This document shows, piece by piece, positions 1-64,000 of a DNA stretch of 64,000 nucleotides. Each line of letters starts with the position of its first letter. The first letter of the stretch is position 1. Made by a program: the position numbers and the translations under genes. Where the stretch lies: positions 466 to 64,465 of the forward strand of contig CAYMNK010000006.1 in assembly GCA_964391805.1 (NCBI GenBank), read 5' to 3'. Origin of the DNA: an uncultured Christensenellaceae bacterium (GTDB lineage: Bacteria; Bacillota; Clostridia; Christensenellales; CAG-1252). The notes under the pieces are model-generated. The model was not told the DNA's origin. It worked only from the letters and a program-made list of their open reading frames with translations, and did no database searches.

Positions 1-3000
1 TAATATGCTTCATATTCTATTCCAGCGTCAGAAACATCTGGAACAGTTTTTTCATCAACCCAATAGAATCCCTCATCAAGTTTATTCGTAATATCGCCAA
101 GCGTTATTCCATACTTATAGCTAACATCAAGTTCGATAGTATTATGCGTCTTCGTACCACAACTTGCCTTAGAAATTACCGCTGTTTTGATTGTATTAGT
201 GAAGGTGTAGTTCGACGCAAGGGTGTCATCCAACTTAGCACTTGCAATTAATGAATAGGTGCCTGCGTTTATGAAGGCTACTTCATTCTCTCCAATCTTA
301 TAAGTAACATCCATATCAATCATACCATCATTGATATTCTTATATTGAGCGGTTACCGAGTGAGCAGAACCGGTGTAGGTGTAGGTACCGATTGTCCATT
401 CGACAGATACTTCCTTTGCGGTTACAGTAAGAGTACGCGTCATTTCTCTATTATCACCATTAGAAGCAATAATGACATCATTGCCATTACTATCTTTCGC
501 TGAGAAGGTGTAGTTAGAGTTATCTGCGAAAGTATACCTAATTGTATAAGTACCAACTGATGTACCATTAACATAAACAATCTCAGTATCTCCGTTATAG
601 AGTTTCAATGTGATACCACTCAAAGTTTCACTATTGACTAACTGAACAGACTTAACTATAGATTCGATGTCAAATGCATCACCATAAGTTACACTTGCAT
701 TGTCAATGGTGATGGTTGCTTGAGCTTTACCAATTTCCGCTTCATTGGTTGTATTAGTGAAGGTGTAGTTATATGCAAGGGTGTCATCTAACTTAGCACT
801 TGCCGTTAATGAATAGGTGCCTGCGTTTATGAAGGCTACTTCATTCTCTCCAATCTTATAAGTAACATCCATATCAATCATACCATCATTGATATTCTTA
901 TATTGAGCGGTTACCGAGTGAGCAGAACCGGTGTAGGTGTAGGTACCGATTGTCCATTCGACAGATACTTCCTTAGCGGTTACAGTTATTTTACCCTTAA
1001 CAACATCAGCGTCAAGCTCATAATTCGGGTTAGAAATTGTGAAAGTACCGCTGATATCATAATCACCGATAGCACTTCCCTTCGAATAGGTTGTTGAACC
1101 GGCAACTGTTCCGACTGTATCTGAACCATAAACATTTGATAAGGTTGCATCGTTAAGATTAGGTACATCCGCACCATACGAAATGCTATGACTCGGCATA
1201 GTTACAATAACCTTTCTCTTGTTTACGGTAAGAGTACCGTTGTTTACGCTTACGGTATAATTAGAATTAGAATCACATGTTGCTTTAATGGTATATGTAC
1301 CGGCTTCTATTATGCCTTTTACATACGTAATAGCGTTTTCACCATTATAGAGTTGTAATTGAACATTACTTAACGATTCACCGTTTACTAATCCCGATAT
1401 AGTAGGAGAAACAGTATCAAGGGTAAATTCGTCACCATAAGTTACACTTGCATTGTCAATGGTGATGGTTGCTTGAGCTTTAGAAATTTCCGCTGTTTGG
1501 GTTGTATTAGTGAAGCTGTAGTTCGACGCAAGGGTGTCATTCGACTTATCACTTGCAGTTACAGTATATGCACCTGCATTCTGGAATGCGGTATTATCCT
1601 TATTAGAGTCGGATATACCAAGATATGATACAGACATATAGACAGGACTTCCATCGTAAGCGGTGTATTTAGCTGTTACCGAGTGAGCAGAACCGGTGTA
1701 GGTGTAGGTATCGATTGTCCATTCGACAGATACCTCCTTAGCAGTTACGGTAAGAGTACCGCGTTTCTTAGTTATTGTGTAGTTATCGGTTACATCATTA
1801 CCGGATTTATCCTTAACTGATACGGAAATGATAGATATGGTGTAATCTCCGACTTTGCCGTAAGTTGCATCGCCTTGAACATAACTACAACCATATTCGA
1901 CAGTGGCAGCATCTCCATTTACTAATCCTGTAGGCGTAAAGTCGAATGTAGGCTTAAGACCACCGAAGGAAATACTTTCATCTTTAGCTTTAATGGTTAA
2001 TAACGTTTTAGTTACGCTAAGAGTACCGTTAACATAAGTGATCTCATAGTTAGCGGTTACATCGGTTGAACCAGACTTAATTATTGCGTTATCGGGCACA
2101 ATATCATAGCTACCGACGGTATCACCTGCTATATAATCGCAAGATAGAGTTACTGTTTCTATCGTGTCTTCACTCACTAATCCGTCATACCCAAACGCAA
2201 ACTCGGGTTTAGCGGCCCCGAATGAGATATCCTTGTTATTTGCGGTAATAGTAAGCTCTTTCTTTGCGATAGTCAAAGTCTTAGTAGCGGTTGAATCAAG
2301 TTTATAGTTTGTCACACTACTGTTTAAAGTAGCAACTAAGGTGTAGGTGCCTGCATTTTTGAATTCGTTAACTTTAGCAGCATCGTTTACCTCGGAGCCA
2401 TAGTAGTAAACAATATCTAAGTCGCTATAATTGTTATTTATTAATTGATATTGAGCAGTAATCACTTTGGAACCATTGCTCTTAGATTGATCGGTTCCAT
2501 TGTAGGTAAAGGAACCGTTTATACCACTCCAAATAACAGATACAGACTTCGCCTTTACGGTTAATGTACCGCTATTATTATTTGAATCAACAAGTTTGTA
2601 GTTAGATTTAGCATTAAGTGTATAGGTAATTGTGTAATTACCAACTGAATCACCAGCTTTGTATGTGGTGGTAAAATTACCGATAGAGATCAATAATTCG
2701 CCATTATAGATATTAGTTGCATTACCATCTAATGTAGGTACATCTTCGCCATAGGTCGTTTCCTTATTATTAACCGTTACAGTAATTGCTCTTTGCTTAA
2801 CTGTTAGCGTTCTTGTTACTTCGGTTAATTCATTATTATCCGAATCAACAAGTTTGTAGTTAGAATTAGCGTTAAGAGTATAGGTAATCGTATATTCACT
2901 ACTTGCATCATCACCTTGCTTATAGGTCGAAGAGAATACGCCGACTGAAAGGAGTGTAGCATCCGATTCAAATAATTTGCCATTTGTGATAGATATATCA

Positions 3001-6000
3001 GCATCAGTCAAAGCAGAGTCACCATAACATAATTCGGGATCACTAATAGTAACAGTTATAGAAGCCGCCGCGATGGTTAATTTTTGGGTTGTATTCTCTA
3101 AGGTGTAGTTATTCTTAACGGTTGCACTTGCAGAGTCGCTCCATTTAGCGGTCAAGGTGTAGGTATCGGCATTCTTGAATACCTTGTTGGTTGATACGCT
3201 ACCTTGATATGAAATATCTAAGGTTGCATTCTCATCGGTCGATACGGTTGCAGTTATTCTTCTATTCTGTTCTTGATTCTGTTCTTGACCATTGTAAGTA
3301 TAACCATTTGCATTTATACCATTCCAAACGACGCCCACGCTCTTAGGTGAAATAACGACATTGTCAACAGACAAAGATGCTGTAAAGTTGTAGTTAGATG
3401 CAAGATTATCAGTTGCTTTTACGCTTGCAGTCAATTTGTATGTTCCTGCATTTTTGAATGTAACAATCGAATCATTTTGGTAAGCAGAAACAGTCAGCTC
3501 TATATCAACACCATCATAAGTTCTGTAATGAGCTTTAATACTACTAAACTCAAAGTCTCCATAGGTAAATGACTTAATCTTTTCGCCATCAAATAGACCT
3601 TCCCAAGTGATAGATTCAATCTCTTTTTGGGTTACGGTTACAGTTTTAACTTCGCTTGATGATTCTGTTTCGTCAACATACTTGTATTGGTAACTAATGA
3701 TGTAGTTACTGTTAGCCAATCCACCGGCAGTAATAGATACACCTGTACCCACTGTAGTAGACGAAGCATATGACTCATTTCCGCCATAGGTGTATTGAAC
3801 AGTTCCCAATGAATCGTTACCGAATGCGGTATAAGAATTGGTAACAGTAATAGTCGAACTACCATATACAACAGTTTTAGGTACGGTTATTGTTACCGTT
3901 ATAGGTGCAGGTGCAATGGCTACTTCGGTAGATACGCTTGAGGTTGCGGCGCTTTCGGTAGAAACTCCGCTGACGTAGAATATGTAGTTAGGATATGATG
4001 CGGTTGCTGTATATTTACCGGCATCCTTGATTCCATTAGAAGACTCACTCGATACAGCGTTTCTTCTCGATTTTGCGGTTGATTCGACTACCTTGACATA
4101 AGTAATATTTGCATTTTGCTGATTTTCGCTTACATCGGTAAACGTAGCTCCTACATTTTGATTGAGACCGTTATATTCCAAACCACTATTATTGCTCCAA
4201 GTTAATTCTCTTACAGCGGGATCAACAGTAAGGGTACCATTAGCGGTAGTATCTATTGTGTAGTTAAGAGTTACATCAGTATCACCACGTTTAACTGTTA
4301 CATTATTAGAAACAATTGATATCGTGTATTCTCCGACTTTGCCGTAAATTGCATCACCAACGACGAATTGGGTACCGTTAGACGTTACACAACCGTAGTC
4401 AGATACAGTTATAGAACTATCTATTGAAACAAGTCCGTCATGAGTAAAACCAAAGCTCGGTTCCTCACCAAACTTAGCGGATACGTTAGAAGGTTTAACT
4501 GTCAAATTCTTCGTATTGACAGTAAGGGTTGCAGTTAATTCGAAAATTTCGTCTCCATTAGCAGATGAAACTACTTTGTAATTCTTATTTGCGGTATAGG
4601 TTACCTTAATGTCGTAGTCACCTGCGAAGGTACCAACTGCATATTCGAAAGATTGTGCGTTATCGCCCTTAGTGTAGAGTGTGTGAGTAGGCGCTATATC
4701 GCTATCTAATACTAATCCGCTGATTCCGAATGATTTTTTAATCTTATCGTCTACTTCATTATAATCATCACCATAGGTTACCGATACATTACTAACATTT
4801 AAAACTACCTCTTTGGGGTTAATGGTTACAGTGGCGGTAGAATTGGTAAACGTATAGTTAGGATAAGTTGCGGTTACGGTATATACACCAACATCCTTAA
4901 TGGAAGATACGTCAATAGTTTCATTACTATTATTATAGCTGTACTTGCAAGCGAAGTTCTCTGCTGATAACGTGATTTGTCCGTTTATACCTGTGAAGCT
5001 TGCCGATATTGTCTTAGCACTTCCCTCATAGGTGTACGTGCTGTTACCGTTCCAAGTCAAAGTACGCTCGGCAGGGTTAACAATCAATTTACCTTTAATA
5101 ACGGTTACACTGTAGTTGGCGTTAGACGATACGAAATCTATTTCATATCCGTCAGCATTAGCATCGGATGATGCTGTATAAGCACAAGTAAACTTACCTA
5201 CAGCCTTGATAGAATCATGTAAAGCACCATTTGTAATACTATAGATGTTCTCAATATTCTCATAGGTAGGAACAGAATCACCATAAGTAATGGTGTGAGT
5301 ACCTATTGTGATAGTAATGCTTTCCACAGCGATAGTTATGGAATCATTGACAACTTCCTTATTATCATTAGCGCCTGTGAATGTGTAATTATTGAGTTCA
5401 TCGGCAGTCTTAGCCTTTGCAGTAACAGTGTAGTTGCCTGCGTTTTTGAATAAGGTATCACCACTATTAGAGGTAGATGTGCCAAGATATGATACTTCCA
5501 TATCAACTTTAGTTATACCATCGTAAGCGGTGTATTTAGGCATTACCGATTGAGGGTTACCATTATAGGTGAACGATGTAACGCCCCAGTCAACAGATGT
5601 AGTAAACGGATTTACTATAAGAGTACCGTTGTTTACGCTTACGGTATAATTAGAATCAGGAACATACGTTGCTTTGATGATATATTCACCTGCACCGGTT
5701 GTGCCTTGTTCATAAGTAATCTCAGTATCTCCGTTATAGAGTTTTAGTTGAACATTTCTTAACGACTCGCCGGTTACTAAATCTTTTACAGGACAAGTGA
5801 TATCATTTGTAATATCAAATGCACCACCATAAGGGATTCCTTTACTACCTACTTCGATAGAAACGGGTTTAGCTGTTATCGTTATAGAGAAATGATCATC
5901 GTTAAATCCAACATTCTTATGCTCGGATTTAGAAGATGCGGATATTTCGTACGTACCCACATTCTTGATTTCGGTAACACTTACTCCATCCTTCTTAATA

Positions 6001-9000
6001 GATATAATGGCATCATATACGCTACCTTCATAAGTGTAATTAGCGGTGATGGTTGAATATACAGCGCCATCGTAAACCCAAGTTAAGTTATCGGGTTTAT
6101 TTGTCCAAGTTAAATTAAGAGTGACATTTCCTTTTACTACATATGTACAACTATTAAAGGTGTAGTTGTCTGCAGTAATAGTAAAGTAGTAAGTGCCGGC
6201 TGTAGTGGTTGACTTATCGTAACCACTTGTAACTACCAAATTGATATTTTCCTGAGTATCACCATCACATAAGCCACTAACCGTATAGCCGTAATTAAAC
6301 TCGTTACCCATGACAACTTCGGCATTAGTAAATTCGATAGTTGCTTGAGCCTTATTTATTGTTACAGTTTGAGTTGAGTTAGTAAAGGTGTAGTTAGCGT
6401 ATTCACTTGCGGTTAACTCATAACTATCTGCATTCCTAAATACTTTGCTATCGCCAATAGAGATATTTGCGGTTAACAATTTATCAATAGTCGTAGAACC
6501 CTCCTCGTAAAGTGCATTGGGGAATGTTGCGGTTGGAGTTTGTACTTTTCCGTTATAAGTGTAATCAGTATTCCAGGTTAAAGCTACCGACTTAGCGGAT
6601 ACGGTAAGTTTACCGCTTGAATTAGATTCTACGGTATAGTTAGAATTACCATTAAAAGTAAATACTATGTCATATGAGCCGACATCACTGCCTTTGGTGT
6701 AATTACAAGTTGTAGCACCGATATTGGCGTTATCGTTTCCGTATAAGTCAGTGAGAACTGTTCCGTCTGTATCCTTAATAAGTGTTAAACCCTTAAGCTC
6801 CGCCTCTGTCAAAACAGGAGCACCATAGGTCTTTGTTGCGTTTGCTACGGTTACAGTGATTGCTCTCGTGTTTACGGTAAGAGTACCAACAACTTCGGTT
6901 ATTTCTTCTTTAGCAGCATTCACTAATTTATAGTTAACCTTATCACTATCATTGAGAGTGAACTTTATAGAATATGAACCTGCATTGCTACCTTGTTTAT
7001 ACTCACAAGTTGTTGAACCTACATTATCATTTCCGTATACGCCTGTAATTGTGGTTAAACTAATAAGTTCATCTGCGGTTAAGGATGGAGCGCCATAGGT
7101 CTTCGATGTGCTTCCTACGGTTACGGTGATTTCTTTCCTGTTTACGGTAAGCATACCCTTGGCGTAAGAGGTTACCTTGTAGTTAGAGTTGTTATCGTAG
7201 TCTATAAGGTTAATATCGTAACTACCTGCAGGGTCGCCTTTACTATACGTGCAACTAAATCCATTACCAAGTGTGTCGCTATCGAGCAAGTCGTCACATT
7301 TTACGGTGTATGTAGGAGCATCATCACCATATGTAATTGATATATCATCAACCTTTATGGTGATAGACTTAGGTTCGATTGTAACGCTATTGGTTAGTGT
7401 TACACCGCTAAAGTCGTAGTTGACGGTATCAAGTGCTGTTGCGGTAACGATATAGTTTCCTGCATCTTTAAACGAGGTGGACTTACCGCTAAATGCAATA
7501 TCCATAGTTACATCAGAGCCATTATATGCTTTATGACTTGCGGTGATAGCATTATTCTGTTCACTGCCATCGTATGTATAAGTAATTCCTTCTATTCCGC
7601 TCCAAGTAATATTGGTTACCTTGAATGCACTGACGGTAATAGCACCATCAATATAAGTGATCTTATAGTTACTCTTTACATCGATTTCGCCACGCTTAAT
7701 CGATACTGCACTTTCGTCGATCTTTATAGTATAATTTCCAACCTTACCGGTTTTTGGATTACCTGCTTCATAGCTACATTCATAATAGAAAACTGTTAAG
7801 CAATCTTTATCAAGGTCTATCAATCCGTTAGATGTAAATCCGTACGTTACAGATGTGCCGAAGGAAACTGAATAAAAATTAGCAGTAATAGTCAATGCCT
7901 TTTGTGTTACGTTAAGGGTACCGTTAGTTACGTCTACGGTGTAGTTATTATTAGTCTTATTGAAACCTATTGAATATCCACCGTCTTTGACACTGCTACC
8001 TTTCTCGTAATCGCAGGTAAATGTACCGATATCTCCGATATCATCGTATTTATTACCGCTAATAATACTATAAAGATTTGTAATATTAGCATAATTAAGT
8101 TCATCTGAACCGTATTCTACCGAAAGACTATCTGATATAGATATAGATATTTCCGCACGCTTGACAGTCAACTCATAGGTCATCGATGTCGGGAAGGTGT
8201 AATTGTGGGCATTACTGTCATCGGATTTGATGCTTGCAGTAAATGTATAACTACCGGCATCCTTGATCTTACTGTCGGGATAGGTTACATCTAAATCACC
8301 AAGTTCGGTTCCATTATTATCACAGTATTTAGCGGTTACAGTAAGTCCACTCTTATAATCCGTGCCGTTGTAGGTGTAGTTATCAGCAAAACCTGACCAA
8401 ACAATGCTTACAGTATTATGGTCAGCAGTTACCGTTAGGGTTGCTGTGACTACATTGGTATATTTTTCGTCAACAACATCTGAATTGGTAATCTCATAGT
8501 TAGAATTGATAAGGGTGTATGATATTGTATGACTTCCCGCAGCGGTAACGCCCTTTGTGTAACCACTAAACGAGCCTATACTGCTAATGGTATCACCATT
8601 ATATAGAGTACCAGTGTAATTAATATGAGCAGCATAATTGAATTCGTTACCGTATTCTACGGATAGGTTATCTTTAAACGATACAGCTATAGGTGCCAGT
8701 TTAATGGTTAATTCTTTAGTTTTGTCACCGTTTACATTATAGTTAATATTGGTGTTATCTATTGTCGTGAACGTGTATGTACCTGCATTAGTAAAATCTT
8801 GAGTAACCAGCAACGATACTTTATTATTATTAATGTCGATATAGTATGCCTTAACGGTATCTTTATGGTTTGTTCCGTCATAGGTATAGCCTGATTTTGT
8901 ATATTCCCAAACAATGGGTACCTTTCTTGCGGTTACTATTAATTTGTTATCTATGACATTAACCGAATAATTGGGGTTTGCATTGCTTACGGTTGCACAA

Positions 9001-12000
9001 ATCGGATAGCCATCTGCATTAACGCTACTACCAGCGTTGTAGTCACAATATAACGTGATTGTTCCTACGGATTCGTTATTATAGTTCCCGCTTACATCGT
9101 ATGTGTATTCGGGAACGGGATAGCCAAACATAACAGTTTGTGACTTGACATTAAGATCTACCGATTTCGGAGCAATTTCTACTTTCTTGGGATATGTTTT
9201 GCTCGATTCTAAGAATACGTAGTTACCATCAGTTGATTTGGTTGCTGTAACCTTTAACGTATAATTATTGCCTGCAGCTTTGAAATCCACAAGAGTTTCA
9301 TCATTATATGCAGATACCGATACATACTCAGTAGCGCCTAAATAAGTAGAGTACGATGCAACATTATCTAATGAAATTATGTCACCACGATAAGTGTATT
9401 CACTCAAATTCCAGGTGATTTCTACTTCTCGCGGTGTTACACAGAACATGTATTTATCATCAGTTGGATTAGAATTGAGTATTGTTATATCATAGTTATT
9501 CTTACCATCCTTTTCCGTACATGTTACAGTCAAAATGTATGCACCGACACCTTTACCTTGCTGATATACATCACTGTAATTTGCGGTTATATTCAATTTA
9601 CTCTCATCAGCTTCAAGAACATTGGCATATTCGTTCGTTCCTATACTAATAGAGTTAACTGAAGCACCATAGACAGCGTTTGCACCGACAACGGCAATAG
9701 ACGCCTCACGCTTGGTGACGGTTACTTTGACATCACCGGATTCGGTATTGTACACGAAGACATAGTTGCGATTGCTTAATCCACTTGCCGAAATAGAATA
9801 ATTACCTACATCGCTTGTAGAGGTATGGTCGGACGTTATAGAAAGAGTACCGACTGTATCGCCATCGCAAATGTCGGAAGAATAATCTACGTAGGTATAT
9901 CCGCCTATAGAGTTAAGAGTGTCACCATAAGGCAATGATAATGAGTTGATTGTGATGTTTACCGTCTTGGGGGTGATTTTAACGGTCTTTTGGGTGCTCA
10001 ACTCAAACTTATAGTTATCACTGTAAGAAACAGATAACGTATAAGTATCTACATCTTTGAACAATTCTTTATTTCTATTCTCGTTAGATTGTCCGAGATA
10101 AGATACTGTTAGTGTCTGCTCTTTGCCGAAAACATCTTCAAATGTTGCACTTGCCGATTGTTTTTGACCATTGTAAATATATTTATCAGACACGCTCCAA
10201 GTTACTTCACGAATAATCTTTTTACCAACGGTTACATCACCGCTAACAACCTGCTTACCATCGACAAGAGTTGAGTTACTAATGGTATAGTTTGAACTGT
10301 TAAGTGTATATGTTATAGGATATGATTCATTTGCATTATATCCCTTAGCGTAGTCGTACTCTAAAGTACCGATGCTTAATAAATCGGTTGAGTATAATTT
10401 GCCGTCCGTTACTGCAATAATGCCGTTTACCTTATCAATAGTAGAAATATCGGGTTTGTCTGCGCCGTAGGTTAATTTTTGATTCGTTATAGCTACAGAT
10501 ATAGAAGCAGGGGCAATAATTAGAGTCTTAAACGTATCTCCGATTACTGAATAGTTAGTATCGGTGTTATCGTTTGTCTCAAACTTGTACGTACCTGCAT
10601 TAGTAAAATCTTGAGTAACCAGCAACGATACTTTATTATTATTTATGTCGATATAGTATGCCTTAACGGTATCTTTATGGTTTGTTCCGTCATAGGTATA
10701 GCCTGATTTTGTATATTCCCAAACAATGGGTACCTTTCTTGCGGTTACAGTCAACGTGGATTTATTAACAGTAAAATCGTAGTTTGAATTATCGTAATTA
10801 ACGAAATCGATATCATAAGTTCCCTTGTTCGATCCTACAAAATATGGACAATATAATGTTCCACCAATAGTATCGCCATCTACAAGACCATAAATAGTTT
10901 TATCATACGTAGGTATAGGATCACCGAATTCAATATCGTTAGGCGTTATTACGCTAATAGTAAGTGCTTTACGACCGATTGTGGCGGTGGTGGTTGAATT
11001 CGTGAAGGTGTAATTATCCTTTTCATCTTGTGTATTTGCGGTTGCCGACAAGGTGTAATCGGTTTTTGCATCCCTGAAGGACTCGGGATAAGTGACCGTC
11101 AAAGGTATAGCATCTGTCTTATTATACGGAGTATACGTTGCAGTCGTTCCGCTCTTTTGGTCAGATCCGTTGTAGATATAGGAGTCTAAGTTCCAAACTA
11201 CAGCGACTTCTTGTGTCGTTACCGTTAGAGAACCTTCTTTTACGGTTACAGCGTAGTTAGAATTAGAATCATATGTTGCACCGATATTTGAGTATGTTCC
11301 TACTTTGGTTGAATAAGGTGTATATGTGAAGTTAACAATAGCATGAATGCTTTCACCATCTACAACGCCATCAACCGACAAACCAATGGATATATCGTAA
11401 CCATAGGTGACTTGTGCGTCGTTAGCAACGGTTATGGTTACAGATTTTGGATCAATGGTAGATTCCGATTCGGTACCATCAAGTTCGTAGTTTGTATTGT
11501 AGAACTCATAATCGGCTGCATTGCTGTCAAACGATGCAGTCAAGGTGTAGGTGTCGGCATTTTGGAATGCCGTGTTGGTTGATATCTTTCCTTTATAGGA
11601 AATGGATAGCGATACATCCCCTAATATCTTAGCGGTGATAACATTTTGCACAGTACCATTATAAACGTGATTATTGTTATCGGAATCCTTAAGGCCATCC
11701 CATACTACATTGGTGGGTAGTTTGGATACGGTAAGAGTACCGCGGTTTTGAACGGTTACATCGTAATTGGCATTTTGATTATTTACGTTAAAGACGATAT
11801 CATAGGTCTTTGCCCAACTGTTTTTATTAGTCTTATCGTTCGTGTATGTAACATAATCCGAAGTACATTCACCTAAGTTAGATATAGTATCATTTCCATA
11901 CAACGTTCCCTTGTTCTCGACAAGGTTTGCCGTATATGTAGCAGTTTCACCAAAGGTGATACTCTTATTATCAACCTTAACGGTTACAGGTCTCGGGTTG

Positions 12001-15000
12001 ACGGTAAGGGTTGCCGTAGATGTAATATTGCCATATTCATCGAGATTCGATAAGGTATAGTTGGAATTTACCTCAGAGAAGTGCATATAAATTTTATATC
12101 CGCCCTCTTTAACGCCATAGCCAACTTGATAATCGGTGGTGTAGTTATATGTACCTAACACGTCACCTGATATAATACCTGTTGCGTTAAACGTAAATGA
12201 AGGTGCGTTTTCGCCGTAGGTTGTTTTTTTATTGTGAAGGCTTACGGTAAGCGACTTAGCACCGATTTCTGCAATTATCTCAGTATTCGTATACGAGTAG
12301 TTAGCGTTCGTATTAGTAGCAGTCAACTCATACTTGCCCGCATCCTTGAAGGAGTCGGGATAAACGACTGTCATGGGAACGGAATTACCGTCAACGTCGG
12401 TAAATGTTGCGGTCGTTCCACTCTTTTGGTCCGAACCATTATATGTGTACGCACCTAACGTCCATACAACGGATGCAGTACGAGGGGTAACGTTTATAGT
12501 TATAGTATCTTTAGACTCAGAACCGCCCTCGTACTTATACTTATATTCAAACGTGTAGTTGGAGTTAGAATATCCGCCCGCAACAATAACAACATCCGTA
12601 CCTGCTGAGGTAGATGCATTATAAGACGCATCACCGCCATAGGTATATTGTATATTGCCTATTTTGGTTACGTCTCCCGAATATACCCAATCATACTCGC
12701 TATCTTCGGCGGTTAAGCTCAAGCTATCGCCATATATAACCGATTGAGGTACCGTTACCGTTACAGTTACTTTCTTAGGTTCTATGGTGATTTCTTTACG
12801 AGTTTCTGCGGTAAAGGTGTAGTTATCGTCATAAGATAATGTGACGGTATATGTACCTGCATTTACAAATTCGGAAGCGTCATTTACGGCATTTCTTCTC
12901 GACTTGGTATTCGTATTTAGGGTATAGGCAAGCGTAAGAGTTTGGGTGTCGCCGTTGATATCCTTAAAGGTTGCGCTTACCGAACCTCTTTGACTCTCGC
13001 CGTTATAGGTGAGTTTGCCGTAGTCATTCCAAGCAATATCACTACTAATAGTACGAGGAGTAACGTTTAGAGAACCTTTGCTTATCGAAATATTATAGTT
13101 AGTCGAACCATTTTCATTAGCGGTAAATGATACCGGGTATGTATTGACGGGACTACCAAATTTGTATTCACTTGTGGCAGTACCGATGTTTTCGCCATCG
13201 ATTGCTCCGTTTACAGTGGTTATATCGGAATAATCGAGTTTATTCCAGCCGTACTCAACCGACTTAGTGCCGATAGTGACGGAAGCACCCTTTTTAGCAA
13301 TGCTAATAGTATACTGCTTTTGGGCAGTACTGCTTAAGGTGTAATTGCCGTCGCTAATTTCTACAGCGGTAAGGGTATGGGTACCTGCATTTTTGAGTTC
13401 GATATTTTCTAATAACGATATGTTATTGTTGTCTATATCTTTATAATAACACTTAACCGTGCCGATTTGATCTTTACCGTTGTAGATGTAGGAAGATGAA
13501 CTCTCCCAAACGATGTCTACAGGTCTTGCTGTTACCTTTAAAGTTCCGCCGACTGTGGTAATTTCATAATCGGAATTTTCAATGGTTGCAATGTTTACCG
13601 AATAATCACCAACTTTACTACCAATTGAGTAACTGTGGCTATAGGTAACATTAGTCAATACGTCACCTTTTATGAGTTCGGGGGCGGAATAACTAAACGA
13701 AGCGTAATCTCCGTAATTAACTGAAGAATTATCAACGATAACCGTTATGGGCTTACGGGTTATTGATACACTCTTTTGAGCGTTATTGAAGCTGTAATTG
13801 TCATTATAGGACGCACTAACGGTGTAATCACCAACGTGCTTCAAATCACCGCTAAAGGACAACGTCGCTGTCGGTGTTTCATTTTGGATATCGACAAATT
13901 TTGCCACGATATCGCTCTTACGGCTATTACCGCTATATACATAGGAGGATTCAATCGTCCAAATTAAATCAACATTCTTTGAGTTGACCGTAAGTGTTGC
14001 TCCGACTGTGGTGATTGTGTAATTAGCGTTAACGATATTGGTGATTGATACCGGATATTCGCCCTTGTCGGAACCGACTACGTAGGTGCATTCGTATTCA
14101 ATATCATCTAGTTCGTCACCATTCAAAAGTTCGGGGGCGGAGTAAGTGAAGACAGCCTTTTCACCATATGAAATAGGATTTGCAACCACGCTTACCGTAA
14201 TTGACTTTGTGCTTATTTCAGCCGATTTAGAGGTGGCATTGAATTGGTAGTTGGACGATTTATCATCGTCGGACTTAGCGGAAGCCATGACTGTATACTT
14301 ACCTGCATTTTTGAACAATGTATTATTTTTGTCGCTCACAGACACATATGAAACATCCATATCAACGACTTTACCGTCATACGAACTATATGTCGCAACT
14401 ACCGATTGTACTGAGCCGTTATAGGTGTAAGAACCGATATTCCAATTTACGTTACGGCTAAGTTTATTGACGGTAATGGTTCCGCCTACATAAGAAATTG
14501 TGTAGTCGCTTGAATTTTTAACTTCCGCGTTAAAAATATTCAATGCGTAGTTACCGATATTGTCGCCCACCGAGTAAGCACTGTCGTAATCGATACCGCT
14601 TATACTGTCACCCGATGCCAAGTCGGTGTAGGTATATCCGAGTTGCGACGAAAGAATGTTCGAACCGTAAACAACATCGACGTCTTTTGCCTTTATTGTA
14701 AGCGATTTAGGCAATATTTCAATCGCTCTCGACGTATCGGTTAGAGTGTAGTTATCGTTATCGAAACTTGCTTCTACATTGTATTCGCCTACGTGGATGA
14801 AGTCACCGTCAAAGGATAGGTTGACTTTCTTATAGACGTCGTTATATTGTTTAAATTCTGCGGTTACGGCACTCTTTTGAGATTTGCCGTTGTATGTATA
14901 TGAGGAAGCGATATTCCACTTAACTGCTACCTCAAGAGGGGTAACAGTGAGTGTTCCGCTTATATATTCGATTTCATAGTTGTCACTACTCAAGCCATAT

Positions 15001-17633
15001 GGACGAACTGTGTATTCGCTAACACTATATCCGCTTCTGTAATTACATGTGTGGCTGAGTGTTCCGCTTAGTGAAGATTCGTTCTCACCGTTAACAAAAC
15101 CTTTTAATTCGCTCGAAAATGCGGGTGCATTCGAACCGAAAGCGATGGTTGCATCGTGTGCGGTGACAGTTAGGTCCTTTTTGAGAATGTATAACGTTCT
15201 CTCGATGTCGTTTATCGTATAGTTGTCGTTGTCGAGACTAACGGTTACCGAGTAAATGCCTGCATTTTTGAAATTGGATATCTCACCGTCGAGGGTGAAA
15301 ACGCGAGTTAGACTAATAGGACCGTCGTAACCTTCGATGGTAGCCTTCACTGAATCTCTCATGTCTAAACCGCTATATGTATAATCGACATCGTCGCCAA
15401 TCCATTGAACATAAACCGATTTCGGTGATACGCTAAGCGTTCCTTTGTTTACGGTTACCGTGTAGTTAGCATTGAACGAACCTACTGCATCGATATCGTA
15501 TTCACCAATATTGGAACCTTTTTCATAAGCGCATACAACGGAGTAATCGAGGGTGTCGTCTAAACACAGGCCCGATTCGCTCGCAATAAAGGAAGGTGCT
15601 TCGCTACCATACTCGGTGCTTGAATTTTCTATAGTTATAGTTGCCTTTTTAGGCGTGATAGTCTTATTGAGTTTATCGGACGTTAAATTGTAATTTTTGT
15701 TTTCGTTTACCGCTGTAAGTTCATAACTTCCTACGTTTTTGAAGGCGGAATCGACACCGTGTAGGAATGCTTTGATACTCAACGCCACGGTGTTATTATT
15801 GATATCGTAGAAAGATGCCTTTATTTCGGATAATTGGTCAAGTCCGTTATACTCGTAACTACTGTTAACCGTCCAATGCACTTCTACACTCAAAGGAGAA
15901 ACCTTGAATGATGTGGCCTTTTCGGACGGTAATATATAGTTGGAATTCGATAATCCTCTAAGCGTTACCAGATAATCGTCCTTAATATCGCTACCTTTGG
16001 TGTACTCCGTGTCATATGTCGGTGTACCTAAAGAATCGCTACCGAATAATTCGCCCTTAATTATCTTATAGGAAAATACCGCCTCTTCACCGAAAACTAT
16101 ATCTTTGGCTACTACCTTGTAATCGAGTTCTCTCGGATTTACTATGAGTTCTCCGTTTATGTATTGGGTTATGATGTAATTCGGATTTTCTAATCCGCTT
16201 ATTTCAATACTATAACTTCCTACGTTAGAACCTGCTCCGTAGATACATGAAGCAATTGCTGTACCGAACGCGTCGTCATCGCTGACTCTACCATTAACGG
16301 TGTATGCAAAAACGTCGGGAAGTGCATCGCCATAGGTTAATTTTACCGAATTAGCGGTAACAGTTACGGGTTTAGCTTCTACCGTTAGGGTGCCTTCGAC
16401 AAAAACGAGCTCGTATAAGTCGTTTTCAAATTTATTAATTGTTATGGTATAATTGCCGATTTTTTTACCTTGTTTATAGTCGGTGGTGTAGTTTACATTA
16501 CCTAAATCGATACTGTCGCCCTCGATTATCGAATAGGTAAATGAAGGAAGATCATCACCGTATTCGATAGTCATATCATCTGCCTTAAGTCTGATGGTGC
16601 CGATGCTGATTAATAGCTCGAGGCTCTTTTCGTCCTTGATAGTTGTATTATCATATGTTGAAGTTAATACCGCTTTGACGATATGTCTGCCTTGAGATAA
16701 GCCGTTGATTTCGATAGTTTGGGTGTCTTCACCTTCCATCAATTGATCGTCAATAAACCACGCAATGCTATATCCGATGCGTTTGTAGGCGGTGTAGGAG
16801 AGAGAAACATCTACCGACAAATCTTCGGAGTATGCGTATGTGTCGTTGGAGGAATCGGATTGAAGGGCTAAAGTCGAGTTAGAAACAACGCCAAAACTCG
16901 GATAAATATCGGTCACATCTCCTGCAACCGCTTTTTGAACATCTATTTTTTGAGTGAGTTCGGCATCGGAAAACCAACCTACTATGGACAAGCCGTTAGA
17001 GGTGTAATCCTTAAGTGCGGATGCACATATGACGAAGAAACTCTCGAGACTGTCACCGACATATAGGTCGTTTTTCTCTATAATCACCTTGGAATCACAG
17101 TGAAGTTGAACTTTTGCCGACGTTCTTTCGTATGTAGCCGTGATTAATGTGTCTTCGGTGATCGAGGTGTAATCCTTGTCCCAACCTGTAAACGTGTATC
17201 CGTATCGAGTGGGTTCGTCAGGATTCTTGGCAGACGTATTGTACTTAACAAGCTGTTCGTCCGCTCCGTCTACCTGTATAACGCTCCCGTCATGGTCAAC
17301 GAATTTAACTCTATATTCGTTGACGGTCCAAACGGCATACAAAACGACCTCTTCGCCCTTATAGGCGGACATGTCAAAAGTTCCGTTTCCGTCGAGATCC
17401 AACGCCCAATTTACGAAGGTATGCCCGTCCTTTGTGGGTTTGTAATTATTTGGCGCAATGACGGTTTCGGGGGTTATGTCGATATCACCGTCCATGTAGG
17501 TTACATTGTCGTAGGTGACGGAGTCGTCCTTACCAAACGAAAACCTACATGCACTAAGCATTATTGTTAACGATAATACAGTTACCATAATAAGCAACAT
17601 AGTTATTACTTTTACGATCTTCTTATTATTCAT
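1..17633 (-). CDS. giant cell-surface repeat lipoprotein, N-terminal >5,877 codons (C-terminus lies beyond the left window edge)
   Basis: The minus-strand frame with (17633-x) mod 3 = 0 has no stop between 17633 and position 1; any stop would have produced a listed ORF. Spot translations at 17633-17280, 16380-16260, 12905, 8936-8780, 4090-4040 and 1020-430 all fall in this frame. ATG 17633 follows an AGGAGAG RBS. N-terminus MNNKKIVKVITMLLIMVTVLSLTIMLSAC = signal peptide + lipobox. Next come GHTFVNW..LYAVW..YRVKF repeats (Listeria-Bacteroides/Flg_new type). After that, dozens of alternating modules: YG-x type (KLTYGDALPDVFAYTVNGRVSDDDAFGT) and W..YxY(N/D/T)G type (VPIVWEYTKSGYTYDGTNHKDTVKAYY; VSVEWTIGTYTYTGSAHSVTAQY), resembling MBG and YDG domains. 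Confidence 0.85.
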   Translation of the reverse strand, partial: MNNKKIVKVITMLLIMVTVLSLTIMLSACRFSFGKDDSVTYDNVTYMDGDIDITPETVIAPNNYKPTKDGHTFVNWALDLDGNGTFDMSAYKGEEVVLYAVWTVNEYRVKFVDHDGSVIQVDGADEQLVKYNTSAKNPDEPTRYGYTFTGWDKDYTSITEDTLITATYERTSAKVQLHCDSKVIIEKNDLYVGDSLESFFVICASALKDYTSNGLSIVGWFSDAELTQKIDVQKAVAGDVTDIYPSFGVVSNSTLALQSDSSNDTYAYSEDLSVDVSLSYTAYKRIGYSIAWFIDDQLMEGEDTQTIEINGLSQGRHIVKAVLTSTYDNTTIKDEKSLELLISIGTIRLKADDMTIEYGDDLPSFTYSIIEGDSIDLGNVNYTTDYKQGKKIGNYTITINKFENDLYELVFVEGTLTVEAKPVTVTANSVKLTYGDALPDVFAYTVNGRVSDDDAFGTAIASCIYGAGSNVGSYSIEISGLENPNYIITQYINGELIVNPRELDYKVVAKDIVFGEEAVFSYKIIKGELFGSDSLGTPTYDTEYTKGSDIKDDYLVTLRGLSNSNYILPSEKATSFKVSPLSVEVHWTVNSSYEYNGLDQLSEIKASFYDINNNTVALSIKAFLHGVDSAFKNVGSYELTAVNENKNYNLTSDKLNKTITPKKATITIENSSTEYGSEAPSFIASESGLCLDDTLDYSVVCAYEKGSNIGEYDIDAVGSFNANYTVTVNKGTLSVSPKSVYVQWIGDDVDYTYSGLDMRDSVKATIEGYDGPISLTRVFTLDGEISNFKNAGIYSVTVSLDNDNYTINDIERTLYILKKDLTVTAHDATIAFGSNAPAFSSELKGFVNGENESSLSGTLSHTCNYRSGYSVSEYTVRPYGLSSDNYEIEYISGTLTVTPLEVAVKWNIASSYTYNGKSQKSAVTAEFKQYNDVYKKVNLSFDGDFIHVGEYNVEASFDNDNYTLTDTSRAIEILPKSLTIKAKDVDVVYGSNILSSQLGYTYTDLASGDSISGIDYDSAYSVGDNIGNYALNIFNAEVKNSSDYTISYVGGTITVNKLSRNVNWNIGSYTYNGSVQSVVATYSSYDGKVVDMDVSYVSVSDKNNTLFKNAGKYTVMASAKSDDDKSSNYQFNATSKSAEISTKSITVSVVANPISYGEKAVFTYSAPELLNGDELDDIEYECTYVVGSDKGEYPVSITNIVNANYTITTVGATLTVNSKNVDLIWTIESSYVYSGNSRKSDIVAKFVDIQNETPTATLSFSGDLKHVGDYTVSASYNDNYSFNNAQKSVSITRKPITVIVDNSSVNYGDYASFSYSAPELIKGDVLTNVTYSHSYSIGSKVGDYSVNIATIENSDYEITTVGGTLKVTARPVDIVWESSSSYIYNGKDQIGTVKCYYKDIDNNNISLLENIELKNAGTHTLTAVEISDGNYTLSSTAQKQYTISIAKKGASVTIGTKSVEYGWNKLDYSDITTVNGAIDGENIGTATSEYKFGSPVNTYPVSFTANENGSTNYNISISKGSLNVTPRTISSDIAWNDYGKLTYNGESQRGSVSATFKDINGDTQTLTLAYTLNTNTKSRRNAVNDASEFVNAGTYTVTLSYDDNYTFTAETRKEITIEPKKVTVTVTVPQSVIYGDSLSLTAEDSEYDWVYSGDVTKIGNIQYTYGGDASYNASTSAGTDVVIVAGGYSNSNYTFEYKYKYEGGSESKDTITINVTPRTASVVWTLGAYTYNGSDQKSGTTATFTDVDGNSVPMTVVYPDSFKDAGKYELTATNTNANYSYTNTEIIAEIGAKSLTVSLHNKKTTYGENAPSFTFNATGIISGDVLGTYNYTTDYQVGYGVKEGGYKIYMHFSEVNSNYTLSNLDEYGNITSTATLTVNPRPVTVKVDNKSITFGETATYTANLVENKGTLYGNDTISNLGECTSDYVTYTNDKTNKNSWAKTYDIVFNVNNQNANYDVTVQNRGTLTVSKLPTNVVWDGLKDSDNNNHVYNGTVQNVITAKILGDVSLSISYKGKISTNTAFQNADTYTLTASFDSNAADYEFYNTNYELDGTESESTIDPKSVTITVANDAQVTYGYDISIGLSVDGVVDGESIHAIVNFTYTPYSTKVGTYSNIGATYDSNSNYAVTVKEGSLTVTTQEVAVVWNLDSYIYNGSDQKSGTTATYTPYNKTDAIPLTVTYPESFRDAKTDYTLSATANTQDEKDNYTFTNSTTTATIGRKALTISVITPNDIEFGDPIPTYDKTIYGLVDGDTIGGTLYCPYFVGSNKGTYDIDFVNYDNSNYDFTVNKSTLTVTARKVPIVWEYTKSGYTYDGTNHKDTVKAYYIDINNNKVSLLVTQDFTNAGTYKFETNDNTDTNYSVIGDTFKTLIIAPASISVAITNQKLTYGADKPDISTIDKVNGIIAVTDGKLYSTDLLSIGTLEYDYAKGYNANESYPITYTLNSSNYTISNSTLVDGKQVVSGDVTVGKKIIREVTWSVSDKYIYNGQKQSASATFEDVFGKEQTLTVSYLGQSNENRNKELFKDVDTYTLSVSYSDNYKFELSTQKTVKITPKTVNITINSLSLPYGDTLNSIGGYTYVDYSSDICDGDTVGTLSITSDHTSTSDVGNYSISASGLSNRNYVFVYNTESGDVKVTVTKREASIAVVGANAVYGASVNSISIGTNEYANVLEADESKLNITANYSDVYQQGKGVGAYILTVTCTEKDGKNNYDITILNSNPTDDKYMFCVTPREVEITWNLSEYTYRGDIISLDNVASYSTYLGATEYVSVSAYNDETLVDFKAAGNNYTLKVTATKSTDGNYVFLESSKTYPKKVEIAPKSVDLNVKSQTVMFGYPVPEYTYDVSGNYNNESVGTITLYCDYNAGSSVNADGYPICATVSNANPNYSVNVIDNKLIVTARKVPIVWEYTKSGYTYDGTNHKDTVKAYYIDINNNKVSLLVTQDFTNAGTYTFTTIDNTNINYNVNGDKTKELTIKLAPIAVSFKDNLSVEYGNEFNYAAHINYTGTLYNGDTISSIGSFSGYTKGVTAAGSHTISYTLINSNYEITNSDVVDEKYTNVVTATLTVTADHNTVSIVWSGFADNYTYNGTDYKSGLTVTAKYCDNNGTELGDLDVTYPDSKIKDAGSYTFTASIKSDDSNAHNYTFPTSMTYELTVKRAEISISISDSLSVEYGSDELNYANITNLYSIISGNKYDDIGDIGTFTCDYEKGSSVKDGGYSIGFNKTNNNYTVDVTNGTLNVTQKALTITANFYSVSFGTSVTYGFTSNGLIDLDKDCLTVFYYECSYEAGNPKTGKVGNYTIKIDESAVSIKRGEIDVKSNYKITYIDGAITVSAFKVTNITWSGIEGITYTYDGSEQNNAITASHKAYNGSDVTMDIAFSGKSTSFKDAGNYIVTATALDTVNYDFSGVTLTNSVTIEPKSITIKVDDISITYGDDAPTYTVKCDDLLDSDTLGNGFSCTYSKGDPAGSYDINLIDYDNNSNYKVTSYAKGMLTVNRKEITVTVGSTSKTYGAPSLTADELISLTTITGVYGNDNVGSTTCEYKQGSNAGSYSIKFTLNDSDKVNYKLVNAAKEEITEVVGTLTVNTRAITVTVANATKTYGAPVLTEAELKGLTLIKDTDGTVLTDLYGNDNANIGATTCNYTKGSDVGSYDIVFTFNGNSNYTVESNSSGKLTVSAKSVALTWNTDYTYNGKVQTPTATFPNALYEEGSTTIDKLLTANISIGDSKVFRNADSYELTASEYANYTFTNSTQTVTINKAQATIEFTNAEVVMGNEFNYGYTVSGLCDGDTQENINLVVTSGYDKSTTTAGTYYFTITADNYTFNSCTYVVKGNVTLNLTWTNKPDNLTWVYDGAVYSTITANYTYEGSVYDAIISIKKDGVSVTEIKNVGTYEISASSKSEHKNVGFNDDHFSITITAKPVSIEVGSKGIPYGGAFDITNDITCPVKDLVTGESLRNVQLKLYNGDTEITYEQGTTGAGEYIIKATYVPDSNYTVSVNNGTLIVNPFTTSVDWGVTSFTYNGNPQSVMPKYTAYDGITKVDMEVSYLGTSTSNSGDTLFKNAGNYTVTAKAKTADELNNYTFTGANDNKEVVNDSITIAVESITITIGTHTITYGDSVPTYENIENIYSITNGALHDSIKAVGKFTCAYTASSDANADGYEIDFVSSNANYSVTVIKGKLIVNPAERTLTWNGNSTYTYEGSAKTISASFTGINGQITLSAENFACKYSYNNSNETIDVSSIKDVGVYTVTATYPNYTFTNSTATVTINPKEVVLNVSNVSVTYGDDYNEVDDKIKKSFGISGLVLDSDIAPTHTLYTKGDNAQSFEYAVGTFAGDYDIKVTYTANKNYKVVSSANGDEIFELTATLTVNTKNLTVKPSNVSAKFGEEPSFGFTHDGLVSIDSSITVSDYGCVTSNGTQFVVGDAIYGKVGEYTISIVSNNVTVKRGDTDVTLNYTIDTTANGTLTVDPAVRELTWSNNSGLEYNGLNQNVGATFTDVSENQQNANITYVKVVESTAKSRRNAVSSESSNGIKDAGKYTATASYPNYIFYVSGVSTESAATSSVSTEVAIAPAPITVTITVPKTVVYGSSTITVTNSYTAFGNDSLGTVQYTYGGNESYASSTTVGTGVSITAGGLANSNYIISYQYKYVDETESSSEVKTVTVTQKEIESITWEGLFDGEKIKSFTYGDFEFSSIKAHYRTYDGVDIELTVSAYQNDSIVTFKNAGTYKLTASVKATDNLASNYNFTASLSVDNVVISPKSVGVVWNGINANGYTYNGQEQNQEQNRRITATVSTDENATLDISYQGSVSTNKVFKNADTYTLTAKWSDSASATVKNNYTLENTTQKLTIAAASITVTISDPELCYGDSALTDADISITNGKLFESDATLLSVGVFSSTYKQGDDASSEYTITYTLNANSNYKLVDSDNNELTEVTRTLTVKQRAITVTVNNKETTYGEDVPTLDGNATNIYNGELLISIGNFTTTYKAGDSVGNYTITYTLNAKSNYKLVDSNNNSGTLTVKAKSVSVIWSGINGSFTYNGTDQSKSNGSKVITAQYQLINNNYSDLDIVYYYGSEVNDAAKVNEFKNAGTYTLVATLNSSVTNYKLDSTATKTLTIAKKELTITANNKDISFGAAKPEFAFGYDGLVSEDTIETVTLSCDYIAGDTVGSYDIVPDNAIIKSGSTDVTANYEITYVNGTLSVTKTLLTIKAKDESISFGGLKPTFDFTPTGLVNGDAATVEYGCSYVQGDATYGKVGDYTISIISVSVKDKSGNDVTDNYTITKKRGTLTVTAKEVSVEWTIDTYTYTGSAHSVTAKYTAYDGSPVYMSVSYLGISDSNKDNTAFQNAGAYTVTASDKSNDTLASNYSFTNTTQTAEISKAQATITIDNASVTYGDEFTLDTVSPTISGLVNGESLSNVQLQLYNGENAITYVKGIIEAGTYTIKATCDSNSNYTVSVNNGTLTVNKRKVIVTMPSHSISYGADVPNLNDATLSNVYGSDTVGTVAGSTTYSKGSAIGDYDISGTFTISNPNYELDADVVKGKITVTAKEVSVEWTIGTYTYTGSAHSVTAQYKNINDGMIDMDVTYKIGENEVAFINAGTYSLTASAKLDDTLAYNYTFTNTTNEAEIGKAQATITIDNASVTYGDAFDIESIVKSVQLVNSETLSGITLKLYNGDTEIVYVNGTSVGTYTIRYTFADNSNYTFSAKDSNGNDVIIASNGDNREMTRTLTVTAKEVSVEWTIGTYTYTGSAHSVTAQYKNINDGMIDMDVTYKIGENEVAFINAGTYSLIASAKLDDTLASNYTFTNTIKTAVISKASCGTKTHNTIELDVSYKYGITLGDITNKLDEGFYWVDEKTVPDVSDAGIEYEAY
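191..988 (-). repeat. near-identical intragenic duplication inside the giant gene (191-430 vs 749-988; offset 558 bp = 186 codons)
   Basis: Direct comparison of the two segments shows about 8 mismatches in about 240 nt, including an uninterrupted identical run of about 169 nt (248-416 vs 806-974). A third, diverged copy lies at about 1500-1745. Confidence 0.85.
8779..10748 (-). repeat. second near-identical intragenic duplication (8779-8936 vs 10591-10748; offset 1812 bp = 604 codons)
   Basis: 158 nt with a single mismatch (attaatgtcg vs atttatgtcg). Both copies encode VPIVWEYTKSGYTYDGTNHKDTVKAYYIDINNNKVSLLVTQDFTNAGT. Confidence 0.85.
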
Positions 17634-17716
17634 TTGTTCTCTCCTATCAGGCTTATGCCTGTCCTATAAAATCGGTGTGTAACCGATTATTGTTGTGTTG
17701 TATCGACCTCGGTCGA

Positions 17717-20700
17717 TTATTTGCGGTATATCCAAGTATACGCTGTCTTGTTATCTGCCAACTCTTTAAGTTGCCTGTCAAGAGTCAGATAATCGGGATT
17801 GTCCGAATGTGCTTCGCAAACCATAAATCTGAAGGGTTCGATACCCGCCGCGAAGTATACTAATTGAGGATGCGATGGTGCAAAGTAACTTACGGGTATG
17901 GTCAGTTCGTATAATTCGCTGAATGCTTTATCTACTCCGCTTAAATCCAATATTCCGTAGTTCTTACCGCCACCGTACATTGCCACAGGAGCGTTGATAT
18001 AATCTTCGCCACCCGATGTGAGCAATAATCTACTTACTGCATCCGAAGTGGGATTATTTTTCTTGTATTCGTCTATCATGGTGGAGACGTCAAGGTTGAA
18101 GTGTAAGGTGTCTTTGATTATTGAACCTGCCTCTAACAACGTATCGCTGTTAACGGCAGATACCTTTTTCCAGTCGTAGAATCTTACGTCACCTTGAAAA
18201 CGAATTCTCGACGGGTACGACGTACCTGCTATGTCGCACCAACCTCTATCCGTTCCGAATAGGTACTTGGAGCTATAATCCCATCCGTCAAGCACGAGTC
18301 CGCCGAACATCGATTCCATACCGATGGAGAATAAACCGGAGTTTACGAATACACAATCTTTGAGCGTTATATCGGTCAATACATAGTTATCGATAAAGTA
18401 ATCGTCCTTAGCTTCGGTAGTGGTATAGGGAGTTTTACCGTCGGCTTTATAGAAATAGGGATTCGCCTCATCATAGTAATCCTTATGCTCGGTTTTACCA
18501 TTAATGGGATACCAGTTAGTTCCGTTCAATGTTATTGAAGAATCTGCTACACTCTTACCGCGTCTCAATTGGTTGGTACCTATCTTGAGAATGAACTCTC
18601 TACCGTATGTAAGAATACAATTCGATATAGATGCGGATATCTTATAATCATTTACATTGGCACTAACTTTAGACTCGTCGGTGTAACTATCACCGTAAAT
18701 TCTTACAACCGTTCTTCCGTTGTTGACCTTACTGTAGGTAAGACTAAAATCGTCGCCAATAACCTCTAATACAGTTCCGCAGTAATCAAGATTTGTAAGG
18801 TCACCGTTGACAGATGAATCTGAACAACCTTTGAGTTCGACGTTTCTAAGACTTACTCCGTCATTTTTGACAACGAATACTATATTATCTTGCGATTTGA
18901 TACTTGCGTTATCGTCGGCGGTAGCCGGTGTCGAATAACCGATTTTCAACAATGATAGAGGTCCGTTGAAAATAAATCCGTTAGAGTTAGACGATGCATA
19001 CATATTTTGACCACCCTTGGTCAAATAATCGGCGTCGATATAGTGACCGTTACCATAAACGTTGTTGGTGAATTCAACGAAATATTTAAGTTTAGCGTCA
19101 TCACTTTTACCTAATGCCTTATAATAAGCAATGTCACAGGTGGGATCCATTGTTTTATATACGCCCTTGCCCTTGTATTCACCGGTGCCCTCTATATAGT
19201 CTTTATACTCACCATTACGCCAGCTTTGGCTGTAATAATTTTCTTTGAGCAGGGGTGCTAACATTATATCGGATTGTAGTACAATCTCTTTATTAGTTTT
19301 TGTTGCCGCCATCAATCCGTCATAGTCGGATATATTTACCGCACCCGATATAACCGTCAAGGTTATACTATCCTTAACATCGACACCGAGTAAATCGTTA
19401 AATGCGCTCTTAACCGTAATAGTTACTTCGCCCGATTCGGTACCGGTAATAGACAAAGTTCCATTCTCTACGGTAGCAATTCTATCGTTAGAGGTGCTCC
19501 ATACCAATTTAGAATTATTGACAGTAGATTCGATAACGCCCGATTTGGAAGAAACACTAATAGGAACTTCGAAGGTGTATTTATTAAATTTTTCGAACTT
19601 ACTATCGGAGTAAACAAATTCGCCTATTACAAGTTCCTTAGCAAGGCTGTCGTAATATGACTTAGTAGCCTCGTTATTTTTGATGGAAATAGAGGTATAG
19701 GAAGCTACAACATTTACCGTAAGGTACTTGGTTTCATATATTTCATCATCGACTATTAAATCAACTTTTATGGTAGTCGTTCCTTCCCCAACGGCAGTAA
19801 CCTTAAATTGGCTCTCACTATCCTTTTTTACAGTAGCGACCTTAGTATTACTACTGGTATAACGAGTTCTATAATCACTAAGTCCGCTAACCGAAATGTC
19901 TATACTCTTACTATTGCCGACCGGAAGATTGCATTCGCCGTCATAGTTAATTTCCCAATCGATTTTACCGCGAGACAAGGTTATCTTACCTAATTCTTCG
20001 CCGTATTCGTTAACGAGTTTAATCGCATAGTCGCCGTAAGCAACATCGTCTTGCCATACAACATTTATAGACGAATAACCGTCTTTTTCGATAAATTGTA
20101 TTTCTTTAATCGCATCTTTATCGTAGTCAAAATAAATATCATTTTTCGATACTTCATTACTTAGTGTTAAATCTATCGATGTACTGGGCTCGTTAAATGA
20201 AGATTGATTAAACTCCTTTTCACCGTTAACGAATTGGATATAATCGTCGGTATCGTTGGGAACTACGGTTACATTATAGTCAACGCTATAGGTGTGCTCT
20301 ACGAACTTGCCTTTGTCTTTGTCATATATAACACCTTCAACGGTTGCGGTTATGGTACAACTACCTGCTAATTTTGCTTCGATCAAACCTTGAGCGGTTA
20401 CAGTCGCAACCTTAATATTGGAGGAAGTATATGACGGGTCGTAGTCTGCAGTGGAAGGATATACTACTAAATCCGCACCGATATTACGCTTACCGCCGAT
20501 ATTAATCTCATATGACGATACCACTTGATCCACTTCGGTTGCTTTCTCGGATGTAAAAGTCAACTTGACGCTGTCCTGTTTAGCCCCCGCAATAGCCGTA
20601 ACTATAACTGTTCCTGCCGATTTAGGAATTACTCTACCCTCATCGGTAATCTCTACCTTCGCTTCTTTAACACCTTCTACCTTTTGGGTTTCATAGTTAA

Positions 20701-20929
20701 CCTTAGTGTTGGTTGCCGTAGTTGGCTCTAATTTGACATCGAGCATCAATTTTTCGTCACTCAATATATCAAATATAATGTCTTTTTCGCCGTTGACGGT
20801 CAAGTCAACATTGCTGACGGGAACGTCAACCAAAATTTCTACGGCATCCGCCGCAGTGCTCATACCGAACATCAACAACAATGGTATTACAAGCATTAAT
20901 GCTATTATTTTGTTCTTAACCTTTTTCAT
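17717..20929 (-). CDS. secreted 1,070-aa protein: signal peptide, three Big_2-like Ig domains, C-terminal right-handed beta-helix-like domain
   Basis: ORF track. N-terminus MKKVKNKIIALMLVIPLLLMFGMSTAADA. Big_2 hallmark motifs: YTSSNIKVATVTAQGLIEAKLAGSCTITATV, YTSSNTKVATVKKD..VTAVGEGTTTIKV, WSTSNDRIATVENGTLSITGTESGEVTITVKS. The C-terminal about 545 aa carry NNVYGNGHYIDADYL and LRNVELKGC, typical of parallel beta-helix (pectate-lyase-fold) proteins. RBS GAGGT upstream. Confidence 0.8.
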   Translation of the reverse strand: MKKVKNKIIALMLVIPLLLMFGMSTAADAVEILVDVPVSNVDLTVNGEKDIIFDILSDEKLMLDVKLEPTTATNTKVNYETQKVEGVKEAKVEITDEGRVIPKSAGTVIVTAIAGAKQDSVKLTFTSEKATEVDQVVSSYEINIGGKRNIGADLVVYPSTADYDPSYTSSNIKVATVTAQGLIEAKLAGSCTITATVEGVIYDKDKGKFVEHTYSVDYNVTVVPNDTDDYIQFVNGEKEFNQSSFNEPSTSIDLTLSNEVSKNDIYFDYDKDAIKEIQFIEKDGYSSINVVWQDDVAYGDYAIKLVNEYGEELGKITLSRGKIDWEINYDGECNLPVGNSKSIDISVSGLSDYRTRYTSSNTKVATVKKDSESQFKVTAVGEGTTTIKVDLIVDDEIYETKYLTVNVVASYTSISIKNNEATKSYYDSLAKELVIGEFVYSDSKFEKFNKYTFEVPISVSSKSGVIESTVNNSKLVWSTSNDRIATVENGTLSITGTESGEVTITVKSAFNDLLGVDVKDSITLTVISGAVNISDYDGLMAATKTNKEIVLQSDIMLAPLLKENYYSQSWRNGEYKDYIEGTGEYKGKGVYKTMDPTCDIAYYKALGKSDDAKLKYFVEFTNNVYGNGHYIDADYLTKGGQNMYASSNSNGFIFNGPLSLLKIGYSTPATADDNASIKSQDNIVFVVKNDGVSLRNVELKGCSDSSVNGDLTNLDYCGTVLEVIGDDFSLTYSKVNNGRTVVRIYGDSYTDESKVSANVNDYKISASISNCILTYGREFILKIGTNQLRRGKSVADSSITLNGTNWYPINGKTEHKDYYDEANPYFYKADGKTPYTTTEAKDDYFIDNYVLTDITLKDCVFVNSGLFSIGMESMFGGLVLDGWDYSSKYLFGTDRGWCDIAGTSYPSRIRFQGDVRFYDWKKVSAVNSDTLLEAGSIIKDTLHFNLDVSTMIDEYKKNNPTSDAVSRLLLTSGGEDYINAPVAMYGGGKNYGILDLSGVDKAFSELYELTIPVSYFAPSHPQLVYFAAGIEPFRFMVCEAHSDNPDYLTLDRQLKELADNKTAYTWIYRK

Positions 20930-20939
20930 ACCGTTAACC

Positions 20940-22622
20940 TCAAATGTCTACTTCGTAATATACCTTCTTCAAACCCTTGAATAGGTAAATTACCGAAAAT
21001 ACGAATATCATAAGCGTCAATACCGATTCAAATCCCATAGACGCTAACATTGCTAATTCAGTAGTGTACATAAATCCGATTACTACCGATAATATAATAC
21101 TACCGATACCCGAAATTGCCGATATTATCAATCCTATAAGAATAAGGGTGGATAGATTGGAGTTGCTATCGGTAACCTCGTCATTCTCTGTGTTTGGGAA
21201 ACACGGAGTCTTCATATCCTTTTTGGTCGCATAGGCTATACCCGAAAGAGAAAAGAGCAAGCCGTTAAGAAATACGAATAACGTTTCTCCCGCATTGAGT
21301 AATCCGCTGATAAGTAATGTCAAACTGCTGATAAGTACCGATGCAAACGATACGATCGCACAGAAGAATAATTTACAACCGATTATTTGCTCTACCTTGA
21401 CAGGAAGTGTCTTAAGCATTGCATACATCTTACCATCGCGCGAAATGTTGGTAGCACAGAAGGTGTTGGTCAATAGTCCGAACATTGTAACTACGAAAGC
21501 GGCTATTGCGTAACTGCAATCGGTTGCGAACATTCCTTCAGCCATAGATACCAATAGTTGTACACACACATATACCATAAATGGTAACGATACGGTGGTT
21601 GCAAAGTATTGGAATGCATATCCCGGAGTTCTGATAACCGTCTTGAATTCCTTGAGAAGGAGTGCTTGTACCGTGGAATGCTTCTTAATTTTACCTTTCG
21701 ATTTAAACACTTGAGAGAAGCCCTCTAAGTGCTTTTGCATAAACGAATTGTATATCTTCTTGATCAATAAGTAAGAACCTACCAAACACGCTACAGAGGC
21801 TACAACCAATATCAATATGCTAAGCCATACGCTTTCGCCGAGCATTAGATTGGTAAATAACTTGGCAGGATATAGATAGGTCGAAATCTTATTCAACGTA
21901 TATATCGTACTCATATCGAAGAAGTTTGTAATCTGCCCCGATTGAAGTATCTGATTCAATCCGTTAAGGAATATACTGTATATCCAGAAACCGACTGCAA
22001 TGATTATTACATAACCTATGAGTTTGATAACGAATTTCGACTCGATAAGTTGCATAAAGAGTATGTAGGGCAACGATATCAAACTCGCTATTGCACAACT
22101 TAACGCCGGCAGGAATATAGACGAAATCACAACCATAACGTAATATCCTACTCCGCCTATTCCCGATATGACGTTAAGCACTACGGCTATAGGAATGATT
22201 ATGAATAATGTGGTCACAAGTTGTGAAAAGTACATCTTGACATACTTATGAAGGAATATCGTTCCTGCTTCTATGGGTTGACAAATCAACACGTTGACGT
22301 CCTTGGAGTTGGACACCGCCGAGAAAACCTTGCGCACGCCGTTGATGACGTTGACGAGGAATATCAATCCAAAGGAGAAGGTAAGCATCTCACTTACGCG
22401 GTTGTACAAATCGGATTCCGCATTGTCGTAGACATTGGATAGGTACATCTTGGCAAATGAATGGAATACGTAGATAAATACACCGTATATAAACGCTATA
22501 AGCACTATAGACGATATAAAACCGAGCCAGTCACGTTTCTGTCCCTTCTCTTTGAAGGATTCTGCCTTCCATTCGCAGATATCCTTCTTAAATAATAGTT
22601 TCAGTTTTTTAAGCTCGTTCAT
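20940..22622 (-). CDS. ABC transporter permease, 560 aa, two multi-TM halves (putative ABC-exporter / fused ABC-2 type)
   Basis: ORF track. Highly hydrophobic with about 12 predicted TM stretches. The second half starts with LLLKEFKTVIRTPGY, typical of an ABC-2 permease N-terminus. The start lies 2 nt after the stop of the ATPase gene. Confidence 0.7.
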   Translation of the reverse strand: MNELKKLKLLFKKDICEWKAESFKEKGQKRDWLGFISSIVLIAFIYGVFIYVFHSFAKMYLSNVYDNAESDLYNRVSEMLTFSFGLIFLVNVINGVRKVFSAVSNSKDVNVLICQPIEAGTIFLHKYVKMYFSQLVTTLFIIIPIAVVLNVISGIGGVGYYVMVVISSIFLPALSCAIASLISLPYILFMQLIESKFVIKLIGYVIIIAVGFWIYSIFLNGLNQILQSGQITNFFDMSTIYTLNKISTYLYPAKLFTNLMLGESVWLSILILVVASVACLVGSYLLIKKIYNSFMQKHLEGFSQVFKSKGKIKKHSTVQALLLKEFKTVIRTPGYAFQYFATTVSLPFMVYVCVQLLVSMAEGMFATDCSYAIAAFVVTMFGLLTNTFCATNISRDGKMYAMLKTLPVKVEQIIGCKLFFCAIVSFASVLISSLTLLISGLLNAGETLFVFLNGLLFSLSGIAYATKKDMKTPCFPNTENDEVTDSNSNLSTLILIGLIISAISGIGSIILSVVIGFMYTTELAMLASMGFESVLTLMIFVFSVIYLFKGLKKVYYEVDI

Positions 22623-22624
22623 TT

Positions 22625-23368
22625 CTATTCCTCTGTATCTTGCATAAATACCTTGACTAAACTTTCGTAAGGGTGAGCCTCTCTAAACTCTTCCATGGTG
22701 AAGGAGTCGGTAATATGTCCCTGTGAAACTCTATAAACTCTGTCGCAAATTCTGTCTACTACGTCTAAGTTGTGTGAACAGAACAGTATGCCGTTACCTT
22801 GTTGCTTGTACTCTATCATGTAGGCAAGCAATGCTTCGATAGTCACCGCATCGAGTCCGGTCAAAGGCTCGTCCAACAACCATAGTTTGGGACGGTGAAT
22901 AAGGGATGCCATTAGACATATTTTTTGACGCATACCGTGCGAGTAGGACGATATCATCGAGTAAATGCTGTCACCCAATTTAAAGCGAGAATCCATTTCG
23001 TTGATACGCTCTTGTCTAACGCTTACATCAACATCGTGTAAGTCTGCAATGAAGTTAATGTATTCGAAGCCGGTCATCTTGTCAAACATAGCTCTCGAAT
23101 CGGGAACATATCCCAAGTTCATTTTCGCTTCTACTGCATCAGTCTTGATGTTGTGTCCGCATATGGAGATTTCACCTTTGTCAAAAGGAAAATATCCCGT
23201 TAAACACTTGATGGTGGTGGATTTACCTGCGCCGTTTTTACCCATAATACCAACTATTTCGCCCGAAAAGCATTCTACATTGATGTCTTCGATAGCATAG
23301 TGATCGGCTTTGCCGTATCTTTTTGATAAGCCCTTAATTTCGACTATCAGCTCTCTTTCGTTGTTCAT
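22625..23368 (-). CDS. ABC transporter ATP-binding protein (ABC-2 / EcsA-like subclass)
   Basis: Walker A GKNGAGKST, signature-like YSHGMRQK, Walker B LWLLDEP. RBS AGGAGA. Confidence 0.9.
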   Translation of the reverse strand: MNNERELIVEIKGLSKRYGKADHYAIEDINVECFSGEIVGIMGKNGAGKSTTIKCLTGYFPFDKGEISICGHNIKTDAVEAKMNLGYVPDSRAMFDKMTGFEYINFIADLHDVDVSVRQERINEMDSRFKLGDSIYSMISSYSHGMRQKICLMASLIHRPKLWLLDEPLTGLDAVTIEALLAYMIEYKQQGNGILFCSHNLDVVDRICDRVYRVSQGHITDSFTMEEFREAHPYESLVKVFMQDTEE

Positions 23369-23375
23369 AATTCTC

Positions 23376-23957
23376 CTAATATTCTATTTGTATTTTTTTG
23401 ACAATCTCATAACCGTTATAACCGTATTCGATCGTTATTGCTTTTACATTTTTTTCCTCAACCGATATAACTACCGATACAACGCCCTGTATTGTCGACG
23501 GTTTAACGTCCAAAACAACGGACGGATCGGATAGTTTGAAGGAATATTTCTTGACACCTTCGGTCTCTTCAATCGCTATGTCTCCGTCTATTGACGATTT
23601 GGACAACTCCAATCCGCCATAGAATAAACCGAGTAATTCTTCTTTTGACATAGTGCCATCGGTTTTTTCTTCTACATAGTCGTTTTCACTCCACATATCG
23701 GGGTTGGGTTTATTGATAATACTTTCACATGTAACACTGTCTCCGCTAACTCGATATGAGACTTGCTCGGTGTATATTTCCTTACCCTCGGACGATGCTA
23801 TTATAGAATAACTGCCCGATACTACATTTGAAATCGATCCAAACGCTTCGTTTAGGTCCTTAACATGATCTACTTCGGCTGTTACTTTACATCCGACAAG
23901 CATTATCGCAAGAATCGAAACTAAGATAACCATTACTATTACAATTCTTCTTTTCAT
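23376..23957 (-). CDS. small lipoprotein, function unknown
   Basis: Track ORF 23376..23996. The better start is ATG 23957 (MKRRIVIVMVILVSILAIMLVGC), preceded by GGAGGA. It carries a lipobox, LVGC. Confidence 0.65.
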   Translation of the reverse strand: MKRRIVIVMVILVSILAIMLVGCKVTAEVDHVKDLNEAFGSISNVVSGSYSIIASSEGKEIYTEQVSYRVSGDSVTCESIINKPNPDMWSENDYVEEKTDGTMSKEELLGLFYGGLELSKSSIDGDIAIEETEGVKKYSFKLSDPSVVLDVKPSTIQGVVSVVISVEEKNVKAITIEYGYNGYEIVKKIQIEY

Positions 23958-23973
23958 TTTGTGTTCCTCCTCA

Positions 23974-26900
23974 TTAAAGCGTTTGCTTGATTCCAAAGTA
24001 GGCGACTACCGATATTGCACTTATCAACGCCATCGTGTCGGCAATAGGTATACCGTGTTTAGCGGTTGATACTGCATTCGATAGTTCCTTATGATAGGAA
24101 TTGAAAGCATTTTCCACCGTCTCGACAACCTCGGCATAACTTGCGACCTCGCTAAGCTTAGCACGATCGGTTTCATCGATCTTTTGAAGTTCTTTACGAA
24201 CTGCGGACAATGCTTCGAGCTTCTCGTTAATGCTCATATTCTCGAAACCATCGAGATAAGCGGATATATTTTCGAATACTTCGCTGTAGTTACGAATAAC
24301 ATCAAAAGTCAATTCCTTTTGTCCGCTATAATTGTCGGATAATACCGTGACTTTTATGGTGTATTCACCGCTCTTTTCGATATTTTCAACCACTTCACCG
24401 TTAAAGATCAATTCTTTTTTGAGTTCGACTTTATTGCTACACATCACCTTGATATCGAAGGCTCCGATTATATTGATAGAATCGGTCTTAACTCCTAAAA
24501 TATTGATATTCTTAGTGATATCTTTAGGTACAACCTTCCAAGTACGACTTAACTCGCCCTTGTAATTATTGGAAACTATTTTTGCGTTTATGGTATATGT
24601 TCCGATATCGAATTCATCTCCGGATATTACTTCGTTATTGAAAATTATTTCGCATTCGACATCCACATTGTCAAGTTCGCATTCGACATATACCGAGTTG
24701 GGGAAGGGATCGTATTCCGTTTCTCCGCTTTCGGGAACGTTTACCGCGATAAGTTTATCGCTTATATCCTTCTTGGATACCGTAACGGTATAGTCGGTAA
24801 CGACATCGTCATCGAATATGAACAGGTGATGGTATACAATTATTACCTTAACGTTATACGTTCCAACATCGATTATCTTTTCTACATCTTCGCCGTTAGA
24901 ATCGGTTATTACGATAGAGAAACTATTATTGTCGGCTTCTTTGAGATTACCCGTAATATTCTTAGTCCAATCGAACACCTTGATTTCTTCACCGTCGTTG
25001 TAGATAAACTCGGTTTCCATATTCACAACATTTACTATTGACTTAGTTACCGTGAAGACCGCATCTGCCACCGTAATATCGTAATTATTATTAGAGTATT
25101 CGAGCGTTATCTTGAATTCACCGGTATGATAGTAATCTTTAAAGTTGCTTTCGGTCATTTTTATTTCACCCTCGTCGGACGTGAACATTAACAGTATCTC
25201 TATGCCCAAGTCATCATCGCCGACAACTGTTCCGCTACTGATTCTATACGGATCGTTATTAAGTATATCGATGATATCTTTATACTCGGCTTTATTGTCC
25301 GAAGACTTGTTGGTAAGCGTTATTGTCAAAGGTCTCGGATCAATCGTATATACCGAATTTTCAGGGTTGGTATAGTGTATATCGTATACCATATAATTGG
25401 CGTTACCCTTCTCTACGACGGTTATCTTATACGTACCGACATTATTGACCTCTTCTCTTATGACTTCGATGATGTCACCGATGGTGTCATTGTAACTGAG
25501 AGTGTAGCCTTCGCTTAATTCGGCATCGACTTTGACAACCTCGTTACCGTAAACCATTTGCTTGTCACCAACGGTAAACTCAACCTTCTTTGGGGTGATG
25601 GTATATACCGCATTAACAAATTCGACCGAGTAGTTAGAGTTCAACGCTCTACCGCTTATAGCATACTCGCCGACATTGATACCTCTATCCATCACAAGTT
25701 CATAAATATTTTCAGCTTTATCGTCGTATACTAAGTTACCATCGATTGTTGCAGTTAGTGACGATAATTCTTCGCCATATACAGACGACTTCCTATCGAT
25801 CAATACTTTAATCGGCTTAGACTCGATGACATACTTAGCGGAATTGTATTTAACGGTGTAGTTATCGTTGATACATTGTACGCTTATAGCATATTCGCCT
25901 ACCGATTTTCCTTCCTTTCTCGATAAGGAGATAATGGAATCCAATGTATCGGGAGTAGATTCGCTAACCTGTGCAGTAAGCGCCACATCGCTATCACCGT
26001 ATACGGACTTGACATTGTCAACCGTGACGTTAACAGTCAACTTTGATATATTGTATTGGTATGTAAGATTACCGTTTAATACATAGTTATCTTTATCGGC
26101 TCCCACAAGTTCTTTAACGTTAGCCGTCTTAGAACCGGCATAAATGCATTCATAATCACCTTGAACAACACTTACATCATCGCCCGATACTTTATTTGTT
26201 ATTTCAACGGTTGGCATTTGATTTTTGCCGTTGTACACAAAGTCGCTTGCACTCCATCTCAAGTTAACGGATTTTTTCTCGATTGTATAGCTATATTCGA
26301 ATTGTCCGCCTAAAACATTTATCATTATCGAATAATCACCTGCATTCTTGATAGAATAATCGGCACTACCGTTAACGGTAAGTGTATGCGATACAACGGA
26401 ACCTGTAGCGGAAACTCTTACTTTGACTTTCAAAGTAACTTCTTTACCATCATAGGTCTTGGAATCATTATTAATGCCAAGGTCAACCTCGTAGTAATCC
26501 TCATGAGAAATTACATTGAACGTCCGAGTTTCGCTTTCGGCTACATAGTTACTATTGAGCGATTCCGCGCTCATTTGGTAACTGCCAATTTCTAACTCCG
26601 AATTGAGAGTAACAACTCCGTTCTTAACAGAACCGACTTCGATGCCGTCCTTTAAAATAACAAAGCATATTTCGTTTTTGCTCAATTCTGAACTGACTTC
26701 CATCTTGATGGTTTCGGCAACCTTGCCATACAAAACATCGTTAACATAAAAACTAACTTCTGCTTTGGCGGGCTTAATCTCATACTCAAAGGAAAGCCCG
26801 ACGGATGCAAGAGTATAGTTAGCACTATCCGATCCGCTTATTGTCAAAACAGTTGCCGTATGCTTGCCTGCATCTATACAATCAAATTCACCTAAAACAA

Positions 26901-29900
26901 CGGAAACAGAATCTCCGTCGACTACATTCTCTAAACTGTATTCGGGTATCTGTTCATTTCCGTCATAGACCATTTCGGAGGAATTCCATTTAACAGAAAC
27001 AGTTCTCGGTGTAATTCTATAAGTGAAAACGTATTCTGCTTCACCTACTACCACTCTAATAGTATAGTCTGCTACCAATTTAATAGAGAATACACTGGTT
27101 TCACCGATTAAGTATTCTTTACTAACACCGCTAACTTCATTGCCTGTATCCGTTTCAATTACCTTTACGTCTACATTTACCGACTGACCGTCGTAAACTT
27201 TTTCGTTAACGCTTTCTCCGTCAAATTTGATCTCTAAGGTGTAGTACTTATTATCCTCTACTACGTTTAGTTCTGCATTTTCGCAGGTTGCGTTATAGTT
27301 TGTATCTTTGTTGATAGCCACGATCGTGTATTTACCTACAACAATTTCTTTCTTCAAAGCAACCGTTCTATTGGAATCAACAGTAAAGGCTACTTCGTTT
27401 TCGCTGTCATATGCGACAAACTCAATATTACTTGTAGATATACTCGATGCGCTTTGGCTTACCGCGAAAATCAGCTTAGCTCCGTCGTATATGGACGATA
27501 GCATCACATCACGATTTATATTGACTATTAAAACGGTATCCTTGGGAAGTATCACGAATTCATGGTCAGCAGTAGCATCTAATACATAGTTAGAGTCGGT
27601 CAACACCGCCTTGATATCATACTTGCCTGCGTTGATATACGAAGGTACGCTGACTTGTACGTTATCACCTTCAACCGTTCCCGATAAGGTTACGGAAGGA
27701 GATTGACGCAATCCGTTATAATAATAATCGTTATCGCTCCAAACGGCACTTACCGTCTTGGGTGTAATCGAATAAGTATAGTTTTGTGTGTATCCGTCGG
27801 CAGATATAGCAATTGAGTAGGTTCCTACATTCTTAATAGAATAATCGGTTGATCCGTCTACCGTAACGGTATAAGATTCATTTTCACCGGTCTCGGCATT
27901 CTTTACATTGACGTCGAGTGCTACAACTATGCCGTCATATACTTTACTTAATGGTTCTAAACCTATATCGAAGGAATAATAATCCTTATTATCCACTACC
28001 GAATAGGTACATTTATTCAATTGAGTCAAAGCGTAGTTCTTGTTGGAATTGTTCGCTCTGATTTCATATTCGCCAACGGTAAGAGTGGAATCCGCTCTCA
28101 ATATGCCGTTTATTACATTTGCAACCTTGACGTTATCTTTATATATTTCGTAGGTGAGCGAAATGATATCGCTATCGCCAAAGTCGGAAAGGATAACTAT
28201 CTCGGAATTAGCCTTACTTAACATTACGTTACGAGATGCAAGACTTACCGAAATAGGTTTAGCGGTAATGGTATATGTACCGGTGGTCACGTCAAGACTA
28301 TAATAAGACGATTTATTTCCACTCGTCTTTTGAGCGTTAATAGCGTATTGTCCTACATTTTCGCCGTTTGCCTTGACAAGTTCTAAAACTTCGGATAATT
28401 GATCGCCCTCGACTAATCCTTCAACAACGGCGGTCAGAGTTTCTAATTGTGAACCATATACCGATTTTTTGTCATCAATATTCACCTTAAGGGCTTTTTG
28501 CTTGACACCGCTTATCGAGCTAACAACGCTATAATCGATATCGGCAAAGGAATCCGATGCCTCATATTTACCCACGATGTTACCGCCAAGCACAGAATAC
28601 TCATTCAACGACCTAACTTGGATATTCTTCTTAGTACCGTTTACAAAGGTTGCTTCTGCTGTCGCACTACTATCACCGTAAGTTACGTCGGTTATTGTAA
28701 AGCTGACAATTATTTCACGATAACCAAGCAAACTGCCAACTTCCTCGCTGATGGCGGAATTGACAAAGGTCAACTCTTCGCTTGCCAAACCCTTGATAAC
28801 CGATTGATATTCGTCAAATACATCCTTAGCTTCGCTTATTAATTTTTCACTCGTCGAATGAGCCAACGCCTCGACATTGGCAATATGCTTACTCAATGCT
28901 GTTTTACGGATGTAAACATCTGCGGAGTGGTCTATAATGTAATCTTCAGAAGTGAAAACTACACTTTGTACATACAAATCGCTTAACGCGCTCGGTAACA
29001 ATTTAACCGACGCGGTGTTTCCGTTATAGAATGTAGCGGTTGCGTTTACATCGAGGTCTTGTATAAGTCTACCGGACTTATCGTAAACTTGAATATAAGA
29101 CGAATCGGCATTCACCGATATGGATTTGGTAACATCGAGTGTAATTCTATCTAACGAATCCCATTCATTAACAATCTTAACCGATTTATCAAACAGCTTG
29201 GCTTGATATTCGATATTTCCGTTAACTACTGCCCAAACGCTGAACAAGCCGTCGGAATCGCTCTTTTTAGATACACCGTCAACGATAACTACTACATCCT
29301 GAACTTTATCACCGATGTAAAGTTCACGCTGAACCAATAACTCGCCGTTAACAAGTTTAGCAAAATAACCTTGCATATTTTGGTTAAGCTCGATAGTCCA
29401 ATCTTCAACTTCAAACTTCTCGGCAGAATCCATTGTAAAGGATTCTAATACAAAATTGGTACCAGACTTAATTGAATATGATTGATAGGATGTACCCTTT
29501 TCAAGAAGTTCGAAATCTCCGCTACCTAAGCCTTGCACTCTTGCAGTAATATGTAGTTTCGCGGTATTTATATCATCGCCCGAATAATAGCCACCCATTG
29601 TAATTACTTTTTTTAATTCTGCATTCACGCCTACATTTACGATAGCACCGTCACGGGTAGATTGAATAATTCCCGCAAAGGCACCGTCAATATTGACGAT
29701 CGAATTATTGATAAACATTCCGCTAACGGCAAATCCGTTATCACGGAGTTGATCTGCATATGGATAATACTTAGCTATAACCGGAGCTAACAACAAAGAA
29801 TCAAGAGCATATAGTCCACCATTTACTTGTAGCGTACCGCCTTCGGCAACAATCATTTCACTTCCCGGAAGAATCATATATTCTCTGCCCGCGGGAATTA

Positions 29901-32900
29901 CAAGCGTTGCTCCGTCGGTGATAACATAGTTGAAAGTATAAGGTAACCCCAATACCATTTCCATGGAACCGAATCCCTGCATGGAAAATTCACCCATCCA
30001 TATTTCACCATGAAAACTCAATGTAGTAACACCACAATCTTCAAGGTGAGCTTCCCCCATTTGAAGATTGACGCTTTTGGGACTATAACTAAAATCGATA
30101 TATGAGTTCTCGGTAATCCAATATAAAGCACCGTCTGCACCGTCAATTCTATTCTCGATAGAATTGACAACCACAACGTCTTGGGTATTGATAGCGCTCA
30201 TAGCAAACAATGCCGCGTGTCCTACAAGTTTCGCGCCGTAACGAAGAGTGTAGTTACATTGAACATTCATTAATCCGTAGTTGTAAAACGGGAAGCAGTT
30301 AGCCTCATAATAATGCAATGTAATGGTACCACCTTCATAGTTGTTGACGATAAACGGCATTCTCAATGTGGTATTATCTTGTAAATCGATATTACCCGAG
30401 CCGATAACCAATCCCATAACATCAAGATAAGCACCGTCATGTATCTCTATAGTTCCGTTATTTACTATTTGTGAATATGCACCCGAAGTATGTCCCTGTG
30501 CCGACTGATCTTGGGTAAACATTACCGCACCGAGCGTCAATTTACTTTCGATAACAACAGTAACGCCCTTATTAACGGTAAGAGTTAGGTATAAATATTG
30601 ACTTCTCGTTTTTTCCGTTGCCCAAGAAACACACTGAGATGTACCGCCTATTGCGTATCCGGTTTTATCCTTAGCGCTGAACGGAATAAGTATTTCAACC
30701 CCCTTAGGTACGGTAAGGTCTTCGCTAATTGTAGTATCGTTGATAAGGACTATCTGTCCCGATGTAACATTAGCAACGGCTTCGTTTAACGATGTATAGA
30801 AACCTTTATCCGATTTAGCTACATAATAATCGGGAAGTTGCATAACCGCTTTAACGGTGGTGTCGCCAATTAAAACAAAGGAATAGTCCACATCGGTAGA
30901 AACCAACTCATCGTTAATTATCCAACCGTAGAAGACTTTACCGGCATTCGGAGATGCTTTAAGGGTAATTTTAGTACCAACCGACAATTCCTCTCCGCTG
31001 TCGATAGTCGATCCGTCAACCGAAGCGGTAAACGAGCCAAACTCGTCAAAATCGGTGGAAGCTGTAAATGAAGCATTACCTACATAATAGGCAACGCCCG
31101 AAATGGCAAATAAATCCGATGTTTCGTCAGTATAACTGTCGAATGAACTTGCTTTAAAATAATAGATGCGTACGATCGCCGTACTACCTTCGGCTTCTAT
31201 ATTGCATGTCTTACGACGCCAGCCGTGACTGCCATGGTTAGCTTTTTTCAATGAATACTCATCATAAGCTTCGCCGATATAATATTTGGCTAACGTAGAT
31301 TCCTCTATCGAACTAAAATCGAGTTCTTTATCGACGGTAATCAAACAATAAGAATATTCGTCGATATCCATATAATAATCAAAGACAAATGAACCGGTTC
31401 CGCGTACTTCGAAAGAAATAACGGATACGCTCGACTTGACACCTCTATTACCCGGGATGTAAGCGATTTTTTCGGTCGATACGGGAGAAAAGTATCTAAA
31501 AGGTTTATCATTGTCGTTAGTGATAACGATATCGGTACTGCCTTCCGCTATTAAGTCCTTTTCGATAGTATAGGTGGTAACCTTATTAATGGTATACTCG
31601 AATTTGGTATCGGCATATGTTTCTTTTGAATAAACAAAGGTGAAGGTGTGGTCGTAATCTAAGGTACCGAAGGAATAAACATATTGACCTTGTGCATCTA
31701 CAAGCTTTTTAGCTTTCAAAACGCCGTCAACGTACAAATCACATTGCTCGTTGTCTACACCGATTGTCGGCGCTGCTAAGGTAAGCTCAACTGTAACGGT
31801 TTTATCGAATTCGTATACTCCGCCATTCTTTACCGACAGATTACCGGTAACACCGTTTTTCTTGATCATTAGATTTATATTTTCACTCGGTAAATTCAAC
31901 AATGCCAAGAACTCAATGTCGAGAGTTGCATTACCGTCGAAATATGCATCAATCCTATAAGAATCTACACCGTCTTCAAAGGACTTCTCATCTGACTTTT
32001 TCGCTTCGCCGTTAGAATTTAGAACCTTGAACTTATAACTGAAAACTTTAATGATTTCTGCATCATAGCCCGACTCCATGTAGATGGGTGTATTCAAATA
32101 CTTAAGCACTTGGTTCCCACCGTTTACGAGTTCAACTTTATTATCATAGGAGTCAAAATAGTACACACTACCCCAAATATCATTGTATTTCAAAGTCAAA
32201 GTATAATAATCCGATTCTTCCTTTGTCGAAGACAAATTACTTACACGCATTTCGGCAGTGCTTGAAGAGCCCGCTATAGGATCATAGTTAACGGTAATCA
32301 CATCGAAAGAAGCTTTCAACACCAATGCACCATCGGTATAGTCATTATTACTCACCGTACCCCCGACTCTGGTGCTCTTTACATTAAAAGAATTGGAATC
32401 GGTCTTAATCACACCGCAATTGCTACCATAGCTGTTGGTGGCATCAACGCAAATCGCGCTGAATTTAAGGTAATCCACGCCTTTGGTAACTAAACGCATA
32501 GTGCTTGCGGTCAATCTGTCACTCTCTTGAGATAGAAATACACCATCTTCGGTTTTTCTCCAACCGTTTTCCGCGGGAAGATAGTAAACTCCTTCGATCT
32601 CGGTTAAGGTCCAACCGACGCTTATGGTTATAAGCTGAGATTTATCAACGTCGCCGTCTTTAAGAGTAAGTCTATAAGTACCGACACCGGATATTCCCGA
32701 AAGAAGGATAGTTTTACCGTCCGAAGATAGTTCATAGCTTTCAACTTCACTAATAACCTTTTCGCCTTCGTCATCGAGTGTTACGTTGACCTTAGCAAAA
32801 GAAAAGTTATCGGCAGAAACTGCTGACGATAAAACCAATTTAAGATCGCTCGAATCGCCAAAAACGAAATATTCATCGTTTTTGGAATCGACTTCAGTTC

Positions 32901-33075
32901 CCGAAGAGAGAATATCGAAACTGATTACCGATTCGGCATAAGATATTTCGGTGTTCGTTGCGGAAAACATTGCAAAACAAGATAACGCAAGTATTGCGAT
33001 AAGAAGTATTGCTATCGATCCGATTTTTGAAAAAGACTTGTTAATCATGATTTTTTTATTTTCTCCTATGTTCAT
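23974..33075 (-). CDS. 3,033-aa cell-surface protein: signal/anchor, non-repetitive N-terminal half with beta-helix-like region, MBG/YDG-type repeat half, coiled segment, C-terminal hydrophobic tail
   Basis: ORF track. Hydrophobic N-terminus IGSIAILLIAILALSCFAMF. GWIINDELVSTDVDYSFVLIGDTTVKAV is an InlB-B-repeat-like motif. MBG-like modules, e.g. SVYGSQLETLTAVVEGLVEGDQLSEVLELVKANGENVGQYAI. YDG-like modules, e.g. VSAVWSDNDYYYNGLRQSPSV and SKVYDGIVVALDV. C-terminus ..MALISAISVVAYFGIKQTL. An alternative in-frame start exists at 33048. Confidence 0.85.
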   Translation of the reverse strand: MNIGENKKIMINKSFSKIGSIAILLIAILALSCFAMFSATNTEISYAESVISFDILSSGTEVDSKNDEYFVFGDSSDLKLVLSSAVSADNFSFAKVNVTLDDEGEKVISEVESYELSSDGKTILLSGISGVGTYRLTLKDGDVDKSQLITISVGWTLTEIEGVYYLPAENGWRKTEDGVFLSQESDRLTASTMRLVTKGVDYLKFSAICVDATNSYGSNCGVIKTDSNSFNVKSTRVGGTVSNNDYTDGALVLKASFDVITVNYDPIAGSSSTAEMRVSNLSSTKEESDYYTLTLKYNDIWGSVYYFDSYDNKVELVNGGNQVLKYLNTPIYMESGYDAEIIKVFSYKFKVLNSNGEAKKSDEKSFEDGVDSYRIDAYFDGNATLDIEFLALLNLPSENINLMIKKNGVTGNLSVKNGGVYEFDKTVTVELTLAAPTIGVDNEQCDLYVDGVLKAKKLVDAQGQYVYSFGTLDYDHTFTFVYSKETYADTKFEYTINKVTTYTIEKDLIAEGSTDIVITNDNDKPFRYFSPVSTEKIAYIPGNRGVKSSVSVISFEVRGTGSFVFDYYMDIDEYSYCLITVDKELDFSSIEESTLAKYYIGEAYDEYSLKKANHGSHGWRRKTCNIEAEGSTAIVRIYYFKASSFDSYTDETSDLFAISGVAYYVGNASFTASTDFDEFGSFTASVDGSTIDSGEELSVGTKITLKASPNAGKVFYGWIINDELVSTDVDYSFVLIGDTTVKAVMQLPDYYVAKSDKGFYTSLNEAVANVTSGQIVLINDTTISEDLTVPKGVEILIPFSAKDKTGYAIGGTSQCVSWATEKTRSQYLYLTLTVNKGVTVVIESKLTLGAVMFTQDQSAQGHTSGAYSQIVNNGTIEIHDGAYLDVMGLVIGSGNIDLQDNTTLRMPFIVNNYEGGTITLHYYEANCFPFYNYGLMNVQCNYTLRYGAKLVGHAALFAMSAINTQDVVVVNSIENRIDGADGALYWITENSYIDFSYSPKSVNLQMGEAHLEDCGVTTLSFHGEIWMGEFSMQGFGSMEMVLGLPYTFNYVITDGATLVIPAGREYMILPGSEMIVAEGGTLQVNGGLYALDSLLLAPVIAKYYPYADQLRDNGFAVSGMFINNSIVNIDGAFAGIIQSTRDGAIVNVGVNAELKKVITMGGYYSGDDINTAKLHITARVQGLGSGDFELLEKGTSYQSYSIKSGTNFVLESFTMDSAEKFEVEDWTIELNQNMQGYFAKLVNGELLVQRELYIGDKVQDVVVIVDGVSKKSDSDGLFSVWAVVNGNIEYQAKLFDKSVKIVNEWDSLDRITLDVTKSISVNADSSYIQVYDKSGRLIQDLDVNATATFYNGNTASVKLLPSALSDLYVQSVVFTSEDYIIDHSADVYIRKTALSKHIANVEALAHSTSEKLISEAKDVFDEYQSVIKGLASEELTFVNSAISEEVGSLLGYREIIVSFTITDVTYGDSSATAEATFVNGTKKNIQVRSLNEYSVLGGNIVGKYEASDSFADIDYSVVSSISGVKQKALKVNIDDKKSVYGSQLETLTAVVEGLVEGDQLSEVLELVKANGENVGQYAINAQKTSGNKSSYYSLDVTTGTYTITAKPISVSLASRNVMLSKANSEIVILSDFGDSDIISLTYEIYKDNVKVANVINGILRADSTLTVGEYEIRANNSNKNYALTQLNKCTYSVVDNKDYYSFDIGLEPLSKVYDGIVVALDVNVKNAETGENESYTVTVDGSTDYSIKNVGTYSIAISADGYTQNYTYSITPKTVSAVWSDNDYYYNGLRQSPSVTLSGTVEGDNVQVSVPSYINAGKYDIKAVLTDSNYVLDATADHEFVILPKDTVLIVNINRDVMLSSIYDGAKLIFAVSQSASSISTSNIEFVAYDSENEVAFTVDSNRTVALKKEIVVGKYTIVAINKDTNYNATCENAELNVVEDNKYYTLEIKFDGESVNEKVYDGQSVNVDVKVIETDTGNEVSGVSKEYLIGETSVFSIKLVADYTIRVVVGEAEYVFTYRITPRTVSVKWNSSEMVYDGNEQIPEYSLENVVDGDSVSVVLGEFDCIDAGKHTATVLTISGSDSANYTLASVGLSFEYEIKPAKAEVSFYVNDVLYGKVAETIKMEVSSELSKNEICFVILKDGIEVGSVKNGVVTLNSELEIGSYQMSAESLNSNYVAESETRTFNVISHEDYYEVDLGINNDSKTYDGKEVTLKVKVRVSATGSVVSHTLTVNGSADYSIKNAGDYSIMINVLGGQFEYSYTIEKKSVNLRWSASDFVYNGKNQMPTVEITNKVSGDDVSVVQGDYECIYAGSKTANVKELVGADKDNYVLNGNLTYQYNISKLTVNVTVDNVKSVYGDSDVALTAQVSESTPDTLDSIISLSRKEGKSVGEYAISVQCINDNYTVKYNSAKYVIESKPIKVLIDRKSSVYGEELSSLTATIDGNLVYDDKAENIYELVMDRGINVGEYAISGRALNSNYSVEFVNAVYTITPKKVEFTVGDKQMVYGNEVVKVDAELSEGYTLSYNDTIGDIIEVIREEVNNVGTYKITVVEKGNANYMVYDIHYTNPENSVYTIDPRPLTITLTNKSSDNKAEYKDIIDILNNDPYRISSGTVVGDDDLGIEILLMFTSDEGEIKMTESNFKDYYHTGEFKITLEYSNNNYDITVADAVFTVTKSIVNVVNMETEFIYNDGEEIKVFDWTKNITGNLKEADNNSFSIVITDSNGEDVEKIIDVGTYNVKVIIVYHHLFIFDDDVVTDYTVTVSKKDISDKLIAVNVPESGETEYDPFPNSVYVECELDNVDVECEIIFNNEVISGDEFDIGTYTINAKIVSNNYKGELSRTWKVVPKDITKNINILGVKTDSINIIGAFDIKVMCSNKVELKKELIFNGEVVENIEKSGEYTIKVTVLSDNYSGQKELTFDVIRNYSEVFENISAYLDGFENMSINEKLEALSAVRKELQKIDETDRAKLSEVASYAEVVETVENAFNSYHKELSNAVSTAKHGIPIADTMALISAISVVAYFGIKQTL
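25760..28000 (-). repeat. three about 246-252-aa super-repeats within the 3,033-aa gene
   Basis: In-frame translations: VVDNKDYYSFDIG (codon 1693, nt 27999), VVEDNKYYTLEIKF (about nt 27262) and VISHEDYYEVDLG (about nt 26511). Each is followed by the same module order: K(V/T)YDG module, then ..W..Y(N/D)G..Q module. Confidence 0.7.
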
Positions 33076-33241
33076 TCTTTTTCCGTCTCGCGCGCACGCA
33101 TTTAAAAAATTTAATATATTTAAAATATTTTATTTTTAACACAAAAATTCGCACAAAACAGCTTTGAAAATACTACGTGCAAAAAAAGCGATTTCATTCT
33201 ATAACCCATAGAAAAAGCATCGCTTATCAAAAATATGGAAT

Positions 33242-33655
33242 TTAAATATTGAGTCTTGAAAAACTTAAAAATTTATCGTTACGGGATTCTCTATAGACTT
33301 GCCCGTTATTAACATGATTGACGGGAGTGGATATCTCGCCGTATTTCGAAGCATACAATAAAAACTTGACCAGTCTCAAAACGAACATGGTACAAGAGGA
33401 TATTCCAATAAAAATAAAGGAGTAGGATAGTAGTAATTGAATGGTTACCGTTACCGACGAGGTACCGAAACAATATTGAAGGAGCATTCTCAATACGCTA
33501 ATTGTTTTTTCGGATAAATTCCTTAAGAAAAACTCCTTAACTACATCAAAGTAAGCGTTCCATATCAATAGAAGCGAAACAACAAGTAGGGACAGCGCGA
33601 TGCTCTTCCTTAAAAACTTGCCTATTCTATTAATGAAACTACCTTTCTTTTCCAT
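33242..33655 (-). CDS. small integral membrane protein (137 aa), function unknown
   Basis: ORF track. About three hydrophobic segments. RBS-like AAGGTTAAGGA upstream. No family recognised. Confidence 0.5.
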   Translation of the reverse strand: MEKKGSFINRIGKFLRKSIALSLLVVSLLLIWNAYFDVVKEFFLRNLSEKTISVLRMLLQYCFGTSSVTVTIQLLLSYSFIFIGISSCTMFVLRLVKFLLYASKYGEISTPVNHVNNGQVYRESRNDKFLSFSRLNI

Positions 33656-33803
33656 TTATATCCTTAACCTTATATACTTTTACGGCATAAAAGCATATTT
33701 ATGCCATAAGTTTATTGTATTATATCATATAATACACAATTCGGCAAGTGTTTTTTACAAAAATTAATATTTCGTACACTTTTTTAAGACTTATTTCGAT
33801 TAT

Positions 33804-35288
33804 TTATTCGTCATTTTCTTCCTTTTTGGACGGAACACCCTCTACAGACAACTTTTTCGCCTTGAGTTTTGCCAAAAGACGCCTAAACGGAAAGACATCG
33901 AGAGCCAAACCTTTATCCGTATCAGAAGCCGATTCTACCGTAAACGAAATCAAAATGGTCATTATGAAGAATGTCGGTCCGAAATAGTTGGTGTCTATCA
34001 TTCCGTATCCTTCCCAAATGAGGACAGATACTAATAATGCTAAACCTGTCGGAGTCTTAACTATTGGTGCAAAACTGCGCAAACGCCAATAATAGTAAAT
34101 CAAGAAAAAGATTATTCCGATTATACCCATATTTGCGACAACTTGGAAAAATGTGGAGTGATACCAATAGGGCGTATATCCGTTATTCGCGGCGCCTTCA
34201 ACTCTAACTCCAAGTTTATAATCCCAACCTGCTCCGCATATAGGCCAACGCTTAAACACTTCTAATGCTTCGGGATAAAGCGATTCTATTCTCGAACTGC
34301 TGTCAAACCCCTTGTCTAACAACGGTGAAATAACTTTTAAAATCTCGTTACCGTAAAAACCGATTAGGACCACAGCGCCGACAAATAACATCGATATCGT
34401 AAAACCGAATTGGAACTTGTTTTCCGTTTTTGATGCTACGTAAAATGCCATAAACGGGAATACTACTACCGCGAATAGCAATGCTCCGCGACAACTTAGT
34501 ATAAGCAGTAAAACATAGTAAAATACTATCAATAATATGTATAGCGGGACAATTTTATTCTTTTTGATGCAACGGATAAATGTCACAGGTATCGCTAATG
34601 CCAAAACCGGTGACACATTGTTTTTACCTGCCCAGCCAATGTTAAAGCTACCTTTTACCTCGAGACATTCCGCCCACGTACTGCAAGTTCTGGCATAGTA
34701 AGTGACTATTTGAGCTGAAACTAAAAGTCCTAACACAAAGAGAATAAAACTCATATAGTCTACAAGTTTTTTGCGTTCTTCTCCCGTGTTCGTTACAACA
34801 AAAAACGAGTATCCCAATCCCACGATAACAACCAAAAGGAATGCTACAAGAACAGCAACCCAGTTTTCATACGGACTGCCAAGTCCGCCAAAGGCAAACG
34901 GTATCGCTAATAACAAAACGGAAAAGTGAAATCCCTTGATCTTGGTTATACCCAAAACCGACCAATCACGCTTAAATCTCACTACGCTGAATATACATCC
35001 TGCCAAAAGAAGAACAACTATAGGAATCAAAAGATACACATAACTATGCAGATTATGACGATTGTCCGAAATGATCATAGTCATATACATCAAGAAGGGG
35101 ATGAGATGTTTGGTTTCTTTAGAGAAAAATAGAGGCAATACCGAAATCACCAACAAGACACATAGCATAATGGGCCATATACTATAAAACCATCCTATGA
35201 ACACAAGAAGAGCAATCAACACTACATAAAGTTCCGATTGAATAAATCTATTCAAATATTCAAATGCTTTTGTAACCTTTTCTTTCAT
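33804..35288 (-). CDS. O-antigen ligase / Wzy_C-family polytopic membrane protein
   Basis: Track ORF 33804..35363. I prefer ATG 35288 (MKEKVTKAF) because the longer ORF start lies inside the predicted promoter. More than 10 TM segments. Family-typical motifs: LSCRGALLF, a large loop ..RIESLYPEALEVFKRWPICGAGWD, and YHSTFFQVVANMGIIGIIFF. Confidence 0.7.
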   Translation of the reverse strand: MKEKVTKAFEYLNRFIQSELYVVLIALLVFIGWFYSIWPIMLCVLLVISVLPLFFSKETKHLIPFLMYMTMIISDNRHNLHSYVYLLIPIVVLLLAGCIFSVVRFKRDWSVLGITKIKGFHFSVLLLAIPFAFGGLGSPYENWVAVLVAFLLVVIVGLGYSFFVVTNTGEERKKLVDYMSFILFVLGLLVSAQIVTYYARTCSTWAECLEVKGSFNIGWAGKNNVSPVLALAIPVTFIRCIKKNKIVPLYILLIVFYYVLLLILSCRGALLFAVVVFPFMAFYVASKTENKFQFGFTISMLFVGAVVLIGFYGNEILKVISPLLDKGFDSSSRIESLYPEALEVFKRWPICGAGWDYKLGVRVEGAANNGYTPYWYHSTFFQVVANMGIIGIIFFLIYYYWRLRSFAPIVKTPTGLALLVSVLIWEGYGMIDTNYFGPTFFIMTILISFTVESASDTDKGLALDVFPFRRLLAKLKAKKLSVEGVPSKKEENDE

Positions 35289-35330
35289 TTTTCGTCCCCC
35301 GTTTTGTCGAAAAGTATTATTAACTAATAC

Positions 35331-35359
35331 ATTATATCCACATATGTCAAAATAAGCAA
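35331..35359 (-). promoter_or_regulatory. sigma-A-type promoter for the ligase-like gene (TTGCTT-17-TATAAT)
   Basis: Minus-strand reading: -35 TTGCTT (35359-35354), 17-nt spacer, -10 TATAAT (35336-35331), 42 nt upstream of ATG 35288. Confidence 0.45.
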
Positions 35360-35499
35360 ACATTTTTTAGCATTTTTCGACTTTTGTCACCTTTCTATTG
35401 CGTTTTTGCGACAAAATACGACAATTGTGTGAAAAAAGTGAAGAAAAAGGGAATGTTTTTATTGCATCTATGCTTATCCGAAAGATATTGAATTGTTTT

Positions 35500-35745
35500 T
35501 GGCGGACAATAACGTTAGCACTCGTCCTCCATCATATTGATTTCCGTCCCGTCATACTGAGCGTAGCGTAAGCGAAGTCGAAATTCGAACAAAGTGAGAA
35601 TCAAACGACGTAGGCGTTTGGTACTTTGCGGACGATAACGAGTAGTTGATTAAACGACATCCTTGTTAATAAGGAATAAGATTCTGACACTTCGTGTCAC
35701 CATTCGGGTTCGACTACGGTCTGTCGACGCTCAGAATGACAGGAT
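35500..35745. repeat. intergenic structured repeat family, locus 1 (one reverse and one forward unit)
   Basis: The reverse-strand core gtcatactgagcg (35551-35563) with gaagtcgaaattcgaac matches locus 6 in reverse complement. The forward unit 35679-35743 has hairpin TGACAC-ttc-GTGTCA, GGGTTCGACTAC, and core CGCTCAGAATGAC (35728-35740). The ttgcggacgataac module is at 35626-35639. Confidence 0.85.
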
Positions 35746-35858
35746 TGGGCGCCGACACTTGCCTTACCTTGGATTTATTTTTTGTAAAGTTTTGTTTTTT
35801 TGTCGCTTTATTCGAAAAAGTATGCTATACTCTTAGTTGAATTATTATAGAGGTGTAT

Positions 35859-36245
35859 ATGAAAATTTCATCAAAAGGAAGATACGCATTGAGAATAATG
35901 GTCGATCTCGCTCAAAAAGACGAATTGACTTCGATAAAAGAAATATCTACCGAGCAAGGTATTTCCCTTAAATATCTCGAACAAATCGTGGCAATGTTAC
36001 TAAAAGCCAACCTCGTCGAGGGTTTTAGAGGTCCTAACGGTGGCTATAAACTCACACGCAAACCCGAAAACATTCCCTTATCCGAGATTCTCGAGGCAAC
36101 GGAAGGGAAAATCTCTATAGTAGGTTGTCTGAGCGGTGGATGCGATAAGTCTAACGATTGTAAAACTCGTAATGTTTGGGAAAAACTAAATCAAAATATC
36201 AACGATTATCTAAAAAGCGTAATGTTAAGTGATTTAATCGATTAG
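35859..36245 (+). CDS. iscR: Rrf2-family transcriptional regulator, IscR-like (three C-terminal Cys ligands)
   Basis: MKISSKGRYALRIMVDLA.. is a typical Rrf2 wHTH N-terminus. GCLSGGCDKSNDC matches the IscR-type Fe-S ligand spacing. The gene lies directly upstream of nifS-nifU. The track start 35853 is a GTG; ATG 35859 follows AGAGGTG. Confidence 0.85.
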   Translation: MKISSKGRYALRIMVDLAQKDELTSIKEISTEQGISLKYLEQIVAMLLKANLVEGFRGPNGGYKLTRKPENIPLSEILEATEGKISIVGCLSGGCDKSNDCKTRNVWEKLNQNINDYLKSVMLSDLID

Positions 36246-36269
36246 TTTTGAGAATGTATGTCAATTCTA

Positions 36270-36299
36270 TTGACAATAATCGATATTGTAGGATATAAT
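36270..36299 (+). promoter_or_regulatory. near-consensus promoter in front of nifS (TTGACA-18-TATAAT)
   Basis: TTGACA 36270-36275, TATAAT 36294-36299. It is followed by two direct CTACTAAAA repeats (36305-36313 and 36335-36343) before the RBS AAGGAG. Confidence 0.55.
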
Positions 36300-36353
36300 A
36301 TTTCCTACTAAAATAGTATGAAATTAAACCTTTTCTACTAAAAGGAGTTATAA

Positions 36354-37547
36354 ATGGATAAAATAATTTATTTGGATAATGCAGGAACAACCAGAGTCGA
36401 CGAATCCGTTGTTAAGGCTATGCTACCATTTTTTACCGAAGAATACGGTAATGCTTCGAGCTTACACTATGTAGGTCAGTCCGCAAAAGAAAAACTCGAA
36501 CAGGCTCGTGCCGAAATTGCCCAATGCATATCTGCTAAACCTAATGAAATCTACTTCACTTCGGGCGGAAGCGAAAGCGATAACTGGGCACTTATGTCCG
36601 TCGCCAAATTCGGTGCTATGAAAGGTAAGAAGCATATTATATCGTCCGAAATCGAGCATCACGCTATATTGCATACACTGAAAAAACTCAAAAAGGACGG
36701 TTACGATATAACCTATTTACCGGTAGACGGTAACGGACTTATCTCTCTCGATGACCTCAAAAATGCAATTAGAACGGATACTTGTCTTGTAACCGTAATG
36801 TTTGCAAATAACGAAATCGGAACTATTGAACCAATCAAAGAAATCGGTGCTATTTGTAGAGAAAAAGGCGTAATATTCCACACCGACGCCGTTCAAGCGG
36901 TAGGTCACGTAAAAGTGGACGTCAACGAAATGAATATAGATATGCTAAGCATTTCCGCACACAAATTCCACGGACCTAAAGGGGTAGGTGCGCTCTACTG
37001 TAAAAAAGGCGTTCCCCTATTCCCATTAATCGAGGGCGGTACACAAGAAAGTAATAAGCGTGCAGGGACAGAGAATTTGGCATCCATAGTTGGGTTTTCC
37101 ACCGCTTTGAAACTCGCCGTGAACGAATTAGAGACCACCTCACGCCACGAGATCTTCTTAAGAGATAAGTTAATCGATGGGCTGTCCGAAATACCACATA
37201 GTATTCTAAACGGCGACAGAGAACAAAGATTACCCAATAACGTCAATATGTGTTTCGAGGGAATCGAAGGCGAAAGTCTACTGCTTTTACTTGCGGATAA
37301 GGGCATTTGTGCATCATCCGGTTCCGCTTGTACATCAGGTTCGCTCGATCCGTCACACGTTCTTTTGGCAATAGGCAGACCTCATGAGGTTGCTCACGGT
37401 TCATTAAGGCTGACACTTAGTAAGTACAACACCGAAAAAGAAATCGGCATCGTTATCCGAGAAGTTAAAGATGTCGTAGAATATTTAAGAAAGATATCCC
37501 CTGTATGGGACGAATTTCAAAAAGGAGTAAGAAATCATGTTATATAG
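36354..37547 (+). CDS. nifS: cysteine desulfurase (NifS/IscS type, class V aminotransferase)
   Basis: PLP-lysine motif SISAHKFHGPKGVG, active-site loop SSGSACTSGSLDPSHVL, 397 aa. Confidence 0.93.
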   Translation: MDKIIYLDNAGTTRVDESVVKAMLPFFTEEYGNASSLHYVGQSAKEKLEQARAEIAQCISAKPNEIYFTSGGSESDNWALMSVAKFGAMKGKKHIISSEIEHHAILHTLKKLKKDGYDITYLPVDGNGLISLDDLKNAIRTDTCLVTVMFANNEIGTIEPIKEIGAICREKGVIFHTDAVQAVGHVKVDVNEMNIDMLSISAHKFHGPKGVGALYCKKGVPLFPLIEGGTQESNKRAGTENLASIVGFSTALKLAVNELETTSRHEIFLRDKLIDGLSEIPHSILNGDREQRLPNNVNMCFEGIEGESLLLLLADKGICASSGSACTSGSLDPSHVLLAIGRPHEVAHGSLRLTLSKYNTEKEIGIVIREVKDVVEYLRKISPVWDEFQKGVRNHVI

Positions 37548-37983
37548 CGAAAAGGTAATGGATCATTTTAGAAATCCACGTAATGTAGGCGAAATACCCG
37601 ACGCAGACGGTATCGGTGAAGTAGGCAATGCAAAATGCGGAGACATAATGAGAATGTACATCAAGGTTGATAACGATATTATAACCGATGCTAAGTTTAT
37701 GACATTCGGTTGCGGAAGTGCTATAGCGACAAGCTCGATGGCTACCGAACTTATCAAGGGACAACCTATTTCTAAGGCACTCGAATTGACAAACGAAGCT
37801 GTCGTTGAGGCATTAGGCGGACTACCTGCATATAAAATTCACTGTTCGGTTTTAGCAGAAGAGGCTGTCAAACTTGCAGTCAAAGATTATTATCAAAAGA
37901 ATAATATTCCTTATGACGAATCGTTATTCAGTGAGGGTGATTGTCATTGTCACGATCACGACCACGGTTCGGATGAAGAATAA
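37537..37983 (+). CDS. nifU: Fe-S cluster assembly scaffold (NifU/IscU N-terminal-domain type)
   Basis: GNAKCGDIMRMYIKV, FMTFGCGSAIATSS and KIHCSVLAEEA are the three conserved Cys motifs. His/Asp-rich tail. Overlaps the nifS stop by 11 nt; RBS AAGGAG. Confidence 0.92.
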   Translation: MLYSEKVMDHFRNPRNVGEIPDADGIGEVGNAKCGDIMRMYIKVDNDIITDAKFMTFGCGSAIATSSMATELIKGQPISKALELTNEAVVEALGGLPAYKIHCSVLAEEAVKLAVKDYYQKNNIPYDESLFSEGDCHCHDHDHGSDEE

Positions 37984-38004
37984 TAGGATTAAACAATGCT
38001 AAAG

Positions 38005-38029
38005 AGCGACCGATTGTGTCGCTTTTTTT
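38005..38029 (+). terminator. rho-independent terminator after nifU
   Basis: AGCGAC-cgattgt-GTCGCT followed by TTTTTTT. Confidence 0.7.
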
Positions 38030-38046
38030 ATAAGGATTATAAACAA

Positions 38047-38161
38047 GGATTAGATACCGACACCGATGGTGTCGCGGCTACGCCGTTCGACTCCGCTTTC
38101 GCTCCGCTCAGTATGACATTTGATGGTGCAGTGTCATTCATAATTTGATGGCGGACGAAAG
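38047..38161 (+). repeat. intergenic structured repeat family, locus 2
   Basis: GGATTAGATAC, hairpin CGACACC-gat-GGTGTCG (38058-38074), GCTACGCCGTTCGACTCC, core CGCTCAGTATGAC (38105-38117), then ATTTGATGGTGCAGTG and GATGGCGGACGAAA modules. Confidence 0.9.
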
Positions 38162-38248
38162 TTTTTTCTTGATTTGATATTTTTTAAGGGTTAAGTGGTG
38201 AGAAAACGAATTGTTTTTGTGGAAGATTAAAGAAATTCTAAAAATTGC

Positions 38249-38278
38249 TTGACTACATGACCTTTTTTAGACCATAAT
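38249..38278 (+). promoter_or_regulatory. candidate promoter for ileS-leuS (TTGACT-18-CATAAT)
   Basis: Motifs at 38249-38254 and 38273-38278, leaving about 60 nt of leader to ATG 38342. No T-box elements present. Confidence 0.45.
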
Positions 38279-38341
38279 ATTATTTAAGATATTTAAATAT
38301 AATTTTGTATGCATATGCGTGCGAAATAATTAGGAGAAATT

Positions 38342-41300
38342 ATGAGAAAAGAAACATCCTCTGTCGATTTCATCGGTATCGAGCATTCTCTGCTCAGTAA
38401 ATGGAAGGATAGTAATCTATTTGCCAAAATCGTTGCTAAAAACGAAAACGGTCCGAGATTTCGCTTCCTCGACGGTCCGGTTACTGCTAATAACCGCTTG
38501 GGTATTCACCACATTTGGGGTAGAACTCTCAAGGATATTACAATTAAATACAACGCCATGCAAGGTAAGAGTTGCCAATACCAAAACGGTTTCGATGCTC
38601 AAGGTATGTGGGTTGAAGTAAATGTCGAAAAGGAATTGGGCTTAAACGGTAAACCTGAGATTCTTGGGTATGGATTGGATAAGTTCACCAATAAGTGCAT
38701 GGAGCGTGTTAAATATTTCGCTAACGCTATCACAGACCAAAGTATTCGTACAGGTCAATTCATGGACTGGGATAATAGCTATTTCACCAATACAGACGAA
38801 AATATCACAAGTATTTGGGCATTCCTCAAGATTTGCGACGAAAAAGGATATATCGTTCGCAAAAAACGCCCCATGGTTTGGTGTCCGAGATGCGGAACGA
38901 GTATTTCCGATCACGAAATGAGCGGTAGTTATAAGGATGTTATTCATACCGCTATCCTTTTCAAACTTCCCGTTAAAGGTAAAGATTTCAAAATGGTTGC
39001 TTGGACGACCACTCCTTGGACATTGACTGCAAACGTTGCACTTGCCGTTAACCCCGAATTGACCTACGTCAAAGTCAGACAACAGTCGGGCGAACTTTTG
39101 GTTTTGGGCAAAGATTCCATTCAAATGCTTAAAGGCGATGGAGAAATCGTTGAAGAATTCAAAGGTAGCGAACTTGTCGGTTTAGAGTACGAAACTTGTT
39201 TTCCCGAATTACCATTGCAACAATTCCCTCACAAGGTTCTTCCTTGGGAAGACGTCGTTCAAGGCGAAGGTAGCTGTATCGTCCATATTGCTCCCGGCTG
39301 CGGTGCAGAGGACTTCGAACTCGGTAAGAGATACGACCTACCTCAAATTTCACCTATCAATGACGGCGGTGTAATTCTCGATAACTTCGGAGAATTTTCC
39401 GGTATGCTTACCACCGAATATGGCGAGGTTCAAGGTATTAGACGCCCGCCGTTAGTCGATATGGTCATCGACAGATTGACTAAGGACGGTAAACTCGTAT
39501 ACGCTCACAAGTATAAGCATAGTTATCCTTACTGCTGGAGATGTAAGACCGACCTCGTATATAAGTTAATCGACACCTGGTATATCGCTATGGACGATTT
39601 ACGTCCCCAACTTGTTAAGGCATTGGACGAAGTTGAATTCAAACCCGAATTTGCAAGAAAGAGAATGCTCGACTGGCTCAACAATATGGGCGATTGGAAT
39701 ATCAGCCGTAGCCGTTTCTACGGTCTACCGCTCCCCTTCTACATCTGTCCTAAGTGCGGTAAACGCCATGTTATAGGTAGCATAGAAGAATTGAAAGAGC
39801 GTGCAATTAACCCCGAATTAGTGGATAAACTACCCAACATTCACCGCCCGTGGATAGACGATATCAAGATAACTTGCTCCGAGTGCGGTAGCGAAGTTTC
39901 ACGTATTCCCGAAGTAGGCGACTGCTGGTTGGATGCAGGTATCACGCCTTTCTCCACTAAAAAGTATTTTACCGATAAGGAATACTTTAATAATAATTAT
40001 CCGTCCGATTACGTTTGCGAAATGATCGAACAAATCAAGTTATGGTTCTATTCAATTCTCGTAATGGGCGTAACCATTACAGGTAAGGCTCCTTTCAAGA
40101 AGGTTTGCACATATCAATATGTTTTGGACGAAAACGGCGGAGAATTCCATAAGAGCGGTGGCAACACCCTCGACTGTAGCGAGGTTTGCGATAAGTTCGG
40201 TGCGGATCCTATCAGATACCTCTACGCTGCCGCTAATCCCACCATCGATATGAGATTCGGCGAAAGTTTGATAACCGAAGCTAAGCGTAAAATAATCGCT
40301 TTTTGGAATATGTACAGTTTCTTCAACACATATGCCGTAATCGATAATCCCGATCTCGAACATTATCATCCCGATATGGAATCACTTCCCCTTATCGACA
40401 AATGGTTGGTCAATAGAGTTAATAAATTTGTCAATATTGCAAACGCCTGCTACGACGATAACGAATATTATAAGGTTGTACAAGAATTCGAGGTTCTTAC
40501 CGATGATATTTGTAACTTCTATATTCGTACTAACCGTCCTCGTTTCTGGAAATCATCGGGCGACGATCAAATGAATGCATATTATTGTCTTTACTACGCT
40601 ATCAAGAATATGCTTCTCGTCATGGCTCCTATTATTCCATTCATTACCGATTACATTTGGAATAACACTGTTTGCGAATTAGAGCCTAACGAGCCAAAGA
40701 GTATACACCTTGCTTCATTCCCGACAGTTAAGGACGTTGACGAAAAACTCCTAACCATGGTAGATAAAGCAAGACAAATCATATATCTCGGTCTTAAAAT
40801 ACGTAATGAGAATAAAATCAAAATCAAGCAACCTTTAAAAACCGTATACGTCAAAGGCGATAAGGATTTCGTGGAAGCAAGCGGATTTATGAAAGACCAA
40901 ATTCTCAGTGAATTGAACGTAAAAGATATCGAGATTGTAGAAAGTGACGATAAGTTCAATACGAGTTCGTTAGTGCTTAACTTCCGTAAAGCAGGAGCCG
41001 TACTTCGTAAAGACGTAAACACCGTCAAAAATCTTCTTCTCGAAGCAACAGAAGAACAATCACAAAGATATGTAGGCGAATTCACTAACGGCGGAAACGT
41101 GAATGTTGACGGCTACGGCGAAGTTCCTGCGGACATTTTGGAACTAAAATTTGCACCACGTCCCGAATTTGCAGTGGTCGTTGAAGGCAATAATACCGTT
41201 GTTTTGGATATCGAACTCGATGCCGAACTCGAACAAGAAGGTATGCTTAGAGAACTTATCCGCAATATTCAAGTTGCGAGAAAGGAAGCCGATTTCCAAA

Positions 41301-41482
41301 TTGACGATAGAATCAACCTGTATATCAAAGGTGACGGCGTAGATCATCTCGTCGAAAAATATGCCGATATAATCAAAAACGAAACACTCGCCAAACAACT
41401 CAATGTCGATGCCGTATATTCATTTGAAAGAACAATCGATATGAACGGTGAGTGTATAATAAAACTCGGTAAAGCCGAATAA
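38342..41482 (+). CDS. ileS: isoleucine--tRNA ligase (long, type-2-like, 1,046 aa)
   Basis: GPVTANNRLGIHHIWGRTLKD (GIHH variant of HIGH), DWNISRSRFYGLPLP, Zn-finger pairs CPRCG/CWRCK, and a C-terminal anticodon-binding region. The KMSKS position reads EFHKS (40142-40156). Confidence 0.95.
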   Translation: MRKETSSVDFIGIEHSLLSKWKDSNLFAKIVAKNENGPRFRFLDGPVTANNRLGIHHIWGRTLKDITIKYNAMQGKSCQYQNGFDAQGMWVEVNVEKELGLNGKPEILGYGLDKFTNKCMERVKYFANAITDQSIRTGQFMDWDNSYFTNTDENITSIWAFLKICDEKGYIVRKKRPMVWCPRCGTSISDHEMSGSYKDVIHTAILFKLPVKGKDFKMVAWTTTPWTLTANVALAVNPELTYVKVRQQSGELLVLGKDSIQMLKGDGEIVEEFKGSELVGLEYETCFPELPLQQFPHKVLPWEDVVQGEGSCIVHIAPGCGAEDFELGKRYDLPQISPINDGGVILDNFGEFSGMLTTEYGEVQGIRRPPLVDMVIDRLTKDGKLVYAHKYKHSYPYCWRCKTDLVYKLIDTWYIAMDDLRPQLVKALDEVEFKPEFARKRMLDWLNNMGDWNISRSRFYGLPLPFYICPKCGKRHVIGSIEELKERAINPELVDKLPNIHRPWIDDIKITCSECGSEVSRIPEVGDCWLDAGITPFSTKKYFTDKEYFNNNYPSDYVCEMIEQIKLWFYSILVMGVTITGKAPFKKVCTYQYVLDENGGEFHKSGGNTLDCSEVCDKFGADPIRYLYAAANPTIDMRFGESLITEAKRKIIAFWNMYSFFNTYAVIDNPDLEHYHPDMESLPLIDKWLVNRVNKFVNIANACYDDNEYYKVVQEFEVLTDDICNFYIRTNRPRFWKSSGDDQMNAYYCLYYAIKNMLLVMAPIIPFITDYIWNNTVCELEPNEPKSIHLASFPTVKDVDEKLLTMVDKARQIIYLGLKIRNENKIKIKQPLKTVYVKGDKDFVEASGFMKDQILSELNVKDIEIVESDDKFNTSSLVLNFRKAGAVLRKDVNTVKNLLLEATEEQSQRYVGEFTNGGNVNVDGYGEVPADILELKFAPRPEFAVVVEGNNTVVLDIELDAELEQEGMLRELIRNIQVARKEADFQIDDRINLYIKGDGVDHLVEKYADIIKNETLAKQLNVDAVYSFERTIDMNGECIIKLGKAE

Positions 41483-41496
41483 TCAAGGACTTAATT

Positions 41497-43908
41497 ATGA
41501 AAAATTATAATTTTAGCGAAATTGAAAAGAAATGGCAAGCGATTTGGGAGCAAGAAGGTAGATATGAGGTTCAAAACCATGTCGACGGTAAGGAAAACTG
41601 TTATGTACTTATCGAGTTCCCCTATCCGAGCGGTAAAGGACTACATACAGGTCATATCCGCTCATATGCATCGATGGACGCAGTTGCAAGAAAAAAGAGA
41701 TTGCAAGGATATAATGTTCTTTTCCCGATGGGTTGCGACTCATTCGGTCTCGAAGCCGAGAGAACAGCTATAAGAGAACATAAACTTCCTCAAGAAATCG
41801 TTCAAAGAAACATTGCAACATTCAAATCTCAATTAAAAACGGTAGGCTTGTCCTTCGATTGGTCAAGAGAAATAAGCACCGCCGATCCCGAATATTATAA
41901 GTGGACACAATGGCTTTTCTTACAATTCTACAAACACGGTCTTGCCGAAAAACGTACGACAACCATCAACTGGTGTCCTAATTGCGGTGTACTCGCTAAC
42001 GAAGAAATCGAAGACGGTCACTGCTGTCAATGCGGTGCCGAAACCACTCAAAAGCCTAAGGCTCAATGGGTTCTCAAAATGACAGAATATGCAGATAGAC
42101 TTGATAGAGATCTCGACCAAACCAACTATATGGATCACATCAAGTCCGGTCAAAGAAATTGGATAGGCAGAAGCGAAGGCGTTCAAGTCAAATTCAAAAT
42201 AGTTCAAGGCGGTGAATTTGAAATATTCACTACTTGTATTGAAACCATATATGGTATCACTTTTATGGTTCTTGCTCCCGAACATCCGCTCGTAGAGGGA
42301 TTCCTTCCTATGGTTCAAAACAGAGCCGAAGTCGAGGCTTATATAGCGGAAGCTCGTAAAAAGAGCGACTTTGAAAGAAGCGAAATGGTGAAAACCAAAA
42401 CCGGTTGCGAACTAAAAGGGATCACTTGTATCAATCCTGTCAACGGTAGGGAAGTTCCTCTATTTATCGGCGACTTCGTACTTGCTTCCTACGGTACAGG
42501 TGCCGTTATGGCTGTTCCCGCTCACGACCAAAGAGACTTCGAATATGCCGTAGCTCACGGAATCGATATGATCCAAGTCATCGACGGCAGAGATACATCG
42601 GAACACGCTTTCGAAAAGCACGACTACTTGGGCGTTGGCTGTAAACTAATCAACAGTCAAGAATTCTCAGGGCTCACCGTTGAAGAAGCTAAAGAAGCTA
42701 TCACTGCTAAACTCGAAAAAGAAGGCGTGGCTAAGAGAGTATTGAACTTCAGAATGAGAGACTGGATATTCTCAAGACAACGTTATTGGGGCGAACCTAT
42801 CCCGATGATCAAGTGCGATGAATGTGGTTGGGTACCCGTTCCCGAAACCGAACTTCCGGTTACCCTCCCCATAGTCGATAGTTATGAACCTACTAAAGAC
42901 GGCGAATCCCCCCTATCCGTTATCGACGAATGGGTAAACGTTAAGTGTCCTTGTTGCGGTCGTCCTGCAAAGAGAGAAACGGACACAATGCCCGGTTGGG
43001 CAGGAAGTAGCTGGTATTTCCTCAGATATTGCGATCCTAAAAACGATAAGAAATTTGCAAGTCAAGACGCTCTAAAATCATGGTTGCCTGTCAACCTCTA
43101 TAACGGCGGTAACGAACATACCAACAGACACCTCTTGTACGCAAGATTCTGGGTTAAATTTCTCTATGATATAGGTTTATCGCCCGTTTCAGAGCCGTTT
43201 ATGTCAAGAGTCAGTCAAGGTATCATACTCGGTTCAAACGGCGTCAAAATGAGTAAATCTTTGGGCAACGTCATAGATCCCAGAGACGTTATCAAAGAGT
43301 ACGGTGCCGATAGTTTGAGATTATGGGAAGCATTCATCGGTGATTATTTCGCAACTTGTTCATGGGATGATAACGGTGCTAAGGCTTGTAACAAGTTCCT
43401 TAATAAGGTTTGGGGACTACAAGAAGTGCTGACAAGCGACGAAACAATGACTAAGGACCTCGAATATATTCTCCACTCCACCATCAAAAAGGTAAGCGAG
43501 GATATCGATAACTGTAAGTTCAATACGGCTGTTGCACAACTGATGACTTGCGTAAACGAACTACAAAAATACGGCAAAGTTTCGAGAGAAGATTATCGTA
43601 CATTGCTAATTCTCTTAAATCCGTTCGCTCCTCATATCACCGAGGAAATTTGGAACGAATGCGGTTTTAAACCCGAATTCAAAAACGCATCTTGGCCTAC
43701 CTATGACGAAAAGAAACTCATCAAAGCCGAAGTCGAAATCGTTGCTCAAATCAATAGTAAAATCCGCGGAAGATTGGTTATCGCTCAATCGTCATCTCAA
43801 GACGAAGTAAAAGACCTCGCTATCAAGGAACTCGGTATCGAGCCCGATAGCGTCATCAAGGTCATCTACATCCCCGGTAGACTAATCAACTTCATTGTAA
43901 AGAAATAA
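41497..43908 (+). CDS. leuS: leucine--tRNA ligase
   Basis: FPYPSGKGLHTGHIRSY (HIGH), VKMSKSLGNVIDP (KMSKS), 803 aa. Starts 14 nt after the ileS stop. Confidence 0.96.
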   Translation: MKNYNFSEIEKKWQAIWEQEGRYEVQNHVDGKENCYVLIEFPYPSGKGLHTGHIRSYASMDAVARKKRLQGYNVLFPMGCDSFGLEAERTAIREHKLPQEIVQRNIATFKSQLKTVGLSFDWSREISTADPEYYKWTQWLFLQFYKHGLAEKRTTTINWCPNCGVLANEEIEDGHCCQCGAETTQKPKAQWVLKMTEYADRLDRDLDQTNYMDHIKSGQRNWIGRSEGVQVKFKIVQGGEFEIFTTCIETIYGITFMVLAPEHPLVEGFLPMVQNRAEVEAYIAEARKKSDFERSEMVKTKTGCELKGITCINPVNGREVPLFIGDFVLASYGTGAVMAVPAHDQRDFEYAVAHGIDMIQVIDGRDTSEHAFEKHDYLGVGCKLINSQEFSGLTVEEAKEAITAKLEKEGVAKRVLNFRMRDWIFSRQRYWGEPIPMIKCDECGWVPVPETELPVTLPIVDSYEPTKDGESPLSVIDEWVNVKCPCCGRPAKRETDTMPGWAGSSWYFLRYCDPKNDKKFASQDALKSWLPVNLYNGGNEHTNRHLLYARFWVKFLYDIGLSPVSEPFMSRVSQGIILGSNGVKMSKSLGNVIDPRDVIKEYGADSLRLWEAFIGDYFATCSWDDNGAKACNKFLNKVWGLQEVLTSDETMTKDLEYILHSTIKKVSEDIDNCKFNTAVAQLMTCVNELQKYGKVSREDYRTLLILLNPFAPHITEEIWNECGFKPEFKNASWPTYDEKKLIKAEVEIVAQINSKIRGRLVIAQSSSQDEVKDLAIKELGIEPDSVIKVIYIPGRLINFIVKK

Positions 43909-43931
43909 AAACAATTTGATATTTATCTAAA

Positions 43932-43959
43932 AAGCCGAGACTCATCGCCTCGGCTTTTT
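43932..43959 (+). terminator. rho-independent terminator after leuS
   Basis: GCCGAG-actcatcgc-CTCGGC followed by TTTTT, flanked by an A-run (bidirectional shape). Confidence 0.7.
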
Positions 43960-44029
43960 AGATATTAAAATTGGTTTATGTTCACCATTAATTCTTCTTT
44001 TGTAATTTCATATTTTATGGAACAACAGA

Positions 44030-44222
44030 TTATGAGTTAGTACACACAACTCTTACTATGCCTGAAAAATAGTTATCATTTCCGGTTTCTTCGATGGTTA
44101 TACTATCCCACTGCTCTTGTGTTCCACTAAAATACACCTCAATTGTTTGCTTCTTATAACTAAGGTCATCGCCGAATAGAAATGCCGGTAAATGATTAAC
44201 AGAAGCCGGAATATAGCATGGT
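44030..44222 (-). pseudogene. C-terminal remnant of a leucine-rich-repeat (BspA-like) surface protein
   Basis: The track ORF 44030..44323 ends ..IPASVNHLPAFLFGDDLSYKKQTIEVYFSGTQEQWDSITIEETGNDNYFSGIVRVVCTNS. That is the typical last LRR plus the (Y/F)xGTxxQW...C tail of BspA-type LRR proteins. The N-terminal 34 codons of the ORF are encoded by the intergenic repeat element, so there is no credible start. Confidence 0.4.
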
Positions 44223-44665
44223 ATTTTAGATACCGATACCGATGGCAGTGCCCTTCGGGTTCGACTACGGTTTTCAACCTTGCTCAGAATGACATGATTG
44301 GTCGCTATCGCTTGCCCTGACATGGATTTTAGATACCGACACCTTTGGTGTCGCGGCTACGCCGTTCGACTACAGGGCGTTGCCCTTTCGCTCAGTATGA
44401 CATTTGATGGTGCGGTGCTATTCTGACGCTCATTATGACATATGCGTGTTCGTTATCGTCCGCAAGATAACAAATTTGCCTTTCATTACCGTCCAAGATA
44501 CTGCTCGATAAACCTCGCACTGCTACGCAGTTCGACTACAGACTTCGTCTTTCGCTCAGTATGACGGGACGGTAATCAGTATAACGGCGGACGAGATTTG
44601 CTTTGTATGACATTTGATGATATAGTGCTATTCTCTATTCAGTATGACGGCAGACGGAATTGCAC
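44222..44665 (+). repeat. intergenic structured repeat family, locus 3 (array of three units plus accessory modules)
   Basis: Cores at 44281 (TGCTCAGAATGAC), 44389 and 44553 (CGCTCAGTATGAC), plus a degenerate one at about 44639. Hairpin 1: CGACACC-ttt-GGTGTCG 44337-44353. Hairpin 2 variants: GGTT-ttc-AACC 44269-44279, AGGGC-gtt-GCCCT 44374-44386, AGAC-ttc-GTCT 44540-44550. GTTATCGTCCGCAAGATAAC module at 44451. Confidence 0.9.
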
Positions 44666-44930
44666 CTATTATTACATATATTTATCCACAATGCTGTGAT
44701 AGGTTTATGTGACAATTTTGAGGACTCATTGGGTGGTTTTTTCCACTCTGTAAACTATCGATATGTTGATAACTTTGTTGATAAGTGGGAAAATATTCAC
44801 TTTTTGCATAAAAAACAGTACATTTTCTATACTTTTCCACAAAAATAACAACAAATCCATACTTTTTCAACCACTTTATGCATAAACATTTTTATATATA
44901 ATGTTGATAATCATTTAGAGGTAAACTGCC

Positions 44931-45629
44931 GTGAAAAAATTTAAAAATCTGTCCGTTCTTATAGTAATAATCATTCCGATATTAGTATTCATTCCAACTC
45001 TTACTGCTATCGCTATAAACTACCAAAAACCCATTACCATTGTGCTCGACGCAGGACATGGCGGTTATGACGGCGGCGTCAAAGGCTTGAATAGCGGAAT
45101 CAAGGAAAGTACAATAAATCTCGAAATGGCAAACCTCGTCAAAGGATATCTCGAAAGCGACGGATATAGAGTTGTTATGACTCGTACCGAGGACGTAGCA
45201 CTCGGAACAAGCAAAAAAAGCGATATGAAAAAGCGAATCGAGATGATCAATGCGTCAAACTGTTTACTCGTCGTCTCTATTCACGTTAACTTTTATCCGT
45301 CGTCGTATCGTAGGGGCATACAGACGTTTTTCAACAAAAGCATGGACGAAGAACTTGCAAAAATGATGCAAGAAACTCTCAATTCAGCTCTCAATATTCC
45401 TACACTCGACAGGGGCTTCGCGTCTCTATGGGGTGATTACTATATACTTGCCAAGTCAAAATGCCCTGCTACCATAGTGGAAACGGGATTTATTTCTAAT
45501 AGCAAAGACGAAGAACAGCTACTTTCAGCCGAATATAGGATGGTTTTAGCCTTCCACATTTATAGCGGTATAAAAAAATATATTGCCAATACCGTTACCG
45601 AAAAGAATAGTCTTAACGAAAGCGTATAG
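44931..45629 (+). CDS. N-acetylmuramoyl-L-alanine amidase (Amidase_3), CwlD-like architecture
   Basis: GTG start with an AGAGG RBS. N-terminal TM, IVLDAGHGGYDGG, VVSIHVNF, VETGFISN. Size (232 aa) and layout resemble the germination amidase CwlD. Confidence 0.85.
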   Translation: MKKFKNLSVLIVIIIPILVFIPTLTAIAINYQKPITIVLDAGHGGYDGGVKGLNSGIKESTINLEMANLVKGYLESDGYRVVMTRTEDVALGTSKKSDMKKRIEMINASNCLLVVSIHVNFYPSSYRRGIQTFFNKSMDEELAKMMQETLNSALNIPTLDRGFASLWGDYYILAKSKCPATIVETGFISNSKDEEQLLSAEYRMVLAFHIYSGIKKYIANTVTEKNSLNESV

Positions 45630-45658
45630 CAATATATTTGTCTTATTACAATTTTATT

Positions 45659-46195
45659 TTAGCACTCCTCTCCTGCCACGTAAGCCATTTCGAAGGCTCG
45701 ATTTTCTTTGATTTCGTGCGGACGATACACGCCTATACCCTTGATGACGCGTGCGATTTCGGCACCATCCAAGCAACGAATAAATCCGTTCAGTGCAGTC
45801 ATCGATTCGTCGAACGCGTCGGGAGAATTGTCGGCTGCAGTCAATAGAAAATAAAATACCTTATTTGTTATTTGTCTATAGTAAGGTGCCGTTCTGTCTA
45901 TAAATGTTTTGAGTTGTCCGTTGATACAATAGAAGTATACCGGCGACGCCAAAACGATAACATCGGCATCTATCATCTTTTTAATAATGGCAGGTGTATC
46001 GTCCTTTTGAATACATTCATGTTTACCCGAACAATATCCACAACCTTGACAATAATTGATGTTATAGTCGCCTAAAAAGACCTTTTCTACCTCTTTGCCA
46101 TCCGCTTGTGCACCGAGCGCAAATTGATTACATAATGTATCGCTATTACCGTTTTTTCTCGGACTTGCCGAGATTATAAGTACTTTTCTTGTCAT
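45659..46195 (-). CDS. iron-sulfur flavoprotein (Isf-like), NADPH-dependent FMN reductase fold
   Basis: Start ATG 46195 (MTRKVLIISASPRKNGNS) after AAGGAG. Compact Cys motif CQGCGYCSGKHEC (C-x2-C-x2-C-x5-C). VIVLASPVYF. Confidence 0.8.
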   Translation of the reverse strand: MTRKVLIISASPRKNGNSDTLCNQFALGAQADGKEVEKVFLGDYNINYCQGCGYCSGKHECIQKDDTPAIIKKMIDADVIVLASPVYFYCINGQLKTFIDRTAPYYRQITNKVFYFLLTAADNSPDAFDESMTALNGFIRCLDGAEIARVIKGIGVYRPHEIKENRAFEMAYVAGEEC

Positions 46196-46211
46196 AATTC
46201 GCTCCTTGGTT

Positions 46212-46535
46212 TTATTCTTTATATGATTTGCCAAAAAGTATTTGCATAAAATTTCGTCTACCATAAAGGACTCTTATGATGCAAACTTTTTCGCCATCGA
46301 CCTTGTAAAATGCGATATAGTTTCCGCATACAAGAAAACGATATGGAACTTCAAGACTGATAATAGAAGAAAGATGCGCACCACTTTCAGGAAAATCAGC
46401 AAGTTGACGCACACAACTCATAATCTTCTCAACAGTGTTTTTTGCCGATTGTTCGCTACAAAGTTCGTCGGTGATATACGCTTTAATTTCCTTCATATCC
46501 TCAAGAGCATCGGGCGTAAAAAGAATTTTAGCCAT
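46212..46535 (-). CDS. type II toxin, RelE/ParE family
   Basis: 107 aa with the ParE-like pattern ..FTPDALEDMKEIKAYI.. FPESG.. YRFLVCGNYIAFYKVDGEKVCIIRVLYGRRN. Overlaps the upstream antitoxin gene by 8 nt. Confidence 0.8.
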   Translation of the reverse strand: MAKILFTPDALEDMKEIKAYITDELCSEQSAKNTVEKIMSCVRQLADFPESGAHLSSIISLEVPYRFLVCGNYIAFYKVDGEKVCIIRVLYGRRNFMQILFGKSYKE

Positions 46536-46782
46536 TTAATACCCCCAAAATCGATTCCACATCCGTGATATCAATATATTCATTTTCTTTAACTGATATT
46601 TCACCCTTGGCAAGTTCACTCAATAATTTAAGCGTTGCTTGAGTTTTTTCGAATTCTTCCATGTCTACGATAGCGAATCTACCACGACCGTTCTTGGTGA
46701 GAAACACAGGCTCGCCAACGGCAATATCTCGCAAAACCTCATTGTAATTGCGCAAATCCGATACAGGCTTAATGTTTGGCAT
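46528..46782 (-). CDS. type II antitoxin, Phd/YefM family
   Basis: 84 aa. IKPVSDLRNYNEVLRDIAVGEPVFLTKNGRGRFAIVDMEEFE is a typical Phd/YefM N-terminal domain. RBS AAGGAGG. Confidence 0.8.
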   Translation of the reverse strand: MPNIKPVSDLRNYNEVLRDIAVGEPVFLTKNGRGRFAIVDMEEFEKTQATLKLLSELAKGEISVKENEYIDITDVESILGVLNG

Positions 46783-46815
46783 CTAAAACACCTCCTTTTG
46801 TTCACTGCTGTATTT

Positions 46816-46844
46816 ATTATATACTAATTCTACGTAAAATTCAA
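46816..46844 (-). promoter_or_regulatory. promoter of the TA operon (TTGAAT-17-TATAAT)
   Basis: Minus-strand -35 at 46844-46839 and -10 at 46821-46816, about 34 nt upstream of ATG 46782. Confidence 0.5.
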
Positions 46845-46872
46845 CAGCAAATTCAATATTATTGAAAAATTA

Positions 46873-46906
46873 ATATAAAAGGGATGCTCATATTAGAAAC
46901 ATCCCT
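46873..46906 (-). terminator. terminator after the 350-aa membrane protein gene
   Basis: GGGATG..CATCCC hairpin (46881-46905) followed on the minus strand by TTTTAT. Confidence 0.45.
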
Positions 46907-46949
46907 TGCTTTTGATTTTATCTCGATTTAGCAAAATAATCTGCACTTT

Positions 46950-48002
46950 CTAATCGAACAAATCAGTTTCATCCGAATCATCGTTCACTTCATTGTTCTT
47001 ATCTTCGTCGTAATCTTCGTCGTCAATGTCTTTGGAATCCCTATCATCAAAGAAGTCGTCCCAATCGTCGCTAAACTCGTCGTCGGGTTCAATAAAATCT
47101 TCACCGCCATGTGAGTCACGATAGTCACAATAAGCATTGACTTCTTTGATCTCTTTGATGCTTCTAACAACCCCGACAATGGGCACGATCAGGAAGAAAA
47201 GGAAAAACACTATTATGAACAATAGCGATGCATAGTCGGGATTCATTATGGTTTTAGTTGCATCGTCGAAGGACTTAGCAATCGCCATTCCGTTAGTATA
47301 ATTATCACTTTTTAAATACTTTTGCATGCTGTACTGAAAATCATTAAAAGCATCGTCGTCTACTATGTCTAAAGCGTCGGTCCCGGTGCAATCTATCCAC
47401 ATCCAAAAATCGAGATTTCCCGAATCCCACGATTCGGTATAAAGTATCATAAAGTGCCCTTCGTCATAAAAGGTTTCAAGATAGAGGTCATACGCATACT
47501 GTTCAAGAACCTCTTCGGTTATCTTATTACCGTATTCAACCGGTAAGGCAACTGCTTCAAAAGCGTACAGATACGGTTCTACACCGGTTTTTTCATAGAA
47601 AGCCTCCATGGATTCTTTAATCGCAGATTCTTCCTCTTTTGTAAACAAATTATTGGTATCGCTAATATATTCACCGCTATATAAACATTTGGATTCTTCC
47701 AATTTATGAGGTATTACGGCGAATACCATGCATACGCATAACGCTATTGCAAACAAGCTGAAGAGTGCCGACGGAATTATCGTATTCCAAATATTCCGCT
47801 TAATCGGCGTACCCTTATAGTAAAAATGCCGTCTACAACCTAATGAATTAATGTAGAAGAATCTTCTCGAACCCGGAAACGGTTTTGTATTCGAATATCG
47901 CGGTCCTTTATATCCACCCGAACTTCCGCCGTGTGAACCACCGCTGTGGAAACTACCGCTTCCGCCACCGCCACTATGTCCACCACCTCTCGATACAGGC
48001 AT
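46950..48002 (-). CDS. membrane protein with Gly/Ser/His-rich N-terminus, TPM-like extracytoplasmic domain, second TM and extremely acidic C-terminal tail
   Basis: ORF track. N-terminus MPVSRGGGHSGGGGSGSFHSGGSHGGSSGG. TM segments IIPSALFSLFAIALCVCMVFAVI and ASLLFIIVFFLFFLIVPIVGVV. ISDTNNLFTKEEESAIKESMEAFYEKTGVEPYLY resembles the start of a TPM domain. Tail DDEFSDDWDDFFDDRDSKDIDDEDYDED. Confidence 0.6.
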   Translation of the reverse strand: MPVSRGGGHSGGGGSGSFHSGGSHGGSSGGYKGPRYSNTKPFPGSRRFFYINSLGCRRHFYYKGTPIKRNIWNTIIPSALFSLFAIALCVCMVFAVIPHKLEESKCLYSGEYISDTNNLFTKEEESAIKESMEAFYEKTGVEPYLYAFEAVALPVEYGNKITEEVLEQYAYDLYLETFYDEGHFMILYTESWDSGNLDFWMWIDCTGTDALDIVDDDAFNDFQYSMQKYLKSDNYTNGMAIAKSFDDATKTIMNPDYASLLFIIVFFLFFLIVPIVGVVRSIKEIKEVNAYCDYRDSHGGEDFIEPDDEFSDDWDDFFDDRDSKDIDDEDYDEDKNNEVNDDSDETDLFD

Positions 48003-48039
48003 AATTGTTTCTCCTTATAATCAATTTGATTATAAATAT

Positions 48040-48068
48040 ATTATAGCACTTCAATATAAAATTGTAAA
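48040..48068 (-). promoter_or_regulatory. promoter for the 46950-48002 gene (TTTACA-17-TATAAT), followed by a 9-bp perfect palindrome
   Basis: -35 at 48068-48063, -10 at 48045-48040. The palindrome TATAATCAA-t-TTGATTATA at 48016-48034 lies between the -10 and the RBS. Confidence 0.5.
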
Positions 48069-48125
48069 CAAACCATGAATTTGGATTACGAAATTAATAT
48101 GGAATTAATTCGCTTTAAAAAATAA

Positions 48126-48300
48126 GGATTTTAGATACCGACGCGTTGCGTCGCCCTACGGGTTCGACTACGCTTACGCTCCGCTCAGTATGACATCGAT
48201 GGTACAGTACTGCTCATTCTTCCGCTCAGTATGATAGGACGGAAAACGATATGACGGCGGACGAATTCAGTGCTTAGTATGACTAATGGGCGGGCGATAC
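48126..48300 (+). repeat. intergenic structured repeat family, locus 4
   Basis: GGATTTTAGATAC, hairpin CGACGC-gtt-GCGTCG (48139-48153), GGGTTCGACTAC, cores at 48182 (CGCTCAGTATGAC) and 48223 (CGCTCAGTATGAT), GACGGCGGACGAA module at 48252. Confidence 0.9.
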
Positions 48301-48307
48301 TAATCGC

Positions 48308-50275
48308 TTATTTATAGCGAATCGTTTTACTTAGTTCGGGTTGCTCTACATTAGATGCAACTACAATATCAAATACCGTGTCATATACAACCCATTTATT
48401 GTCGGCAACTGAATAGTATTCGAAAGCATGACGATCGAGATGTACTCTGATTCTTTGAGTTTCTCCTGCCTTGATGAATACCTTTGTAAATCCTTTAAGT
48501 TCCAATGCCGGACGATACACCTTAGAAACCGTCTCTGAAACATAAACTTGTGGAACTTCGTAACCGTCAACATCACTCACATTGGTCACATCAAAAGAAA
48601 CGTCAAAACCGTCACCATTGGGGACGACCTCGAGATTTTCATATTCGAATTCGGAATAGCTTAATCCGTATCCAAACGGGAACAACACGGGCTCGGCTTC
48701 GCCAAAGGTGGAGAAATAACGATAACCGACATTCAAGCCTTCTTCATATTTCATAACGGTGGAATCGCGATATGCTTTTTCGGCAGGTACATCTGAGAGA
48801 GATAATGGGAATGTTTCGCTGATTCTTCCGCTTGGGTTGACCTTACCCGAAAAAATTTCCGCAAGTGCCTTGTGATTATATTGTCCGCTGTAACCTACCC
48901 AGATTACTGCATCGACAAGATCGATCCATTCGCTCATATCGATAGCTGCACCTGCATATACGGCAACAACCAACTTTTTGGCAACTCTTGAAAAATCCAT
49001 GATAGCAATCTCTTCTTCGCGCGAAAGTCTAATCTTTTGACGATCAGTACCTTCATACTCACAACTGTTGGGATCACCAACCGCAAAAACGGTTACGTCC
49101 GCCAATGCAGAACGCTTAAGTGCTTCAGGCATATTACCTACATGACATTGGTGTCCATTGCTTTCCCATATCGATTCGTACCACTCGGCATTAAATCCCT
49201 CAGATTTAAGTGCAACATCCAATGGTTGGAAAGGAACCTCGGGGGTAACCTCGGACGAACCACCGCCATAGTAATATCTAAATGAAGGCGCACCCGTAAC
49301 AAAGACACTCTGCTTCTTGTCTAAAGGCAACACATCTTCGTTTTTAAGTAATACCATACCTTCCCGAGCGATTTCCAAAGCAATTGCTCTACGCTCTTCT
49401 TTGGATAAATCAATTTTTCTGAGTTTACTCTCTGCCTCGAGTTTTTCGGCAAAATCAACGACCTCTTGAGCACACTTATTGAGTGCGACCTCGTCGAGAT
49501 CGCCTTTACGAGCATATTCGAGAAGCTCTTTTTGGAGATACTCTTCGAAAGGCATTGTCAATGCAAGACCTTGCTCAACGCTGGCTTTGGCATCCTTAAC
49601 GGCGCCCCAATCCGATATAACTAAACCGTCAAAGCCGAATTCGTCGCGCAAAACATCAAACAATTTACCGTTTTCGGACATTCTTCTACCGTTAACAAGA
49701 TTATATGCGCACATTACACTCCAAGGCTTGGCTTGAGCGGCAATGCGGAATACTTCAAGGTATATTTCCCTCAAGGTACGTTCGTCAACTTCCATGCTTG
49801 CCCAAAGACGGCTGAATTCGCTGTTATTACAGCAATAATGTTTCATACACGTACCTACATGTTTTTCTTGGACACCCTCGATATATGCCTTACCCAACAT
49901 ACCTGCTAAGTATGGATCCTCGGAATAATATTCGAAATTTCTTCCGTTGGTTGGTAAGCGTTTAATATTTAGGCCGGGTCCCAAAATTACGTCAACACCG
50001 AATTCGATCGCTTCGTTTGCAATTGCGTTACCCATTTTCTTGGTAAGCGGTAAATTCCAAGTGTTAGCCATGATTTGAGATGAAGGAAATGCAATAGCAG
50101 GCAAAGGATGCGAATCGTTTCGATTGGTCACATCGAAAGTGCGCATACCTACGGTTGCATCCGATACTTTAAATTTGTATATTTGTCCGTCAATGTCATA
50201 GTTAGACCAAACATCAACACCCATGGTTAGGCGTACTCGTTGGTCAATTGGCAATTTTGATACGTCGATTTTCAT
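48308..50275 (-). CDS. glycoside hydrolase family 3 beta-glucosidase (655 aa)
   Basis: GH3 N-terminal domain with GFDGLVISDWGAV (nucleophile Asp motif), GH3 C-terminal domain and an Fn3-like end (GYGLSYSEFEY). Confidence 0.9.
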   Translation of the reverse strand: MKIDVSKLPIDQRVRLTMGVDVWSNYDIDGQIYKFKVSDATVGMRTFDVTNRNDSHPLPAIAFPSSQIMANTWNLPLTKKMGNAIANEAIEFGVDVILGPGLNIKRLPTNGRNFEYYSEDPYLAGMLGKAYIEGVQEKHVGTCMKHYCCNNSEFSRLWASMEVDERTLREIYLEVFRIAAQAKPWSVMCAYNLVNGRRMSENGKLFDVLRDEFGFDGLVISDWGAVKDAKASVEQGLALTMPFEEYLQKELLEYARKGDLDEVALNKCAQEVVDFAEKLEAESKLRKIDLSKEERRAIALEIAREGMVLLKNEDVLPLDKKQSVFVTGAPSFRYYYGGGSSEVTPEVPFQPLDVALKSEGFNAEWYESIWESNGHQCHVGNMPEALKRSALADVTVFAVGDPNSCEYEGTDRQKIRLSREEEIAIMDFSRVAKKLVVAVYAGAAIDMSEWIDLVDAVIWVGYSGQYNHKALAEIFSGKVNPSGRISETFPLSLSDVPAEKAYRDSTVMKYEEGLNVGYRYFSTFGEAEPVLFPFGYGLSYSEFEYENLEVVPNGDGFDVSFDVTNVSDVDGYEVPQVYVSETVSKVYRPALELKGFTKVFIKAGETQRIRVHLDRHAFEYYSVADNKWVVYDTVFDIVVASNVEQPELSKTIRYK

Positions 50276-50339
50276 AAATTGTTCTCCTTAAAAAAGTAAG
50301 TTAATGCGAACCACATTTTATATTAATTCGCACAATAAT

Positions 50340-50368
50340 ATTCTACATAATAAAAAAGCAAGTGTCAA
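50340..50368 (-). promoter_or_regulatory. promoter for the GH3 gene (TTGACA-17-TAGAAT)
   Basis: -35 at 50368-50363, -10 at 50345-50340. Confidence 0.5.
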
Positions 50369-50470
50369 TAGCGTTGTTAAAAAATGTCAGAAAAATCCAT
50401 ATAAAATGGTTTAGTGATAGCATAATAATCAAATACTTATATCGACAGCAAAAGCAAGATTGATTTCGAC

Positions 50471-50511
50471 AAAAAAATGGGATGTTCATTCCATAGGTTT
50501 TTGAACATCCC
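50471..50511 (-). terminator. terminator after the amino-acid ABC operon
   Basis: GGGATGTTCA-13 nt-TGAACATCCC followed on the minus strand by ATTTTTTT. Confidence 0.7.
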
Positions 50512-50539
50512 CTTTTATGTAGTTATTATGCACAATGCA

Positions 50540-51319
50540 TTATTTGTTATCTGACGATAAAACACGCTTGAGAAACTCTTTGGTTCTCTCTTCTTTTGGA
50601 TTTGTGAATATGACGTCAGGGGTGTCATCCTCAACAATTACGCCTTGGTCCATAAACAATACTCTTGAAGCAACATCCTTCGCAAATCCCATTTCGTGAG
50701 TTACTACAAGCATGGTCAAGCCCGAACCTGCAAGTTCTCTCATTATATCCAAAACTTCGCCGACCATCTCGGGATCCAATGCAGAAGTAGGTTCGTCGAA
50801 AAGAAGTACTTCGGGTTGCATAGCCAAAGCACGAGCAATGGCAACTCTTTGTTTTTGTCCGCCCGATAATTGATGCGGTTTAGCATTGACATATTCGCTC
50901 ATACCGACCATTTCCAAATATTTGAGCGCATTATCTTCCGCCTCTTGCTTGGATTTTTGAAGGACTTTGGTTTGTCCTATTATGCAGTTTTTGAGAACCG
51001 ACATATTGTTAAACAAATTGAAGGACTGGAATACCATACCGACTTTGGTGCGGAATAATGCACGATCATGGATTGTTTCGATATTCTCACCACGGTACGA
51101 TATAGAACCTGTAGTTATGTCTTCAAACTTGTTGATACAGCGTAAAAGGGTGGATTTACCGCTACCCGACGAGCCGATTATACAAATAACCTCTCCCGAA
51201 CTAACCTTGAAATCGATATCGTTCAAAACTTCGTGGTCACCGAAGACCTTGCCTACATGCTCGACCTCTATAACATATTCGCCGTTAGATATTACATCGT
51301 TGTTAATATTGTCGTTCAT
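50540..51319 (-). CDS. polar amino-acid ABC transporter ATP-binding protein (GlnQ-like)
   Basis: [45 protein letters not shown]. Confidence 0.93.
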
Positions 51320-51321
51320 AA

Positions 51322-52104
51322 TTACTCCTTATTGACCTCGTCAATGATGGCTATGGACTCGGCATCCATATTGCCCGAACCTTTGATAACATAATTCTTA
51401 CTGCCTGCAAGTTTACGCTCTACCAAAAGCAAGATTCTACTGATACCGAAGGTCAAAATAAAGTAGATAATTGCAGCAAATAAGTACGTACCGAAATACA
51501 AATAATTATTTGTAGCTATATCCTTAGTTACAAAGAATAACTCGGCAAATCCGATAACATTCAATACGGATGTATCCTTGATGTTGATAATGAATTCGTT
51601 AGCAACGGACGGTAGAATATTGCGCATAACCTGAGGTATAACGACATATACCATGGCTTGAAAATGGTTCATTCCGATAGCCTCGGCTCCTTCGAATTGT
51701 CCTTTATCTATAGAGATGATACCGCCCCTTACTATCTCCGCCATATACGCACCGGTATTGATGCTGACGATAAATAGTGCGGACACGGTTACGTCTAACG
51801 TATCGCCACCCGAAAGAATAGCATAACCCCAATAGATAACCATAGCTTGAACCATCATCGGAGTACCTCTGAATACTTCGACGTATGCACTGATAATAAA
51901 ATCTATTATCTTCTTAAATACCTTGCCAACCTTATTGTGAGGATTAACGGGATATGTACGAATAACGCCTACTATTAAACCAATCAAAAGACCCATGATA
52001 GTACCGACTATCGATACGAGTAACGTTAGTCCGATACCCTTGAGGACCTGTTTAATATAAAAATCGCTCGAGAAAATCCCTTTTACTACTTCAATAAATT
52101 GCAT
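51322..52104 (-). CDS. polar amino-acid ABC transporter permease (His/Glu/Gln/Arg/opine family)
   Basis: 260 aa, about 5-6 TM, EAA-like loop [28 protein letters not shown]. Confidence 0.9.
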
Positions 52105-52108
52105 TGTA

Positions 52109-52954
52109 CTATCCTACGTATTTTGTACTTAATTCGGTTGCTTCTTCCATTAATTGTAATCTTTCTTCGGCAGAAATACCTGCTAAAACTTGGTTTATAG
52201 CATCCTTATAACTGCTTCCCTTCTTAAGACCGATAGCAATAGCTGTATCTGCATCAGTTGCGCTGAAGCCGGTAGTATTGTTCTTGAGAGGGATATAGGT
52301 GAAATCGCTGTTTGCAGCACAGTCAGCCTTTGCACCCGGTTCTTCTGCAATATAACCGTCGATAGCCTTACTCTTAAGTGCGTTGATCATAAGGGGGAAA
52401 GTGTCCATAGATGTTTGTACAGAGATTCCGTAATTGGGACCTTGTTCCTTAAGTGCATCCTCATGGAATGTACCTTGTTGAGCAACCAACTTAGCGCCGT
52501 TAAAATCGCTAAGGCTATTAGCAGAAGCAAAATTTCCATCCTTACGAACTACGATAACGAGGTTACCATTATAATAAACGTCCGAAAAATCGATGGCTTG
52601 CATTCTCTCAGCTGTAGGAGACATACCGGCAATGATGAAGTCCAAAGCACCAGATGTAACTGCGGGAATCAAAGCATTAAATTCATATTTATATACTTTC
52701 AATTCCTTACCGAGAGCTTCGGCAACCTTTTTAGCGATCATTATATCATAGCCACCTGCATAGCCGTCGTTATTTGCAATTTGAACTGCACCATCAGCAT
52801 CGGTGGATTGCGTCCAGTTATAAGGAGCATATCCGCATTCCAAACCTACGGTGATATAATCTTTTTCGCCCTCGTTATTATTACATGCGGTAAAGCAACA
52901 TACAACGGATAATACGAGAGTCAAAATTAATACGATAGAAACTAATTTTTTCAT
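52109..52954 (-). CDS. amino-acid ABC transporter substrate-binding lipoprotein (probably lysine, given the riboswitch)
   Basis: Start ATG 52954 (MKKLVSIVLILTLVLSVVCCFTAC, lipobox) after AGAGGA. Family-3 SBP features. The longer track ORF (to 53062) runs into the riboswitch terminator. Confidence 0.85.
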   Translation of the reverse strand: MKKLVSIVLILTLVLSVVCCFTACNNNEGEKDYITVGLECGYAPYNWTQSTDADGAVQIANNDGYAGGYDIMIAKKVAEALGKELKVYKYEFNALIPAVTSGALDFIIAGMSPTAERMQAIDFSDVYYNGNLVIVVRKDGNFASANSLSDFNGAKLVAQQGTFHEDALKEQGPNYGISVQTSMDTFPLMINALKSKAIDGYIAEEPGAKADCAANSDFTYIPLKNNTTGFSATDADTAIAIGLKKGSSYKDAINQVLAGISAEERLQLMEEATELSTKYVG

Positions 52955-52994
52955 TTTTAAATCCTCTGTAATTAATATTTCTAATCGATATGGC

Positions 52995-53031
52995 AATAAA
53001 AAACCGTGATTCGAGCGTATCAAATCACGGT
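52995..53031 (-). terminator. intrinsic terminator = expression platform of the lysine riboswitch
   Basis: Minus strand: ACCGTGATT-11 nt-AATCACGGT followed by TTTTTATT, about 40 nt upstream of the SBP start codon. Confidence 0.75.
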
Positions 53032-53060
53032 CAAAAAACCATAACTTAAGATAGCACTCC

Positions 53061-53216
53061 ACATTTTTAAATGCGACAGTCTAAGGCATATTCTACCTTA
53101 ACCCAGCAAGGCGAGCTTTGACATACTCGACAAGCTTCGGCGACCTCTCCTTTCGGCTAACCGCAATCGTCAAAACGGATAGCGTACTGATATCGGACGC
53201 GCCTCTATCATTAGAT
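53061..53216 (-). promoter_or_regulatory. lysine riboswitch (L-box) aptamer
   Basis: The minus strand reads GAUAGAGGCGCGUCCGAUAUCAGUA ... AGCCGAAAGGAGAGGUCGCCGAAGC ... CUUGCUGGGUUAAGG ... CCUUAGACUGUCGCA. This matches the conserved L-box blocks of B. subtilis lysC (AGAGGUGC, GAGUA, GGGGAGCGUCGCCGAAG, GCUGG, GGCUGUCA) in order and spacing. Confidence 0.85.
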
Positions 53217-53222
53217 GTTAGT

Positions 53223-53251
53223 ATTGTAACAGCATTAAATTGAATAGTCAA
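53223..53251 (-). promoter_or_regulatory. promoter of the riboswitch-ABC operon (TTGACT-17-TACAAT)
   Basis: -35 at 53251-53246, -10 at 53228-53223, immediately upstream of the riboswitch. Confidence 0.6.
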
Positions 53252-53277
53252 CCTTTTTAGGTATGTTTGTCAAAAAA

Positions 53278-53310
53278 ATATTCTCGAAAAATATTCTCGA
53301 AAAGTATTCG
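53278..53310. repeat. tandem 13-bp direct repeat ATATTCTCGAAAA x2 plus a partial third copy
   Basis: 53278-53290 and 53291-53303 are identical; GTATTCG follows. The repeat sits just upstream of the -35 of the riboswitch promoter. Confidence 0.8.
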
Positions 53311-53325
53311 CATGTGTTTTATAGA

Positions 53326-53397
53326 ATAAGATACCGACGCTTTGCGTCGCTGCTACGCAGTTCGACTTCGGTCTATCGACCTACGCTCAGTATGACA
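53326..53397 (+). repeat. intergenic structured repeat family, locus 5
   Basis: AAGATAC, hairpin CGACGC-ttt-GCGTCG (53335-53349), GCTACGCAGTTCGACTTC, GGTC-tatc-GACC (53370-53381), core CGCTCAGTATGAC (53384-53396). Confidence 0.9.
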
Positions 53398-53480
53398 TAA
53401 ATATTTATCCGCAATTTTGCAGAGCATAACATCATTTACATCAGCGTTTCCATCCAAGAATTGATGGGACTTTGATGTAA

Positions 53481-53515
53481 CGAAAAAGCCTTGACGGTTC
53501 CGCCAAGGCTTTTTC
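53481..53515 (-). terminator. terminator after the ferredoxin gene (bidirectional shape)
   Basis: AGCCTTG-10 nt-CAAGGCT flanked by an A-run and a T-run. Confidence 0.7.
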
Positions 53516-53547
53516 ATTAATCGGTTAGACCGAAAAATTAATCAAAA

Positions 53548-53718
53548 CTATTGCTCGTTGATAGCGCCAACGGGACATACGGATTCGCAAACACCGCAGT
53601 CGATGCATTCGTTAGGATCGATAACGTATTTATCGGAACCTTCGCTGATAGCGCCAACGGGGCAGTTCTCTTTACAAGTACCGCACATAACACAGTCAGA
53701 ATTAATAACTCTTGCCAT
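53548..53718 (-). CDS. 2x[4Fe-4S] ferredoxin, 56 aa (below the ORF-track length cutoff)
   Basis: Own translation: MARVINSDCVMCGTCKENCPVGAISEGSDKYVIDPNECIDCGVCESVCPVGAINEQ*. It contains two CxxCxxCxxxCP motifs; 171 nt in frame. The overlapping listed ORFs (53538..53723 -, 53551..53736 +, 53558..53767 +) are off-frame. Confidence 0.88.
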   Translation of the reverse strand: MARVINSDCVMCGTCKENCPVGAISEGSDKYVIDPNECIDCGVCESVCPVGAINEQ

Positions 53719-53856
53719 AACATTACACTCCTTTAATAGTATACGATTATTATATCATACGGATTAGAAATATACAAATACTTTTAACTATTTTATCCAA
53801 ATGAATTTATATTTTTTGAAGAAGCGTTGCTTCCTTTTATACAAAGTGTCGTTTGG

Positions 53857-55122
53857 CTACGCTTCCTCTTCTTCTTTTGGAAGCACGTCGAGTCTTACTT
53901 CCATTATACGACGCCTCGAAACCTTATTGACGGTAAGTTTGAGGTTTTCATACTCTACCGAGGCACCCTCTCTGGGCATTCTACCGCTTAGTTCGTTGAT
54001 CAATCCGCCTATGGTGGTTGCGTCAAAGTCATCGGTATCTATATCGAATAAGTCATGTAGAATATCTATTTCAGCATCACCGCGCAAAGAATATTGGGTA
54101 TCGGATACCTTTATGTAATTTTCTTCCAACTCGTCCGTTTCGTCCCAAATTTCGCCAACCAACTCTTCGAGAATATCCTCGAGCGTTACAATACCTTGGG
54201 TACCTCCGAATTCGTCGGTAACTACTGCGATATGAACTTTATTCTTTTGTAAAAGTTTCAACAATTCGCTTATTTTGATAGATTCGACCGTATAGACTGG
54301 CGGTTTCATAATTTCGCGAATATTTCTATCGGTGTTGAAGATTTCGCTATAGAAATCCTTTTCGTGGATTACACCTATGATATTATCCACCGTTCCTTCG
54401 TATATCGGTATACGAGAAAAGCCGGACTCTGCAATCATTTCGGCTAATTCTTTAGAAGATATCGTAATCGGAGCAGCTATTACGTCTACTCTCGGAGTAA
54501 GGATTTCGCCCGCAGTACAGTCGATAAATTCGATTGCCGAACGGATGAGTTGTCCTTCCTCTTCCTTGATACCGCCGACGCTTTCTGCCTCGTCTACGAT
54601 GGTTAATATCTCGTTTTCGGTGAATCCGTTATTTTCTTTGGATTTGAAGACCTTACCGAGTCCCTTTTTGATAGCGCTGAAGAAAGCGCAGAAGGGGGTG
54701 AATATCGTCATCAATAAACTGACAAATGGAGCTACTGCCATTGAAAACGATTCGGGAAATTCCTTAGCAATATTTTTAGGAACGACCTCACCGAAAATCA
54801 ATACGACTATCGTCGAAACAATGGTTGAAACGGTTGCCGCGGCATCGCTTCCAATATTACCTGCCAATGCAGTCACGAATACAAGGGTGGAAATTGTTGA
54901 CAGCGTTATATTGACGATGTTATTACCGATAAGAACTGCGGATAGCATCTTATCGTATTTTTCGATTATTTTTTCAACTCTTTTCGCTTTTTTGTCGCCA
55001 TCAGATGCAAGCGTTTTGATTTTGACTCTGTTCACCGACGTAAAAGCGGTTTCCGAAGCCGAGAAAAAGGCTGAAAACATTAGGCACACGACCATTATAG
55101 TGATATTAAGCGCATAGTTCAT
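53857..55122 (-). CDS. CNNM/CorC-type membrane protein (DUF21 + CBS pair + CorC_HlyC; 'hemolysin family')
   Basis: ATG 55122 (MNYALNITIM..) lies 7 nt after GGAGG. SASETAF is the DUF21 start. CBS region and C-terminal domain are typical of the family. Confidence 0.88.
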   Translation of the reverse strand: MNYALNITIMVVCLMFSAFFSASETAFTSVNRVKIKTLASDGDKKAKRVEKIIEKYDKMLSAVLIGNNIVNITLSTISTLVFVTALAGNIGSDAAATVSTIVSTIVVLIFGEVVPKNIAKEFPESFSMAVAPFVSLLMTIFTPFCAFFSAIKKGLGKVFKSKENNGFTENEILTIVDEAESVGGIKEEEGQLIRSAIEFIDCTAGEILTPRVDVIAAPITISSKELAEMIAESGFSRIPIYEGTVDNIIGVIHEKDFYSEIFNTDRNIREIMKPPVYTVESIKISELLKLLQKNKVHIAVVTDEFGGTQGIVTLEDILEELVGEIWDETDELEENYIKVSDTQYSLRGDAEIDILHDLFDIDTDDFDATTIGGLINELSGRMPREGASVEYENLKLTVNKVSRRRIMEVRLDVLPKEEEEA

Positions 55123-55222
55123 GTTGTACCTCCTCAAATGCGCTCAATGAGTAATAACAGTGTGTGTTACTGTAAGGGTCTGAAGTTTCTTCGTGCATTT
55201 TTTTAAATCCTCTCAATTATTT

Positions 55223-56824
55223 TTATTTTTCCGAATCACTCGATTCGAATTTGTTTTTTATTTTATCTTTTAGTAATAGCGTATTGACTTTACCGACCGC
55301 AGTTAGCATCAATTTATCCTCAATGAGAATGTATTCGGGACAACTCAATACCGACAGTTTATCTTTGACATACGCTTTAATTTTTCCTTGAACGTCGGTG
55401 ACAGATTTATCTTTAAGAACCACCGCGGTAGCGATTCTTTCTACATCCTGCTTGTCGGTATATCCAAATACGACCACGTCTTTGATAAAGTCAAGTTCGC
55501 CTATGCATGCCTCTATCTGAGACGGGAATATCTTAACGCCTTTACGCTTAATTATGTTTTTAATACGCGACGATAGGAATACGAAGCCTTCGCTATCAAC
55601 TCTACCATAGTCACCCGTTCTTAGCCATTTTTCACCATTATAATCGAATATGATTTTAGCGGTATTGACAGAATCATTGTAATATCCGTTCATCATCGAA
55701 CGAGTACATACACATATTTCACCGTCGAAATCTCTCGGCAATTCGTTTTCGTTATCGAACGCCTCTATTTTGATAGGTCCGAAAATTCTTCCGCAAGAAC
55801 CTTCTTTAAAATATGTCTTACTTTGAGAAACAAATGCCGCTACTGCCTCGCTAAGGCCGTATCCTTCGAGAATAACGGAATACGGAAATGCTTGTTTGAA
55901 CTCCGATTGTAACGACAAAGCAAGTTTTTCACCGCCCGAATAACAAACTGAAAATTTGGGCAACAATTCACCGTTAAACATCCCGGTTGCAAGCATCTTT
56001 TTAAACATCACAGGTACGCCGAACATCACTTCGATATCATGTTTGGCTAAATCTTTTACGATATCCTTTGGTCTAAACTTGGTGCGAACAAATTGATTAA
56101 AGGAAGTCGATATCTGTGTATGAAATACACTCAAGCCGTAGCCGTAAAACATGGGTAGAATGTATAACGCATTAGCATCAACCGGTAATGTGTAACTGTT
56201 TTCGTCAAGATTGTTGATGATGTAAAATGCCGAGGTGTTTACCGCAACTTGTGACAACATTACCGTCTTAGGATCGCCGGTTGTGCCACCGCTATTTAGT
56301 AGAAATGCAGTTCTATTCGGGTTAACGTCGGGTAAAGCACGCACACGTTTATTCCGTTTAAAAAAAACCTTTTCAAATGGAATTCCGTCGGTTTCGATGC
56401 GTTGTTTGGATAAATATATCCTTTGGATAAACCCTGCAAAATGGCTGAAATCAACCCTGATTTTCTCTACCGATTCGAATTCACCCGCTGTGATTGTAGA
56501 AATGAATAGCCGTCTACTCGAGGTTTTTGTCATTATCTCAAGTATTTGTTTTTCCGCTATAAGAGGCGATATCATACTCGCCACGGCACCGATATTAGAT
56601 ATAGCGTACACGAGCATCGCTAACTGCGGACAGTTGGGTAATGCTATTGTGACGACTTCATCCTTTTTAATGCCATAATCTATCAAATTGTATGAAAGAC
56701 GGTCGATAAGTTCGAAAAACTTACCGTATTTGATAATTCCGCCGTAAAATTCGATAAATCTATTTGGATTTGCGTTTTCTCTTGCGAAATCAAGTGCTTT
56801 TTTGTTGCAATCGAGCTCAATCAT
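55223..56824 (-). CDS. AMP-dependent synthetase/ligase (acyl-CoA ligase-like)
   Basis: LLNSGGTTGDPKTV (AMP-binding motif), EGYGLSEA, RTGDYG, final K in IKRKGVKI. 533 aa. Confidence 0.85.
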   Translation of the reverse strand: MIELDCNKKALDFARENANPNRFIEFYGGIIKYGKFFELIDRLSYNLIDYGIKKDEVVTIALPNCPQLAMLVYAISNIGAVASMISPLIAEKQILEIMTKTSSRRLFISTITAGEFESVEKIRVDFSHFAGFIQRIYLSKQRIETDGIPFEKVFFKRNKRVRALPDVNPNRTAFLLNSGGTTGDPKTVMLSQVAVNTSAFYIINNLDENSYTLPVDANALYILPMFYGYGLSVFHTQISTSFNQFVRTKFRPKDIVKDLAKHDIEVMFGVPVMFKKMLATGMFNGELLPKFSVCYSGGEKLALSLQSEFKQAFPYSVILEGYGLSEAVAAFVSQSKTYFKEGSCGRIFGPIKIEAFDNENELPRDFDGEICVCTRSMMNGYYNDSVNTAKIIFDYNGEKWLRTGDYGRVDSEGFVFLSSRIKNIIKRKGVKIFPSQIEACIGELDFIKDVVVFGYTDKQDVERIATAVVLKDKSVTDVQGKIKAYVKDKLSVLSCPEYILIEDKLMLTAVGKVNTLLLKDKIKNKFESSDSEK

Positions 56825-57237
56825 TAAAGCGATTTGAGAATTTCACCGACAAGTTTCATATCGACTGTACCGGAGTAGTTCGCTTTGAAGTGACGCATTA
56901 CCGTGGGAACCGATTTATCCTCTAAAGATAGAATGATTTCCTTAATTTGCTCTGCGGTGAGTTGCTTAGGAAGGTACGCTTCGACTGCGGAAAGTTGGTT
57001 GGTTAATGATTCAACTTCTTCCGTTCTGTTTGCCTTAATGAATCCTTCGCGCTCTTCTTTTAGTTCTTTCATCGCTTTACGAATGGCGTTATTGACATCG
57101 GCCTCGGTCAACTCACCGTTACCGCTCTTCTCTTGAACCATAAGCAATGAAATAACAACGTTAAGACCTTTTACGGTGTCGTTATCGTGAGCTTTCATTG
57201 CAACGATTTTTGCCTTTTTTAAATCTTGTAGAGTCAT
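56824..57237 (-). CDS. GatB/YqeY domain protein
   Basis: ATG 57237 (MTLQDLKKAKIVAMKAHD) after AAGGAG. Typical YqeY sequence through ..VDMKLVGEILKSL. The track ORF carries a spurious 47-codon N-terminal extension. Confidence 0.85.
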   Translation of the reverse strand: MTLQDLKKAKIVAMKAHDNDTVKGLNVVISLLMVQEKSGNGELTEADVNNAIRKAMKELKEEREGFIKANRTEEVESLTNQLSAVEAYLPKQLTAEQIKEIILSLEDKSVPTVMRHFKANYSGTVDMKLVGEILKSL

Positions 57238-57274
57238 AATTATCTCCTTGCCCGAATGTGTTTCGAGCATTGTT

Positions 57275-59701
57275 TTATTTGTTTTTCTTTTTGAATCCGT
57301 CCACGAATTTCTTAAATCCGCCCTTGACTCCATTAAACATATCGACCAAGCCTGCAATCGAATACATCGAAAGCACACCGCCCGAAAAACCGCACAATCC
57401 TCTTAGTGGCATACACTCCACAGAACGCACGATCATTTCGGCGTTTAGCGATTCGCTTGCCATAAACTTGCTTGCGATTTTGGCAATTCTCAATATGAAT
57501 TTGCCGAGTCCTGTGAAGGACGCCTCGCCTATGGTCGTATTCATAGTAAATTCACCTTTTTTATACGATTCATTAGACGGAATGGGTTTACCGAGCAATT
57601 TTTCAAACTGTTCGTCAGGTATCTCGTCAACTTTTGCAATATCCCTATATGAATCAAGTCCGCTCGTATCGGGTATAGGCAAGTCATCACCTACAACCGA
57701 AATCGGTACAGTTAGACGAATATCTCTCGAAGACGAACCTACCAGCAATTCATAGTCACCCGATAGGATACTCCAATCGTTTTCAGCGGTATTGTAGTAA
57801 GCAAATGACCTATCGTCGAGCGTCAATTCTACAGTCACGGTTTCGCCCTTAGGAACGAATACCTTATGGAATGCTTTGAGTTCTTTATCCGCTTTGAATA
57901 TCGGTGAATTACGATGGCGAACATATAGTTGTGCGACTTCCTCACCGTCATATTCGCCAATGTTTTTTATATCAACGGTAACAGTTAATGTATCACCCTT
58001 ATTGAAGTCCGATCTTGACTTTACATTCGAATATTCGAATTCGGTATACGATAAGCCGTGCCCGAATGGATATGCGGGGGTTTTATCGGCGCTGTCGAAA
58101 TATCTATATCCTACATAGATCGATTCGCGATATTCCACCGTTCGAGGTCCCTGTGGAAAATACTTATTCGATATACAATCGTCAAGGGATTCGGGAAATG
58201 TTTCTGCCAACTTACCGGACGGATTGACAACTCCGTACAACAATTCGTAAGTCGCTTCGCCAACTGCCTCACCAAGCAAATATGTGTTAAGTATCGCTTT
58301 TGCTTTATCACGTGTGGGAATAACCACAGGCGATCCGCATTGTAATACGATTATGAGGTCTCCTTCTAATCCGCTTAACTCTTCAAGCAATCTTACTTGT
58401 CCATCCGGAATATTTATATGAGTTCTATCGAATCCTTCGCTTTCATAAACATCGGTAAGACCGACCACTGCCACAATTTTTTGTTTATTACGAGCACGAT
58501 TGACGGCCTCGTTAAGTAACTTCTTATTATAACCGTCACCGGTGAGTAAGTAACCTTCGGCATACTCGACATCTCGTCCGTTTTGTTTGAAAGCATCTAT
58601 AATATTTACCGTATTTCTCGATGCTATTCTACTACTTCCCGAACCTTGATAACGGCAATTCTCCGCAAGTTTACCTACAATTATTATGTCGTCGGTATCT
58701 TTAAGTGGCAATGCTTGTCCTTCGTTTTTAAGCAATACCGCCGAATGGGTACCCATTTGTTTACATAATATATGATGCTTATCGTAATCGGCTTTATAGT
58801 CGGGAATACGCTTATCGGCACATTCGTTGACATAGTTGAGCACGTCGAGTACCGCTTTATCGAGATCGGCTTCAGTGAGTTTGCCCTCTAAGACGGCATT
58901 TAATACCAATTTATCATGTACTCCTTTAGTACCGGGCATTTGTAAATCAAGACCTGCTTTGATACCTTCTACTCGGTCGCTGACAGCTCCCCAATCGGAA
59001 ACGACAAGTCCTCTATATCCCCATTCGGTACGCAATATGTCTGTGAGAAATCTCTTACTCTCGCTAACATACACGCCATCGATACGGTTGTATGATGCCA
59101 TGATTTGTTGAGGATTAGCCGTTTTAACGACCTTTTCAAAAGCGGAAAGATATATTTCCCTAAGCGCTCTTTCATCGATAACGGAGTCGATAGACATTCG
59201 GTTATACTCTTGATTATTACAAGCAAAGTGCTTAAGAGAAGTACCGATACCGCAAGATTGGACGCCCTCGACAAAGGATGTTGCCATAGTGCCTGAAAGG
59301 AAGGGATCTTCGGAATAATACTCAAAATTTCTACCGCATAAAGGGGACCTTTTGATGTTGATACCGGGGCCTAATATTGTAGAAATATTTTGGTCGTGTG
59401 CTTCCTCCGCAATGGCTACGCCGACCTGTTTTATAAGATCGGTATCCCACGAGCTTGCCATTGTTACGGCAGGCGGGAAGCATGTTGCCGGTTCACTGCC
59501 TTTCATTATATTGAGTCCGCCCTTGCCCGAATCGGCACCGAATTCCTTACGCAATCCGTGCGGACCGTCTGTCATAGTTATAGCGGGGATGCCCAGTCTT
59601 TCGATAGGCTTCGTAGTCCAAAAATACAAACCGCTGATAAGGCTCGTTTTTTCTTCAAGCGTTAATTCGGATAAAACTTTCTCGGTATCGAACATGGGCA
59701 T
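57275..59701 (-). CDS. glycoside hydrolase family 3 beta-glucosidase (808 aa, with extra C-terminal amphipathic extension)
   Basis: GH3 motifs GPHGLR, KHFACNNQE, RGLVVSDWGAV. Fn3-like domain (GHGLSYTEFEY). Confidence 0.9.
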   Translation of the reverse strand: MPMFDTEKVLSELTLEEKTSLISGLYFWTTKPIERLGIPAITMTDGPHGLRKEFGADSGKGGLNIMKGSEPATCFPPAVTMASSWDTDLIKQVGVAIAEEAHDQNISTILGPGINIKRSPLCGRNFEYYSEDPFLSGTMATSFVEGVQSCGIGTSLKHFACNNQEYNRMSIDSVIDERALREIYLSAFEKVVKTANPQQIMASYNRIDGVYVSESKRFLTDILRTEWGYRGLVVSDWGAVSDRVEGIKAGLDLQMPGTKGVHDKLVLNAVLEGKLTEADLDKAVLDVLNYVNECADKRIPDYKADYDKHHILCKQMGTHSAVLLKNEGQALPLKDTDDIIIVGKLAENCRYQGSGSSRIASRNTVNIIDAFKQNGRDVEYAEGYLLTGDGYNKKLLNEAVNRARNKQKIVAVVGLTDVYESEGFDRTHINIPDGQVRLLEELSGLEGDLIIVLQCGSPVVIPTRDKAKAILNTYLLGEAVGEATYELLYGVVNPSGKLAETFPESLDDCISNKYFPQGPRTVEYRESIYVGYRYFDSADKTPAYPFGHGLSYTEFEYSNVKSRSDFNKGDTLTVTVDIKNIGEYDGEEVAQLYVRHRNSPIFKADKELKAFHKVFVPKGETVTVELTLDDRSFAYYNTAENDWSILSGDYELLVGSSSRDIRLTVPISVVGDDLPIPDTSGLDSYRDIAKVDEIPDEQFEKLLGKPIPSNESYKKGEFTMNTTIGEASFTGLGKFILRIAKIASKFMASESLNAEMIVRSVECMPLRGLCGFSGGVLSMYSIAGLVDMFNGVKGGFKKFVDGFKKKNK

Positions 59702-59718
59702 TTCCTCGATTTAACTAA

Positions 59719-61095
59719 TTAGAATTCCAATTTCTTTTGAACAAAATCGACAACCTCGTCTACCGATAGTCTGATTTGTTCCATAGAATCTCTGTCACGC
59801 AATGTGACTGTACCGTTTTCTAACGTATCGAAGTCGATGGTTACGCAGAAAGGCGTACCCGATTGATCTTGTCTACGATAACGCTTACCGATAGAACCTG
59901 CTTCGTCATACACACACATAAACTTCTTGGATAATTGCTTATAGACTTCCTTTGCCTTTTCGGAAAGATTCTTTTGCAAGGGAAGAACTGCGACCTTATA
60001 AGGTGCGATGAACGGATGGAAGTGCATAACTACTCTTGTATCACCGCCTTCGAGTGTTTCCTCGTCGTATGCGTCGCATAGACAAGCAAGCAACAATCTG
60101 TCGCATCCGATTGAATATTCTACAACGCTGGGGATGTATTTTTCGTTGGTTACGGGATCCAAGTAAAGCATGCTCTTACCCGAATACTCTTGGTGACGGC
60201 TGAGGTCGTAGTCGGTACGATTGTGAATGCCGTTTAATTCGCTCCAACCGATAGGGAATAGATACTCGATATCACAAGCAGCCTTTGCATAGTGAGCGAG
60301 TTTGTCATGATCGTGGAAACGCAATTCGTCGGGATTGAAGCCTAATGAAATGACGAAATCCCAAGCTTTTTGCTTATATTCATGATAGAAACGCTCCGAC
60401 TCTTCTGCCTTACAGAATAATTGATGCTCCATTTGTTCGAATTCGATCGTTCTAAAAATGAAGTTACCCGGAGTGATCTCGTTACGGAACGATTTACCGA
60501 TTTGAGCGATCCCGAAGGGAACTTTTGCACGAGATGTGCGTTGAACGTTCAAAAAGTTGACGTATTCACCCTGTGCCGTTTCGGGACGTAGGTAAATGAT
60601 ATCTTGACCGCCCTCGGTAACACCGCGTGAAGTCGAGAACATCATATTGAATTGACGAATATTTGTCCAATTGTGATTACCGCAACGAGGACAATTGATG
60701 TGATGTTCCTCGATATACTTTTCCATTTCTTCATTAGTCATGAGATCGGGATTAACATCACCTTTTGCATGTTCCGAAATAAGGGTATCCGCTCTAAAAC
60801 GGCTCTTACATGACTTACAATCCATTTTAGGATCGGAGAAACTTGCGGTATGACCGCTTGCATCCCAAACTCTGGGGTTCATGAGGATAGCGGCATCTAC
60901 GCCGAATGAATTATCCGATTCTTGGACGAATTTCTTCCACCAAGCTTTTTTGATATTGTTTTTAAGTTCAACACCTAAAGGACCGTAGTCCCATGTGTTA
61001 GCGAGACCGCCGTAGATATCACTACCGGGGTAAACGAAACCGACGGATTTACAATGAGTAACTAATTTATCCATAGTTAAGCATTTTCTTGACAT
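59719..61095 (-). CDS. glyQS: glycine--tRNA ligase (dimeric class II type)
   Basis: ..GFVYPGSDIYGGLANTWDYGPLG.., class II motifs (FRNEITPGNFIFRTIEFEQME; GCDRLLLA). 458 aa. RBS AAGGAG 6 nt upstream. Confidence 0.95.
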   Translation of the reverse strand: MSRKCLTMDKLVTHCKSVGFVYPGSDIYGGLANTWDYGPLGVELKNNIKKAWWKKFVQESDNSFGVDAAILMNPRVWDASGHTASFSDPKMDCKSCKSRFRADTLISEHAKGDVNPDLMTNEEMEKYIEEHHINCPRCGNHNWTNIRQFNMMFSTSRGVTEGGQDIIYLRPETAQGEYVNFLNVQRTSRAKVPFGIAQIGKSFRNEITPGNFIFRTIEFEQMEHQLFCKAEESERFYHEYKQKAWDFVISLGFNPDELRFHDHDKLAHYAKAACDIEYLFPIGWSELNGIHNRTDYDLSRHQEYSGKSMLYLDPVTNEKYIPSVVEYSIGCDRLLLACLCDAYDEETLEGGDTRVVMHFHPFIAPYKVAVLPLQKNLSEKAKEVYKQLSKKFMCVYDEAGSIGKRYRRQDQSGTPFCVTIDFDTLENGTVTLRDRDSMEQIRLSVDEVVDFVQKKLEF

Positions 61096-61173
61096 AAAAA
61101 ACTCCTTTTAATATCGTAATTCTAATGGCACTCTATCCTATTTGGACAAAATACCCATTTTGATATTATATTA

Positions 61174-61202
61174 ATAATAATTTATGTAGTATAAAAAGTC
61201 AA
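61174..61202 (-). promoter_or_regulatory. possible proximal glyQS promoter (TTGACT-17-TATTAT)
   Basis: -35 at 61202-61197, -10 at 61179-61174. It competes with the stronger distal promoter at 61485-61513. Confidence 0.35.
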
Positions 61203-61224
61203 GTATTTAGTATTTTCTTACATA

Positions 61225-61302
61225 AAAAAATCGTTCTTCAAAAATAATAGTGAATTCCCAAAGTAAATTCTACAACGGAATTTACTTTGGGAATTCACTA
61301 TT
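61225..61302 (-). terminator. very strong hairpin (perfect 25-bp stem, 7-nt loop) followed by a U-rich tract on the minus strand
   Basis: AATAGTGAATTCCCAAAGTAAATTC (61246-61270) / tacaacg / GAATTTACTTTGGGAATTCACTATT (61278-61302). On the minus strand it is followed by ATTTTTGAAGAACGATTTTTTT. Confidence 0.6.
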
Positions 61303-61388
61303 TGGATACATTTCAAATTACATAGCAAGTTAAAATAAATGTAAAACTGAATGCCTTTTTTAAGGTTGTCGTGTTGACGACATAATTA

Positions 61389-61412
61389 ATGAGCCGATGG
61401 GCTCATTTTTTT
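61389..61412 (+). terminator. orphan plus-strand terminator-like hairpin
   Basis: ATGAGCC-gatg-GGCTCAT followed by TTTTTTT. There is no plus-strand gene upstream of it. Confidence 0.4.
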
Positions 61413-61484
61413 ATACCCTAAAACGTGGTTAACAGCATTACTTTTTATTTTTCTTTCTATATAAAAGAAATATTCCACTCATCT

Positions 61485-61513
61485 ATTATAGCACAGCAAA
61501 CCCTACGATTCAA
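61485..61513 (-). promoter_or_regulatory. strong extended -10 promoter facing glyQS (TTGAAT-17-TGcTATAAT)
   Basis: Derived base by base: -35 at 61513-61508, 17-nt spacer cgtagggtttgctgtgc, -10 at 61490-61485 with TG at -15/-14. Confidence 0.55.
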
Positions 61514-61739
61514 TAGTCAATTGTGATTTTTTTGACACATTTTTGTAATATTTATCAAGTTTTATTATATTTCGACATTAAATACTACCTACTATTAATC
61601 TCTTGTTCGGACTTAGCTTCCAATGTTATGCGTCACACTTTACACTTAACTAAAAACGTTATCAGTTTAAGTGAGATAAGTAAAATTAACAATTCCCATG
61701 ATTTTTGCCGAATTTTGCTTATAAATAACGGAGTCGATA

Positions 61740-61768
61740 TTGACACGCCTTTATTTTAGGAGTAAAAT
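61740..61768 (+). promoter_or_regulatory. promoter for the small-protein/GNAT pair (TTGACA-17-TAAAAT)
   Basis: TTGACA 61740-61745, TAAAAT 61763-61768, about 30 nt upstream of ATG 61800 (RBS AAGGAGG). Confidence 0.55.
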
Positions 61769-61799
61769 ATATTAAAGGATTTTGTAAGGAGGCTACAAA

Positions 61800-62012
61800 A
61801 TGAAAGAGAGAAAAAAGGAAAAACGCTTTGTAAGAGTGTTTAATGAATATTCTACATGCGATACTCGCACAGATATTTTCATTGATAAAGAAACAGGTAT
61901 TAATTATTTGCTAATGCGTAATGGCTATTCCTCTACAATAACGCCACTTCTCGACACCGAGGGGAAGCCCATAGTAAGCGATATTGACAGTATAGGAGTT
62001 AAAAATGAATAA
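61800..62012 (+). CDS. small conserved hypothetical protein (70 aa; resembles DUF6440-type small proteins, from memory)
   Basis: Strong RBS. ..FIDKETGINYLLMRNGYSSTITPLLDTEGKPIV.. resembles a small-protein family common in Clostridia. Overlaps the GNAT start by 8 nt. Confidence 0.6.
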   Translation: MKERKKEKRFVRVFNEYSTCDTRTDIFIDKETGINYLLMRNGYSSTITPLLDTEGKPIVSDIDSIGVKNE

Positions 62013-62475
62013 TTCGGTCCAAATAATTAGATTAAGCGACAATCCGGAATATAAAGAACGGATGGCGCAATGGTTTCACCAAAAATGGGGAATCCCCCTA
62101 TCCGCATATTTGGAAAGCATGGAAGAAGGATTATCCAATGATAACGCATACCCCGAATGGTATGTTGCCTTATCAAATGACCGTATTGTCGGTGGATTGG
62201 GCGTCATCGAAAACGATTTTCACGAACGCAAGGATTTAAAGCCGAATGTGTGCGCAGTATATGTAGAAGAAGATATGAGATGTAATGGCATTGCCGGGCG
62301 TCTTCTCAACCTTGTTTGTGACGACATGAGCGAACGCGGAATAGACACCCTTTATCTTTTGACAGACCATACCGGTTTTTATGAGCGCTACGGATGGAAT
62401 TTCTTATGTCCTGTATACGGCGACGGCGAAGAAGAACCGTCACGTATGTACGTTCATAAACAATTATTAGATTAA
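62005..62475 (+). CDS. GNAT-family N-acetyltransferase
   Basis: 156 aa. MAQWFHQKWGIPLSAYLESM.. N-terminus, acetyl-CoA motif region YVEEDMRCNGIAGRLLNLV, C-terminal FYERYGW. Confidence 0.85.
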   Translation: MNNSVQIIRLSDNPEYKERMAQWFHQKWGIPLSAYLESMEEGLSNDNAYPEWYVALSNDRIVGGLGVIENDFHERKDLKPNVCAVYVEEDMRCNGIAGRLLNLVCDDMSERGIDTLYLLTDHTGFYERYGWNFLCPVYGDGEEEPSRMYVHKQLLD

Positions 62476-62506
62476 TATCAAAAAAAAAGGCTAAAGGCCA
62501 ATATTG

Positions 62507-62537
62507 AAGGACAGTGGAAATGCATTGTCCTTTTTGT
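62507..62537 (+). terminator. terminator after the GNAT gene
   Basis: AGGACA-12 nt-TGTCCT followed by TTTTTGTTT. Confidence 0.5.
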
Positions 62538-62652
62538 TTGATGGTATAGGTTATCGTCCGCAAGATACCAAATTGTTGCACAATTTGATTCTCACTTCGT
62601 TCGAATTTCGACTTCGCTCAGTATGACGGCGGACGAAAACCGGTATGACATA
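62537..62652 (+). repeat. intergenic structured repeat family, locus 6
   Basis: TTTGATGGT, GTTATCGTCCGCAAGATACC (62550), GATTCTCACTTCGTTCGAATTTCGACTT, core CGCTCAGTATGAC (62615-62627), GGCGGACGAAAAC. Near-identical to the reverse complement of 35521-35640. Confidence 0.9.
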
Positions 62653-62707
62653 TTTAATTATTCGAATAGCGTATTCTTCCTTTCTTTTTTTCTCTATTAT
62701 GTTGGGG

Positions 62708-62736
62708 TTGATTTTATTATAATTTTCGGTTATAAT
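62708..62736 (+). promoter_or_regulatory. promoter for the last gene (TTGATT-17-TATAAT)
   Basis: TTGATT 62708-62713, TATAAT 62731-62736. Confidence 0.5.
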
Positions 62737-62798
62737 CTATATTGTGTAATACTTGAAAATTGATTTATGTTTAACATAAGGAGATTTGCGGAGGATAA

Positions 62799-64000
62799 AT
62801 GAACTGGCTTAAATATTTCACTTTGAATTTTTTTAATAAAAAATACGCGGATGAAAGCAAAAAAAGAAGCCTCTGGAACGGCATTTTAAGCTTCTTACTT
62901 GCTATCGTTGTATTGTATGCTGTTTTGTGTATAATGGCGAATGTTACATTCCCAATCAACTATAATAAATCCACTCAATTTAAAAGTTTTTATCAAGGGC
63001 TGTTTGCAGGTGATAACGCCATATCTATCAAAATTGAAAACGGACAATCCGAGTATATAAACGAAGATGTTGACTTGGTTATCAACTCGTTTGTTTCAAA
63101 TGAAGACAAGGAAAAGTATTCCGCAAACGGATATAATGTAATCGTTGATCTTAGAGACAATAATAATTTGTATAACAATTGTAAAATCACGTATGTTAAA
63201 GACGATATTACAATCGAATATGACGAATACATCGAGTTGGGTGATGCCAAGAAAGAAGAATATACCATTTGCAAAGAATACGGAAATGACATCGTAGAAT
63301 TTAGTGAGGAAGTAGTAGATTCCTATGTTTCTTTCATTAACGAGCACGGTTCGGATGAAGATAAACAAGCCCTCGAGGCTTTGTTAACCGACGGTATAGT
63401 CGATGTCGAAAAATATGGTGCTGTATATGAACTTTATTTTGATTCCAAATATTCTGTTGAAGCAACTACAATGCGTGATTACTATTTATCGGTGTATTTG
63501 TCGGTAGATGATGATGGGGCTACGTTGTTCGATAATTACGTTATATTGCTTCAGGATATTGCGTTGGTTGCTTGGCACACCGATAACGGACAAGTGATGT
63601 CGCTTTCGGGCTATTATACCGATATAAATCTTGAAATCGGCGGTGATAATTACGGACAAGAAGCCGATGAACTCGCAGTCGCCATATTCAATGCGAACAA
63701 AACCTCTCTTTGGGTGAACTACGCGTTATATATGGGTAGCGCAATCTTTATAATAGTATTTATTTGGTTATTATTACCTATGTTTATATCAATTATCGGA
63801 TTTATATCTAAGTATTCTTCGATATCCAATTATGGCGAAATGTCTAAAACTTTAGGCGGATTTTGGCTCGGAAGCGCGATTCCGTCTTTGATTTTTGTGG
63901 TTATCGCATCTTTCTTTATGTCACAAACATATGTGTTTTATTTAAGCATAGGAATATTGATAGGTGTTGCAATTTTGCGTACAATTATTCACTTTATTCC
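62799..64000 (+). CDS. membrane protein, function unknown (N-terminal 400 codons; runs off the right window edge)
   Basis: ATG 62799 lies 5 nt after GGAGG. Own translation: MNWLKYFTLNFFNKKYADESKKRSLWNGILSFLLAIVVLYAVLCIMANV.. (TM), then an about 250-aa soluble domain, then several TM segments (..LWVNYALYMGSAIFIIVFIWLLLPMFISIIGFI..). Open to position 64000, and absent from the track for the same reason as the giant gene. Confidence 0.7.
   Translation, partial: MNWLKYFTLNFFNKKYADESKKRSLWNGILSFLLAIVVLYAVLCIMANVTFPINYNKSTQFKSFYQGLFAGDNAISIKIENGQSEYINEDVDLVINSFVSNEDKEKYSANGYNVIVDLRDNNNLYNNCKITYVKDDITIEYDEYIELGDAKKEEYTICKEYGNDIVEFSEEVVDSYVSFINEHGSDEDKQALEALLTDGIVDVEKYGAVYELYFDSKYSVEATTMRDYYLSVYLSVDDDGATLFDNYVILLQDIALVAWHTDNGQVMSLSGYYTDINLEIGGDNYGQEADELAVAIFNANKTSLWVNYALYMGSAIFIIVFIWLLLPMFISIIGFISKYSSISNYGEMSKTLGGFWLGSAIPSLIFVVIASFFMSQTYVFYLSIGILIGVAILRTIIHFI

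Follow-up and report, generated by a model that had tools for sequence, protein, structure and literature searches.

The first part of the window, by which we mean the whole stretch of 64,000 nucleotides analysed here, is occupied by eight genes that all lie on the minus strand, in the places where the first-pass annotation had put them (Table 1). In the order of transcription they are separated by 148, 166, 16, 7, 2, 10 and 83 nt. The three big proteins together take up 9,980 codons or 29.9 kb, which agrees with the earlier estimate of about 30 kb and 10,000 codons, as do these distances with the short gaps then described. Nor did the reported lack of common wall anchors need correction: a motif search did not reveal any LPXTG-type motif in the window's large proteins, and SLH and choline-binding domains were not found in them by Pfam.

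Table 1. Genes of the locus in the order of transcription
Feature	Position	Strand	Remarks
Wzy_C (O-antigen-ligase family) membrane protein	33804-35363	-	519-aa ORF; Pfam Wzy_C
137-aa hydrophobic ORF	33242-33655	-	orphan
Type-A giant surface protein, 3,033 aa	23974-33075	-	MBG_2/YDG/Flg_new_2; C-terminal TM anchor
Lipoprotein	23376-23996	-	206-aa ORF; likely start 23957 (MKRR), giving 193 aa; lipobox LVGC
ABC ATPase, 247 aa	22625-23368	-	Pfam ABC_tran, 1.6e-27
Fused 12-TM ABC-2-type permease, 560 aa	20940-22622	-	12 hydrophobic segments
Big_2/beta-helix partner (g1070), 1,070 aa	17717-20929	-	Big_2 domains; predicted beta-helix
Type-B giant lipoprotein, at least 5,877 aa	1-17633, open at window edge	-	lipobox LSAC; MBG-like units

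A neighbourhood scan that was anchored on the permease alone yielded 80 species-representative loci from uncultured gut Clostridia/Christensenellales, RF39 Bacilli and Acholeplasmatales. All these relatives are MAGs, and the flanks, 10 kb per locus, end inside the type-A giants of the relatives; counts of neighbours, that of the ligase included, hold up to these ends. The ABC ATPase adjoins the permease in all 80 loci, and a homologue of g1070 (about 1,050 aa) comes next after the permease in 79 of the 79 loci with visible downstream DNA. Relative to the stop codon before it, the start codon of the latter has a median position of -1 nt; stop/start overlap is the usual arrangement. ATPase, 12-TM permease and Big_2/beta-helix protein are a fixed triad in about 80 species, and some MAGs contain two triads with one giant for each. 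The first-pass annotation had proposed such a check of neighbourhood conservation. Its outcome is positive for the triad, the giants and the lipoprotein of type A, and negative for the ligase and the 137-aa ORF.

Of course, ABC-2 ATPase/permease pairs without known function are common in Firmicutes, and the Pfam matches of the permease are weak. The locus could then be a chance juxtaposition of an ordinary drug or bacteriocin-immunity pump with unrelated adhesin genes. This explanation is contradicted by the synteny data, i.e., by a gene order that is repeated in about 80 species, at permease identities as low as 30%, together with stop/start overlaps and giants on one or both sides, and we regard it as scarcely credible. 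Because the order of the triad is so widely repeated with giants beside it, the accessory genes are not chance neighbours.

A giant, defined as an ORF on the same strand with 600 aa or more and mostly measuring 2,000-2,900 aa, directly adjoins the triad in about 38 of the 44 loci that are visible on both sides. In about 6 of these 44 the triad stands without an adjacent giant, which implies that giants may be encoded elsewhere or that the triad may function independently of them. One or two giants are linked to the triad per locus, and they split into two families, type A (about 2,400-3,000 aa) resembling the 3,033-aa protein and type B resembling the lipobox giant; the window has both.

In the type-A protein of the window, Pfam detects scattered MBG_2, YDG and Flg_new_2 domains. 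Hydrophobic or TM segments were found at residues 21-39 and 3009-3027, which bears out the N-terminal anchor and C-terminal hydrophobic tail postulated before. Its orthologues in many loci, 2,400-2,900 aa long, are collinear over more than 2,000 residues, match residues 369-1760 and 2205-3004 of the query, and end in a conserved amphipathic helix plus TM anchor. The linkage is kept even where the type-A gene is relocated downstream of g1070, as in RF39/Bacilli loci. In 17 loci, a lipobox ORF of about 190-204 aa separates the ABC gene from the type-A giant. This lipoprotein always follows the type-A giant and its sequences align collinearly (alignment A7); the window's copy, of about 193 aa, has no relative in Pfam or PDB.

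The type-B giant does possess the lipobox by which it was said to be tethered. Pfam recognises MBG_2 in 23 stretches of it, plus an N-terminal region of the Flg_new type, and a self-built profile counts about 40 diverged MBG-like units. Giants that come immediately behind the g1070 homologue or immediately ahead of the ABC gene have a conserved N-terminus of about 330-500 aa; the family has in common this domain, the lipobox and an extreme C-terminal G-x-T-Y-x-Y...W motif. The length is variable: at least 5,877 aa in the window, 3,671 aa in locus L161 and about 2,090 aa in loci of Stercoripulliclostridium. Recent DNA duplications of the type-B gene are confined to its distal part, with one region of 94% identity. 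MBG_2 is listed among the repeat families of Periscope proteins, which are rods of repeated domains with variable length (10.1101/2020.12.24.424174). The many MBG-like units and the great differences in length between relatives are reminiscent of these proteins; however, the type-B repeats have diverged at the DNA level, and no tandem array was found by TRF.

The transporter had been considered as the adhesins' own exporter, a view that found little support. All three large proteins, and the lipoprotein as well, have Sec/lipoprotein signals at the N-terminus, and the transporter belongs to the ABC-2 (type V) systems and not to the protein-secreting type. Its ATPase has drrA and GldA as best NCBIfam matches, all under their cutoffs, and the nucleotide-binding domains of ABCA3/1/4/7 and LptB as best PDB matches; judged by these similarities, it is of the DrrA/ABCA/LptB-like class that partners with ABC-2 permeases. 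The permease, a fusion of two times six hydrophobic segments, matches Pfam ABC2_membrane_5 and ABC_tran_2 weakly, and its homologues have PF16949/PF09847 as precomputed assignments. A sequence relative was not found in the PDB, which presumably includes the structures of Wzm and TarG. With Sec/lipoprotein signals of their own, the giants are probably not secreted by the ABC system.

This sets the locus apart from type I secretion of RTX adhesins (LapA/LapBCE, SiiE), where an ABC transporter gene is likewise seen beside adhesins of several thousand residues. Type I substrates have C-terminal signals and no N-terminal signal peptide, and their export depends on a membrane-fusion protein together with a channel in the outer membrane. 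Here, in contrast, we see Sec/lipobox signals on the giants, a separate 247-aa ATPase of the ABC-2 class and no gene for a fusion protein. Dedicated gene islands for very large Gram-positive surface adhesins are also known from the accessory Sec (SecA2/SecY2) systems, which serve the serine-rich repeat glycoprotein adhesins of Firmicutes (PMC12863079). The present locus, however, lacks SecA2/SecY2/Asp, glycosyltransferases and LPXTG, and has ABC-2 plus beta-helix machinery instead.

The third member of the triad, the translationally coupled g1070, is composed of a conserved N-terminal TM helix, about five Ig-like (Big_2) domains, three to four of which are seen by Pfam, and a beta-helix domain that makes up the C-terminal 540 residues (about 530-1070; window 17720-19342). 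For the latter, no sequence match was found in Pfam or PDB. Its AF2 model reached a pLDDT of 92.4 and a pTM of 0.94, and the Foldseek matches listed were right-handed beta-helix proteins only, with weak scores (best E 5.8e-3, TM 0.2-0.3). Model and matches support the original "beta-helix" label as a fold class, and at this level the domain can confidently be predicted to be a right-handed beta-helix. Enzyme class and kinship to NosD are not established because the matches are weak; most of them are named carbohydrate-active enzymes or tailspikes and include the AlgG epimerase and pectin methylesterases. Among 1.84 billion representatives the domain family accounts for 345 clusters, almost all of about 1,000-1,100 aa and of uniform architecture. 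Q151, D152, R214, E249, N257 and K392 are invariant in the domain; the g1070 family has consensus motifs, and its beta-helix head bears invariant acidic and basic residues arranged in a row. Gene coupling and the conserved TM helix suggest that it may physically contact the permease.

Accordingly minded readers may see in the triad an envelope glycopolymer system: the ABC-2 transporter would export a lipid-linked wall polysaccharide or teichoic-acid-like polymer, an extracellular beta-helix lyase, epimerase or esterase would modify it, and the giants would be neighbours because they bind or need the polymer, not as targets of the triad. Lipid-linked glycans or lipids are the typical cargo of ABC-2/type V transporters, and the type of ATPase, the carbohydrate-active fold matches, the polar invariant row and the occasional presence of Wzy_C ligases are all compatible with such a role. 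Yet in the 80 loci no other recurrent neighbour family was found around the triad, be it for glycosyl transfer, flipping or sugar activation; the fused permease has no detectable sequence relative in the PDB; and the linkage of triad and giants is tight and survives rearrangement. The module also occurs on contigs labelled Acholeplasmatales/"Mollicutes", lineages that are generally regarded as wall-less. We consider the glycopolymer explanation distinctly improbable.

The Wzy_C protein is a bona fide family member according to Pfam (5.3e-10, 39.7 bits versus a gathering score of 31.7). It has about nine hydrophobic segments, and R292-x3-L296 and H402-x10-G413 are invariant in its alignment A4. 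The true start is likely 35288; the resulting 494 aa or so fit the 490-510 aa of its relatives. Family score, multiple TM segments and both motifs link it to WaaL O-antigen ligases and to the protein O-oligosaccharyltransferases PglL and WsaB (the latter of S-layers), but glycan-synthesis genes are not linked to it and proximity to the module is not conserved in its subfamily.

In the hypothesis of the first-pass annotation, all eight genes would form one unit, in which the ABC system exports adhesins or glycan, the Wzy_C enzyme decorates and display follows. The retained motifs are in line with this proposal, and so is the Ser/Thr content of the giants, 23% in type B and 17% in the 3,033-aa protein. 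Ligase genes border directly on the triad in three or more different arrangements, and in two other ligase subfamilies most members are module-adjacent (7/9 and 6/6). ABC-dependent S-layer O-glycosylation follows the logic of combining an ABC-2 exporter with a transferase of the Wzy_C family, and the gene pair of the window might by analogy do the same. The ligase, however, adjoins the triad in just about 10 of 80 loci and is missing from most loci where its position is visible. The reciprocal scan detected the module within 10 kb of only 7 of 80 ligase relatives. In the window's own subfamily the score is 1 of 9, the one being the window itself; its eight closest relatives (0/8) reside amid unrelated housekeeping genes. 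Glycosyltransferase or sugar-nucleotide genes neither recur around the module nor were they found among the eight genes by Pfam and NCBIfam, and "glycan decoration" finds little support in the gene content. The ligase is an intermittent neighbour outside the conserved core. The 137-aa ORF, too, is doubtful as a component: it has no Pfam or NCBIfam match and no relative in 160 loci, and it may be neither a real gene nor part of the module. A promoter-like site with extended -10 (33747-33719), after the ligase and upstream of this ORF, and a terminator-like stem with U7 downstream of it, whose fold is not significant (z -0.87), hint at separate transcription units. All in all, the eight-gene unit appears unlikely.

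As to function, the triad and its lipoprotein recall NosDFY-NosL, which likewise combines an ABC ATPase and an ABC-2 permease with a right-handed beta-helix protein outside the cytoplasm, and whose genes are accompanied by one for a small lipoprotein. The structural work on NosDFY has set the example of an ABC-2 complex whose target is an external protein client and which does not pump a solute. The systems differ, however: the g1070 domain shows no sequence match to NosD, lacks a Pfam match and does not have NosD among its top 50 fold matches; the permease is fused; the partner is equipped with a TM anchor and a stalk of five Ig domains; nosZ and a copper context are absent; and the clients would be giant surface proteins. 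NosL itself is an 18-kDa lipoprotein working with NosDFY in the assembly machinery of nitrous oxide reductase (PMC8457098). By mere analogy, one may also think of gliding in Mycoplasma mobile (Gli123/Gli349/Gli521), with two giant anchored surface proteins and a localisation protein of about 1,100 aa (Gli123, 1,128 aa; 10.1101/2022.09.07.507039) driven by an ATPase. The components are alike in kind and size, and the module is present in Mollicutes-related MAGs, but the motor there is F1-ATPase-like and not an ABC transporter.

As explanation of the whole we cautiously lean towards a conserved envelope module with the triad as core and membrane-tethered giants linked to it. Gene content, conserved linkage, signals and anchors, and fold class are its observed part. 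The giants would leave the cell via Sec, not via the ABC system, and the ABC complex would work at the outer face by means of its beta-helix partner. It could do so by mechanotransmission, as in NosDFY-NosL or FtsEX, or it could extrude a lipid-linked substrate for processing by the beta-helix protein, which would then probably be a carbohydrate-active enzyme. The Wzy_C ligase would be an optional accessory, recruited beside the module in some lineages and perhaps functionally unlinked in the genome of the window. The locus is apparently one copy of a conserved and hitherto undescribed envelope module of uncultured gut Firmicutes, in which the triad would serve to mature, attach or maintain giant fibrils.

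The minus strand (1-35363) carries eight consecutive genes, as the first-pass annotation had claimed; the ORF list and a direct translation of the left end confirm the row. The intergenic gaps, in the order of transcription, are 148, 166, 16, 7, 2, 10 and 83 nt. Three proteins take up 9,980 codons, close to the 10,000 estimated earlier, and the domain labels assigned at first sight are backed by Pfam, that of the permease only through weak ABC-2 matches. All secreted components bear a Sec-type signal, a lipobox or a transmembrane anchor. LPXTG, SLH and choline-binding anchors had been called missing, and the motif and Pfam searches agree: no LPXTG-like motif lies near any C-terminus in the window, the C-terminus of the distal giant being outside it, and SLH or CW_binding repeats gave no Pfam match in the proteins of the locus. 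A sortase, SLH or choline-binding display system was rejected on these grounds, within the same limit for the giant's C-terminus.

Features of the locus and of its surroundings in the window
Feature	Position	Strand	Remarks
519-aa protein (ligase)	33804-35363	-	Pfam Wzy_C
137-aa ORF	33242-33655	-	no family match
3,033-aa protein	23974-33075	-	Pfam MBG_2, YDG, Flg_new_2
206-aa ORF	23376-23996	-	likely start MKRR at 23957, giving a 193-aa lipoprotein, lipobox LVGC
247-aa ABC ATPase	22625-23368	-	ABC_tran
560-aa permease	20940-22622	-	12-segment membrane protein, weak ABC-2 permease matches
1,070-aa protein (g1070)	17717-20929	-	Big_2
Beta-helix domain of g1070	17720-19342	-	residues about 530-1070
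Giant, at least 5,877 aa	start 17633, open at base 1	-	lipobox LSAC, MBG_2 and Flg_new
Recent duplications in the giant	114-1759	-	263-nt pair, 94% identity, 558-nt spacing; 94-nt copies, 93-95%
IscR-like regulator, NifS-like cysteine desulfurase, NifU-like scaffold	35853-37983	+	divergent from the ligase gene
IleRS and LeuRS genes	38342-43908	+	after the NifU-like gene
350-aa protein	46950-48002	-	
Importer ATPase	50540-51319		amino-acid ABC importer
Importer permease	51322-52104		amino-acid ABC importer
Importer binding protein	52109-53062		amino-acid ABC importer
Lysine riboswitch	53044-53215	-	Rfam RF00168, 106.5 bits, full length; upstream of the importer

From 35.8 to 64 kb the window carries housekeeping genes, for IscR/NifS/NifU-like, IleRS, LeuRS and GlyRS-like proteins and sugar hydrolases, and the locus is thus chromosomal. 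Rfam found no T-box leader at the gathering score for the IleRS and LeuRS genes. The 350-aa protein has a Gly/Ser/His-rich N-terminus (GGGHSGGGGSGSFHSGGSHGGSSGG) and a hydrophobic segment around residue 260, and its C-terminal tail is very acidic.

All eight genes had been read as one self-contained module for export, glycan decoration and display. The comparison with relatives upholds this reading in part: the genes of ATPase, permease and g1070 stay together, with giants alongside in most cases, whereas the ligase does not belong to the constant set (see below). For the comparison, 25 permease homologues were aligned, and one genome per GTDB species was scanned with the alignment. Out of 126 confirmed matches, 80 loci were kept with up to 10 kb of flank on each side. 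All stem from MAGs or uncultured gut genomes (human, rabbit, sheep, roe deer, chicken) and are labelled as Clostridia, Christensenellaceae, Candidatus Borkfalkia, Candidatus Stercoripulliclostridium, Bacilli (RF39-like), 'Mollicutes', Acholeplasmatales or Erysipelotrichaceae; some MAG labels are clear binning errors (Parasutterella, Akkermansia, Bacteroidaceae). The ORFs, called mechanically and therefore with approximate start sites, were compared with the proteins of the window.

Permease identity falls to about 30% across these loci; the closest public relative, an uncultured Christensenellaceae MAG, reaches 91%. The ATPase gene adjoins the permease gene in 80/80 loci, and a g1070 homologue comes next in 79/79 with downstream DNA, the remaining locus stopping within the permease. 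It starts at a median of -1 nt from the preceding stop (30 nt or less in 76/79), and its length varies narrowly, from about 1,015 to 1,160 aa. The order ATPase-permease-g1070 is kept in 76 loci and permuted in three of RF39 type (L016, L020, L022; RF39/'Mollicutes'). There, the permease is followed by a protein of about 247 aa that resembles the N-terminal part of g1070, then by the ATPase, a full-length g1070 and a giant of type A (defined below). When the other neighbouring ORFs of the 80 loci were clustered, no further recurrent family emerged, glycosyltransferases included. The triad of ATPase, permease and g1070 genes is the conserved core of the module.

The giants are its regular companions. 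At least 3 kb of sequence is visible on either side in 44 loci. About 38 of these have, directly beside the triad (upstream of the ATPase or downstream of g1070), an ORF on the same strand of 600 aa or more, usually 2,000-2,900 aa; four of the 38 were missed by the strict heuristic and added by eye. Six of the 44 have giants on both sides, as the window does, and in about six loci no giant is adjacent. The giants fall into two families. Those of type A, like the 3,033-aa protein, are collinear with it over residues 369-1760 and 2205-3004, with E-values down to 1e-245, even in loci where the permease is only about 40% identical. Judged by this collinearity, they are true orthologues, which goes beyond a matching of repeats. 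A conserved amphipathic helix with a transmembrane anchor forms their C-terminus, and downstream of each comes, without exception, a lipobox ORF of about 190-204 aa. Divergence hides the kinship of these ORFs from pairwise comparison, yet they are collinear in alignment. The type-A gene of the RF39/Bacilli loci stands downstream of g1070 instead; its linkage to the triad survives rearrangement.

Type-B giants, like the lipobox giant of the window, have in common the lipobox, an N-terminal region of about 330-500 aa, MBG units and, where complete, an extreme C-terminal motif G-x-T-Y-x-Y...W. They stand directly after g1070 or directly before the ATPase gene. Their length ranges from about 2,090 aa (Stercoripulliclostridium loci) over 3,671 aa in a relative of this organism to at least 5,877 aa in the window. 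Neither the lipoprotein of about 195 aa nor either giant gave an informative sequence-profile match in PDB or Pfam. Several single MAGs contain two paralogous triads on different contigs, each beside a different giant (L035/L069, L036/L042, L048/L052), which suggests cognate triad-giant pairs. That the core plus its giants is a real and functionally coupled module we consider very probable.

A profile trained for this analysis counts about 40 MBG-like units in the giant of the window. The distal segment of this giant is the sole part with recent duplications at the DNA level; the other units have diverged, and TRF detects no tandem DNA array. Periscope proteins are marked by tandem domains of nearly identical DNA whose copy number changes from strain to strain. 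The MBG rod resembles them in that its length varies between species (10.1101/2020.12.24.424174); its repeats, however, have diverged in DNA, with only one 263-nt pair reaching 94%. Giant gut proteins of Clostridia with Listeria-Bacteroides repeats were reported by West-Roberts et al. (10.1101/2023.11.21.568195), who described no such accessory module. Our literature searches brought up no description of the module; what they yielded was general work on giant genes and on periscope proteins. An accessory-Sec/SRRP island was also considered and rejected, its defining features being absent here.

The 519-aa protein is, by its motifs, a genuine Wzy_C protein. It matches the Pfam family at residues 278-421 with 39.7 bits (cutoff 31.7) and is polytopic, with about nine hydrophobic segments. 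R292...L296 and H402...G413 are invariant in the alignment of relatives; we take them to be the Arg and His motifs (R-x3-L and H-x10-G) as defined in the WaaL literature. A homologue adjoins the triad in only about 10 of the 80 loci, a count to be read with the proviso that, where a type-A giant lies upstream, the 10-kb flank stops inside it and a ligase beyond, as arranged in the window, would escape the scan. These ligases either lie upstream of the ATPase gene in divergent orientation or follow g1070 directly. A reciprocal scan of metagenome contigs with the ligase alignment added a third placement, after a type-B giant; it found a triad within 10 kb in only 7/80 ligase relatives. When the ligases are grouped at 40% identity, two subfamilies lie mostly beside the module (7/9 and 6/6). 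The subfamily of the window scores 1/9, the one being the window itself, and the largest 0/44. The closest relatives of the window's ligase (44-46% identity) lie amid unrelated genes such as those for GH31, a PLD nuclease or a HAD hydrolase. Recruitment of ligases to the module has happened repeatedly, more than by chance; the core nevertheless does not include the ligase, whose link to the module is uncertain in this genome.

Glycosyltransferase or flippase genes are not among the eight genes, nor do they recur in the 80 loci; they could be elsewhere. With a ligase beside so few triads and no glycosyltransferases linked, the glycosylation pathway proposed at first pass is poorly supported. 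The 137-aa ORF has no family match and no relative in either scan. An extended -10 promoter-like site after the ligase and a stem with U7 after the 137-aa ORF are weak signals, the stem not being significant; promoter and terminator scans gave no enrichment over shuffles.

The third member of the triad, g1070, consists of a hydrophobic helix, an Ig-like stalk and a C-terminal head. The N-terminal helix is conserved (consensus MK.KIIAL.LVIPLLL, with L11 and P16 nearly invariant). Cleaved signal peptides are not usually so conserved, which points to a membrane helix that is retained and may touch the permease. In the AlphaFold2 (AF2) model of the full length, residues 2-21 form a helix, and about five Ig-like sandwiches follow as far as about residue 530, with pLDDT of about 75-90. 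This model, built from 11 sequences, is poor in the C-terminal domain (pLDDT below 50 in many segments), and a domain-only model was preferred. With 93 cluster sequences aligned, it reaches pLDDT 92.4 and pTM 0.94.

The last 540 residues or so are the best conserved part of g1070, with motifs such as YGNGY.INAD, SVKAQDN, NVELKGC.D, NNGRTVVR, REFILKIGTN, GTSYPA, DVRFYDWK and YGGGKNYS. None of 74 members has a Pfam match in this domain, and PDB holds no sequence match. A profile search for relatives of g1070 was dominated by unrelated Big_2 proteins and brought no new true homologues. An exhaustive HMMER search of 1.84 billion representative proteins with the domain found only 345 clusters, nearly all 1,000-1,100 aa long with the domain C-terminal; P0268 and P0290 are rare 1,964-aa variants with the domain at about 1,420-1,890 rather than the usual 530-1,050. 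Foldseek of the domain model against PDB and viral models retrieved right-handed parallel beta-helix proteins only, among them fucoidan lyase, DFA-IIIase, pectin methylesterases including YbhC, pectate lyases, GH110, GH28, AlgG, the adhesin PfbA and phage tailspikes. All these matches are weak (best E 5.8e-3, TM 0.2-0.3). The model thus establishes the fold class, a right-handed beta-helix; it does not establish a close relative. Invariant polar residues (Q151/D152, D175, E193, R210/R214 and R248/E249/K253, domain numbering) recur at about one-coil spacing, the usual layout of an active site or binding groove in beta-helices, and we infer a putative groove of either kind. N98, N257, K392 and N461 are likewise invariant. 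A CE8 (pectin methylesterase) reading of the Q-D-N motif was considered but not adopted, as the fold matches are weak and other CE8 motifs are not recognisable.

The transporter itself is a separate-ATPase system that appears to be of ABC-2 class. The ATPase matches ABC_tran at 1.6e-27 and drrA at 1.3e-50, the latter below the family cutoff; in PDB it finds ABCA nucleotide-binding domains at 1e-58 to 1e-48, and its nearest solved relatives are those of ABCA lipid exporters and LptB. The permease has 12 hydrophobic segments and stays below the Pfam cutoffs (ABC2_membrane_5, 23.1 bits vs 25; ABC_tran_2, 17 vs 25.7); its homologues carry precomputed PF16949/PF09847 assignments. A sequence-profile search found no relative of it in PDB.

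The ABC system probably does not secrete the giants. Type I secretion, which handles substrates devoid of an N-terminal signal peptide and uses a fused ABC exporter with a membrane-fusion protein, was rejected: all large proteins here have a signal or lipobox, the ATPase is encoded apart from the permease, and a search for HlyD-type genes found none. ABC-driven action outside the membrane has precedents in NosDFY and in the FtsEX-type control of external enzymes. The parts list also resembles NosDFY-NosL, including a right-handed beta-helix partner encoded beside ABC-2 genes (79/79 loci). The likeness ends there: none of 74 members of the partner family has any Pfam family match in the domain, NosD is outside the top 50 fold matches, and nos genes are absent from the window. 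In the Nos system, the lipoprotein NosL works with NosDFY (PMC8457098).

Two ways of working would suit this set of parts. The ATPase cycle may be passed via the permease to the beta-helix partner, which would act on the giants outside the membrane. Alternatively, the transporter might extrude a lipid-linked glycan or a lipid, which the beta-helix protein would process as an enzyme; the occasional Wzy_C ligase could then transfer the extruded substrate. We favour a coupling to the giants over a general role for wall polymers because no glycan-synthesis genes are linked to the module, because it also occurs in MAGs labelled Acholeplasmatales or 'Mollicutes', and because paralogous triads pair with different giants. 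Any specific mechanism, however, is tentative and rather doubtful at this stage.

Less likely still is an unrecognised ATP-powered surface machine of gut Firmicutes. It would fit the tethering of all components to the membrane: the 12-TM permease, the TM-anchored Ig-stalk/beta-helix protein, the giant anchored at both ends, the lipoprotein and the lipid-anchored giant rod. The reading is so far unsupported. The ABC-2 motor would transmit force through the beta-helix protein to giant fibrils, which might be assembled, tensioned, retracted or moved, as in an active adhesion or gliding device. By analogy, it would be functionally comparable to the Gli machinery of Mycoplasma mobile or the mechanotransmitters NosDFY and FtsEX, presumably with no kinship in sequence.

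Giant MBG/Ig-repeat proteins are encoded by some of the largest genes of gut Firmicutes and occupy several percent of small genomes. To our knowledge, nothing is known of how they are handled at the cell surface. What emerges here is a probable ABC-2 complex with an external beta-helix partner that would be dedicated to giant surface proteins. Two protein families had no match in Pfam or in PDB sequences, the beta-helix head, for which a confident structural model is now at hand, and the lipoprotein of about 195 aa. A concrete unit of three proteins that are small and tractable, ATPase, permease and beta-helix protein, is defined, and its genes are linked to giants in most of about 80 species. 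If this unit acts on the giants, the idea of an ABC motor with an external client, as in NosDFY and FtsEX, would carry over to the adhesin biology of Gram-positive and wall-less bacteria. The ABC-2/beta-helix unit would then also be a marker for such adhesins in metagenomes.

Follow-up and report, generated by a model that had tools for sequence, protein, structure and literature searches.

Bacterial MITEs such as Correia/NEMIS, RUP, BOX and bcr1 of the Bacillus cereus group are small, non-coding, multi-copy sequences that are predicted to fold. BOX is modular, and MITEs are found in intergenic regions and sometimes inside operons. The REP, BIME and REPIN repeats of Proteobacteria are mobilised by RAYT, a Y1 enzyme. 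REPs are species-specific (PMC6006769), and surveys do not list GTAG/CGTC repeats or class 2 (RAYT) genes for Clostridia/Firmicutes (PMC3733652, PMC6006769). A 64,000-nucleotide stretch of DNA from an uncultured Christensenellaceae bacterium (the window) carries a family of repeats that is most likely a small branched-hairpin DNA element, REP/MITE-like and without a known mobilising enzyme. The analysis establishes its structure, copy number, spread, nesting and turnover between strains. We did not find the element described in the literature that could be searched.

Repeat copies and their branched architecture

The original prediction listed ten copies of a 13-nt core, all between genes and nearly all in one absolute orientation. 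Each of the ten matches CGCTCAG(W)ATGAC with at most one mismatch, and an eleventh copy lies at 44427. These 11 matches compare with 0.05 expected in the window, and none of 100 shuffles reached 11. Both the intergenic placement and the orientation are borne out, with every copy between genes and 10 of 11 cores on the + strand. A covariance model (R1, filters off) recovers nine full units and several 3' fragments (among them 44404-44441, 48199-48237 and 44593-44613), all confined to six intergenic regions at 35.5-62.7 kb; the best match in the first 1-35 kb is not significant (E = 0.07). An ORF on the reverse strand (44030-44323) overlaps one unit, but its start falls within this unit, Pfam gives no match for it, and it is unlikely to be a gene in the form called. 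The observation that these repeats are real is confirmed.

A unit consists, in order, of (A)GAT-N-C, the P2 hairpin, the P3 mini-hairpin, (G)TTCGACT, an optional P4 hairpin and CGCTCAG-N'-ATGAC. About 63-70 nt long, it combines three hairpins with a closing helix and with conserved blocks of unpaired bases, approximately 25 in all per branched unit. The closing helix corrects the first description. The 5' GAT-N-C pairs with G-N'-AT within the core, and because N pairs with N', a 4-bp helix (ATNC/GN'AT) closes the unit. Of 234 cores, 184 have complementary N and N'; at viral loci, 136 of 179 upstream GATNC matches carry the complementary letter, versus 32 for the three non-complementary letters together. 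Each core carries up to three small hairpins and is often wrapped by one or more outer stems.

Other parts of the initial model change as well. The supposedly invariant GCTACGC(C/A)G block is a covarying mini-hairpin (CGGC-TAC-GCCG, CTGC-TAC-GCAG or CCC-TAC-GGG). What were taken for accessory modules are stackable outer-stem arms, and GTTATCGTCCGCAAGATA.C and GACGGCGGACGAA form the two sides of one outer stem (TCGTCCGC/GCGGACGA). The second predicted hairpin is present in some units and missing at 38051 and 48132, which have CGCT repeats instead. Compensatory change that preserves hairpin shape, as originally proposed, is found in two alignments. When 23 units are aligned with MAFFT only, 96.5% of cells are paired (80.9% in shuffles, 31-47% in slid controls), and both sides change in 13 of 18 pairs. 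For 146 distinct model-aligned units, the corresponding values are 95.4% of cells (69.6% in shuffles, 34-45% in slid controls) and 17 of 18 pairs. This covariation supports four helices, and the central claim of an intergenic repeat family with compensatory hairpins is supported.

The reverse-strand composite at 35519-35643 contains a 'type 2' unit (core 35549-35627; R1 33.3 bits, E = 2e-7), an outer-stem 5' arm TATCGTCCGC (35628-35637) and stacked 3' arms GACGGGACGG (35544-35553) and GGAGGACGA (35522-35530). It is 97% complementary to 62584-62618. The other copies described here are on the + strand. A unit of the GATTC/GAATGAC type at 35678-35742 (60.1 bits) has P2 TGACAC/GTGTCA followed by P3 and P4. 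The GATAC-type unit at 38051-38119 (73.1 bits), downstream of the iscU terminator (approximately 38004-38030), has P2 CGACACC/GGTGTCG and P3 CGGC-TAC-GCCG without P4. It adjoins a degenerate short module beginning ATTTGATGGTGC and then an outer-stem 3' arm GGCGGACGA (38150-38158) on its own, unmatched by any 5' arm (38118-38160 overall). In a 98% relative, L100, a different unit end adjoins the same GGCGGACGAAAG.

An array downstream of leuS begins with a unit at 44227-44295 that has the variant core TGCTCAGAATGAC (51.1 bits). The unit at 44330-44403 (79.7 bits) has all three hairpins, including P4 AGGGC/GCCCT, and folds as DNA with z = -3.1 (+ strand) and -3.5 (- strand). A degenerate short unit with one core mismatch and the end CGCTCATTATGAC (44404-44441; 10.9 bits) precedes a two-shell composite (44450-44597) around the unit at 44495-44567 (71.6 bits). 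In the outer stem of this composite TCGTCCGC (44456-44463) pairs with GGCGGACGA (44586-94), and in its inner stem ATTACCGTCC (44485-94) pairs with GGGACGGTAAT (44566-76); it folds with -46 kcal/mol and z = -3.7 as RNA and with z = -3.1 as DNA. Degenerate 3' pieces TTTGTATGAC, the module ATTTGATGATATAGTGCTATTCTCTATTCAGTATGAC and GGCAGACGG occupy 44598-44657, with a weak R1 match at 44593-44613. A remnant of a surface-protein gene adjoins one array in the window.

The unit at 48132-48196 (68 bits) has P2 CGACGC/GCGTCG and P3 CCC-TAC-GGG without P4. Adjacent to it, 48199-48297 holds a degenerate short unit (48199-48237) and stacked solo 3' arms (AGGACGG, GATATGAC-GGCGGACGA at 48256-64 and TTAGTATGAC-TAATGGGCGGGCGA) that have no 5' partners. 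The top-scoring unit, at 53328-53398 (84.4 bits), is flanked on one side by the terminator of an upstream - strand gene (approximately 53487-53517) and on the other by a promoter-like site of a lysine-riboswitch operon (53251-53223). The copy at 62540-62642, which starts directly after a terminator-like hairpin, has a 'type 2' unit (62562-62629; 31.5 bits) in a complete outer stem formed by TATCGTCCGC (62552-61) and GGCGGACGA (62628-36). The fold of this copy has z = -3.1 as RNA and -3.95 as DNA.

Distribution and turnover

The covariance model finds 184 matches in 98 genome loci, mostly from Oscillospiraceae, Christensenellaceae, Ruminococcus, Lachnospiraceae and unclassified Clostridia MAGs. 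Among the carriers are many uncultured Clostridia of the gut and rumen, and supported units are also present in at least 80 viral contigs. Shorter versions are present in other phyla, and the core hardly varies between orders and can still be recognised in different phyla. In some MAGs, units occupy nearly all intergenic regions, with 11 cores in 8 kb at one locus (L018), and extrapolation gives hundreds of copies per genome. The window copy at 44495 belongs to a cross-family subfamily that it shares with Oscillospiraceae CAZSIF copies and Christensenellaceae copies (L071, L087). No unit matches an Rfam 15 family at the gathering threshold or at E up to 10; the true Rfam matches are confined to lysine and THF riboswitches, Flavo-1 and tRNA, all away from the units. 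PLSDB and INPHARED contain no match to the element.

Most window units lie between a terminator and the next promoter, and the neighbouring genes are ordinary, including iscSU, ileS and leuS. Inverted units are nested in other units, where they take the P3 or P4 position, and units also form tandem arrays, with stacked shells in the window. Before ileS, L100 has a different unit at the same spot, and its content after leuS also differs. In relatives with 75-81% IleRS identity, the units near ileS and leuS are of other types. The difference between phages L164 and L182 is a single additional composite, an indel that can be explained by unequal recombination between direct repeats. It is the one indel in the loci compared, which yielded no clean pair of empty and filled sites. 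Short assemblies end inside units.

Folded DNA, folded RNA or host signal

Among the four candidates in the original prediction, the evidence favours REP/BIME-like elements and MITEs over an sRNA or an insulator. The best reading, to which we give even chances, is an element akin to REP/BIME repeats or MITEs that functions as folded single-stranded DNA. The copies would be a modular, non-coding interspersed repeat, selfish or partly domesticated, that functions in the form of a folded single strand. It would increase in number inside genomes and pass from one lineage to another, including phages. An enzyme provided in trans might recognise the conserved unpaired motifs on a folded ssDNA intermediate, then cut and join at putative sites where the closing helix juxtaposes the two ends. 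Insertion into other copies could give nesting at hairpin positions, and insertion next to a 3' core could give tandem arrays; copies could also insert in the dead space from a terminator to the next promoter. We count against this reading that core conservation across orders and phyla is unusual for REPs, that no enzyme, parent element, target-site duplication or clean empty site was found, that some operon-internal units would be transcribed, and that the strand evidence is conflicting or weak.

The expected absence of a transposase from the window holds among the scanned ORFs, a set that leaves out two giant repetitive ones, and no gene for a Y1 or HUH enzyme is present in the 64-kb window. 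Loci totalling about 2 Mb have no transposase or HUH enzyme near units, and no two unit ends in them bracket an ORF within 0.35-5 kb as a longer parent element would. Transposase probes gave a single IS200 match (L034) across 99 sources. ORFs flanked by units are ordinary or phage genes, and no integrase occurs among the scanned ORFs at flanking genes. Inspection of the listed units revealed no flanking direct repeat that could be a target-site duplication.

On the strand originally described, 163 of 202 triloops are TNC and none are GNA, so the complement carries C(GNA)G, the sequence of an extraordinarily stable DNA mini-hairpin (PMC13037366). The complement folds better as DNA in six of eight window units. 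Wobble pairs in the outer stems favour the originally described strand (26 versus 8), at odds with the loop evidence. In units that lack outer stems, stability does not exceed that of shuffled sequence (z = +0.3 to -1.9).

The repeats could instead be a structured RNA module in transcripts that serves as an mRNA stabiliser, a processing site, an intercistronic insulating hairpin or a multi-copy small RNA, with conserved junction nucleotides that bind a protein or make a tertiary fold. Jointly, we judge these possibilities to be unlikely. REPs of E. coli act in transcripts in this way, and conserved junctions, variable helices and optional hairpins are compatible with it, as are the outer-stem wobble excess and the RNA folds of shell-bearing copies (z = -3.1 and -3.7). 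A unit between an ABC transporter gene and a PNP gene (L088 5881-5965) must be transcribed, and units in phage L164 lie between structural genes, one of them 45 nt before a start codon. However, orientation is independent of the flanking genes, as originally noted (18 co-oriented, 19 anti-oriented), most window units lie beyond intrinsic terminators, and inverted nesting places an antisense version within a sense version. Inner helices contain 26 G:T (G:U) and 21 A:C pairs, without the enrichment typical of RNA families, and the loops on the wobble-excess strand are not the usual stable RNA loops. The missing Rfam match also speaks against an RNA module.

It appears quite improbable that the repeats are a host-serving signal on single-stranded or supercoiled DNA, either for lagging-strand priming or replication restart or as a site for a nucleoid- or topoisomerase-type protein. 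BIMEs bind gyrase and IHF, and the placement between transcription units and the regular density of about one locus per 5 kb would suit such a signal. The GNA-loop strand is the lagging-strand template in eight of nine window units, as judged from gene orientation and GC skew, and two known single-strand initiation signals, the phage G4 origin and RSF1010 ssiA, contain C(GNA)G mini-hairpins (PMC13037366). Across loci, however, units show no significant orientation bias against the dominant gene strand (18:9, p = 0.12; viral 15:19), content differs between 98%-related strains, and nesting, truncated pieces and phage presence fit a selfish element better.

Although many window pieces are truncated or degenerate and a surface-protein gene remnant lies beside one array, it is scarcely credible that the copies are decayed remnants of a gene, insertion sequence or prophage, or an assembly artefact, since they have no coding potential, are fragments of neither a gene nor an IS and carry a core with a chance expectation of 0.05, and this reading is already contradicted by compensatory changes through four helices and by the same architecture in independent assemblies from many samples and lineages.

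Comparison with known systems

The single-strand initiation signals of the phage G4 origin and RSF1010 ssiA resemble the element in that small hairpins are clustered and one strand carries C(GNA)G loops (PMC13037366); they are single-copy origin elements, whereas this element is extrapolated to hundreds per genome. Integron attC sites have conserved short boxes at their two ends that base-pair, a middle part of variable and sometimes branched form, and a uniform local orientation, and by analogy this element may also be recognised by shape. The attC-aadA7 site has a GNA-type loop on its folding strand, as here. Assignment to attC was rejected because the end boxes are AGATNC and GN'ATGAC rather than RYYYAAC and GTTRRRY, and there are no cassettes and no integrase among the scanned ORFs. 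Unlike attC cassettes, the genes between units are housekeeping genes, some with their own promoter-like sites.

The element is small, non-coding, multi-copy and folding like MITEs, modular like BOX, and intergenic or sometimes operonic. Shell-bearing copies also have inverted termini, as the outer stem and closing helix form imperfect ends of 11-15 bp, and at least 7 of 10 outer-stem pairs form in 80 units. In contrast to MITEs, many copies lack terminal inverted repeats (7 of 9 window units and Christensenellaceae copies), the inspected units show no target-site duplication, and no parent insertion sequence shares the element's ends in about 2 Mb of loci. Nesting of units within one another at defined internal sites would also be unusual for a MITE.

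REPs are single imperfect palindromes of 20-40 nt, whereas this unit is branched and 65-70 nt long. It has no invariant GT[AG]G/CGTC tetranucleotide at a hairpin foot: the complement shows GTAG only if the variable base after TTCGACT is A, and CGTC is part of the window's outer-stem arm TCGTCCGC but is absent from the CCGCCCG-type arms that other genomes have. The core is conserved across orders, unlike species-specific REPs (PMC6006769), and RAYT was not found in the 64-kb window or near units in about 2 Mb of loci. Like REPs, BIMEs and REPINs, the element is high-copy, extragenic and palindromic, occurs in both orientations, and forms clusters, mosaics and inverted doublets. Both vary by compensatory change, occupy sites between transcription units, can enter transcripts and probably act as folded single-stranded DNA.

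Anatomy and covariation of the repeat unit

The core CGCTCAG(W)ATGAC has 11 matches with at most one mismatch in the 64-kb window, compared with an average of 0.05 in shuffled sequences. All ten core positions in the original prediction are present, an additional variant occurs at 44427, and the common orientation that had been proposed holds for 10 of the 11 cores, which lie on the + strand. The original prediction had suggested a covariance model; one derived from 23 units (R1) and run unfiltered across the whole window finds nine full units: 35678-35742, 38051-38119, 44227-44295, 44330-44403, 44495-44567, 48132-48196, 53328-53398 and 62562-62629 on the + strand, and 35549-35627 on the - strand. 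Weak R1 matches to partial 3' pieces occur at 44404-44441, 48199-48237 and 44593-44613. There is no significant match in the first 35 kb of the window, a region made up almost entirely of giant coding sequence. This run of giant repetitive surface-protein genes (1-33075, - strand) includes a Big_2 protein (17717-20929), a 3033-aa ORF (23974-33075) and a gene with many diverged internal repeats that extends from off the left end of the window to ~17.2 kb.

Read from the sequences, a unit consists of (A)GAT-N-C, the P2 hairpin, a mini-hairpin (P3), (G)TTCGACT, an optional P4 hairpin and CGCTCAG-N'-ATGAC, in that order. Because N and N' are complementary, ATNC/GN'AT pairing closes the unit. A complementary GATNC is found upstream of 89 of 114 cores with N'=A, 40 of 47 with N'=G and 55 of 68 with N'=T. 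The block GCTACGC(C/A)G, originally described as invariant and single-stranded, is instead a small covarying hairpin with forms that include CGGC-TAC-GCCG, CTGC-TAC-GCAG and CCC-TAC-GGG. The accessory modules that were reported to accompany units do exist, but two of them, GTTATCGTCCGCAAGATA.C and GACGGCGGACGAA, pair with each other as the arms of one outer stem (TCGTCCGC / GCGGACGA). A further pair of outer-stem arms is ATTACCGTCC / GGGACGGTAAT. Both stems are stacked around a single unit at 44450-44597, where the composite fold has a predicted energy of -46 kcal/mol (z -3.7), and a single complete shell of this kind surrounds a "type 2" unit at 62540-62642 (z -3.1). The 3' arms occur alone, without 5' arms, at 38150-38158 and 48233-48297.

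The covariation claimed for these hairpins is well supported. In an unfitted, MAFFT-only alignment of the 23 units, 96.5% of cells are paired (80.9% when shuffled) and 13 of 18 pairs have changed on both sides, with slid controls at 31-47%. The corresponding values for 146 distinct units aligned with R1, a set that is fitted to the model and thus biased towards it, are 95.4% (69.6% when shuffled) and 17 of 18 pairs (615 cells), with slid controls at 34-45%. Units without outer stems are thermodynamically unremarkable (z +0.3 to -1.9), and the structural case consequently rests on covariation and not on stability. By eye, the order or the essential bases of hammerhead, twister, hatchet, pistol, k-turn, tRNA-like and T-loop structures are unlike those of the unit junction. 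The Tn3 inverted repeat, IncP nic sites and circovirus nonamers bear an apparent likeness to the unit but were set aside as leads because the bases they share with it include the covarying position.

Distribution across genomes and viral contigs

The closest named relatives of the window organism by IleRS are Christensenellales MAGs with ~63% identity. A scan of one genome per GTDB species with the pattern GTTCGACT-N(1-25)-GCTCAGWATGAC gives at least 98 loci. An estimated ~200 matches to this pattern are expected by chance in 596 Gb, and single matches such as those in Nocardia, Methanoregulaceae and Anaerolineales are probably of this type. Family membership is shown by features outside the pattern, namely a complementary GATNC, hairpins and several copies per locus. 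Most of the loci listed are from gut or rumen MAGs assigned to Oscillospiraceae, Christensenellaceae, Ruminococcus, Lachnospiraceae, Eubacteriales and Clostridia, and at least 184 R1 matches with E < 0.001 occur among the at least 98 listed loci. At one locus of the Oscillospiraceae MAG CAZSIF, units are present in nearly every intergenic region. The MAG locus L018 contains 11 cores within 8 kb, with nearly every intergenic gap occupied; an unrelated THF riboswitch is also present (6211-6320).

Shorter forms of the unit occur as well. Relatives with 75-81% IleRS identity have short units that lack P2 and P3, for example GATCC-TTCGACT-TCGCTCAGGATGAC. Single loci under the labels Bacteroidota, Balneolaceae, Planctomycetota, Acidobacteriaceae and Abditibacteriales likewise contain short forms whose GATNC is complementary. 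Locus L025, from a Flavobacteriales MAG, has a near-perfect palindrome made of two facing short 3' cores (CGCTCAGTTTGAC; 5716-5762); a Flavo-1 RNA at 2689-2781 of the same locus is separate from the repeats. At L103 1030-1100 and 9500-9580, two short units come after a conserved block of ~60 nt (GCCACCAAAGGACGACAAAATGGCGTCCGACGTGGGAATGGGGG...), which is also found in L104. These two loci encode identical IleRS and differ in the DNA upstream of ~9.2 kb.

The scan of viral contigs gives at least 120 loci, at least 80 of which have one or more supported units. A complementary GATNC is found in 136 of the 179 viral matches listed, while the noncomplementary letters total 32 over all three alternatives. 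Viral units adjoin terminase, portal and tail genes. BLAST searches of INPHARED phages and PLSDB plasmids return no match to units, and no Rfam 15 family matches any unit, a comparison that the original prediction had called for. Searches of open-access literature with core strings, translated peptides and keywords found nothing relevant. Comparison of the translated repeat with proteins gives just seven small hypothetical ORFs, which are uninformative.

Genomic placement and turnover

The family best fits a REP/BIME- or MITE-like interspersed element. Units lie among ordinary chromosomal genes: an Rrf2 regulator, iscS, iscU, ileS and leuS, an amidase, a ParE toxin/Phd-YefM antitoxin pair (46212-46782, - strand), GH3 enzymes, a GNAT acetyltransferase, a class II aminoacyl-tRNA synthetase (59719-61095, - strand) and an SBP_bac_3/permease/ATPase amino-acid ABC transporter operon (50540-53062, - strand) behind a lysine riboswitch (53044-53215, - strand; 106.5 bits). 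An inverted repeat upstream of the synthetase gene (61246-61302), with perfectly matched 25-bp arms 7 nt apart, has no relation to the repeat family. No transposase is found among the ORFs scanned, as had been claimed for the window, and no integrase either.

A cis-acting RNA module is one rival interpretation, and it is compatible with a REP/BIME-MITE reading given the REP precedent. A strand-specific mRNA element is disfavored by position and orientation. As judged from sequence, the units at 38051, 44227 onward, 53328 and 62540 lie between an intrinsic terminator and the next promoter-like site. The array at 48132-48297 begins immediately 3' of a stop codon, and one intergenic region with units (35364-35852) is divergent. 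Orientation is independent of flanking genes, with 26 units in convergent, 19 in tandem-anti, 18 in tandem-co and 15 in divergent settings. The 3' end of a unit (ATGACA) and the next module together resemble a -35 and TG-extended -10 promoter pointing downstream at 44397-44424 and 44607-44634 (+ strand; 9/12 match), but such unit-end matches are no commoner than in shuffled sequences.

The second rival, a DNA signal that would serve the host in priming or protein binding, is compatible with a REP/BIME-MITE element by the same precedent. A required signal is disfavored by fragments, phage copies and strain-level turnover. Arrays in the window are head-to-tail with some degenerate members, and Christensenellaceae loci have a second 3' core ~130 nt beyond a unit. 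Nesting occurs in GC-rich MAGs, where the place of P3 or P4 in one unit is taken by a second, inverted unit that has an outer stem of its own, an architecture that recurs in L084 (3140-3320), L086, L033, L057 and L005. A close relative of the window organism (L100; IleRS 98% identical) shares the sequence upstream of ileS from GGCGGACGAAAG onward with a different unit end abutting it, and downstream of leuS the two diverge directly after the terminator. An ORF call in the window (44030-44323, - strand) begins within the unit at 44227-44295, and its 3' part resembles a remnant of the C-terminal end of an LRR/BspA-type surface protein. In the relative, a different surface-protein C-terminal remnant abuts a reverse unit in the same place (5850-6013), so units mark a rearrangement breakpoint. 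Two phage contigs with ~92% identity differ by one extra 168-nt composite with a direct repeat (CTCCGCTCAGAATGACATGCG) as its boundary, and insertion beside a 3' core and unequal recombination fit this difference equally well. Contigs assembled from short reads of the same strain or of sister strains terminate within units, and searches for empty sites with window proteins return only short contigs that end in repeats. No split genes were found around units.

Folding strand, partner enzyme and known repeat families

The loop sequences bear on which strand might fold. On the strand where the core reads, P2, P3 and P4 have 202 triloops; 163 are TNC, 145 of these are closed by C-G, and no triloop is GNA. 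The tetraloops are mostly TNNC. On the complementary strand these loops become C(GNA)G and C(GNNA)G, the sequences of extraordinarily stable DNA mini-hairpins (PMC13037366). DNA folding parameters favor the complement in six of eight window units by 0.6-3.5 kcal/mol. Although the loop types point to the complement as the folding strand, wobble counts do not: G:T outnumbers A:C by 26 to 21 in inner helices and by 26 to 8 in outer stems. The GNA-loop strand is the lagging-strand template, as assigned from gene orientation and GC skew, in eight of nine window units. This bias is suggestive; across loci it is not significant (18 versus 9, p = 0.12), and viral loci divide 15 versus 19.

Conservation of the core across orders implies that a conserved protein partner probably exists. 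Among Y1 transposases, probes for IS608 TnpA and the E. coli RAYT match only a frameshifted IS200-like tnpA (L034 250-716). This gene, ~120 nt from a reverse unit, is the sole Y1 transposase seen close to a unit, and its position is probably coincidental. Clustering of ORFs near or between units gives only phage terminase, portal and tail genes and housekeeping genes. In the loci searched, no long element has unit ends at its borders, and no ORF is enclosed by a pair of them.

On the best-fitting reading, the REP/BIME- or MITE-like element would be recognized as a folded single strand and copied by an enzyme supplied in trans. Its structure, copy numbers, spread, nesting and turnover are shown directly, while the DNA intermediate, the enzyme and the cut sites are inferred. 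Copies would persist where they are least harmful, and some may be taken into transcripts. It is unlikely that the units represent a new class of single-stranded DNA site or mobile element that inserts into its own copies and whose branched fold is read by an enzyme family as yet unlinked to repeats and conserved in bacteria of several phyla and in their phages; a conserved junction that is a catalytic or ligand-binding nucleic acid is less likely still.

If the REP/BIME-MITE reading is true, the repeats of uncultured gut and rumen Clostridia match E. coli REPs in density, break short-read assemblies, mark rearrangement sites and travel with phages. The loop signature offers a direct handle on the single-stranded DNA idea. 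MAG annotation would become cleaner with a covariance model for the unit, which would also remove spurious small ORFs.

For Clostridia or Firmicutes, the REP surveys consulted list no repeats of this kind (PMC3733652, PMC6006769). The element appears to work like REP/BIME and MITE elements, yet it lacks several of the features that define them. Unlike a REP, the unit is not a single short palindrome and has no GTAG tag, and no RAYT is found in the window and loci searched. Unlike MITEs, units have no target-site duplication in the sequence listings inspected and no parent insertion sequence in the loci searched. The facing short-form doublet of the Flavobacteriales MAG resembles a REPIN doublet. 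Like attC sites, the units have conserved end boxes that pair on either side of a folded middle of variable sequence, but the boxes themselves differ, and neither cassettes nor an integrase accompany the units.
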